Below are positions 1 to 33,895 of a DNA stretch of 33,895 nucleotides, in pieces. Where the stretch lies: IMG/VR virus record IMGVR_UViG_3300027563_000022, positions 1-33,895 of that record, one strand, 5' to 3'. Both the position numbers and the translations under genes were made by a program. The stretch is from a virus. Lineage: Duplodnaviria; Caudoviricetes. Each line of letters starts with the position of its first letter. The first letter of the stretch is position 1. The notes beneath the pieces were generated by a model. The model ran no database searches. It saw only the letters and a list, made by a program, of their open reading frames with translations, and was not told the DNA's origin.

Positions 1-3000
1 AGTGCTTGATCTTCAGTGTATCTCTTTTTACCTGTTTGGCTAAGGTCGCTGCCTGCTGCAAGAGCAGCATTTTGCTTTGCAAGTTCTCCATTCATTTGCT
101 CTCTTAAAAACTTTTCTCGTTCTTGCTGTGCAACTATTTCTTCTTGAGACATTGCTGTGTCTATTGTAGAGCCATGAAGGTCTCCAGTAGTTCCTACAAT
201 TGCATCGTTTAATGCTGCTGTTGTTACTACGTTATCTAGATTTTCTGTTTGTGCTGGAATGATATCTCCAGTTACTGTTGCAATTTCATCTGTTTGTTCT
301 GCAACTAAGACAGTTGAGTCTGCTGCATCATCTGCGCCTTCAACAATTCGTCTCATTCCGTCTCCTGCTTCAACGGTTCCGTTAGACATAATTTGTTCTG
401 AACTACCAGTATTGCCTTCAAGATTGGCTGCTGCGGTTTCTGCTTCTGCTGCTTTTATTCTTGCTTCTGCTGCTCTGACTTCTGCTTCATCAGCCAGTTT
501 TTTAAGGTCTCTAGCATTTTCAGCAGTGTGCATATTCTTGCCCTTTTCACGGGCTGCAACTTCTTCCCATTTTGCTGCTTCAGTTCTAATCTTTGCTGCT
601 GCAGCCTCTGCATCAGATGCTTGCTTTTCTAATTCGTTTGCTTTCTGTCTAGCAGCCTTTACTGCAGACATATCAGACATCAGTGCTTTAGGATCAACAT
701 CTACTGTTAAGGATGTCTCTGTTGATTCGCTTGAAGTTGGAACTGGAACTTTTCTAGAACCAAACTTGTCTCTATAGTGTCTATCAATAGATTTTTGAAT
801 TTGTCTTTGCTCTGGATCATTCTTCATAGCATCATACTTGGCTTGATTTGCAGTATCTACCTTTGGAATTGCTGCTTCTGCAAGTTGGTCTGCTTGAGAC
901 TTTACATCTTTTGTTTTTCTTTCAAGGCCAATCTTTAGCCCTTCTCCAATATCTACTCCAAGCCTTTCGGTTCTTTTTGATGGTGATCTTGTTTCTGCTT
1001 TTTTCTCTGCTGCTGTAAGGTCTGCATCAACTTGTTCAGCAATACTTTCTGAGCCCATTGTTCCTAGTAATCTAGGATCTTCTGGTCTTGCTTCATGATT
1101 AAGTATTTTTGCATTGTTTGCATTTGTTCCAAGGCTTCCAGCACCGTTTGCCTTAAGCATTGCATTTACTTCATCAAAGTCTTCGCCTAGACTTATTCTT
1201 ATTGCTGTAATACTTTTCTTTGCTTGTTCAACTATCCCTGCAAATTCTGGTGCAAGTTTTTGCATTTCTGCTGTTACTTGAGATTCAAGTGACTTGAATG
1301 TAGCGTCGTCAAAAATTTCTGGTACTTCTTTGGCAGCATTATCTGCATTCCATTTTTTTAATTTTTCTATTAATAGATTATCATAGATCTCTGCCTGGCC
1401 CTTTAGTTCATCAAAATCTCCACCCATCATGGTGGTCATTGCTCTCCATTTTTCAGCGCCAGTCTTTTCAAAATCTGCTTGGAAATCTTTTCCTAAACTT
1501 CCTGCTCCATTTTTAGCCTCATATGATTGAGACTTTCCCCTAGTTGACATTGCATTGTTTAGTTTGCCCTGTAGCATAAATCCATGAGCATCGGCAACCT
1601 TGAGTTCTGGCATAGTGCCATCCCCACTGCCACCACCATCACCATAGAATTTTTTAATAAGTTCTACTTGATTTCGAGCCTCTGGACTTAAATTTAATCC
1701 ATCATCTTCGCTTGCATCAACTCTCTTAGTTTGTCCTACATGTGAAAACTCTTGTCTTTGTAATTGATCAAACTTTGGATGATAGGCTCCCATTCTGCTT
1801 GAGCCTTTTGCTGGATCAAACTTCTTTCCAATTGCTGCAATTGTTTGTTCTGTTACTTTCCCAGTCTCTGCTTTAACTTCTGCAATAATTGTTTTAAAGT
1901 CAGAAATAATGGAGTCACGAATTTCTTCCAGGGCTTTGGATGAAGTATCTGATACATCTTTTCCAGTTGCCTCAGCATATTTTATTAAAGCATTCTTGCT
2001 TAACTGTCTAATTCTTCCAAGTTCGTTTTCTATATAGTCTTGAGCGGTTGAGTCTCCAGCAGCCTGAGCAGCGCTATAAGTTCTGTCTGCTTGACTTACT
2101 CCCTCCGCATACCTACCCTTTTTAAACCCTGGAAGATCGTCTCCCATTATTGCTTTTAGTAATGGTCCATATTTCTTTGACTGAGCAGTTGGAACAATTG
2201 TCTCTCCTGGTGCAACAAGTGCAAGAATACTGTCTCCTGCAGATTCGTTACCTGGAACTTTTCCGTCTGCAAACTTTGGCAAACCAGATACTGCACCCTT
2301 TGGACCTGGAACTGCATTAAACAGTCCTGGAGAACCAGAGGCAAGCGCTCTTGCCTGAGATGCTGCATTTTGATAGGCTAAGGCTAATGCTTCTACTGAT
2401 GCCTTTTCCACATTGAATGTTGAGATTAAGTCTTTATGAGATAAATGAAGTGCATGAGTTTGTGCAAGGTTTTCTGTTTCTGCTTGAGTTAGGTAATCAA
2501 ATCCACCACCAAGAACATTGTTTTGTCCATTAAGTTTTGCAACTCCACTACGAAGCATTGCAAAGAACTTGATAAGGTTTGCAACACCGTTAGCAACAAG
2601 ACCAACTGTCATCAATACAACTGGAGCAATTCCTCCGATTACTCCAACAAATCCAACTACAAACTTTTTTGTTCCATCGCTAAGGTTATTAAACTTTTCT
2701 AACATATTTGCAGCAAACTGAACAACTGGTGTTATTGCTTCCAAGAATGCTTTTCCAATTGGGATAAGTTGCAACTTTAAGTTTTCAAGTTGTTTCTGGA
2801 ATTTTACTCCAACAGCGTTTTCTACTTTGCCTAATTCTCTCTCAGATAAAATAGCAAGTTCTTCAATTGATGCTCCTGCTAATGCAAGCGCTCTTCCTGC
2901 TTGTGAAGAGTCTTTTGTTACGTTCTGAAATAATGTTGATAGACGAGCAAACTGGAACTTACCAAACATCTGCTCAATTGCTCTTGCACGGTTTAGTGGG

Positions 3001-4316
3001 TCTAGTGTGTCAAGTGCTCTTGCAAATCCTACTACTGTTGCTTTTAGGTCTCCAGCATTGGCATTAACAATACCCTTTATGTTGATACCAAGATCTGCAA
3101 GGAATTCTGCTGCCTTCTTAGAAGGATTAATCATAGAAGCAAGACCAGACTTGAGTGCGTTAGCGCCTTCTGATGCGTTGATTCCACCTTCTTTCATTGC
3201 AGTCATAAAGAATGCAAGATCTTCTACGGATCCTCCAAGTTGTTTTACAACTGGACCAGCCTTTGGAATTGCAATTGTTAAATCTTCAATAGATAGAACT
3301 GTCTGGTTTTCAACTGCGTTAAGGTAATTAATTTTTCCTGCAAGTTGTTCTGCTGAAATTCCAAAAGCATTTTGAAGAGAAATTGTTGTTTCGAGTGCTT
3401 GTGCTTGTTCCACCTGACCAAGTACGGCAAGTCTTGTTGCATTTGTAACCTGAGCCTGTAGATCTGCCCCAGTAAGACCCATTGCTGCTGCAGATGCTGC
3501 CATTTCCATGGTATCTTTAGCAGCAATACCAAACTTTGTAAACTCTTTTGCAAGTAATTGTATTTCTGCAACTGCTTTGTCAGTATCACCCATGCTCGTT
3601 GTCAAGTCACCATAGACTCTAGTGAACCTGATTGTGGCTTGTTCCATCTCTCTAAATACCTTGGCTGCTGTAGAACCAAGAATTGAGAGTGGGATAGTTA
3701 AACCAACCATTAACTGACGGCCTGCCCACTGAGTGTTCTTACCAAAGTTTAGAAGTTGAGTTGAGCCTTGCTTTAATAGTTGATTTAAGAATTGCTGTCT
3801 TTGAGCAGCCATCTGAGTTCTTGTAGCATAGTCAGCATACTGACCATTTACCATCTTAAGATGCTTTGGAACAACTTGAAGAACTTTTACAAACTCTCCG
3901 TTGGCATTTGTTAGTTGTATATACTGTGTTTGTAGAGTTTTAACTCTATCTTTCATTGCCCTTTTTAGAACATCTTTTTCTTGTGCAAAAACATTTTTTA
4001 GGGTTTTGCTATTCATTGTTGCAGCAGCAGCCGTGTACCTAAAGTACTGGCTCATGCTCAACTTATTTTTTTCTAGTGAATCCGTGAACGCTGTGGTGCT
4101 TGAGGCAATGGTTTTTTGTGATGCTACAAACTTTCCAGTAGCATTGATCGACTGCATGAGTTGTGAATTTAAACCCTTTTGTGCATTTGCAGCAGCGACA
4201 TTGCCCTCTGTTAAGGACTGATTGAATTTACTAAGTCCAGCCTGAAGCCTTCTTAGTTGAGCAAGAGCATCACTAGTGTCAAAATGTATACCAATATTAG
4301 CATTTACATCAGACAC
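1..4316 (-). CDS. Tail tape measure protein (partial, C-terminus beyond left edge; >1430 aa)
   Basis: Missing from the ORF track because it has no stop in the window. GTG start at 4316 after AGGGG reads MSDVNANIGIHFDTSDALAQLRRLQAGLSKFNQ...; the same frame is open at the left edge (AAGSDLSQTGKKRYTEDQA). Ala/Gln/Lys-rich helical composition and position after the tail chaperones fit a tape measure protein. I checked the frame at both ends, not codon by codon. Confidence 0.9.
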   Translation of the reverse strand, partial: MSDVNANIGIHFDTSDALAQLRRLQAGLSKFNQSLTEGNVAAANAQKGLNSQLMQSINATGKFVASQKTIASSTTAFTDSLEKNKLSMSQYFRYTAAAATMNSKTLKNVFAQEKDVLKRAMKDRVKTLQTQYIQLTNANGEFVKVLQVVPKHLKMVNGQYADYATRTQMAAQRQQFLNQLLKQGSTQLLNFGKNTQWAGRQLMVGLTIPLSILGSTAAKVFREMEQATIRFTRVYGDLTTSMGDTDKAVAEIQLLAKEFTKFGIAAKDTMEMAASAAAMGLTGADLQAQVTNATRLAVLGQVEQAQALETTISLQNAFGISAEQLAGKINYLNAVENQTVLSIEDLTIAIPKAGPVVKQLGGSVEDLAFFMTAMKEGGINASEGANALKSGLASMINPSKKAAEFLADLGINIKGIVNANAGDLKATVVGFARALDTLDPLNRARAIEQMFGKFQFARLSTLFQNVTKDSSQAGRALALAGASIEELAILSERELGKVENAVGVKFQKQLENLKLQLIPIGKAFLEAITPVVQFAANMLEKFNNLSDGTKKFVVGFVGVIGGIAPVVLMTVGLVANGVANLIKFFAMLRSGVAKLNGQNNVLGGGFDYLTQAETENLAQTHALHLSHKDLISTFNVEKASVEALALAYQNAASQARALASGSPGLFNAVPGPKGAVSGLPKFADGKVPGNESAGDSILALVAPGETIVPTAQSKKYGPLLKAIMGDDLPGFKKGRYAEGVSQADRTYSAAQAAGDSTAQDYIENELGRIRQLSKNALIKYAEATGKDVSDTSSKALEEIRDSIISDFKTIIAEVKAETGKVTEQTIAAIGKKFDPAKGSSRMGAYHPKFDQLQRQEFSHVGQTKRVDASEDDGLNLSPEARNQVELIKKFYGDGGGSGDGTMPELKVADAHGFMLQGKLNNAMSTRGKSQSYEAKNGAGSLGKDFQADFEKTGAEKWRAMTTMMGGDFDELKGQAEIYDNLLIEKLKKWNADNAAKEVPEIFDDATFKSLESQVTAEMQKLAPEFAGIVEQAKKSITAIRISLGEDFDEVNAMLKANGAGSLGTNANNAKILNHEARPEDPRLLGTMGSESIAEQVDADLTAAEKKAETRSPSKRTERLGVDIGEGLKIGLERKTKDVKSQADQLAEAAIPKVDTANQAKYDAMKNDPEQRQIQKSIDRHYRDKFGSRKVPVPTSSESTETSLTVDVDPKALMSDMSAVKAARQKANELEKQASDAEAAAAKIRTEAAKWEEVAAREKGKNMHTAENARDLKKLADEAEVRAAEARIKAAEAETAAANLEGNTGSSEQIMSNGTVEAGDGMRRIVEGADDAADSTVLVAEQTDEIATVTGDIIPAQTENLDNVVTTAALNDAIVGTTGDLHGSTIDTAMSQEEIVAQQEREKFLREQMNGELAKQNAALAAGSDLSQTGKKRYTEDQA

Positions 4317-4345
4317 TATTCATGACACCCCTATTCATTTTTAAA

Positions 4346-4657
4346 TTATTTTGATGCTAGTAATGCTGTAGGATCTGTAAGTTGAATACCAGAGGCTGCA
4401 TCGATTACTGCGTATACTGTTGGCAAGTCGATATTATCTTCTAGTGCCTCACGAGTAACTTCTTCCTTTAAATATTGCTTAAATGCAATTTCTACACAAT
4501 CTAAAAGTACGTTCATTGACTCATCATTATTATCTGATACATCTGATAGTTCTTGAAATCTTTTCATAAAAGGCTTAAGCAAAGAAATCTTTAGTGGTCT
4601 AACATCAACGGTTGTTCCATCAATAAGAGTGATTTGCTTAGTTGTTTGTTCTGCCAT
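4346..4657 (-). CDS. Tail assembly chaperone, short (gpG-like) paralog
   Basis: Start re-assigned to ATG 4657 (GGAGG RBS upstream). Lies directly before the tape measure gene and is visibly homologous to the N-half of 4710..5393. Confidence 0.7.
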   Translation of the reverse strand: MAEQTTKQITLIDGTTVDVRPLKISLLKPFMKRFQELSDVSDNNDESMNVLLDCVEIAFKQYLKEEVTREALEDNIDLPTVYAVIDAASGIQLTDPTALLASK

Positions 4658-4684
4658 TTTTTCCTCCAATAGGTTTGTTAGTTA

Positions 4685-4693
4685 ATTATACCA
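4685..4693 (-). promoter_or_regulatory. Extended -10 promoter TGGTATAAT
   Basis: Perfect TGnTATAAT in the short intergenic gap upstream of the chaperone and tape measure genes. Confidence 0.7.
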
Positions 4694-4709
4694 TAGCGAC
4701 AGGCTTATT

Positions 4710-5393
4710 TTAGTCTATTTTTTCGTAGTCTAAGCCCATACCAATACCAAATCCAGCACTACTTGCATTTTGACCTTGAAGGGCAAGTATGTCTCTTGAG
4801 TCATTTGCCTGCCCACGACTAAACACCCTAGCCTTCATATCTTCCCAAGCGTTACTCTTGTTAGCATTTTTGTCTAAGTCTACTCCTTGCATTGCTGCCA
4901 GAAATTTTTTGGTAGAATAATCTTCTTCTCTTTTTACATTTAGTATTGCGGTTATCTCTTGCATTGATAAAGATCTTTCTAGTTCATCATAATCTTTCCA
5001 AATGCCCAGCAAAAAAACTTCTGATTCTAGTTTTGCCAAATCAAGATCTTCCCAAGTTGCTCCAGACTTAACTGCCTGACTCTTTACTCCTTCATCAGAC
5101 TTTTCATCTACTTTGATTCCTGCAGCATAGTCTAGTAGTCTATATATGTTTTTTAAATCTATTGCGTCTTCAAAGTCTTCAATAGAGTTTGAAATCCTTG
5201 GCATATATTGTTTCATGCAGTTCATCCCGCAGACAGCAAGAGCAGATATAGCCTCTATGTCACCCTGTGCTGAGCGCACACCTTCAAAGTCATCCATAAA
5301 CCTTCTTAGATATTTAATCTTAAGCGGAGATATTTCTACCTCTGTTCCGTCAACTAAATAAATAATTCCAGTTTTATATATTTCTGTAGCCAT
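4710..5393 (-). CDS. Tail assembly chaperone, long (gpGT-like fused) form
   Basis: Likely start ATG 5393 (MATEIYK), since the longer annotated start lies inside a terminator. Located between the major tail protein and tape measure; the N-half matches the short paralog and there is an extra C-terminal domain. Confidence 0.7.
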   Translation of the reverse strand: MATEIYKTGIIYLVDGTEVEISPLKIKYLRRFMDDFEGVRSAQGDIEAISALAVCGMNCMKQYMPRISNSIEDFEDAIDLKNIYRLLDYAAGIKVDEKSDEGVKSQAVKSGATWEDLDLAKLESEVFLLGIWKDYDELERSLSMQEITAILNVKREEDYSTKKFLAAMQGVDLDKNANKSNAWEDMKARVFSRGQANDSRDILALQGQNASSAGFGIGMGLDYEKID

Positions 5394-5399
5394 TATATA

Positions 5400-5408
5400 A
5401 GTATACCA
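5400..5408 (-). promoter_or_regulatory. Extended -10 promoter TGGTATACT, leaderless start
   Basis: 6 nt upstream of ATG 5393, with no Shine-Dalgarno in between. Confidence 0.65.
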
Positions 5409-5440
5409 AACAGAAAGGCCCAACCCCGAAGGATTGAGCC
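5408..5440 (-). terminator. Rho-independent terminator after major tail protein
   Basis: GGCTCAATCC-TTCG-GGGTTGGGCC stem with a UUCG tetraloop, followed by TTTCTGTTT. Confidence 0.85.
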
Positions 5441-5459
5441 TCTCATATATTAAGTTGTA

Positions 5460-6080
5460 TTATGCTGATACGCCGACTGTGCGGTCTACGATCTTACCGT
5501 ATGATCCGTTGTCGTTTGGAAGAAGACGGAATGATACTTCGAACATTGTCGCTTCGTCACGCTTTGCTGATACTGATACGCTCTCAATTGAAAGTGCACG
5601 GTATGCAACGTAGACACGCTCGATATTCTCGGTTGCGTCTCCAGTTCCTGGTCCAACTGCGATCAAGCCACGCTCTACTGGAACGTCGCCAATATCGCCT
5701 GCTGAAAGATTAAGTGTTGGGTTGCTTGAAACTGTTGTTAGATCGCCATCCTTGCCTGCAAGGGCAAATAGAAGGTTCTCTAGTGTTGATTCTGCGAATG
5801 TAGTATTTAGGTTTACTTGCATGCCTTGCTTAAATAACTTAGCAACGTCAAGTACCTGGTCTACTGCTACTTCGCCGAAATCTGGCTGGAATTGGATTTC
5901 CAAACCATTCATTGTATATCCAACGTTGCGGAAGTCTAGATCATTTTCAAGGGTGTCCTTGTATGATGTACCTGCCACGAACGCTGGTCGATCTGCGTCT
6001 GCAAGTGCGCCTGCTTCGTATGTGAAGAGTGCTGCTGCTCCAACGATAATATCGTTAGAACTACCACGTGTATATGCCAT
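5460..6080 (-). CDS. Major tail (tube) protein
   Basis: Likely start ATG 6080 (AGAGGTG RBS). About 206 aa with the motif 'VGYTMNGLEIQFQPDFGEVAVDQ' typical of siphovirus tube proteins; has its own promoter and terminator. Confidence 0.85.
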   Translation of the reverse strand: MAYTRGSSNDIIVGAAALFTYEAGALADADRPAFVAGTSYKDTLENDLDFRNVGYTMNGLEIQFQPDFGEVAVDQVLDVAKLFKQGMQVNLNTTFAESTLENLLFALAGKDGDLTTVSSNPTLNLSAGDIGDVPVERGLIAVGPGTGDATENIERVYVAYRALSIESVSVSAKRDEATMFEVSFRLLPNDNGSYGKIVDRTVGVSA

Positions 6081-6132
6081 GTATTTCACCTCTTTTTTCT
6101 TTATAGATTAAAGGGCTTGTTTCCTCATGATA

Positions 6133-6141
6133 ATTATATCA
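6133..6141 (-). promoter_or_regulatory. Extended -10 promoter TGATATAAT
   Basis: Perfect TGnTATAAT upstream of the major tail gene. Confidence 0.7.
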
Positions 6142-6148
6142 TCCCTTT

Positions 6149-6775
6149 TTATGGGGCTATAGAGTCAATAATGTCTTGCATCTGGTGGTAGTCGTAGTCT
6201 ATGATTATCTTGTTACCGCCATAGGTTCGGGCTGTTCCAAAGTCAATGATGTCTCTGACTTCCTCTAGTTGGTATATCTTAAAGTTATGGAAGTAGAACT
6301 TGCAAGTCATTCCTCCAATTACTTTTCCTTTTGCCCATTTATTAATGTCTTCGGCAGAATCATCGCCTCGGTCCATTAATCTTAGGACTGTTTCTTGAAT
6401 TTGAACCATTGTTTCCGTTACGTTTTGCTCAGTAGCATAAAAATAATAAAGTAGTTGTTCGCATTTGATATAGGGGAAAGGAGATCTTCTCATTCTAATT
6501 AGTCTATCCCATGTTGCCATAACTCCAGCATAAGCATACCTTGTTGGTTGGCCTCGACCTCCTCCACCTTCATCTGTACTCAAAACAACCCATTGCTCTG
6601 TTATTTCATCAAGAGATGTGGGCCTTGATGGAAAAAATGGAACACCAATTCCTTGAGATGCTGTGGAGTCTGTAACAATATCTCCACGAGTTTGCTTTTT
6701 AACTAAAATAGCAAGTTTTTCTTGAAGGTATGCATTTACCCATAGCCCTGGTGTGTTTAGTGTTGATGTTGACAT
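6149..6775 (-). CDS. Putative tail terminator / tail completion protein
   Basis: 208-aa ORF immediately upstream of the tube gene; function inferred from synteny. Confidence 0.5.
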   Translation of the reverse strand: MSTSTLNTPGLWVNAYLQEKLAILVKKQTRGDIVTDSTASQGIGVPFFPSRPTSLDEITEQWVVLSTDEGGGGRGQPTRYAYAGVMATWDRLIRMRRSPFPYIKCEQLLYYFYATEQNVTETMVQIQETVLRLMDRGDDSAEDINKWAKGKVIGGMTCKFYFHNFKIYQLEEVRDIIDFGTARTYGGNKIIIDYDYHQMQDIIDSIAP

Positions 6776-7449
6776 TATGATACCATCCCTGCACTTGCTA
6801 CCCAGCGAGATCCAACAGACATTCCTGTTGGTCTGCCACCTCTTTTACCAGCAGCCAAGTTCTTCTTATAAACTGTTGGATTAGCAAAGTGCTTATCAAT
6901 ACCGCTTGATCTTAAAAATGCCTGAGTAAAGTATCTACCAAAGAACATGTCCCAAACATTCTCAAATTGTCCTTGTGTATTTCCTCCAGGGTTTTGAACA
7001 ACAACTGGTCTCTTTGTATAAACAACTTGTCCACCAACCTCAAACCTTAAAGTCTCTCCATTAATTGGCTTAATAACAACTGGCTGACCAAGTTCCATAA
7101 CCTTTGCCTTGTTTTCAAAAGGAACTCTTGATCCATCCTGAATAGTTTTTGATTGTTTAAAGTCTGACATAAATGATAAACCAAGGTTGCTTACAGTAAA
7201 CTTAATGTCAAATAGTCTTGCTGATGAACTTCCTGATTGACCCCACTCATAAACATGATGAAGTGTGTCGTAGCCTACTCTTGCATTTGCATCAATAAAT
7301 TGCGATGCTTGTTCTGCTACCACTGGTCCAAGATTTTTAAAAAAGGCAGACTTGCCAACTTGAACACCATCAACAAATCCGAAAGAGTATTCCATAATGT
7401 TGTCCATCTCTTTACGAAACTTCTTGCTATCCATTCTTACTTTAATCAT
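6775..7449 (-). CDS. Putative neck / tail completion protein (HK97 gp10-like position)
   Basis: 224-aa ORF coupled to both neighbours; function inferred from synteny. Confidence 0.5.
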   Translation of the reverse strand: MIKVRMDSKKFRKEMDNIMEYSFGFVDGVQVGKSAFFKNLGPVVAEQASQFIDANARVGYDTLHHVYEWGQSGSSSARLFDIKFTVSNLGLSFMSDFKQSKTIQDGSRVPFENKAKVMELGQPVVIKPINGETLRFEVGGQVVYTKRPVVVQNPGGNTQGQFENVWDMFFGRYFTQAFLRSSGIDKHFANPTVYKKNLAAGKRGGRPTGMSVGSRWVASAGMVS

Positions 7450-7892
7450 ACATCTACCGCCTGATTCTCAGATCTGCGTACGACAAGGTTATAATATTCA
7501 ATTCCGCCAAATGGTCCTACGAATGGTTCCTGTGTTGCAATTTCAAAAATTGTAGACTTTCCTGCTCTTGGGCCTGCTGTTTCTGTATATATATAATTAC
7601 AGTTTTTATCACGAATATTTGTCAAGATAATATTTGTCATTGAGTGCGGAGCATCTAAACTTGAAACTCTAATATCGGTCTTTACTCTACCAATGAGAGA
7701 TGTCTTTTGTGTAATATTTACATTTGGAGTTATCTCTTCTTTTCCTGCGCCACCTACAGAATTAAAATTACCAGCAATAGTTTTATCTAAAACCCAAGTC
7801 TTTTTAACATTTCCATAAACCCCTTGATCAACAATTGGGTAATAGACATCTGCTTGCATTGGGAAGATAAAATCTGGCTCTTCGCATATCAT
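7446..7892 (-). CDS. Putative head closure (stopper) protein
   Basis: 148 aa, beta-rich, with 'DQGVYGNVKKTW' resembling the D-x-x-G motif of SPP1 gp16-like proteins; synteny. Confidence 0.55.
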   Translation of the reverse strand: MICEEPDFIFPMQADVYYPIVDQGVYGNVKKTWVLDKTIAGNFNSVGGAGKEEITPNVNITQKTSLIGRVKTDIRVSSLDAPHSMTNIILTNIRDKNCNYIYTETAGPRAGKSTIFEIATQEPFVGPFGGIEYYNLVVRRSENQAVDV

Positions 7893-8809
7893 TAAATTAT
7901 CCCTGGCTTGACAATATTTTTAACATATTTTTCAAGTATCTTATCTACTAGGAAGTTTCCTGTTCCGCTAAGCATTGCTTTATCAAATTGAATTCTAAAC
8001 TGATCTGTGTTGTATGCTGTAATGTATCTCTTGTAATAATCAAGTTTTCCACACTTAAGATCTTCTATTAAAAGTTTTGCTGCGTATTCAATATCTGCAG
8101 GGACTGTTAGGTATCCGTGATCAACAATAAATGTATAATCGTATCCTGAAGGGAATCCTACGCCATCATATCCATAGTAAGCAAGATCTCCAATTGCTAT
8201 TGGAAGATTTTGGGCTGTGGACTCATACCTGTTAACTACACCATCACGTATTTTTTGTATAGCGGTTTTATCTGATGTTATAGAATATTGGTGCTCATTT
8301 AATTCTGGAGTTGATCTATCATAAACTAATTGGTTATTCTCGTAAACCTTAAATACTCTATAAACCTTTTCCCATAAAGAGAAGTAGTCTGATCCGTTAC
8401 CAGTTCCTATAACTGTAATCTTTTTATTATAAAATCCTTCTGGAACAAATGTATCAATCATTGATCTTGCTACTAATTCTAAGGTTGTGTATTCAGCAAT
8501 TTCAGATGCTGTTGTGCCTAATGTGTTTGGGTCTACGTATGGTCTTATTAACTCATAAAACTCTTCGTAGATTTCTATTTCTGTCCCGTTAATAATTTTA
8601 AAAAGTTCTACTCTGTAATTATTATCATATCTGCCAGGAAGAGAAATCTCTAAGTCATCTCCTGTAGATGAATCTAAAAATTCTATATCTTGTACTGAAA
8701 GGTCCGCCATATCCGTAACTCTTGCATAAATGTCTACATTGATATACCCTGCTGGTACAACAAAGTTAACTGCAATTGTTTCGTATGGCGGAACTCTCAA
8801 TATTTCCAT
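7892..8809 (-). CDS. Putative head-tail adaptor protein
   Basis: 305 aa with C-terminal 'GYLTVPADIEYAAKLLI...VDKILEKY', a pattern typical of gp15/gp6-like adaptors; downstream of the capsid gene. Confidence 0.65.
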   Translation of the reverse strand: MEILRVPPYETIAVNFVVPAGYINVDIYARVTDMADLSVQDIEFLDSSTGDDLEISLPGRYDNNYRVELFKIINGTEIEIYEEFYELIRPYVDPNTLGTTASEIAEYTTLELVARSMIDTFVPEGFYNKKITVIGTGNGSDYFSLWEKVYRVFKVYENNQLVYDRSTPELNEHQYSITSDKTAIQKIRDGVVNRYESTAQNLPIAIGDLAYYGYDGVGFPSGYDYTFIVDHGYLTVPADIEYAAKLLIEDLKCGKLDYYKRYITAYNTDQFRIQFDKAMLSGTGNFLVDKILEKYVKNIVKPGII

Positions 8810-8811
8810 AT

Positions 8812-9249
8812 TTACTTACCAAATTCCTTGGCAACTTCTTCTGGTGTTGCGATGCGGATGTGTGGTCTAGTTAGCCACTTGTCTGCTGCATCTTTTTCAA
8901 CGATGTTATAGCCACGATATACCTTACCTACCTCTGACCATGTAACATTCTTAGTTGAATAAAGGGCAACTGTTTCCTTCTTTTCAGTAGGCAACTTCTT
9001 GCTAGGCTTTCTTGATTCTTTTGGCGCTGTTGTTGCTCCAATGACACCATCTGCAACTGATCCAAGAGCCTGAACTTCTTCAGGTGCCTTGTATGCAGGG
9101 GCTTCAATAGCATCTACTTCTGGTGCTTCTTCTACAACTGGAGTTTCCTCAATAAATTCTGCAACTGGCTCTGTAACAACTGGTGCTTCAAAAACTGGTG
9201 CTTCAAACACTGACTCTTCTTCAATTGGATTATTATTCATGTATTCCAT
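8812..9249 (-). CDS. Hypothetical protein with acidic Glu/Pro/Val-rich N-terminus
   Basis: AGGAGG RBS; VFEAP repeats followed by a compact C-terminal domain. Confidence 0.75.
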   Translation of the reverse strand: MEYMNNNPIEEESVFEAPVFEAPVVTEPVAEFIEETPVVEEAPEVDAIEAPAYKAPEEVQALGSVADGVIGATTAPKESRKPSKKLPTEKKETVALYSTKNVTWSEVGKVYRGYNIVEKDAADKWLTRPHIRIATPEEVAKEFGK

Positions 9250-9266
9250 AATTCCTCCTTGTTAGT

Positions 9267-9275
9267 ATTATATCA
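9267..9275 (-). promoter_or_regulatory. Extended -10 promoter TGATATAAT
   Basis: Immediately downstream of the capsid terminator and upstream of the head-completion genes. Confidence 0.7.
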
Positions 9276-9282
9276 TTATAAG

Positions 9283-9320
9283 TAATAAAGGGGAGTAAGA
9301 GCGTTAACTCCTACTCCCCC
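9283..9320 (-). terminator. Rho-independent terminator after major capsid gene
   Basis: GGGGAGTAGGAG-TTAACG-CTCTTACTCCCC followed by TTTATT. Confidence 0.85.
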
Positions 9321-9340
9321 TAATTTTTACTGTTTACAGA

Positions 9341-10486
9341 TTACTCTGCTGCAGCGTCTGCGTATGCAATTGCATCCTGCTCTTCCCATTGAAGTCCAAA
9401 GCGTACGAAGACTGTATATTCTACAGTGTCCTTCTTAGGCTTGTATTCACGGTTAACAGTGATGTCACGCTGGAATCCCCATACACGGTTCTGTGGGAAT
9501 GTCAAGTCGACATATCCTGCAGGGTAGTAAGGAACTTCTTGTACGTCAACTCCGAGGACACGTGTTGTACGTGCTCCACCGAATGTCTGTGCTCCACCAT
9601 CAAGATATGCTTGACGGTTTGTTGGAGTACCACCAGCCTGAGAAGCAAATGCTTCTGCGACTGCGTCTGCTAGAGTACCGTTATTCTTAACGATTCCCTG
9701 GAATGCATCTGTACCAGCATAGAACTTCAAGTTAGACTTGATAGCACGATACTTGCGTGGCATTGCTGTGATGATTTGCTGCATTACATCAGTTGTCCAG
9801 GCGTCATTAGCGACTGTAACTACTGCTTCGTGTGCATCTCCATCAGTCTTGACACGATTTACGAAACCTTCCATGATTGAAAGGAATGAATCTGATCCTG
9901 CACCTGTTCCGTTGATTGCAAGGTCTTCGATATCATTACCGAAAGCGTTTGTCATCAAGCGTACAATGTGATCTTCTAGTTGTGCACCTTCGATGTTATC
10001 TTCTAGTGCTTCAGTTGCTACTTCCCAGTCAAGACGAATCTTCTTTGTAGTCAATTCAACCTTTGAGAATGTTGCACCTGCGTTTGTGTAGTCGCCAACT
10101 GCTTGCGCTGCTGCACGAATAACACGCTCTCCGACGTTTACCTTTTCGAGTTCCATTGTATTGGCTCTCATAGTAACACGACGGCCATCTTGGGCGAGAG
10201 TGGTTGCATCCCACACGTAGTCGATAAAACGACGTGCTTGCTCTGGGCGTAGGATACCTGATCCAGCCTCACCTGAAGGGTTAACTGCATTTGGTCCAGT
10301 GTTAACTCCTGATAGTGCTGTTGGGATATTACCCAAGACACCACCATCGGTGTAATTACCTGGTGTGTTTGAACCTGCATCTGATCCAGATGCGAACGCT
10401 CCCTGACCCTGATAGAGTCCTGGTGCTGTTCCGCCTAGGTTACCTGAAGTACCTGGCTGGTTCTTTTCTATATTTTGTTCCGACAT
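9341..10486 (-). CDS. Major capsid protein (HK97 fold)
   Basis: 381 aa; 'GILRPEQARRFID', 'VELTTKKIRLDWEVATEALEDNIEG', 'EDLAINGTG'; strong AGGAGGTG RBS; follows the protease gene. Confidence 0.92.
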   Translation of the reverse strand: MSEQNIEKNQPGTSGNLGGTAPGLYQGQGAFASGSDAGSNTPGNYTDGGVLGNIPTALSGVNTGPNAVNPSGEAGSGILRPEQARRFIDYVWDATTLAQDGRRVTMRANTMELEKVNVGERVIRAAAQAVGDYTNAGATFSKVELTTKKIRLDWEVATEALEDNIEGAQLEDHIVRLMTNAFGNDIEDLAINGTGAGSDSFLSIMEGFVNRVKTDGDAHEAVVTVANDAWTTDVMQQIITAMPRKYRAIKSNLKFYAGTDAFQGIVKNNGTLADAVAEAFASQAGGTPTNRQAYLDGGAQTFGGARTTRVLGVDVQEVPYYPAGYVDLTFPQNRVWGFQRDITVNREYKPKKDTVEYTVFVRFGLQWEEQDAIAYADAAAE

Positions 10487-10509
10487 ATTGTCACCTCCTG
10501 TGATTTTTT

Positions 10510-11091
10510 CTAAATGAATAGATCGGCTGTTTTGAGGAAACTACCGCCCCATAGGGATTTTTCAACCGTTTCAGGCTGATTCTGTACTATCTCGCCGAGA
10601 TCGCCAGACTTTCGGAAAGCAGTGTCTTGCTCTACAAGTTCCACACGCTTACCAAATTCATTGAATGTATTTGCTGCTGTTGCAATATCTTTTGCAACTG
10701 CCTCAAATGATGTTTTTGCTGTTTCAACATCTACCTTTGTAGACTTAAGCATTTCTACTTCTGCCTGCAATGACTTAACTGTTAAAACTAGATCGCTAAA
10801 GGCTTTTTCAAGACCATCGTTAGTTTCTGTAACTGCTTCTGCTACTGCTTCTGCAACTACTTCGTCTGACTTAGGAGCCATTGGCTTCTTGTCTTCTGCT
10901 TCTTCCTCTTTTGCATCAGCCTTTGAATCGCATTCACATGCGTCCATTGCCTTTCCGCAGTCTGCACATGGTGCAGCCTTTGTAACTTCCTGAGTATTAG
11001 CATCTGCCTCTGGAGCGACCTCTGACTTTGTTACTTCTACTGCTACTTCTGTTTCAATAACTTCCGCAACGATTTCTGTATTTTCTGTCAT
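10510..11091 (-). CDS. Probable nested in-frame scaffolding protein (193 aa, starts at Met252)
   Basis: AAGGAGGT (11099-11106) lies 7 nt before in-frame ATG 11091, at the protease/scaffold boundary. Confidence 0.65.
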   Translation of the reverse strand: MTENTEIVAEVIETEVAVEVTKSEVAPEADANTQEVTKAAPCADCGKAMDACECDSKADAKEEEAEDKKPMAPKSDEVVAEAVAEAVTETNDGLEKAFSDLVLTVKSLQAEVEMLKSTKVDVETAKTSFEAVAKDIATAANTFNEFGKRVELVEQDTAFRKSGDLGEIVQNQPETVEKSLWGGSFLKTADLFI

Positions 11092-11844
11092 AGGACTTAC
11101 CTCCTTGTTAATCTTAGAAGTATTAATGCCTTTAGCACTATCAACTAAGAATTTCATCATGTTTATTTTTTCGCTATCCGTTTTTTCAACGAAACCTATG
11201 TTCTTCATTTCTGTTCCAGTTACTGGGCTCATGACAGTTTCTTCTTCTGACAACAAAACAATGCCATATTCTTTATCATAAAAAACATTTTCTAAAACTG
11301 TTTCATCGCCCTTAACAACATCTAGTCCATCAACTTTTTCAACTGACATTATGTTTGCAAACTGATTTGCTGGGGAATCTACAAGACTCAACTCAACTAA
11401 ATCGTATTCTTTAATAACTCTAATTGGCTTATCCGCTTTCTCATCATAAGCATCGTCCCATTTATTCATTTTTCCGCCAATTGAAAAACCAGTTAGTGTT
11501 CCATCTAGAACTTTTTCCCAGGTATCTTGTGCACCCTTTGAAACATATGCGGATACAAAAACTCCACTATAAAACTTCTTTGATTCTGGATCAAAATACT
11601 TATCTTCTTTAAATGAAACCATTTTACCTACTGCTAGTGGTTGGTGCATTTCTCTAATGTTCCCACGAAATTTTGCAAATGCATCCATTGATGCTTCTGC
11701 TGTTACGATGTCGTCTTGCTTATCAAGATTGTCTAAAGATGCAAAACCAGAAACGATTCGACGCTCTTTGTCTACTTTTGCAAATGGAAGGGATAGGCGA
11801 ACACTGTCGCCCTTAGTGTCCCAATGGGCTTTAGATATATTCAT
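10510..11844 (-). CDS. Prohead maturation protease fused to scaffold domain
   Basis: HK97-type protease motifs 'IREMHQ' (His), 'GFSIGG' (Ser) and 'ELSLVDSPAN'; acidic coiled-coil C-terminal half. Confidence 0.9.
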   Translation of the reverse strand: MNISKAHWDTKGDSVRLSLPFAKVDKERRIVSGFASLDNLDKQDDIVTAEASMDAFAKFRGNIREMHQPLAVGKMVSFKEDKYFDPESKKFYSGVFVSAYVSKGAQDTWEKVLDGTLTGFSIGGKMNKWDDAYDEKADKPIRVIKEYDLVELSLVDSPANQFANIMSVEKVDGLDVVKGDETVLENVFYDKEYGIVLLSEEETVMSPVTGTEMKNIGFVEKTDSEKINMMKFLVDSAKGINTSKINKEVSPMTENTEIVAEVIETEVAVEVTKSEVAPEADANTQEVTKAAPCADCGKAMDACECDSKADAKEEEAEDKKPMAPKSDEVVAEAVAEAVTETNDGLEKAFSDLVLTVKSLQAEVEMLKSTKVDVETAKTSFEAVAKDIATAANTFNEFGKRVELVEQDTAFRKSGDLGEIVQNQPETVEKSLWGGSFLKTADLFI

Positions 11845-11894
11845 GGTTATTATATTATATACCCTTTTTTACTAAAGTATCACTATTTGGACAT

Positions 11895-13490
11895 TTAGAA
11901 AATGTCATCAAACTTTCTGCCTTCACCCTTTGGATTACGACCACTTACTGTGGCTGGCCCATCGGACTGATTGTTAGTTCTTTCTGTGTCCCTTGCTCTG
12001 TCTGAATTATCGCTTGAGACTTGTTCTGGCTTAAGTTGAAGTGGCTCGTTGCCACCCTCAATCTGTGGAAGGCCAAGAAGTTCTCTTCCTTCGTTTGGAA
12101 GCATTACCTGAGTCTTGACAAGTCGTTCAATAATCTGTGATTGTGCAATCTCGTCTGTTAGAGTAAGTTCATTAAACTTAAACTCAAGAATATCTGTTTT
12201 TTCTTTTACAATTTTGTTAATCATCTTCTCAAGGTTTCTCTGTGCTGGTCTTGCAACCTGCTCCTTAAAGGTACGGTCTTGAGATAGAGCAGCAGCAATT
12301 GCTGAAGAATCAGATCCACCAATCTTAGAAAGAGGGACTTGGTGAGCAACAAGAATGTCGTCTCTATTCTGCTTTCTATATTCTTTAAATGATGCTTCCT
12401 GAATTCCGTTCTCCACGGGATCCATCTTAAACTCAACCTTGTTTGTATCAGAATCTCCTGGAAGAGGAATATAAAGAGTTCTGTGGTTCTGACCCTTTAG
12501 CCCTGTTTGCAAGAACCTAAACATCTTATCTTCTGCCTCAGCAGATAACTTTGCGCCCTTAAGAGTTACAACATATCTTGGAGTTGCTTTGTTCTGGAAG
12601 TAGTCAATGTTGTACTGTGATGCAAGTTGATCTCCGTGCAGTGATCCAATTGCAGACATAATATCTGGTACACCGTAAAAAGTGTTTAGTGGTGAATATT
12701 CTTTAAAATGAATAATCTCGTTTGGTCTTGGATCTGTTCCAAGTGGATTTGGATTAGTTGCCCCAAAGTTGCGGAAGTAAACAACCTTGTTACCAATAAC
12801 TTGAACATAGCCATCACGCAACCTACGCACACGCATTGTTGTAGATGGAATATGGCCAACATAACCAATCTCTCCACGAGTAGTTCTACCAACTTCGAGG
12901 TACGCATTGCCCGTTGATTGAAGATCAGTAAATACCTTTTCCATAGTTGTTGTGAAAGAATCTTCATCGTTTAAAGACTCCAGCCAATCAGTCATTTCAA
13001 TCTTTGCTCTTTCAATTCTTTTTCTTGCATTCTCAGAAGTCTTTGGCTCTGATGCCTCTAACTTAAGCATAGTTCTTTTTGAAACCTTAAACTCGTATCC
13101 AAGACCAACAATGTTTTCTACCTTAGCATCAATTGCTGCGTGGTTAGCAAACGATGTGTCATAGAAACTTGCAAGTTCATACAAGTTCCATGGTGGAGTA
13201 ATTACATCAAAGAGTCCGTAAGCATTTCTAAATACTGCTCCTGAATTAATCTCTTTCGATCTTGCTCCATCAATACCAACACTGTCTGCTCTTGAACTAT
13301 CAATATATGCTTGAGTTGCTTCGCCTTTAATTATTCTAGAGGTTCTTCTTTTAAAGTTAGCGTCAAGTCCTTGAAGGTCTTTAATTACATCCCAAGATTG
13401 ATTGAATGGGTCTTGCTTTATAAATGTGTCATCTTCTGGAAGAGGAACATCTGTCTTTGCTCTAATAAAAAATTCTTTGTCTTCACTCAT
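11895..13490 (-). CDS. Portal protein
   Basis: 531 aa; 'DLQSTGNAYLEV', 'EIIHFK...YGVP', 'YFQNKATP', 'ILVAHQVP', 'PNEGRELLGLP' are typical of HK97/PBSX-family portals. Confidence 0.92.
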   Translation of the reverse strand: MSEDKEFFIRAKTDVPLPEDDTFIKQDPFNQSWDVIKDLQGLDANFKRRTSRIIKGEATQAYIDSSRADSVGIDGARSKEINSGAVFRNAYGLFDVITPPWNLYELASFYDTSFANHAAIDAKVENIVGLGYEFKVSKRTMLKLEASEPKTSENARKRIERAKIEMTDWLESLNDEDSFTTTMEKVFTDLQSTGNAYLEVGRTTRGEIGYVGHIPSTTMRVRRLRDGYVQVIGNKVVYFRNFGATNPNPLGTDPRPNEIIHFKEYSPLNTFYGVPDIMSAIGSLHGDQLASQYNIDYFQNKATPRYVVTLKGAKLSAEAEDKMFRFLQTGLKGQNHRTLYIPLPGDSDTNKVEFKMDPVENGIQEASFKEYRKQNRDDILVAHQVPLSKIGGSDSSAIAAALSQDRTFKEQVARPAQRNLEKMINKIVKEKTDILEFKFNELTLTDEIAQSQIIERLVKTQVMLPNEGRELLGLPQIEGGNEPLQLKPEQVSSDNSDRARDTERTNNQSDGPATVSGRNPKGEGRKFDDIF

Positions 13491-13894
13491 TAGTCATCAC
13501 TTCCGTATTTCGCAATAGTGTCCTTGGCTGCCTGAACTGCTCCAAGATCGTTCATTGAAGGAATAAGTCCTTCTGATAGTCTTTGCTTTTGCTCAGAGTA
13601 TTCTTCTTCTGATATTCTTGTTAATCCTGGAACGAATACGCATGTTCCATCTCCTTCATCCCCGTAATATTTTGCTGCTTCTTTAAGTTTAGATATCTGA
13701 AGGATGTCGCCTTTTTGAGATTGAATGTTTAAAACAGAACCAGTTCCATCTGTAAACCACTTTCCGTTAGCCTTCTTGTATACATAAAGACCCCACTCAT
13801 AGTGCTTTTCAATAATCTTTACACGAGATTCTCCTACTTGGCCTTTCATTCTTGGTAAAGGCTTGCGCTTTTTCTTTGGATTTTCCATATTCAT
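13490..13894 (-). CDS. Hypothetical protein
   Basis: About 134 aa; likely leaderless ATG at 13894; stop overlaps the portal start (TAATG). Confidence 0.75.
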   Translation of the reverse strand: MNMENPKKKRKPLPRMKGQVGESRVKIIEKHYEWGLYVYKKANGKWFTDGTGSVLNIQSQKGDILQISKLKEAAKYYGDEGDGTCVFVPGLTRISEEEYSEQKQRLSEGLIPSMNDLGAVQAAKDTIAKYGSDD

Positions 13895-13901
13895 AACCAC
13901 A

Positions 13902-13910
13902 AGTATACCA
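13902..13910 (-). promoter_or_regulatory. Extended -10 promoter TGGTATACT, leaderless start
   Basis: 7 nt upstream of ATG 13894, inside a very short intergenic gap. Confidence 0.65.
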
Positions 13911-13912
13911 TA

Positions 13913-16900
13913 TTACACTGCATTTTGTGTAGAACTTTGCCAAGCAACTTCCATATCAAACAAATATCCATAAGAATTTAACCTAAGTAGCCTGGTATCG
14001 TCCACAATAAACTTGTTTGTTCCAACGTAACTATTATAAATATCTGATGGATCTACTCCGTAGTATGAGGTAGTTGCTAAAACTAACACCCCTTGCCAGT
14101 TATAGGTTGGGTTCCAGTATTCCCAGTCTAGAGGCAAAGGTCCGTTATATTTTACCTTAAACCATGGTCTCTCTGTAATGTTTTGAACCTCTTGAAGGTT
14201 TGTTGATTTATAATGTGAAACTAAATTAACTAGTATTGGACCATTAATTTTAATAGACCCAACATAATTAGAAAAATCTAATAAACTAGAGAAAGAAATT
14301 CCAAGCATTCCCCACTCACGAATAGTAATGTTGGGTTCTTTTACAATGTTTCCATTCCAGTAAAATCCAATACCGTCCTCAATTTCCCCAGTGTTTGCAT
14401 CAACGGCATATATTTTTGCTCGTTTACCATCTGGATGGCTTGCAACCATAAAAAATTTAAGTAGTCTTCCTTTGCTTTCAATTTCAAAAATCTGTGTTGG
14501 AGAGTAAGGGAAAAAATCTTGATCATATCTCAATGCTGCCTGCATTGCCATTACCTTGTAGTCTGAAGACTCACTAGAGTTAATTGGTATTGCAAGCCCT
14601 CGATTTACTAATGGGTCGTAAGAGCCCTTAACCTGAATACCAGAACTTCTAGTTAAATAAAGATACGGCGATGTACCTTTGTATATTGTGTAAGGGTTCA
14701 ATCCTTTGTAATCATAATATATTCCAGACTTTTTATATGGATATACTGGAACACCAAATCTTGTTCCTATTGGATTTGCTGAAGATTCGTTATACGCTTG
14801 TGATGCTAATTGCAGACTTTTTATTTTTATTGGATTATTTCTTGTGCCTAAAACTTTAAAATCTAAACGAATTACAATATATAAATCATTAAAGTCAATT
14901 CCCTTTGGTGGATAGATTAGCATTCCATCAACAACTTCGTACTTTGTGTTCATAAAAGAATCGTAAATTGGACTTCCGTCTTCTTTATATCCAACAACAT
15001 AAGTTCCTGGTTCAATAATTCCATTTTTATTTGCATTAACTGTAACAGTGAAATATGAATCTATGTTTGTTGAAGAACTAGACAAATACTCAAATGTTAT
15101 ATATGATTTTACTAATGATGAGGATGTGTCATAAGAGTATGCTTTAGAAGATTTATTTTTTAAATCTTGGTAGTCTACGTACCCAGTATATAAGTGATTG
15201 TCTAAAGACTCATAAGTTCTTTGAATTGGATTTTCATACTGCGACTGTAAGTCTTCGTATTTCCAAGAACCAACCGTTTCTTTTTCTATATACTTTGACG
15301 GGGCAGGGTAATTTAAATTGAACTGAATAAAATCTAAATCATAATAAGAGTCACCCCTTGAGTTAGTTACATACTGTGCAAAATGCCTAAGAGCAACCTT
15401 GTCTTCCCAGTATCCATCCACATCAATATCTAAAACAAATTTATCAAAGTAAACCTTTGGAGAAAGTGTATAACTTGCTACGTGATCAATAAGTTGAACC
15501 GAAGAATAGGTTGATGGGAAACCACCTTGCAGGATGTAGTCCCAGAAGTATTGGCTTGCACCTGAGTACTGTCCAGCATCATAGTCTATGTAGGGTCCAA
15601 AAGTATCAAAAACATTCTCAAAATCTGTTGGCACACCAAAGTCATTAAACAGTTCGTTAATTAATAAAAAGTTTCTTTCTGTAGCAAAGCCAATCTTATA
15701 AATATTTCCAGTAAATGTTTTATCTAGTTCTTTATTTCCACCAGCATAAAGTTTTAGAGATCCACGATTACCAAAGAATGCTCTAGTGTTGTTTCCGTAA
15801 TACTCTGAAAACGTATCAATATCTATTCCAACCGTAAATTCTTCACCTACAACTGCAGTTATAGATGTGTAAATTATTTCTTGATCATCTCCAAATTTTA
15901 ACTTATAGTCAATAATTAGATTTGGTTTTAATTCAATAGAGAAACTATTGTTTGTTGATACGTCTTCTACTTTAAATAAAATTTGATTTGATGTTGGAGC
16001 AGACAGTATTTTAAATACACCATAAAAACATTTTACTGGGTTGTTTGTTATGTTTAGTTTATCAAAAACAAGATATCCATTTGTAGAATTCCATCCCGCA
16101 TTTGGCCTCATTCTTATATACAAGTTGTCTTCGTTTGGCAATAACTTACAGTCTTGGTAGAACTGAGTTGATGTTTTGTTTGTAAAGAATAATTCTGGAA
16201 GGGAATAAGTGGGTGCAAAAAGAGAGGTTGCAGATGTTTCTAAGTTATCAATAGATGCGTCTGACCACCTAACTAAATCTGGATATGAGTAATTTTTAGT
16301 GTAGTCAGCAAAGGAGTAATCTATAAACATGGAGGTTCCGCTATAGGATGCATTAATATTTTCTGGTAATTCTACGCCCTGCCCATAAACAAATCTTCTT
16401 TTTGCTACCAAAGAAGGAACTTGATATGGATATATTGCTACACAGTCTATCTCTATTGGAGACACATCCTCATAAGCATAGAAACCTATCCAGTCTTGAT
16501 CGTCTTCATTTTGATCATACTTATTTGGAAAACTAAGATTGTTTGTTATATAGTTTAAAGAAATTACTTGCTCTCCGTTTATTAAAAGATTTGCAGAGTT
16601 ATCGGTTATTCTTATATGAACCAACATTGGCCTAGTCCATTCTCCAATGTAATGAGAAGAATAGTTATCACCTATTTTTAAAGTAATGAAAGGGCCCTCA
16701 ACATATATTCCGTCAGTTGAAGCAATTGGACCACAAATTCTTTTTTTATCTTTAGTGTCTGAATTAATTCTCATCCACATTTCAAGAGTGTACTCTTTAA
16801 ACTTTCCTTCCTCATTTAAAAATCCGTGGCCAGGAATAATTAATGAAGGTGCTCCTGCGTTAGGGCTAATTATTGTTGTGCCTTTAGAACCATAGACCAA

Positions 16901-17656
16901 AGGTATCCCAGAGTTTTTTGCAAGAAGCGCATTATCTTTAATAAAATAATATCCAGGTTTTTGTATTAGTCCATAAGACTTTGCCTCAATTACATCTGAT
17001 GAAGTTAGAGATATTGAGGATGGAAGTTGTTCTTTTGATATTCCTAAAGATGTTGAGTGAAAGTCTTCTGACCATTGTCCTACCGTAACACCATTAATTA
17101 AAAATTGATAGTCTTCTGTTGATGTTGCTCCACCTACATATCTGATCTTAATTACAATGCTAAACGTAGTGTTTTCTGGTGGTATCTCAAATGTTTCTGC
17201 AACAAAAAACCAGTTTTGATATATAGATGTATTATAGTTTTTAAGTTTTTGAATCTTTTGACCTGTCATTGAGTCATAGTATTCATATCCTATTTCTATG
17301 TTTGATATGTAAGAACTTATTGAATATAAATATGCTCCAACTGCAAATGTAGACATATAAGAGTTTAGTTCTGAAAAATTTAATATGTCTTTACTAATAC
17401 AAACAACTTCGCCAAAATCCTCTGAAGTGAGATCTCCAATAATTTTAGATACAGAACTATCTATAAATGGTTCATCAATTGATTGCGGATAAGAAGAAAC
17501 TGTTCCTCCAGTTATATCCCATTTTGTTGAATCAGATAAAACTCTTTGGTTTTCTGTAATCAAAGAAACATAATCTGCTTTATCATCTAAAGCCCACAAA
17601 ACAGTTGGGTGTTCAGAAAACACCTTCTCTGCGTATAGGTTTGATGGATTAGACAT
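13913..17656 (-). CDS. Large putative virion protein with concanavalin A/LamG-like beta domains
   Basis: 1247 aa, aromatic and beta-rich; 'PTVLWALDD', 'YTLEMWMR', 'LLINGEQV', 'IDCVAIYPY' resemble LamG-like domains. Function inferred. Confidence 0.55.
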   Translation of the reverse strand: MSNPSNLYAEKVFSEHPTVLWALDDKADYVSLITENQRVLSDSTKWDITGGTVSSYPQSIDEPFIDSSVSKIIGDLTSEDFGEVVCISKDILNFSELNSYMSTFAVGAYLYSISSYISNIEIGYEYYDSMTGQKIQKLKNYNTSIYQNWFFVAETFEIPPENTTFSIVIKIRYVGGATSTEDYQFLINGVTVGQWSEDFHSTSLGISKEQLPSSISLTSSDVIEAKSYGLIQKPGYYFIKDNALLAKNSGIPLVYGSKGTTIISPNAGAPSLIIPGHGFLNEEGKFKEYTLEMWMRINSDTKDKKRICGPIASTDGIYVEGPFITLKIGDNYSSHYIGEWTRPMLVHIRITDNSANLLINGEQVISLNYITNNLSFPNKYDQNEDDQDWIGFYAYEDVSPIEIDCVAIYPYQVPSLVAKRRFVYGQGVELPENINASYSGTSMFIDYSFADYTKNYSYPDLVRWSDASIDNLETSATSLFAPTYSLPELFFTNKTSTQFYQDCKLLPNEDNLYIRMRPNAGWNSTNGYLVFDKLNITNNPVKCFYGVFKILSAPTSNQILFKVEDVSTNNSFSIELKPNLIIDYKLKFGDDQEIIYTSITAVVGEEFTVGIDIDTFSEYYGNNTRAFFGNRGSLKLYAGGNKELDKTFTGNIYKIGFATERNFLLINELFNDFGVPTDFENVFDTFGPYIDYDAGQYSGASQYFWDYILQGGFPSTYSSVQLIDHVASYTLSPKVYFDKFVLDIDVDGYWEDKVALRHFAQYVTNSRGDSYYDLDFIQFNLNYPAPSKYIEKETVGSWKYEDLQSQYENPIQRTYESLDNHLYTGYVDYQDLKNKSSKAYSYDTSSSLVKSYITFEYLSSSSTNIDSYFTVTVNANKNGIIEPGTYVVGYKEDGSPIYDSFMNTKYEVVDGMLIYPPKGIDFNDLYIVIRLDFKVLGTRNNPIKIKSLQLASQAYNESSANPIGTRFGVPVYPYKKSGIYYDYKGLNPYTIYKGTSPYLYLTRSSGIQVKGSYDPLVNRGLAIPINSSESSDYKVMAMQAALRYDQDFFPYSPTQIFEIESKGRLLKFFMVASHPDGKRAKIYAVDANTGEIEDGIGFYWNGNIVKEPNITIREWGMLGISFSSLLDFSNYVGSIKINGPILVNLVSHYKSTNLQEVQNITERPWFKVKYNGPLPLDWEYWNPTYNWQGVLVLATTSYYGVDPSDIYNSYVGTNKFIVDDTRLLRLNSYGYLFDMEVAWQSSTQNAV

Positions 17657-17665
17657 TATAGGTCT

Positions 17666-17674
17666 ATTTTATCA
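17666..17674 (-). promoter_or_regulatory. Extended -10 promoter TGATAAAAT
   Basis: In the 20-nt gap after the nrdJ stop, 9 nt before ATG 17656, with no SD. Confidence 0.5.
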
Positions 17675-17676
17675 TA

Positions 17677-19707
17677 CTAAGATACTTTTATTTCACAGTA
17701 ATCTGTAGTGCAGTATGCTTCACCTTGAGCCTCAAGATTATCTACACCGTCGTAAATTGCACCAAAGTCAATATGCTTCAACTTACCAATATATGACTCA
17801 TATTGCTCTTCAGTAATCTGAGTATATGGCTGCTGAGGATAAACGGTATTTCCCATTGGCAGGAATGACACTGCCTTTAGTTGTCCTTCATACATATTAA
17901 GTGCTGGAACAATATGCTTTGATTCTGTCTCTTTATCAAATGAAAGTGTTACAGAAACACCATTATCAGACCAGTACTTCTGAGCAGTTGCAGCAAGAGC
18001 AATCTTTTCAAATAATGTTACTTCCTTTTCAGATCTTGGATGACCTGATTTAATTGGGAAGTAAACTACTGATGTGTTTGCTGATACTACGTCATCTTCA
18101 ATTGTGTACCCTGCTGCTTTGAACAGGTGGATCATTGGATCTGTAGTTCCAAATCGAATTGCACGAAGGAAGAAGTTTCCTCCAGGACCCCAGTGAACTC
18201 CAGGAGTTGCACCAGAAAGAATTGAAACTGATCCTGATGGCTTAACTGTTGTTACACGAATTGATTCACGAACGCATAGCCATTCTGAATAGGAGTGATC
18301 GTATTTACGAATTGTTGTATATCCTTCATCCATCCACTCACGAACAACTGGCAAACCATTCTGATCTGCAAATGATGCAATGCCAGTAAGGGATGTACCA
18401 ATACGACGGTTGCGTTGCATGATACCGTTTGTTTGTGGCCAATGTGTTGGAACAAGTGTTACAGTCTTTCCATATAGGTATGCAAACTTCAGGGTACGCA
18501 GGAAGTCTTCCTTAGATTCATGACGATTCAAATGCACTTCTACAAGTGTACATAATTCGTATGACTCTAATGGCTGCTCCGCACAGGGATTAAAGCCCAT
18601 CACACGATAGTCTTTTCCATCTGGCGCATCCTTTAGTCTGCCATAATTACGAGCAACATCAAGCCAGATAAAACCTGGTTCTCCGTTTTCCGTAATTAAA
18701 TCTACATAGTCTTCGTACTTTGTTCCTACTTCTGCTGAAATAGAATTGTTAGACATCCAAGCCCAACCTGGATTTTCTGGATCAAATGAGTTACGCTCTG
18801 GGAATAGTTCTGAGTTCTTTAGGTTCATAAATGTTTCATCCCCCGCATTACCCAAAGCAAGAGTTGCTGAGCGACGAACATTGCCCGATACCACACAGGT
18901 ACCAATAAGGTTTACAAGGTCTACGATAGCACGAGAGTCTAGTGTTTCACCTGCTCTGGAGCCGATTACACGGTCTATATGGTCATGCAACTTGATAAGA
19001 GGTGCAGGGCCTGATGCAACGCCTCCAAAGCCCTTGATAGGGGCTCCAAGAGGTCTGATTAAATCATAGTTAAACTTCTGAATACTCTGGTTTGCTCTAA
19101 GGTAAGAGTTGATTAGAAGTCTAACTGACTCTACCCATCCTTCACGAGTGTCTGGGATTTCGAACACCTGTTCGGGCTCTGTTGGGGCATAGATTGAGAA
19201 ATTCTTATCCTGTCCTACTGTATCAAATCCTACACCAATACCAAGCATAAGAGCATCCATAACCCAAGCGAACAAGGCTCCTGGATCATTCTTATCAAGG
19301 TCTTTTGTAGATACCATTGCACAGTTTTGTAGTGCTGCAGAGTTTTTCTTTTCCATGGTCATAGGTGTTCCAAATGCCCACATACCACGACCTGGTGGTG
19401 TCCACTTTAGTTCAAACATTCTTTGGAATGCTTCTTGTGCAGACTTCTGAGCCTTGTAGTCATTCCATGGCAAACGGTTTTCTTTAGCATGATTCTTTTG
19501 TACTGAATACATACCCTCGATTACTCGACGACAAACTTCGTGCCATCTTTCCTTAGTTCCATCTTCCTTCATGCGAGAATATGTACGAATAAAAGTAATT
19601 TCTCCAAGTGAATTTTCTGCTGCATCTTTGAATCCGAATGGGCTTTCTTGAGATTTATACTTTTCTACGAAGTCCTCTGGAAGTTTAAAACTAAAAAAAT
19701 CTGACAT
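17677..19707 (-). CDS. nrdJ: Class II (adenosylcobalamin-dependent) ribonucleotide reductase, monomeric RTPR type
   Basis: 'RTYSR', 'PPGRG', 'LQNC', 'GNVRRSA', catalytic 'NPCAEQ', 'TTVKPSG', and C-terminal redox pair 'CTTDYC'; no beta-subunit gene nearby. Confidence 0.93.
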   Translation of the reverse strand: MSDFFSFKLPEDFVEKYKSQESPFGFKDAAENSLGEITFIRTYSRMKEDGTKERWHEVCRRVIEGMYSVQKNHAKENRLPWNDYKAQKSAQEAFQRMFELKWTPPGRGMWAFGTPMTMEKKNSAALQNCAMVSTKDLDKNDPGALFAWVMDALMLGIGVGFDTVGQDKNFSIYAPTEPEQVFEIPDTREGWVESVRLLINSYLRANQSIQKFNYDLIRPLGAPIKGFGGVASGPAPLIKLHDHIDRVIGSRAGETLDSRAIVDLVNLIGTCVVSGNVRRSATLALGNAGDETFMNLKNSELFPERNSFDPENPGWAWMSNNSISAEVGTKYEDYVDLITENGEPGFIWLDVARNYGRLKDAPDGKDYRVMGFNPCAEQPLESYELCTLVEVHLNRHESKEDFLRTLKFAYLYGKTVTLVPTHWPQTNGIMQRNRRIGTSLTGIASFADQNGLPVVREWMDEGYTTIRKYDHSYSEWLCVRESIRVTTVKPSGSVSILSGATPGVHWGPGGNFFLRAIRFGTTDPMIHLFKAAGYTIEDDVVSANTSVVYFPIKSGHPRSEKEVTLFEKIALAATAQKYWSDNGVSVTLSFDKETESKHIVPALNMYEGQLKAVSFLPMGNTVYPQQPYTQITEEQYESYIGKLKHIDFGAIYDGVDNLEAQGEAYCTTDYCEIKVS

Positions 19708-19741
19708 GTGTATCGTCCTTTCAAAAACGGATTAAGTGTTA

Positions 19742-19750
19742 AGTATAGCA
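19742..19750 (-). promoter_or_regulatory. Extended -10 promoter TGCTATACT for nrdJ
   Basis: About 35 nt upstream of ATG 19707; GAAAGGA RBS present. Confidence 0.55.
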
Positions 19751-19791
19751 GTGTTTTATAAAAAGCAAAACTCTCACCTTAATGTTTATGG

Positions 19792-19917
19792 TTAGTTATT
19801 TGTTTTAATACCCTTAGAGCCACAACGTATACATATTTGATATGTTCTCATTGTGTAAGGACAAGAAGACTCTTCTATGTTATGACCTTTTACTGTACAT
19901 AAAAACTTTTTAATCAT
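19792..19917 (-). CDS. Small Cys/His protein (41 aa, DUF1660-like putative zinc binder)
   Basis: Not in the ORF track; MIKKFLCTVKGHNIEESSCPYTMRTYQICIRCGSKGIKTNN; start overlaps the end of the ferredoxin gene. Confidence 0.65.
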   Translation of the reverse strand: MIKKFLCTVKGHNIEESSCPYTMRTYQICIRCGSKGIKTNN

Positions 19918-20107
19918 TTATTACCTCAAAACTTATAGCCCTATTTGGGCAGTGTGCCTTTGCTTCTTCTACTTTTTCAAGAAGACTATCATCAGCCTTG
20001 TAAGACCATTTTTTTCTTTCACCGTCAACAAGGCTAAAAATTTCTGGTGCATCAAAAACACACTGACCCCATGCTTGGCAATCTTTATTAATTTTAATTT
20101 CAATCAT
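19910..20107 (-). CDS. Single-cluster ferredoxin, probably [3Fe-4S]
   Basis: 65 aa; 'CQAWGQCVFDAPEIF ... CPNRAI' matches the C-x2-X-x2-C...CP pattern of actinobacterial single-cluster ferredoxins. Confidence 0.85.
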   Translation of the reverse strand: MIEIKINKDCQAWGQCVFDAPEIFSLVDGERKKWSYKADDSLLEKVEEAKAHCPNRAISFEVIND

Positions 20108-20444
20108 TTTTATCTCCGTATGAATCTATTTGCTTTAATGCAGCAACAAGTTCTTCTTTTAGGTTATCAAAATTATTGAAGTCTGTATCTTCTATGTCTG
20201 ACTGTAGCACCCTAATCTTATTCTTAAGATTAATATACGCAGCAGAACTTTCTTGAAGCATTTTCTTTTTATTTTCATTTCTTTCTCTATCCATTGATTT
20301 TATTGTATTCCAATGTTTTGACCTATAAGAATCACGATCAACACGCAATTCTTTTATTGTCAGACTTGTATCTATATAATATTTATAAAAAACAAGAGCA
20401 AATATAGATATAAAAATTAAAAGAAAAATTATAAAAAATAGCAT
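20100..20444 (-). CDS. Membrane-anchored coiled-coil hypothetical protein
   Basis: N-terminal stretch of about 20 hydrophobic residues followed by a charged helical region. Confidence 0.65.
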   Translation of the reverse strand: MLFFIIFLLIFISIFALVFYKYYIDTSLTIKELRVDRDSYRSKHWNTIKSMDRERNENKKKMLQESSAAYINLKNKIRVLQSDIEDTDFNNFDNLKEELVAALKQIDSYGDKND

Positions 20445-20446
20445 AA

Positions 20447-20590
20447 CTATTCTGTCTTATTTGCTTCTAAATTAACTTCTACATCATCAGAAAATTTCAC
20501 AACTTCGCTGCAATAATCAACAAGAATCTCTGCAAGTTCGTTTGTAACAGTAAAATGAAACTTATCAGCAACTGTAATATTTCTACCCAT
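20447..20590 (-). CDS. Small hypothetical protein (47 aa)
   Basis: AGGAGG RBS before ATG 20590 (MGRNITVADK...). Confidence 0.6.
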   Translation of the reverse strand: MGRNITVADKFHFTVTNELAEILVDYCSEVVKFSDDVEVNLEANKTE

Positions 20591-20601
20591 TTTTTTACCT
20601 C

Positions 20602-21264
20602 CTATACCAATGGAATCCAGTGTTGTTCCCACTCTTTTGGAATTAACCTTAGTGGAATAACATCATATGCAATTGTAATTCTTGGACCATCCCAGTCCCA
20701 TTCACCCATAGCATGAGGGTGACCTGTTTCAGACAAGATAGCACGATTATTTTTATTGTGATTATCTATTTCTTTTTCAAAAACACGATAATGCGTAATT
20801 GATGGTTCTGCCTTTACACAGTAGTATCCGTGAAAATGTGGTGCACCTTCGCCACCATGTTCGTGCCAATCTAATTTTCCAATATGGCTATAATTTACAT
20901 TAAACCAGCCTTGGACCATAAACTGTTCTGAAATAAAATCAAGTTCATAGTGCTCGCAAGCATCTTTTGTCATATCACGAAGTGCACGAAATAGTGTGTG
21001 AATATTCTTATCATAAAATTGAAATACATTGTATTTATTCCAATTAACAGTAGTTACGCTTCCAGAAGAGTCCCAAGGGGTGTTGGAATTTGACTTACCC
21101 TTAATTAATTCTCCATCTTTGATTCGATTGTATTGCAGCAGCAAAAGTTGTTCAAGTTCTTCTAGATTGTTGATGTCAATCTGTCTCTCAAAAAACTTAT
21201 GATCTTTTTTTGATTTGCTGTTGCTTGGCTGTTGCGAATCACCATACTCATATTGCTTTTCCAT
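20602..21264 (-). CDS. Putative 2OG-Fe(II) oxygenase-fold protein (TIGR02466-like)
   Basis: 'QGWFNVN', 'WHEH', 'FHGYYCV', distal 'PHAM' and 'RITIAYD': HxH...H metal triad plus the Arg strand of a double-stranded beta-helix. Confidence 0.75.
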   Translation of the reverse strand: MEKQYEYGDSQQPSNSKSKKDHKFFERQIDINNLEELEQLLLLQYNRIKDGELIKGKSNSNTPWDSSGSVTTVNWNKYNVFQFYDKNIHTLFRALRDMTKDACEHYELDFISEQFMVQGWFNVNYSHIGKLDWHEHGGEGAPHFHGYYCVKAEPSITHYRVFEKEIDNHNKNNRAILSETGHPHAMGEWDWDGPRITIAYDVIPLRLIPKEWEQHWIPLV

Positions 21265-21272
21265 TTTTTATC

Positions 21273-22034
21273 CTATCTGTATTTTTTTCTAATCCATCTA
21301 TGTTTTTTATAAAAACCATAGAGATAATTTCTTTTTCTTTCGAGGTCCCAAATTCCCTCATTTTGTAATGAGTGGTCTACTTCCATTTGCCAATTTGCTC
21401 TTTTTATAGGAATAATTGACATTATTGGAGTTCCCTTTTCTATTGTTCCCTCAAAATCTTTCCGTAAGAAAAATGATACCACATTTCCCGTAAACCATCT
21501 ATCAGCATCTTGAATTGCGCTCATTGTAAAAAATGGTAGATCATATCTATCAATTGGATGGGTAATCAAGACTGACCAGCCCTCTGGCATTTTTGTTCCC
21601 CATCTCATGTCCCAAACAAAATGAATTGGATAGCATCCAGAAGGAACTGGAAGTTCTAGATGTCCTCTCATTTCAATAGGTCTTGCTTCAGATTCATCCC
21701 ACCAGACATCTGGCTTATCTGGATCATCAGTCTTTTTTACATGAATTGTAGTTGGTAGCAAATAGTGATAACCTGCAGTGATTGCATCAAAAAATGGCAT
21801 GCAGTGTTTAACACTAATAGATGCAGAGTCTGCACCACGATTATTCATCACTGAAAGTCTATCTATTTGATCAGTTAACTGATAAATTGGACGATCTTTC
21901 CACCAGTCTGGTAAATTATTTATTGCTGGAGATGGACCTGGTGTTGTGTCAATATATGCTGTAGAAGTATAAAATTGAAGTTTTAACTCTTCTAGTTCTG
22001 GTGTGTCTTTATATTTATCTTCAAACTTATCCAT
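21273..22034 (-). CDS. Conserved phage protein, DUF6065-like (possible dUTPase-like fold), paralog A
   Basis: 'LPDWWK...VKHCMPFFDAITAGY...HPIDRYDLPF...QDAD...GTPIMSIIPIKRANW'. Confidence 0.6.
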   Translation of the reverse strand: MDKFEDKYKDTPELEELKLQFYTSTAYIDTTPGPSPAINNLPDWWKDRPIYQLTDQIDRLSVMNNRGADSASISVKHCMPFFDAITAGYHYLLPTTIHVKKTDDPDKPDVWWDESEARPIEMRGHLELPVPSGCYPIHFVWDMRWGTKMPEGWSVLITHPIDRYDLPFFTMSAIQDADRWFTGNVVSFFLRKDFEGTIEKGTPIMSIIPIKRANWQMEVDHSLQNEGIWDLERKRNYLYGFYKKHRWIRKKYR

Positions 22035-22750
22035 TAGTTAAAAACCTTCTTTTCCCACATAATTCTTTTATATGCTCCGCCAAACTTATGTCTTAGTGAG
22101 TAAGTTATTTGATTAAAAACCTTTAAGTCTGGCTTTTCAAGTATGTTTGCTTCCCATTCTTCTCTTCTATATGGTATACATTGTACTAGTGGTGTTCCAG
22201 CCTCTATAACTCCTTTAAACCCTCTTTTAATTCTCATAGAGAATGGACCGTCAGAAACATACATATCTGTATCAATTATAGCAGGAACAATCTCAAAAGG
22301 TAGACTGGTATGAAAAGATGGCTGAACAAATAATGTACTTATACCTTTTTGTGTTCCTACTACCCACATTGGATGAATTCTAAAAATATCTTCCATCCAT
22401 TCTGTTTTATCAAAATCCCATCCTTCTACTTGCTCTTTAGCATGGACCGTAACTGATTCTTTATGTGCCTCGTGGACTTGATATTCTAATTTTGGACCAG
22501 TTGCATCTATATAAATATCACATGGTGTTTTTAGTAAATATCCAGTTGATAATAGATCTAAGATTCCTGGACATTTTTTTACAGTTTCATTATATTGACC
22601 ACTATATAGTTGTTTTTCACCATTTACATATGGGTGAACCTTTCTCCACCATGATGGTAAATTTTTTACCATTGGTTCTGGCTTAGATGTATATTCAATA
22701 ACATATTCGTTTTTTGGTATAAATGTAATTATATTCTTTTTATTTTTCAT
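22034..22750 (-). CDS. Conserved phage protein, DUF6065-like (possible dUTPase-like fold), paralog B
   Basis: 'LPSWWR...VKKCPGILDLLSTGY...LPF...IIDTD...GTPLVQCIPYRREEW'; likely ATG at 22750. Confidence 0.6.
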   Translation of the reverse strand: MKNKKNIITFIPKNEYVIEYTSKPEPMVKNLPSWWRKVHPYVNGEKQLYSGQYNETVKKCPGILDLLSTGYLLKTPCDIYIDATGPKLEYQVHEAHKESVTVHAKEQVEGWDFDKTEWMEDIFRIHPMWVVGTQKGISTLFVQPSFHTSLPFEIVPAIIDTDMYVSDGPFSMRIKRGFKGVIEAGTPLVQCIPYRREEWEANILEKPDLKVFNQITYSLRHKFGGAYKRIMWEKKVFN

Positions 22751-23489
22751 GATAGTCAACTTTCATATATAGAACTGTTGTGTCGTGCTTAATATAATGA
22801 AGATCTTTTTTTAGACCCTTTTTAAAAATTACTGGAACATCAATAACGCCTTCTGCATCTTTTGGCAACTCTTTAGTGTCAAACTTATATTCTTTAGTCT
22901 TCCAGTATACCATATCTTCATTTGTAAAAAATGTCAGGATTGCATCATCTTTTGGTAACCATCTAATTTTCCAATTATATATTCTTGGACACCACTCATC
23001 GTCTAACTCTTCTTCATCTACAACCATTTTTGAAGAATCTATATATTTATATAAAGTTCTAGTAATAAAAACAAATTCCATCAACTCTGCTTCTGAGCCA
23101 GACTCATATGTGTGAACAAATTGATTTTTATGTGGATATACATCAGCAGAAACATTTATTTTGTAAAGATTTTCTTCAATCTTTATTGGAGGCCGTACAA
23201 CCTCATGTGTCCATCTATTTTGCGGAACAAATACACTGTTTCCTTCTCGATAAATTCCATCCCAGTCTTCTTGTAAGGTAGCATATAGTTTCCCTAATTC
23301 GTTATCTTGATTTTCAGCATATACCCTTTCACTATATTTTCTAGTAAAAACGGCAATCTGAGGACTTATTGCATATGGCGTTGCAAGCCCTATCTTATCT
23401 TTATTAAGAGCAAGATGTTCGTCTGGAATTACAAGTTCTTCAGAATCCCATTCATCAGAATAATAATTATGATTTGGAACTCTAGCCAC
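22740..23489 (-). CDS. Hypothetical protein (249 aa)
   Basis: GTG start overlaps the stop of the Hint protein (TAGTG); no motif recognised with confidence. Confidence 0.7.
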   Translation of the reverse strand: MARVPNHNYYSDEWDSEELVIPDEHLALNKDKIGLATPYAISPQIAVFTRKYSERVYAENQDNELGKLYATLQEDWDGIYREGNSVFVPQNRWTHEVVRPPIKIEENLYKINVSADVYPHKNQFVHTYESGSEAELMEFVFITRTLYKYIDSSKMVVDEEELDDEWCPRIYNWKIRWLPKDDAILTFFTNEDMVYWKTKEYKFDTKELPKDAEGVIDVPVIFKKGLKKDLHYIKHDTTVLYMKVDYHEK

Positions 23490-24517
23490 TACTCTGGCTT
23501 TTCTACTCTGTCATAAACCAGTGCAGCATTTGTAAAGAACATGTCGTGAGGCTCACAGTTGATAGTAAATACTCTATCGATGAATGCAAGTTCGGTTGCT
23601 GATTCAACTGGAGACCAGTCAAGAGTTTGGAACTTGTATACCTCATATGTAGTATCTATATCAGAAGATTTTGTAAAACTGATTACATTATCTTTGCGAG
23701 TAAGTATCCAGTGATTTAAAGAATATATATCACCATTAATTTGTACAACCTTGTCTACAACCTTACTTGATATAGATGTAATTGTAGTTTCTGTAATACC
23801 ATTTCCAGATAAAGATTCTGATGACCATTCTAAAGGATTGAAGTTTGCCAGATCAATTTCAGCAATATCCAACGATACAAGTTTATCTCCAACCTTTAAT
23901 CTTTCGGCTGCAACTGCTCCATTTGGTGTTAATACTCCAGTATCTGCACCAATTGAATACCATCTTCCGAATCCACTAAACCCACCATATCCGTGACCGA
24001 ATCCATGGTAGAACCCACCATATCCGTGACCGAATGCATGGTAGAACGAGCCATATCCATGGCTGAATGAATGGTAGAACCCGCCATATCCGTGGCTAAA
24101 TCCATGGTAGAACCCATGATAGAAACCAGCATAGTGTGTAAACCCATGGTAGAAACCATGGTAGAACCCTGCATAGTGTGTAAATCCATGATAGAACCCA
24201 TGGTAGAAACCAGCATAATGCGTAAATCCGTGATAGAAACCATGGTAGAAACCTGCGTAGTGACTAAAACCAGGATATACGTAAATGTAATAGTTTATAC
24301 CAATTGTTGTTCCGTATGGAACGACTGTTCCAGGAGTGATATTCTGAGAATTCCATCTTTGGTCTAGTCCATTATCAGTAGTGTTAATTGATGACTCAGC
24401 ATAATACATACCAATACCTGATAGAAATGATTGATAAGAAGATCTTGAATACGAGGTGTCAAATGAAGGCACCTGCGCCTTTCTAATTGTTCTACCCTTA
24501 CTTCTTTGTAGTGCCAT
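23489..24517 (-). CDS. PASTA-like domain + His/Phe/Tyr/Gly repeat + C-terminal Hint domain protein
   Basis: aa ~15-80 are PASTA-like ('VPSF...SQNITPGTVVPYGTTI'); aa 83-187 are repeats; aa 188-342 are Hint-like ('SIGADTGVLTPNGAVAAERLKVGDKL', 'SLNH', 'VFTINCEPHDMFFTNAALVYD'); AGGAG RBS. Confidence 0.8.
   Translation of the reverse strand: MALQRSKGRTIRKAQVPSFDTSYSRSSYQSFLSGIGMYYAESSINTTDNGLDQRWNSQNITPGTVVPYGTTIGINYYIYVYPGFSHYAGFYHGFYHGFTHYAGFYHGFYHGFTHYAGFYHGFYHGFTHYAGFYHGFYHGFSHGYGGFYHSFSHGYGSFYHAFGHGYGGFYHGFGHGYGGFSGFGRWYSIGADTGVLTPNGAVAAERLKVGDKLVSLDIAEIDLANFNPLEWSSESLSGNGITETTITSISSKVVDKVVQINGDIYSLNHWILTRKDNVISFTKSSDIDTTYEVYKFQTLDWSPVESATELAFIDRVFTINCEPHDMFFTNAALVYDRVEKPE
23957..24271 (-). 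repeat. Coding tandem repeat: 4 x 42 bp (YAGFYHGFYHGF[T/S]H) then 3 x 33 bp (GYG[G/S]FYHxFxH)
   Basis: Read directly from the translation; 19 F-x-H triplets; copies differ mostly at synonymous positions. Confidence 0.95.
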
Positions 24518-24556
24518 TACATAATCTCCTTATATTCTTTTATTTTTTAATACTGG

Positions 24557-26404
24557 TTATGCTGACAAGTCGCCAAGTACCACGAAGGTATTTGCTGCTC
24601 GCTTTAAAACTGTTGCTGATGACCACTGTGCACGAAGTTTTAGTCCAGGAGTTGCATTTACTGTTACCCCTGATGCTCCTGCTACTGTTACTTGGCTTCC
24701 TGAAGTTTGAATTACATCTACGACTGCTCCGATTGGCCAGAAAGATGTATCTGAAGGAATAGTGAAAGTTCCTCCACCGCTCATTTCACGAACGTTTGAA
24801 ACATCTGCCTGTACTGCAGTGTGTGATCCGTTCATAACATTAATCGATGAAGAGTCAGTAGATACCTTTACCCAAGACCCTGCGTGTGCATAATACATTG
24901 CGCCTTCAGCATGTACGTGTGCCCAACGACCATGGTTTGATGATGCTGCTGGTAGTGCTGCTGCGTTATCATAGACTGGAATAGTGATTGTTGAGTATGA
25001 AAAATCACTAGTGTTAAGTTTATTTGATAGATTTGTTGTTACCGTTGTTGCAAAGTTGGCATCATTACCAAGTGAGGTAGCCAACTCATTAAGAGTATTT
25101 AGTGCTGCTGGTGCTGAAGCAACAAGGTCTGCTACTGCAGTTCCTACGAATGCTGTGGTTGCCACCTGTGTAGTACTTGTTCCCGCTGCTGCTGTTGGAG
25201 CACTTGGAACACCAGTAAATGTAGGTGAAGCAATGTTTGCTTTTAGAGCAATGGCTGTAGCAGATGTTGTAATTGCATCTGTCTTTGCATTGTCTGCATA
25301 TGACTTTGTTGCAAGATCTGCTGTATTTGCAATACCGTGAACATTTGTAGTTCCAGCAATGTGAGTTTCCCCTGTTGTTGCTTGTGACTTTAATGTAATA
25401 ATATCTGCCTCTGCAGTATTTGCTTTTGTTGTTACTGATCCTAGATCTGTTTCTACTTCAGAAAGGCTTGTTTGAATGCTAGAAACGCTTGACTCTAGTG
25501 CTGCAACATCTGCATCTGTTCCATTTAATGATGTATCTAGTTCTGTTATTGACTGAGTATTTGCTGCAACAGAAGTTTGAAGACTTGCAATATCTGCATC
25601 TGCTGCATCTAATGACTCTCCTAGGCCTGTTATTGACTGAGTGTTTCCTGAAACAGAAGTTTGAAGATTTGAAATACTTGTTGAGTTTGCTGTTACTTGA
25701 GATGAAACAGTTTCTAGTGTTGAAGTAACTGACTGAATATTAGAATTTGATGCATTAAGATCTGTGTCTAGATTTTCCAATCTTTCTTCGTTTGTTTCTT
25801 GATTAGCGTTAACTGTAGATATAAGATTTGTTACTGTTGTAGACAAACCAGAAACGTTTTGATTTGTTGCTGTTATTTTTGTATGTACAAATTCTGTTGT
25901 TGCTGCTTTGGTAGAATTGTCTGAGCCATCAACTGCTGGAAGTGTAACTGTTCCAGTAAATGTTGGATTAGCCTTTGGAGCCTTTAGGTCTAAACCTGCA
26001 GCAACTGTGTTAGCATAATTTGGGTCATTATTAAATGCTGCTGAAATTTCATTTAGAGTATCTAGGGCTGCTGGTGCGGCTCCTACAATTGTTGCAATTC
26101 TTCCATTGATAAGGCTTCCAATGTGTGCTTCTGGAAGTTGTGCTGTTGGTATAGTACCATTTGAATCTAGTGCTGCTACTCCATTTGCTACACCAATCTT
26201 TGTGTCCTTAACAAAACCATCTACGTCGATGTCAAGGCCGTCTAGGTTAATGAAGTACTTAAGGAGAGACCAAGTGTTTGTGCCATCACCAATCTTAAAC
26301 TTGTTGCTATCGGTTTCAAATCCAATTTCTCCTGCTGCTAGAACTGGGTTTGCAGCGGTCCATTGGGCTGCTAATCCTCTACGCTGTTGCATTCTTGTTG
26401 CCAT
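24557..26404 (-). CDS. Tail fibre / virion fibre protein with Mtd_N-like N-terminus and coiled-coil shaft
   Basis: 'MATRMQQRRGLAAQW...GEIGFETDSNKFKIGDG' (Mtd_N-like); two 'APAALxTLNE' and two 'PTFTG' fibre motifs; heptad shaft; C-terminal 'LRAQWSSATVLKRAANTFVVLGDLSA'. Confidence 0.8.
   Translation of the reverse strand: MATRMQQRRGLAAQWTAANPVLAAGEIGFETDSNKFKIGDGTNTWSLLKYFINLDGLDIDVDGFVKDTKIGVANGVAALDSNGTIPTAQLPEAHIGSLINGRIATIVGAAPAALDTLNEISAAFNNDPNYANTVAAGLDLKAPKANPTFTGTVTLPAVDGSDNSTKAATTEFVHTKITATNQNVSGLSTTVTNLISTVNANQETNEERLENLDTDLNASNSNIQSVTSTLETVSSQVTANSTSISNLQTSVSGNTQSITGLGESLDAADADIASLQTSVAANTQSITELDTSLNGTDADVAALESSVSSIQTSLSEVETDLGSVTTKANTAEADIITLKSQATTGETHIAGTTNVHGIANTADLATKSYADNAKTDAITTSATAIALKANIASPTFTGVPSAPTAAAGTSTTQVATTAFVGTAVADLVASAPAALNTLNELATSLGNDANFATTVTTNLSNKLNTSDFSYSTITIPVYDNAAALPAASSNHGRWAHVHAEGAMYYAHAGSWVKVSTDSSSINVMNGSHTAVQADVSNVREMSGGGTFTIPSDTSFWPIGAVVDVIQTSGSQVTVAGASGVTVNATPGLKLRAQWSSATVLKRAANTFVVLGDLSA
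25505..25675 (-). repeat. Imperfect 84-bp (28-aa, four-heptad) duplication in the fibre shaft
   Basis: ISNLQTSVSGNTQSITGLGESLDAADAD / IASLQTSVAANTQSITELDTSLNGTDAD; boundaries approximate. Confidence 0.8.
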
Positions 26405-26446
26405 TTTTAACTCTCCTTATGGGGTCTGCCCATGAATTTATACCTA

Positions 26447-26455
26447 ATTATAACA
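26447..26455 (-). promoter_or_regulatory. Extended -10 promoter TGTTATAAT
   Basis: Upstream of the 615-aa fibre gene (AAGGAG RBS); probably also drives the downstream Hint/enzyme cluster. Confidence 0.7.
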
Positions 26456-26463
26456 TCAATATT

Positions 26464-26919
26464 TTAATTGAAATTATCTACCGCTGATCCACCGTCAAGA
26501 GTGATTGCAAACACTGATGTGTCTGCTCCTCCACCATCAACAGATGAACCTTGTGGGCTATTGAAACTTCCGCCTTCACGGAATGTTGTAACAATAAACC
26601 CTGTGCCATCGATTGCTGTATCGTGAATATGCTGTGGCAAATTCAAGGTGTCATCAATTGATGCCAATGTCATCCAAGTTGTATCTTTGTAAACATTAAC
26701 TCTGTTGGTTAATGAGTCAAACCATAGTTGTCCATCTATTGGTTGAGAGGGAGCGGAAGTTCCTACTGGCATTGCGCCTGTTAGAGAGTCTACATACTCC
26801 TTAGTTGCTGCATGTGAAGCAAGAGTTGGATCTCCTACTGTTACTGCACCTCCGAATGTACCGCCGTTAGATACGACTAACCCATTCTTTACCTTGAAGT
26901 CTTTATCGACTGTTGCCAT
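26464..26919 (-). CDS. Small virion/fibre connector protein
   Basis: N-terminal 'KDFKVKNGL', 'AATKEYVD', 'GQLWFDS' and C-terminal DGG motifs typical of phage fibre components. Confidence 0.65.
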   Translation of the reverse strand: MATVDKDFKVKNGLVVSNGGTFGGAVTVGDPTLASHAATKEYVDSLTGAMPVGTSAPSQPIDGQLWFDSLTNRVNVYKDTTWMTLASIDDTLNLPQHIHDTAIDGTGFIVTTFREGGSFNSPQGSSVDGGGADTSVFAITLDGGSAVDNFN

Positions 26920-26984
26920 TTACTTCTCCTCTGTACCACTTTTTTGTGGGGGATTTTGAAAGGATCCCCCTAACCTTTAGTTAA

Positions 26985-28628
26985 TTACTTAAGTAGTGTT
27001 CCCATAACAGTAACTGTTGAGTTATTGTTAGCGGTTGTTACTAATAGTTGTACATTTGCTCCAGAAACTCCTGCTGAAATTGATGACGCTGAGCCATTTG
27101 TTCCAACAATTGCATACTCTGTAATTGCAATGTTATCTGAAGTGTCAAGTGTCAAAAGAACCTTTGAAACTTCAGTGTGTGTTCCGTAAGCAACCTTTAC
27201 AAGGTATTCTGCTGAACGGTAGTCAGCCTTTGCGAAAGCGTGGGCTGTCTGAACTCCTGCTGTTGGTGCTGCTAGTGTTGCTGCAACCTGCTTTGCAACT
27301 GAGTTTAACTCAACTTCTGCAAAGTCTGGTGTTACTGCTTCAAGAGCAGATACTGCACGAGCATTTGTGAAGTAGAGGTTTGTTCCTTCGGCAAGATCAG
27401 ATGTAGTAGAATCTGCTACACCGTTTTCTGCTGATATTACAAGACCGTTTTCATCACCTGTGATTGTAATGTTTGTCTTTGTTGCTGTTGTAATAAGGTT
27501 TGCTGCTGCAATCTTAGCACGAGATGTAGTAAAGTACTGCGCTGTTCCTTCTGCTACATCAGATGTTGTAAGCGCATCTGCGTGTGCAATTGCTGCGATA
27601 CGGGCTGCATCTGACTTATTAGTTGCATCTGTTGATGCTGTAGAAATTGCATTTGTAACTGCTGTTGCTCTAAGTGCTGCTTCTGCTGCTACCTTATCGG
27701 TTGCATCAGTTGCTGCTGCTGCGATTGCATCAGATTCTGCTGTATTAGCATAACCCTGTGCTGCTGTGTCAAGATCAGAAATTTCTGAGTTAACGTATGA
27801 TGTGTCAGCCTTTGTTCCAACAAGAGTTGTAAGGTTTGTGATTGTGTCTGGTGAATTACCAATTGCTACAGCCAACTCATTAAGAGTGTCTAGAAGTTCT
27901 GGCGCTGAATCAACAAGTGCTGAAACTGCTCCATCTGTATAAAGGTTTGCTGCAGTTAATGCATTGTTAGCCTTTGTAGTTGCATCTGCTGAGGCTGTTG
28001 CTTCTGCGTCTGATTGTGCTAGGTCTGCATAAGCCTGTGTTGCAAGAACATCTGCACCCCACTTGACAGAAGATCCTGCTGCTGGAGTAAGAACGATATG
28101 AGAATCAGAATTGATTGTCATTGCTCCTGCGCCAGTGAAGTTAAGTGTATCTCCAATAGTCTTGTTTGTTAATGTTTGTGTGTTTGTTGTTCCAACTACC
28201 GCACCTGTTGCACCGTGTGCGACTGTTAGGTTAGAGTGTGTTGTAAGGTCTGCTGCTGCATCTGCTGCTGCATCTGCTGCTGCGCCAAGAACATCGTATG
28301 ATGCTGCTGTTGCTGCAATTGCACGAGCATCTGTAAAGTATTTGTTTGTTGCATTTTCTGCAAGGTCTGCAGTGTCATGGTTTGAAATATCTGATACTTG
28401 ACCAGTTACGTCTGCTGTTATTGTTCCTGCAGCAAAGTTACCTGAAGCATCACGCTTTACAACCTTGTTTGCTTCGTTAGCAGATGTTGCTGTACCACCG
28501 ATAAGATTAACGATGTAATCTTGATCTGCTGTCTTCTTTGTTAGGATGTCCTGGTTATTGATTGTACCTGTTGTACCTTCAACTACGAGTCCCGCCTTTA
28601 CTTTGAAATCTTTTACTACTGTTGCCAT
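26985..28628 (-). CDS. Tail fibre-like virion protein (547 aa)
   Basis: 'KDFKVKAGL' start; 'RDASGNF', three 'T-x-D-[LV]-A-E...YFT' repeats, 'TQTLTNKT', 'APELLDTLNEL'; C-terminal beta domain. Confidence 0.75.
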   Translation of the reverse strand: MATVVKDFKVKAGLVVEGTTGTINNQDILTKKTADQDYIVNLIGGTATSANEANKVVKRDASGNFAAGTITADVTGQVSDISNHDTADLAENATNKYFTDARAIAATAASYDVLGAAADAAADAAADLTTHSNLTVAHGATGAVVGTTNTQTLTNKTIGDTLNFTGAGAMTINSDSHIVLTPAAGSSVKWGADVLATQAYADLAQSDAEATASADATTKANNALTAANLYTDGAVSALVDSAPELLDTLNELAVAIGNSPDTITNLTTLVGTKADTSYVNSEISDLDTAAQGYANTAESDAIAAAATDATDKVAAEAALRATAVTNAISTASTDATNKSDAARIAAIAHADALTTSDVAEGTAQYFTTSRAKIAAANLITTATKTNITITGDENGLVISAENGVADSTTSDLAEGTNLYFTNARAVSALEAVTPDFAEVELNSVAKQVAATLAAPTAGVQTAHAFAKADYRSAEYLVKVAYGTHTEVSKVLLTLDTSDNIAITEYAIVGTNGSASSISAGVSGANVQLLVTTANNNSTVTVMGTLLK

Positions 28629-28644
28629 TTTTTTATCTCCTTAG

Positions 28645-29091
28645 TTATGCCTTAAGTCCAATTCGTGCGTAACGAACTGTGACTGGCTTGATCGCAGGAT
28701 CTGGAGTGACTGTTAAAGCCACGGTATTTCCAGTGCGAGAGACATTAATGGTGCCAATATTCCCATTCGTGTCGATAGTGCCGTACTCACTGACTGATAC
28801 ATCTGTACCGTCAACAAGAATTGTTAATTCAGTTGCATAGAACTTGTTGTCCCCTGCAGAGGTCTTTGATATTGAAATAATATACTTGACCATACGCCAA
28901 ACTGTAGCATCGAAGTTATCGATAACAGTTGGATTTTCCAATCCATAAATTGTGTTATCGTTATTTCCTGATGAACCTAGATCGTTACCTGAACTTGCAA
29001 GGGTATCAATTAAATCTTCATAATCTCCTTGAGTAGGACGATCACCAGTTTGGAATTTTGTCTTTATTGCTGCGATTGTTGACTTTGCCAT
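28645..29091 (-). CDS. Virion structural protein (148 aa)
   Basis: 'KTKFQTGDRPTQGDYEDLID' N-terminal motif; C-terminal domain similar to that of 26985..28628. Confidence 0.65.
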   Translation of the reverse strand: MAKSTIAAIKTKFQTGDRPTQGDYEDLIDTLASSGNDLGSSGNNDNTIYGLENPTVIDNFDATVWRMVKYIISISKTSAGDNKFYATELTILVDGTDVSVSEYGTIDTNGNIGTINVSRTGNTVALTVTPDPAIKPVTVRYARIGLKA

Positions 29092-29097
29092 GGTTAT

Positions 29098-29103
29098 ATT
29101 ATA
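29098..29103 (-). promoter_or_regulatory. -10 box TATAAT, leaderless start
   Basis: 6 nt upstream of ATG 29091. Confidence 0.55.
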
Positions 29104-29122
29104 ACCTCCATTTTTTAAAATA

Positions 29123-29347
29123 TCAAAGTATATAGTTATTCAAACCGACCACTGCAATACCAATTGGAGCGGGATTTGAAGCGCTATAGGCATTGATTCC
29201 TATATTTGTAAACTTTACCCTAAAGGGTAAAACCTCATTTATTTTTACTGATCTTGTATCACTTGCTACATTTATAATTGCATAAGATACTGCGTTGATT
29301 GCTTTTAGTTTATTAGTTTTTTTACTTGATATTTTTGATGATGCCAT
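29123..29347 (-). CDS. Small hypothetical virion-module protein (74 aa)
   Basis: TAATG coupling to the upstream gene; ends 'PAPIGIAVVGLNNYIL'. Confidence 0.65.
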   Translation of the reverse strand: MASSKISSKKTNKLKAINAVSYAIINVASDTRSVKINEVLPFRVKFTNIGINAYSASNPAPIGIAVVGLNNYIL

Positions 29348-29742
29348 TAATCAGTTACATCTTCAATGACTACCATTTTCCCTTGAGCGACAGTCCAAAC
29401 ATACGCATCATTTGAAAGTTGTATATCGAAGATATCTCCTGTTTGGAGCATTACTGATTCTGAAGACAAAAGAGAGACTGTGAATTCTCCAATTAAATCG
29501 TCAGCATCTGCTAATGGTGTTAAAGAAATTATTGTTGTTGCGGAGTCTGTAAATGTTCCTGCGGGGGTTGGTCTTTTAATTTTCATATTAATATCCCAGT
29601 CAGCAATTACTAAAGGTTGTTTTGCATCGTCTGTTACATAAACACGAAAAGAGGCAGTATCTCCTTTTACAATAGTCCAGTTTACAAGTGGTGGTTTATT
29701 ACCTATGTCATATGATGAAGCGGATCCACGTAAAGTTGCCAT
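29347..29742 (-). CDS. Ig-like virion protein (BppU N-terminal-like)
   Basis: 'WTIVKGDTASF...W...FDIQL...TVAQGKMVVIEDVT' is a pattern seen in fibre/baseplate attachment proteins. Confidence 0.55.
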   Translation of the reverse strand: MATLRGSASSYDIGNKPPLVNWTIVKGDTASFRVYVTDDAKQPLVIADWDINMKIKRPTPAGTFTDSATTIISLTPLADADDLIGEFTVSLLSSESVMLQTGDIFDIQLSNDAYVWTVAQGKMVVIEDVTD

Positions 29743-29748
29743 AGGTTT

Positions 29749-29757
29749 ATTATATCA
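29749..29757 (-). promoter_or_regulatory. Extended -10 promoter TGATATAAT, leaderless start
   Basis: 6 nt upstream of ATG 29742; its TGA is also the stop codon of the upstream gene. Confidence 0.7.
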
Positions 29758-30282
29758 CGACAAGCCGTCTTTAAGTGCTTTCCAAGTGCCGTTGCCTTTT
29801 GCCTGAACAATTAAAATTCCTGATACCCCTGTTGCAGCGACTACACCAACTGCAGTTGCATTTCCAGTTACTGGCCTTGTTCCTGTTAATCCACCAGTTG
29901 ATCCAATATATACTGGATTGCCATTTGTAAAACTTCCTGTACTTAAATTAATATTTTCCATAACACCAGCAACAACTACAACTCCTTCAGAGTTATTCGC
30001 AAGTGGTTGTTTTAAAAGTCCTAAAATTGGACCCACTGTTGACTGGGTTGCAAATGATATTTCTGGTTTGGTTGAATATCCAGTTATATATACTGGAGTT
30101 CCTGCAGTCAGAGATTGTCCACTTTTATTAATAACACTAATCTGAAATGCAGATATTCCTAATGGTGGAAGAATTTCGTTTAATTTTGTTACAAGCCCCT
30201 TAATGTCTCCATGGACATTTACTGGGTCTTCTGCTTCTGGGAAGGGTAAATTGAACGGGCTTCCTGAGTTTCCTGTTGCCAT
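29755..30282 (-). CDS. Putative virion decoration/cement-like protein (175 aa)
   Basis: Gly-rich duplicated 'GTPVYI / GNPVYI' pattern resembling cement/decoration domains. Confidence 0.5.
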   Translation of the reverse strand: MATGNSGSPFNLPFPEAEDPVNVHGDIKGLVTKLNEILPPLGISAFQISVINKSGQSLTAGTPVYITGYSTKPEISFATQSTVGPILGLLKQPLANNSEGVVVVAGVMENINLSTGSFTNGNPVYIGSTGGLTGTRPVTGNATAVGVVAATGVSGILIVQAKGNGTWKALKDGLS

Positions 30283-30290
30283 AATGATTC

Positions 30291-30299
30291 ATTATACCA
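30291..30299 (-). promoter_or_regulatory. Extended -10 promoter TGGTATAAT
   Basis: 8 nt upstream of ATG 30282, no SD; divergent from the plus-strand promoter. Confidence 0.7.
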
Positions 30300-30337
30300 C
30301 TTTTAAAATATAACGTTTCTTAACATTACGTTAAAAC

Positions 30338-30367
30338 TTGACAAATTATAGAAAATTATGTTATACT
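30338..30367 (+). promoter_or_regulatory. Housekeeping sigma-type promoter TTGACA-N18-TATACT with TG extension
   Basis: TTGACA 30338-30343, TG 30359-30360, TATACT 30362-30367. Confidence 0.8.
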
Positions 30368-30415
30368 TGGTAGTAACAACCCTGAAAAGGGTTTTTCGTT
30401 TCTAAGGAGGAACAG

Positions 30416-30964
30416 ATGAATATATTACAAGATAAACAAAAACTCATCGGAATACTCACGATTATAGTGTTGGCAGCGCAAGGTCTTAATGGTGCTAATG
30501 CTAGTGAACGCAACAACTTAAGTACTAAAACCGTAGTTATTGAAGACCAAGCCTCGAAAGAGGTTTTTTTGATTTCTACAGAAGAAAAGTTAAAAAAGTT
30601 TGAAAACAAGGGTTCTCTAACCGATGGCGAACTCAAGGAACTTTTATACCTCGTTGGCTTTAGGGGCAACGATCTAAAGGAGGCTTGGGCAGTAGCCAAA
30701 AAAGAGTCTAATGGGCAACCTATCAGATTTAATGGAAACACCAATACTGGAGACAGTTCTTATGGTATGTTTCAGATTAATATGATTGGAATGCTTGGTC
30801 CTGATCGTAGAGAGAAGTTTAATCTTGTCTCTAATTCAGATCTTTTAAATCCCGTCATAAATGCACAAATTGCATTTCACATGTCAGACGGTGGAAAAGA
30901 TTGGTCTTCTTGGAAGGGCATTACTCCAAGAACTAAAATGTGGATGAGTAAGTTTCCAGAATAA
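30416..30964 (+). CDS. Secreted/membrane-anchored lysozyme-like lytic transglycosylase
   Basis: AAGGAGG RBS; N-terminal hydrophobic signal; SLT-family motifs 'AVAKKES' (catalytic Glu), 'YGMFQIN', 'NAQIA', 'WSSW'. Confidence 0.85.
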   Translation: MNILQDKQKLIGILTIIVLAAQGLNGANASERNNLSTKTVVIEDQASKEVFLISTEEKLKKFENKGSLTDGELKELLYLVGFRGNDLKEAWAVAKKESNGQPIRFNGNTNTGDSSYGMFQINMIGMLGPDRREKFNLVSNSDLLNPVINAQIAFHMSDGGKDWSSWKGITPRTKMWMSKFPE

Positions 30965-30978
30965 ATAACAATATATAA

Positions 30979-31015
30979 GAATAGCCACTCTAAAAATGGG
31001 TGGCTATTTTTATTT
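30979..31015. terminator. Terminator between convergent genes, possibly bidirectional
   Basis: AATAGCCACTC-TAAAAAT-GGGTGGCTATT hairpin with a T-run on the plus strand and TTCTTAT on the minus strand. Confidence 0.8.
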
Positions 31016-31549
31016 ATTTGCTCTAATGTGTGTGTACAAGTATTCTGGACCCTCAGTAAAATACCAGTGATCTGGCTCACAAAAGAAAAAGAAAGCATTG
31101 CAAACTAAGTTATTATCAGGATCTGGAAAGGCCTCTCTCCAGTGCTCTAGATCATTGCCATATGTCATTAATGCATCATTTTCTTCTAGCAAATATGGCT
31201 TTCCCTCTACCCAGATTTCCCAGGGAGTCTTCTGAAATACACAAAAATTTATATGATAAGTGCAAGCGTTATCATCTTTATGTTTCCATAACTTTGCCTC
31301 TTTGCCTTCGTAAACTGACATAAGGCACCAAGAAGGCTTAAGCGTTTCTGACTCAAAATGCTCTCTTGCAAACTCTGTTAGTAGTTCATGAAACTTATTT
31401 AATTCTTCAGTATTTGCCCATTGGTGTCTTCCAAATGATTCATCATAGTTTGGTTGGGTTGACCACATTTTCATAGCATACTGCTGTAGTTCTTTTAGTT
31501 CTTTTGGTGGAAGTATTGTTTTTATTATTTCAGATTCTTTAATATTCAT
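31010..31549 (-). CDS. 2OG-Fe(II) oxygenase (prolyl-hydroxylase/PKHD-like fold)
   Basis: 'SVYEG..LWKHKD' (HxD), 'W' before the second strand set, distal 'LEHWRE'; likely ATG 31549 coupled by TAATG. Confidence 0.8.
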   Translation of the reverse strand: MNIKESEIIKTILPPKELKELQQYAMKMWSTQPNYDESFGRHQWANTEELNKFHELLTEFAREHFESETLKPSWCLMSVYEGKEAKLWKHKDDNACTYHINFCVFQKTPWEIWVEGKPYLLEENDALMTYGNDLEHWREAFPDPDNNLVCNAFFFFCEPDHWYFTEGPEYLYTHIRANK

Positions 31550-31788
31550 TACCATTTCCCAATCGGACAGGACGCTTTCTCAAGTTTTGTTTTTACTTTC
31601 ATAATACAGCCACACTTTTTACATTGTGTAGTTAGTTTTATAAGTTCTGGACATGCCTTGCAAATAGAAAGTCTTTCTTTTGCTTTTTCTTCATCAGCCC
31701 ATTCTGTTGCAGGGTTTACTATGTCCCAAGGCCTTGTTTCTCCAAGATTTTTTTTCCATTTTTGATACGGAGATTCATTGTTTGTCAC
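31549..31788 (-). CDS. Small Cys-rich protein (DUF6171-like)
   Basis: 'RLSICKACPEL...QCKKCGCIMKVKTKL..ASCPIGKW', six Cys. Confidence 0.75.
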   Translation of the reverse strand: MTNNESPYQKWKKNLGETRPWDIVNPATEWADEEKAKERLSICKACPELIKLTTQCKKCGCIMKVKTKLEKASCPIGKW

Positions 31789-31793
31789 TATTT

Positions 31794-32186
31794 CTACTCC
31801 TCTAATAGTTTAAAAGTTATTTCTGGGCTACTACTAAGAGCAGCAATTCTCTGATCGTTATTAGATACTCCAATACAATATCCTATTCCTCCATAATAAA
31901 CATTGTCAACCAAAAAAGCAATAGACTCACACCCCTCTACGCAAGGAGCCGTACAAGCAGGCTTGTGTTCTATTCCATCTGGGTGTACAAAAGATGAACC
32001 ATTCCAGACGCTTTTTCTTGCTGGGAAATAATTTAAATGAGTTATATTTAAAACAGTTGGACTGTTTGAAAGAGCATAACATTTATCATTTTGTAAAGGA
32101 TCTATAGGAGTTCCATCAGAATTTACATCAATAGATAAAAAATGTATGGAATCTCCATCAATATTTGCAAAAAATTCTTTTCTCAT
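31794..32186 (-). CDS. Hypothetical protein with internal duplication (130 aa)
   Basis: Two similar halves ending 'NDKCYALSNSP' and 'NDQRIAALSSSP'. Confidence 0.7.
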   Translation of the reverse strand: MRKEFFANIDGDSIHFLSIDVNSDGTPIDPLQNDKCYALSNSPTVLNITHLNYFPARKSVWNGSSFVHPDGIEHKPACTAPCVEGCESIAFLVDNVYYGGIGYCIGVSNNDQRIAALSSSPEITFKLLEE

Positions 32187-32193
32187 ATCAATT

Positions 32194-32199
32194 ATTATA
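32194..32199 (-). promoter_or_regulatory. -10 box TATAAT, leaderless start
   Basis: 7 nt upstream of ATG 32186, no SD. Confidence 0.55.
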
Positions 32200-32207
32200 C
32201 CCTATCA

Positions 32208-33809
32208 CTAGTCATTACATCCAATCACGGCTCCACAATTATCTGTAATTAAACAATATCCACCGTTACATTGAGCATCTGGGTATCCTACACAGAAGTT
32301 AGTTCCACTACACGATGGTGTAGGCGTTGGTGTTGGTGTTGGGTCTGGTGTAGGCGTTGGTGTAGGCGTTGGTGCTGTATAAGAACAGCATCTATATTGT
32401 TGATCAGTAGTTCCGTCTGAATAATAAACAGTGTCCATTCTTTCTCCACCTTCTGGGCAGTATGGATCTGATATACATGTTCCAGTTTCAGTACGCAATA
32501 TTGTTCTTTGTGTAGGAGTTGGACCAGGGCCTGTAGGTGTAGGTGCAACGTATCCACATGCAACGCTATTAACCTCATGGTCTGACCAATCAGTAGGAAC
32601 ATCATACTGATAATCATATTCAGAAAATACACCATTGATAAACTTCGATCTTCTGGAATCTATTAGTGCTCTTACTTGTCTTGTAGTTCCAGAACACCTA
32701 TATTCCTCAGTATCTTCATAAGCAACCCAATCGCTGTATGTTATGGTTGGCGTTGTTGGTGTTGGGTCAGGTGTGTAAGAGCAGCATACAGTGAGTTCAG
32801 TACTAGTTCCATCTGAATAGTAAACAGTATCTATCCTTTCTCCACCTCCTGGGCACTGTGGGAATGGCGTACATGTTCCAATTGTTCTACTTGTTTCTGT
32901 TTTTGGTGTAGGTGTTGGTACCCATGGTCTTCCATCACTGTCACAGCAAGTATCTCCGCATACAGAATCATAACTTGAAGTCATACCAGGCTTTGGACAG
33001 ACTGGGGCTGAGCAAGCAACAGAAGGATACGCTCCTGTGTTGTTATACGAACAATCTTGTGCTGAGATTGTTCCAGTACATGCAAGATCAACATTGTCAT
33101 ATGCACTAGAACATGAAACGGTGCTACTTCCATAAACTAGAGTATAAGTTGAGCCATTAACACAACATCCTGTTGCATAGTATGCATAAGATGCAGGAGG
33201 TGTTGGAGTAGCGACAGCAGTTGTAAAGGTTGTACTATTTGATGCAGAATCACCAGTATAGTTTGCATTAGCGTACAGGGTAACTGTTACAGAGTAAGTT
33301 GTTCCAGCAGAAAACCCAGAGAGTAAAACAGGAGGACCGCCTGCAGAACTAGCGCTGTTACTGCTAGATCCGTTAGATGCAATTACAGTGTATGAACCCC
33401 ATCCGCTTCCTCCCCAAGTAATATATGCTTGATTTTCAGTCCATGCTTGCCCTGGTCCTGCGCCGTATGCGATAACACCGCCAATATTTGGATAAGGAGT
33501 TGGGGTTGGTCCCACTGGAGTTGGGGTTGGTCCCACTGGAGTTGGGGTAGGCGTAGGGACTACAACATATGAATAATATTCAAAATCTATAGTTGACTCA
33601 TACTGAAGAAGTGATCCTGTATCAACTCTTCCTTTAGCCTTACCATTGTTTGAAGAATTAGCACCACCGCTATTTCCTATAGATGTTTCATTACCTAATG
33701 CAAACCCAGCGCTTGTAATTGCTGTTCTGGCCTCATTGAGAGTCAATCCTTCTAGGTTTGGGATTATCCCCATACCTTTTGAAGAAGACCATAGACCAAA
33801 ATTTAGCAT
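32208..33809 (-). CDS. PASTA-like + Pro-Thr repeat + fibronectin type III + Cys-rich protein
   Basis: 'IPNLEGLTLNEARTAITSAGF' (PASTA-like); several PTPTP tracts; FN3-like 'ITW...Y...LSGFSAGTTYSVTVT'; 26 Cys in the C-terminal ~320 aa. Confidence 0.8.
   Translation of the reverse strand: MLNFGLWSSSKGMGIIPNLEGLTLNEARTAITSAGFALGNETSIGNSGGANSSNNGKAKGRVDTGSLLQYESTIDFEYYSYVVVPTPTPTPVGPTPTPVGPTPTPYPNIGGVIAYGAGPGQAWTENQAYITWGGSGWGSYTVIASNGSSSNSASSAGGPPVLLSGFSAGTTYSVTVTLYANANYTGDSASNSTTFTTAVATPTPPASYAYYATGCCVNGSTYTLVYGSSTVSCSSAYDNVDLACTGTISAQDCSYNNTGAYPSVACSAPVCPKPGMTSSYDSVCGDTCCDSDGRPWVPTPTPKTETSRTIGTCTPFPQCPGGGERIDTVYYSDGTSTELTVCCSYTPDPTPTTPTITYSDWVAYEDTEEYRCSGTTRQVRALIDSRRSKFINGVFSEYDYQYDVPTDWSDHEVNSVACGYVAPTPTGPGPTPTQRTILRTETGTCISDPYCPEGGERMDTVYYSDGTTDQQYRCCSYTAPTPTPTPTPDPTPTPTPTPSCSGTNFCVGYPDAQCNGGYCLITDNCGAVIGCND
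32376..32879 (-). repeat. Two copies of a 36-aa Cys module (32772-32879 and 32376-32483)
   Basis: GTCTPFPQCPGGGERIDTVYYSDGTSTELTVCCSYT / GTCISDPYCPEGGERMDTVYYSDGTTDQQYRCCSYT. Confidence 0.9.
33496..33548 (-). repeat. 21-bp tandem repeat (~2.5 copies) encoding VGPTPTP
   Basis: GGAGTTGGGGTTGGTCCCACT repeated exactly on the plus strand. Confidence 0.9.
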
Positions 33810-33816
33810 TTGGAAC

Positions 33817-33895
33817 CTACGCCGTCAAATCGCCAATAAGAATCCAGGTATTGGTATCTATCTTTGAAATTACTGCACCTGAGTATTGGGCTGCA
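33817..33895 (-). CDS. C-terminal end of a fibre-like protein (partial), with a C-domain paralogous to 24557..26404
   Basis: Translates AAQYSGAVISKIDTNTWILIGDLTA*, matching RAQWSSATVLKRAANTFVVLGDLSA*. Confidence 0.75.
   Translation of the reverse strand, partial: AAQYSGAVISKIDTNTWILIGDLTA

Follow-up and report, generated by a model that had tools for sequence, protein, structure and literature searches.

Virion proteins of mycobacteriophages are glycosylated, and in the Skp1-type pathway hydroxylation of Pro is followed by GlcNAc transfer by a GT60 enzyme (Pfam PF11397). Host-dependent methylation of a phage tail has been described (PMC13445384). In T-even gp38-type adhesins, including those of hafunaviruses, a separate variable low-complexity gene stands behind the fibre gene and is followed by a small gene (PMC8651126). 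Bacterial operons of predicted hydroxylases with tail-collar or collagen-like genes were reported by Iyer et al. 2010, who read the dioxygenase arrays of cyanophages as secondary metabolism (PMC2938197, cited sections).

Two gene sets of a freshwater phage, cassettes A and B, each with a gene for a repeat-rich protein (tip A, tip B) behind a fibre gene, were analysed in the window, the whole stretch of 33,895 nucleotides. They are like the Skp1-type pathway in that relatives of cassette A pair an oxygenase with GT60 next to Pro/Thr tracts, and unlike it in that the window has no GT60 and its oxygenase A lies outside the P4H-like family. Glycosylated mycobacteriophage virions and methylated tails are similar as structural-protein decoration able to decide adsorption, but involve sugars or methyl groups and, in the cited part of PMC13445384, no repeat substrate with a cassette-borne oxygenase. 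The gp38-type gene order resembles that of the cassettes, whereas the window's tips differ from the adhesins in the cited part of PMC8651126 by their PASTA anchor, their repeats (aromatic or Pro-Thr), a Hint cap and the enzyme-like genes next to them; neither a gp38 family match nor the Gly-rich polyglycine-II pattern was found in them. By analogy, the tips may work like a gp38-type adhesin. The operons of Iyer et al. share 2OG oxygenases for which a fibre-like or low-complexity protein of the same gene set was proposed as substrate, but are bacterial, hold beta-hydroxylases and sulfotransferases and, in the cited sections, come without repeat-enzyme matching, PASTA, Hint or DUF6065 (PMC2938197). 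A repeat-matched fibre-tip modification cassette was not found in the literature searched, the nearest idea being this bacterial-operon prediction.

Gene order and probable attachment to the fibre

The twice-repeated gene order claimed in the initial annotation was borne out (table 1). Both fibre genes end in homologous domains (the GDLxA C-termini quoted there lie at 33894-33817 and 24632-24557, minus strand), and the next genes, 7 bases downstream in cassette A and 39 bases in cassette B, both open with a tail measured at roughly 12-16 aa, in keeping with the 15 aa or so proposed, and a PASTA-family domain. More than 100 distinct cassettes share this layout of an adaptor gene followed by a PASTA/repeat gene, and two other runs each yielded one contig that rebuilt cassette B gap-free (X1, X14). 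The modules had also been called interchangeable, and this held: near-identical backbones with a common PASTA head carry different bodies and downstream genes (related loci L101, L104, L105 and L106), and a second, unrelated adaptor lineage (L240) also carries the His cassette together with its four partners. The '2OG-Fe(II) enzyme set' was correct for both cassettes as regards one oxygenase-like gene, and the term 'oxygenase cluster' was wrong for most of cassette B, which holds that gene and three dUTPase-fold/DUF6065-like genes.

The 'GDLxA fibre' assigned to both cassettes stood as a shared terminal domain, and as a long fibre in B but not in A. The window ends inside gene A; in L101, 100% identical over the gene next to A, the A homologue is a 209-aa protein whose last 96 aa align with the end of fibre B (615 aa) at 34% over 71 aa and E 2e-11. 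Gene A as a long fibre was rejected on the short adaptor seen in L101. The adaptor domain also terminates minor tail proteins of Gordonia phages, and in Gordonia phage Ebert it is followed by an ordinary minor tail gene, without enzymes. The proposed location at the fibre tip was supported indirectly: 19 distinct natural adaptor-repeat fusions, found among 37 adaptor ORFs, support a physical link of repeat and fibre, and tail type tracks adaptor type (aromatic tail in 25/32 with the A-type adaptor, basic tail in 62/74 with the B-type).

Table 1. Features of cassettes A and B in the window.
Feature	Position	Strand	Remark
Adaptor gene A, last 25 codons and stop, GDLxA adaptor domain at end	33817..33894	-	full 209 aa in L101
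Tip protein A, 533 aa: aromatic N-tail, PASTA (about 33767-33555), Pro-Thr tracts, beta-rich insert, Cys-rich modules	32208..33809	-
130-aa protein, no known family	31794..32186	-	similarly patterned small proteins stand behind many tips
DUF6171 Cys-rich small protein	31549..31788	-	present in 80/80 cassette-A oxygenase loci
Oxygenase-like protein A, PHROG 2954, invariant H-x-D...H	31010..31555	-	tracks (Thr/Val-Pro)n repeats
Fibre B, 615 aa: Mtd_N head, coiled coil, tail-fibre repeats, GDLxA adaptor domain (24847-24560)	24557..26404	-
Tip protein B, residues 1-82: basic N-tail and PASTA-family domain	24272..24517	-
Tip protein B repeat, residues 83-187: F-Y-H-G, F-x-H-Y-x-G and F-x-H-G-Y-G-G units	23957..24271	-
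Tip protein B Hint domain: Ser188 = position 1, block-B His269, Tyr-Asp replacing His-Asn, 6-residue tail	23489..23956	-
c5, 249 aa, predicted dUTPase-like fold	22740..23489	-	in 23/23 His cassettes, 0/94 others
c2a, DUF6065-like, PHROG 7084, I-I-D-T-D	22034..22753	-
c2b, second DUF6065-like paralogue	21273..22034	-
Oxygenase-like protein B (c3), H134-x-H136...H184, R195	20602..21264	-	tracks [G/S/A/N]-Phe repeats
114-aa protein, hydrophobic N-terminus	20100..20444	-	conserved in His cassette
Ferredoxin (Fer4_13)	19910..20107	-	in 20/22 scorable His cassettes
41-aa Cys-rich ORF	19792..19917	-	similar-looking short ORFs follow c3 in L078, L079 (not aligned)

Tip proteins and their neighbours

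The PASTA-like domain proposed for both tips was confirmed for A by a direct Pfam match (PF03793) and for B via the family profile, which matched PknB PASTA (E 2.5e-13), 21/29 aligned tip-family members matching PASTA. Tip B alone had no PASTA match in the Pfam search, and direct BLAST of the tip A and tip B N-termini found nothing. Residue counts agreed with the annotated repeats, Pro-Thr in A (26 Pro-Thr pairs, 52 Pro, 79 Thr and 26 Cys) versus His-Phe-Tyr-Gly in B, where the 105-aa tract contains 29 Gly, 21 Phe, 20 Tyr, 19 His and 19 F-x-H units, all 21 Phe being preceded by Gly, Ser, Ala or Asn.

Tip B ends in a 150-aa Hint (intein-like) domain, which was missed in the initial annotation; none is present in tip A. 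A profile of 25 tips matched the BIL domain 2lwy (E 7e-7) and the gp41-1 intein (E 3e-5), a relative (L016) scored 22.3 bits against TIGR01445, under the cut-off of 24.5, and the block-B His is invariant (23/23 and 25/25 rows). Assignment as an intein or A-type BIL was rejected on the absence of C-terminal His-Asn, tip B having Tyr335-Asp336-Arg337. Relatives carry Cys1 with His-Asn. BIL domains (PDB 2lwy) are alike in placing a Hint fold in a variable protein, with cleavage without splicing expected; compared with those in the cited part of PMC7765530, tip B has Ser1 and a Tyr-Asp end, is a phage late gene and lacks the A-type His-Asn. In one locus (L050) a Peptidase_S74 autocleaving chaperone occupies the Hint slot.

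Oxygenase-like protein A gave PHROG 2954, labelled 'ferrochelatase', as its only family match and none in Pfam, NCBIfam or PDB; its triad (H90, D92, H136) is invariant in 6/6. In c3 the canonical H-x-D/E...H facial triad is absent and H-x-H...H is found instead. No direct family match at cut-off was obtained for c3, and 12 of the 32 distant kin tested (of 150 listed) matched 2OG-FeII_Oxy_5 (PF13759) below cut-off (best E 4e-5). c3 may nevertheless act as a 2OG-Fe(II) oxygenase; the 2OG fold of both proteins is predicted from motifs and weak indirect matches, with no family match at cut-off.

A structure model of c5 (pLDDT 80.6) retrieved dUTPase-family folds in the top 22 rows, with a middling best Z of 6.9 (rmsd 3.6, 116 aligned). 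Trimeric dUTPases have five catalytic motifs; by eye, only a motif-3-like Asp and a motif-4-like strand were recognised in the trio of c5, c2a and c2b, none of which matched Pfam dUTPase, and the I-I-D-T-D of c2a is similar to motif 3. No direct Pfam match to DUF6065 (PF19541) was obtained, and the designation as DUF6065-like came from HHalign (96% to the DUF6065 alignment) and Atlas (0.97 to clusters with 12-21% DUF6065). Homologues of c2b adjoin adhesin genes of HF1/HF2-like haloarchaeal viruses, which carry a c2 homologue in the gp38-type adhesin region.

The 130-aa protein of cassette A is likely a tip assembly factor, judged by what we take to be a likeness to such factors. GT60 (PF11397) was found in 27/80 oxygenase-A loci, and no glycosyltransferase in the window's cassette A. 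The ferredoxin may serve cassette B or the class II RNR that follows it.

Co-variation of repeat type and enzyme family

The co-variation check proposed in the initial annotation was run from the enzyme side, on 80 loci fetched with c3 and 80 loci fetched with oxygenase A, and was borne out in both tests, with few well-supported independent contrasts. An upstream repeat was present in 72/80 c3 loci, often only 1-110 bases away, and was always [G/S/A/N]-Phe (51 F-x-P-F/F-G-F, 19 His and 2 N-F-Y); in oxygenase-A loci it was present in 77/80, and 76 of these were (Thr/Val-Pro)n. The other cassette's repeat occurred in 0/72 and 0/77 loci, respectively, and no match to c3, c2 or c5 was found in the 80 oxygenase-A loci. 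In pooled cassettes, intact c3 accompanied 55/57 Phe-type and 0/60 other repeats, counts that are inflated because many rows were fetched by c3. Tree contrasts for c3, averaged over 200 bootstrap trees, came to 9.6 same, 0 opposite and 2 tied (p at most 0.004); on well-supported branches only, the counts were 5, 0 and 2 (p 0.06). The sole gene common to three unlike repeats on two anchor types was c3; the association of His with c5 has a single origin.

A broader test, which paired Pro repeats with canonical oxygenases, came out negative (3.5 same, 1 opposite, p 0.6); a canonical oxygenase stands beside Pro-free QNT tips, and none beside several Pro tips. In favour of modified tips, 10 of 12 Pro-Phe tips with no hydroxylase behind have at least one upstream; against it, an F-S-P-F tip in L149 has no c3 behind it. 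Linkage can mimic matching of repeat and enzyme, because tip and enzymes move as one block.

Proposed mechanism and alternatives

Since each repeat type stands beside its own oxygenase-like family, the enzymes likely decorate the phage's own fibre tips. On balance, the cassettes are probably swappable fibre-tip appendages, in which phage enzymes from the genes immediately downstream, matched to the motif of the low-complexity repeat, modify that repeat. Behind a gene with an adaptor domain comes one for tail, PASTA/Fn3-like domain and repeat, capped in some cases by a Hint domain; the N-tail and PASTA domain would dock on the adaptor domain, because tail type tracks adaptor type and the fusions join adaptor directly to repeat without tail or PASTA. 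Oxygenase A would act on (Thr/Val-Pro)n, most likely by Pro hydroxylation as suggested by co-occurrence, with GT60 glycosyltransferases presumably adding a sugar in relatives. Oxygenase B would act on [G/S/A/N]-Phe, most likely on Phe, which the His, F-x-P-F and N-F-Y types all share. The three predicted dUTPase-fold paralogues may form one complex, perhaps a heterotrimer, binding or modifying the His repeat, and the Hint cap would keep the sticky repeat soluble and then self-cleave at Tyr187/Ser188 without splicing. The end product would be a sticky, decorated host-binding tip. A repeat-to-enzyme code is a tentative and rather doubtful extension: c3, as a new 3-His oxygenase family, would hydroxylate Phe in [G/S/A/N]-Phe, the dUTPase-fold heterotrimer would add a nucleotide-dependent change on His, and the Ser-type Hint cap would release or ligate the tract, giving a mussel- or squid-like adhesive tip.

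Tips that are unmodified adhesins, with neighbours acting as sequence-specific chaperones or assembly factors on borrowed enzyme folds, are unlikely, given that the metal ligands are invariant in intact c3 and oxygenase A and that GT60, radical SAM and sugar-epimerase genes, unneeded for such a role, occupy the tip-neighbour slot in relatives. This reading is favoured by the NPGF cassettes, which retain a c3 homologue with all three His lost together with a second motif-less oxygenase-like gene (6/6 scorable), by dUTPase folds in CMV pp71 and herpesvirus ORF10 (among the c5 fold-search rows), two viral proteins with a non-catalytic role, and by the halovirus c2 homologue, which lies by adhesin genes in a 14.7-kb stretch on which no oxygenase is annotated. 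That homologue also neighbours an RNR, cassette B holds three predicted dUTPase-fold genes and ends in ferredoxin and class II RNR, c3 occurs in L252 and L253 with no tip gene within 5.6-6.9 kb upstream, and phage 2OG oxygenases have been assigned to DNA repair or nitrogen control (PMC3037559, PMC10611076, cited parts). These points are consistent with a role of the enzymes in nucleotide or host metabolism or in changing the surface of the host, their place beside the tip gene reflecting nothing more than linkage within a variable island. We consider this reading quite improbable: where adaptors are near-identical, a different repeat type comes with a different enzyme family in the same slot, another fibre gene rather than RNR comes after many c2 cassettes, and in the 72 and 77 loci with an upstream repeat neither cassette's enzyme was found with the other's repeat.

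The RiPP-like logic of the initial annotation was not upheld, no leader, protease or transporter/export gene being recognised among the window's genes or the 80 neighbour proteins scanned. It is very unlikely that the repeat is a RiPP-like core or Hint-ligated cargo, released or envelope-attached and no part of the virion; cleavage at Ser188 would leave the repeat attached to the PASTA domain, and the adaptor-repeat fusions bind it to a fibre domain. Some tips do end in a bare Phe-rich tract of 30-85 residues with c3 as the next gene (L243, L295, L296, L300), as cargo might, and a Ser1 Hint without His-Asn could by analogy transfer its ester to another molecule, as the Hedgehog Hint does (PMC7765530, cited part).

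Aquatic phages carry many 2OG-type oxygenase genes, which are explained loosely in papers as DNA repair or nitrogen control. With modification of the tip repeats as the preferred reading, a specific candidate substrate, short enough to be synthesised, can be named for two oxygenase-like families, and the genome itself supplies a negative control, namely the repeat of the other cassette, so that an old open question becomes testable by peptides and mass spectrometry. If the reading is true, host recognition in these phages hinges on chemistry added at the fibre tip, and two orphan families acquire a function, as does DUF6065; were the repeat-to-enzyme code also true, there would be a substrate for many genes of aquatic viruses that encode orphan oxygenases or DUF6065 proteins.

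Setting and architecture of the cassettes

The window spans the entire record (33,895 bases) and holds a tailed-phage late region with tape measure, major capsid, portal, class II ribonucleotide reductase (RNR) and fibre genes; almost every gene is encoded on the minus strand. Runs containing the stretch were mostly labelled freshwater or lake metagenomes; it was also present in six RNA runs, with flat contig depth, which is no evidence on transcription. PASTA domains, together with the Gordonia phages that made up 193 of 200 adaptor-domain matches, point to a putative actinobacterial host.

The initial annotation had described one gene order, running from fibre to PASTA-like repeat protein to oxygenases, as occurring twice (cassettes A and B). 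Both C-termini quoted in it were located in the window, and the domains that they end were homologous (E 2e-11); 'adaptor domain' here denotes this shared C-terminal region of gene A (last 96 aa) and fibre B. A PASTA-family domain was found in the next gene of both cassettes, which encodes the repeat-bearing tip protein. Just 25 codons of gene A lie inside the window, and the remainder was taken from the 209-aa protein of L101, a locus from another viral record. Cassette B was reassembled without gaps in sequencing runs X1 and X14. The adaptor domain was matched in 559 of 573 candidate viral-contig stretches, 80 of which were fetched. A PDB sequence search with it gave no real match, BLAST of the tip A N-terminus against that of tip B gave no match, and a single-sequence fold of tip B (pLDDT 43) was unusable.

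Features of the window and of loci fetched from other viral records (L-numbers)
Locus	Position	Strand	Feature
Window	33894-31010	-	Cassette A: end of adaptor gene A, tip A (Pro-Thr), DUF6171 gene, oxygenase A
Window	31555-31010	-	Oxygenase A
Window	30416-30964	+	Lysozyme-like SLT_3 gene directly after cassette A, on opposite strand; position kept in relatives
Window	26404-19792	-	Cassette B: fibre B, tip B (His-Phe-Tyr-Gly repeat, Hint), c5, c2a, c2b, c3
Window	23489-22740	-	c5
Window	22753-22034	-	c2a
Window	22034-21273	-	c2b
Window	21264-20602	-	c3
Window	17677-19707	-	Class II (B12) RNR between cassette B and 1247-aa structural-looking gene
L001/L002	103-1821		Also twin cassettes; first is adaptor fused to Pro-Thr repeat
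L107	6555-7992		Different fibre C-terminal domain, then Pro-Val-Ala-Pro repeat gene, DUF6171, oxygenases
L108	8768-10159		As L107
L295	5247-6935		One adaptor, two tandem tip genes each ending in bare (Asn-Phe-Tyr)n, c3 directly next
L057	12099-12545		Nucleotidyltransferase (Polbeta) gene directly behind c2 gene in (Asn-Glu-Pro-Val)n cassette
L222 (HRTV-5, NC_021320.1)	6923-7765		c2/DUF6065-like gene between Gly-rich adhesin region and RNR
L039/L040/L043	near 1160		+1 shift
L073	near 1190		+1 shift
L064/L066, second cassette	near 4180		+1 shift
L062/L064/L065/L066/L072	just behind adaptor gene		+1 shift

The N-terminal tail and PASTA domain together would best be read as the docking part of the tip, because of three observations. 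Among 37 adaptor-bearing ORFs, 19 distinct proteins extend beyond the adaptor domain, nearly all entering a Pro-Thr/Val repeat directly, without tail or PASTA (L337 has adaptor, repeat and Hint in a single frame); tail type tracks adaptor type, being aromatic (M-L-N-F) with 25 of 32 A-type adaptors and basic with 62 of 74 B-type adaptors; and the adaptor domain ends a tail protein in Gordonia phage Ebert, where a minor tail gene comes next. PASTA domains may also bind peptidoglycan. Since L107 and L108 show the layout behind another fibre C-terminal domain, the grammar extends beyond the GDLxA adaptor.

The proposal that these are interchangeable modules was borne out by L101, L104, L105 and L106, which have near-identical flanks and PASTA heads, differing tip bodies, and differing neighbours that include GT60 glycosyltransferases, a radical SAM gene and epimerase-like genes. 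Pro-Phe tips alternate with F-x-P-F tips inside close clades of the adaptor tree, and the enzyme set switches each time. The His cassette formed a single clade on the first tree; in L240 a His cassette with c5, c2, c2 and c3 sits on another adaptor lineage.

Repeat types and enzyme families

Starting from the fibre, enough sequence lay downstream for analysis in 93 of 122 cassettes; nine rows (seven frameshifted Pro-Phe tips, L051 and L166) were manually relabelled. c5 accompanied a His repeat in 22 of 22 cases, all of one origin, intact c3 was present in 24 of 27 His or F-x-P-F cassettes versus 0 of 66 others, and canonical oxygenases in 44 of 58 Pro-repeat cassettes versus 3 of 35 others; none of these associations was significant, with just one to four supported pairs. 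Raw counts also agreed for Thr-rich repeats with glycosyltransferase, Cys-rich with DUF6171 and Phe-rich with DUF6065, not significantly (one to three supported pairs). A candidate class of short His repeats without c3 was dropped, c3 having been found further downstream.

Sampling was then started from the enzymes, and the predicted co-variation of repeat type with enzyme family was recovered on both sides. For c3, 80 of 316 matching stretches were fetched, with the expectation already set by the fibre-first result; a repeat lay upstream in 72 (51 F-x-P-F/F-G-F, 19 His and 2 N-F-Y; 52 distinct), and none of these was Pro-Phe, Pro-Thr or NPGF. Because the F-x-P-F pattern was widened and the N-F-Y class added once the c3 data had been viewed, the precise definition of the class is in part post hoc; this does not apply to the lack of Pro-Phe and Pro-Thr. 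Of the eight loci without a repeat, six have less than 2 kb upstream, and L252 and L253 are true exceptions. For oxygenase A, 80 of 356 matching stretches were fetched, and 77 had a repeat within 3.5 kb, which was (Thr/Val-Pro)n in 76 and mixed Pro-Thr/Pro-Phe in one; the other three have less than 800 bases upstream. DUF6171 accompanied all 80 and GT60 27, and c3, c2 and c5 were found in none.

In the pooled set (117 of 134 distinct cassettes, with at least 2.5 kb downstream), intact c3 was present in 55 of 57 Phe-type versus 0 of 60 other cassettes, a difference inflated by c3-first sampling. In pairwise contrasts for c3 the best tree gave 10 to 0, 200 bootstrap trees a mean of 9.6 to 0 and the starred branches of treekit 5 to 0 (p 0.06); the median p for Pro-Phe against at least three P4H-like genes was 0.03, and the broad contrast of Pro repeats with oxygenases failed (p 0.6). 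Because the units swapped are linked blocks, the contrasts show block cohesion rather than many independent pairings. More weight is carried by two other facts: no gene but c3 is shared by three dissimilar repeats, whose anchors include PASTA and non-PASTA types, and all 21 Phe residues in the tip B repeat are preceded by Gly, Ser, Ala or Asn.

Genes behind the tips

The 'oxygenase cluster' assigned to tip B was right for c3 only, which is oxygenase-like (H-x-H...H and a late Arg); c2a and c2b are instead DUF6065-like (HHalign 96%; Atlas), and c5 has a predicted dUTPase-like fold. The c5 model (pLDDT 80.6) gave dUTPase-family folds for all of its top 22 structural matches, the best with a middling Z of 6.9; HHalign of c5 was weak against c2 (11%) and nil against DUF6065, and an Atlas search with it returned nothing usable. 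Distant c3 kin matched PF13759 below the cut-off in 12 of 32 tested. Oxygenase A has an invariant H-x-D...H and matched no family beyond PHROG 2954. PDB sequence searches with c2, c3 and oxygenase A gave no real match; a close-relative scan of bacterial and archaeal genomes for c2b and a search of cultured phages for c3 were also blank, which shows little. SGNH-like, sulfotransferase-like and 'k35' glycosyltransferase labels were assigned by eye.

Catalysis need not be what is selected in every case: because the c3 homologue retained in NPGF cassettes has lost its His residues, selection on binding alone can be envisaged. In NPGF cassettes L015, L023, L047, L052, L056 and L075, two oxygenase-like genes that lack metal ligands are conserved, and a single intact P4H-like gene lies next to them. 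For c2, a homologue occurs in 48 haloarchaeal virus records (HF1/HF2-like), and no annotated oxygenase lies in its vicinity in HRTV-5, where its neighbours are the Gly-rich adhesin region and RNR; this placement would fit a tip helper or nucleotide metabolism alike. The Polbeta neighbour in L057 may hint at nucleotide-dependent chemistry. The HF1/HF2-like viruses with a c2 homologue are cultured and permit a knockout test.

Tip endings and relation to known systems

A Hint domain, missed in the initial annotation, caps tip B at its C-terminal end, and such a cap is present in 76 of 117 distinct tips; the other endings are Cys-rich modules, bare repeat or a Peptidase_S74 chaperone (L050). A profile of 25 tip Hint domains matched the BIL structure 2lwy (E 7e-7). 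In tip B, the domain has Ser188 at position 1 and an invariant His269 and ends in Tyr-Asp-Arg, from which N-terminal cleavage, and not splicing, would be expected. A class-3 intein was rejected, since in the alignment the invariant Cys321 falls three columns past the block-F Asp position, as was a group of Cys1/His-Asn tips without enzymes, hydroxylase genes lying upstream of 10 of 12 such Pro-Phe tips. In His cassettes L100 and L122-L124 the repeat is short and consists of FYHG alone, the Hint is eroded, with neither Ser1 nor Cys-Glu-Pro clearly recognisable, and GT25 and sugar-dehydratase genes are inserted ahead of c3.

Outside the window, the Pro-Phe tip gene is split near its start by a +1 shift in four distinct sequences at 11 places. 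Every shift falls at a CGG codon, with a stop within two codons after it, and CGG is absent from the long ORFs of the five shift loci counted (2,463-5,106 codons each). Possibly a hungry codon here triggers a programmed shift, which would set the tip-to-fibre ratio.

In the papers cited here, hydroxylases of bacterial operons were proposed to act on tail-collar and collagen-like proteins encoded next to them, and cyanophage arrays were interpreted as secondary metabolism (Iyer et al. 2010, PMC2938197); phage 2OG oxygenases were assigned to DNA repair or nitrogen control (PMC3037559, PMC10611076), hafunavirus adhesins are host-range determinants (PMC8651126), BIL types are defined (PMC7765530), and tail methylation is host-dependent and required for adsorption (PMC13445384). 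The literature search, with most subscription journals and bioRxiv supplements outside it, returned no paper on DUF6065 and no description of the layout; the supplementary neighbourhoods of Iyer et al. may hold related operons.

The modular fibre-tip system is real and widespread, and its repeat-to-enzyme association has been tested. Among known kinds it would stand as modification of phage virion proteins, carried on a tip module resembling gp38, and enzymatic tailoring of the tips appears reasonably probable.
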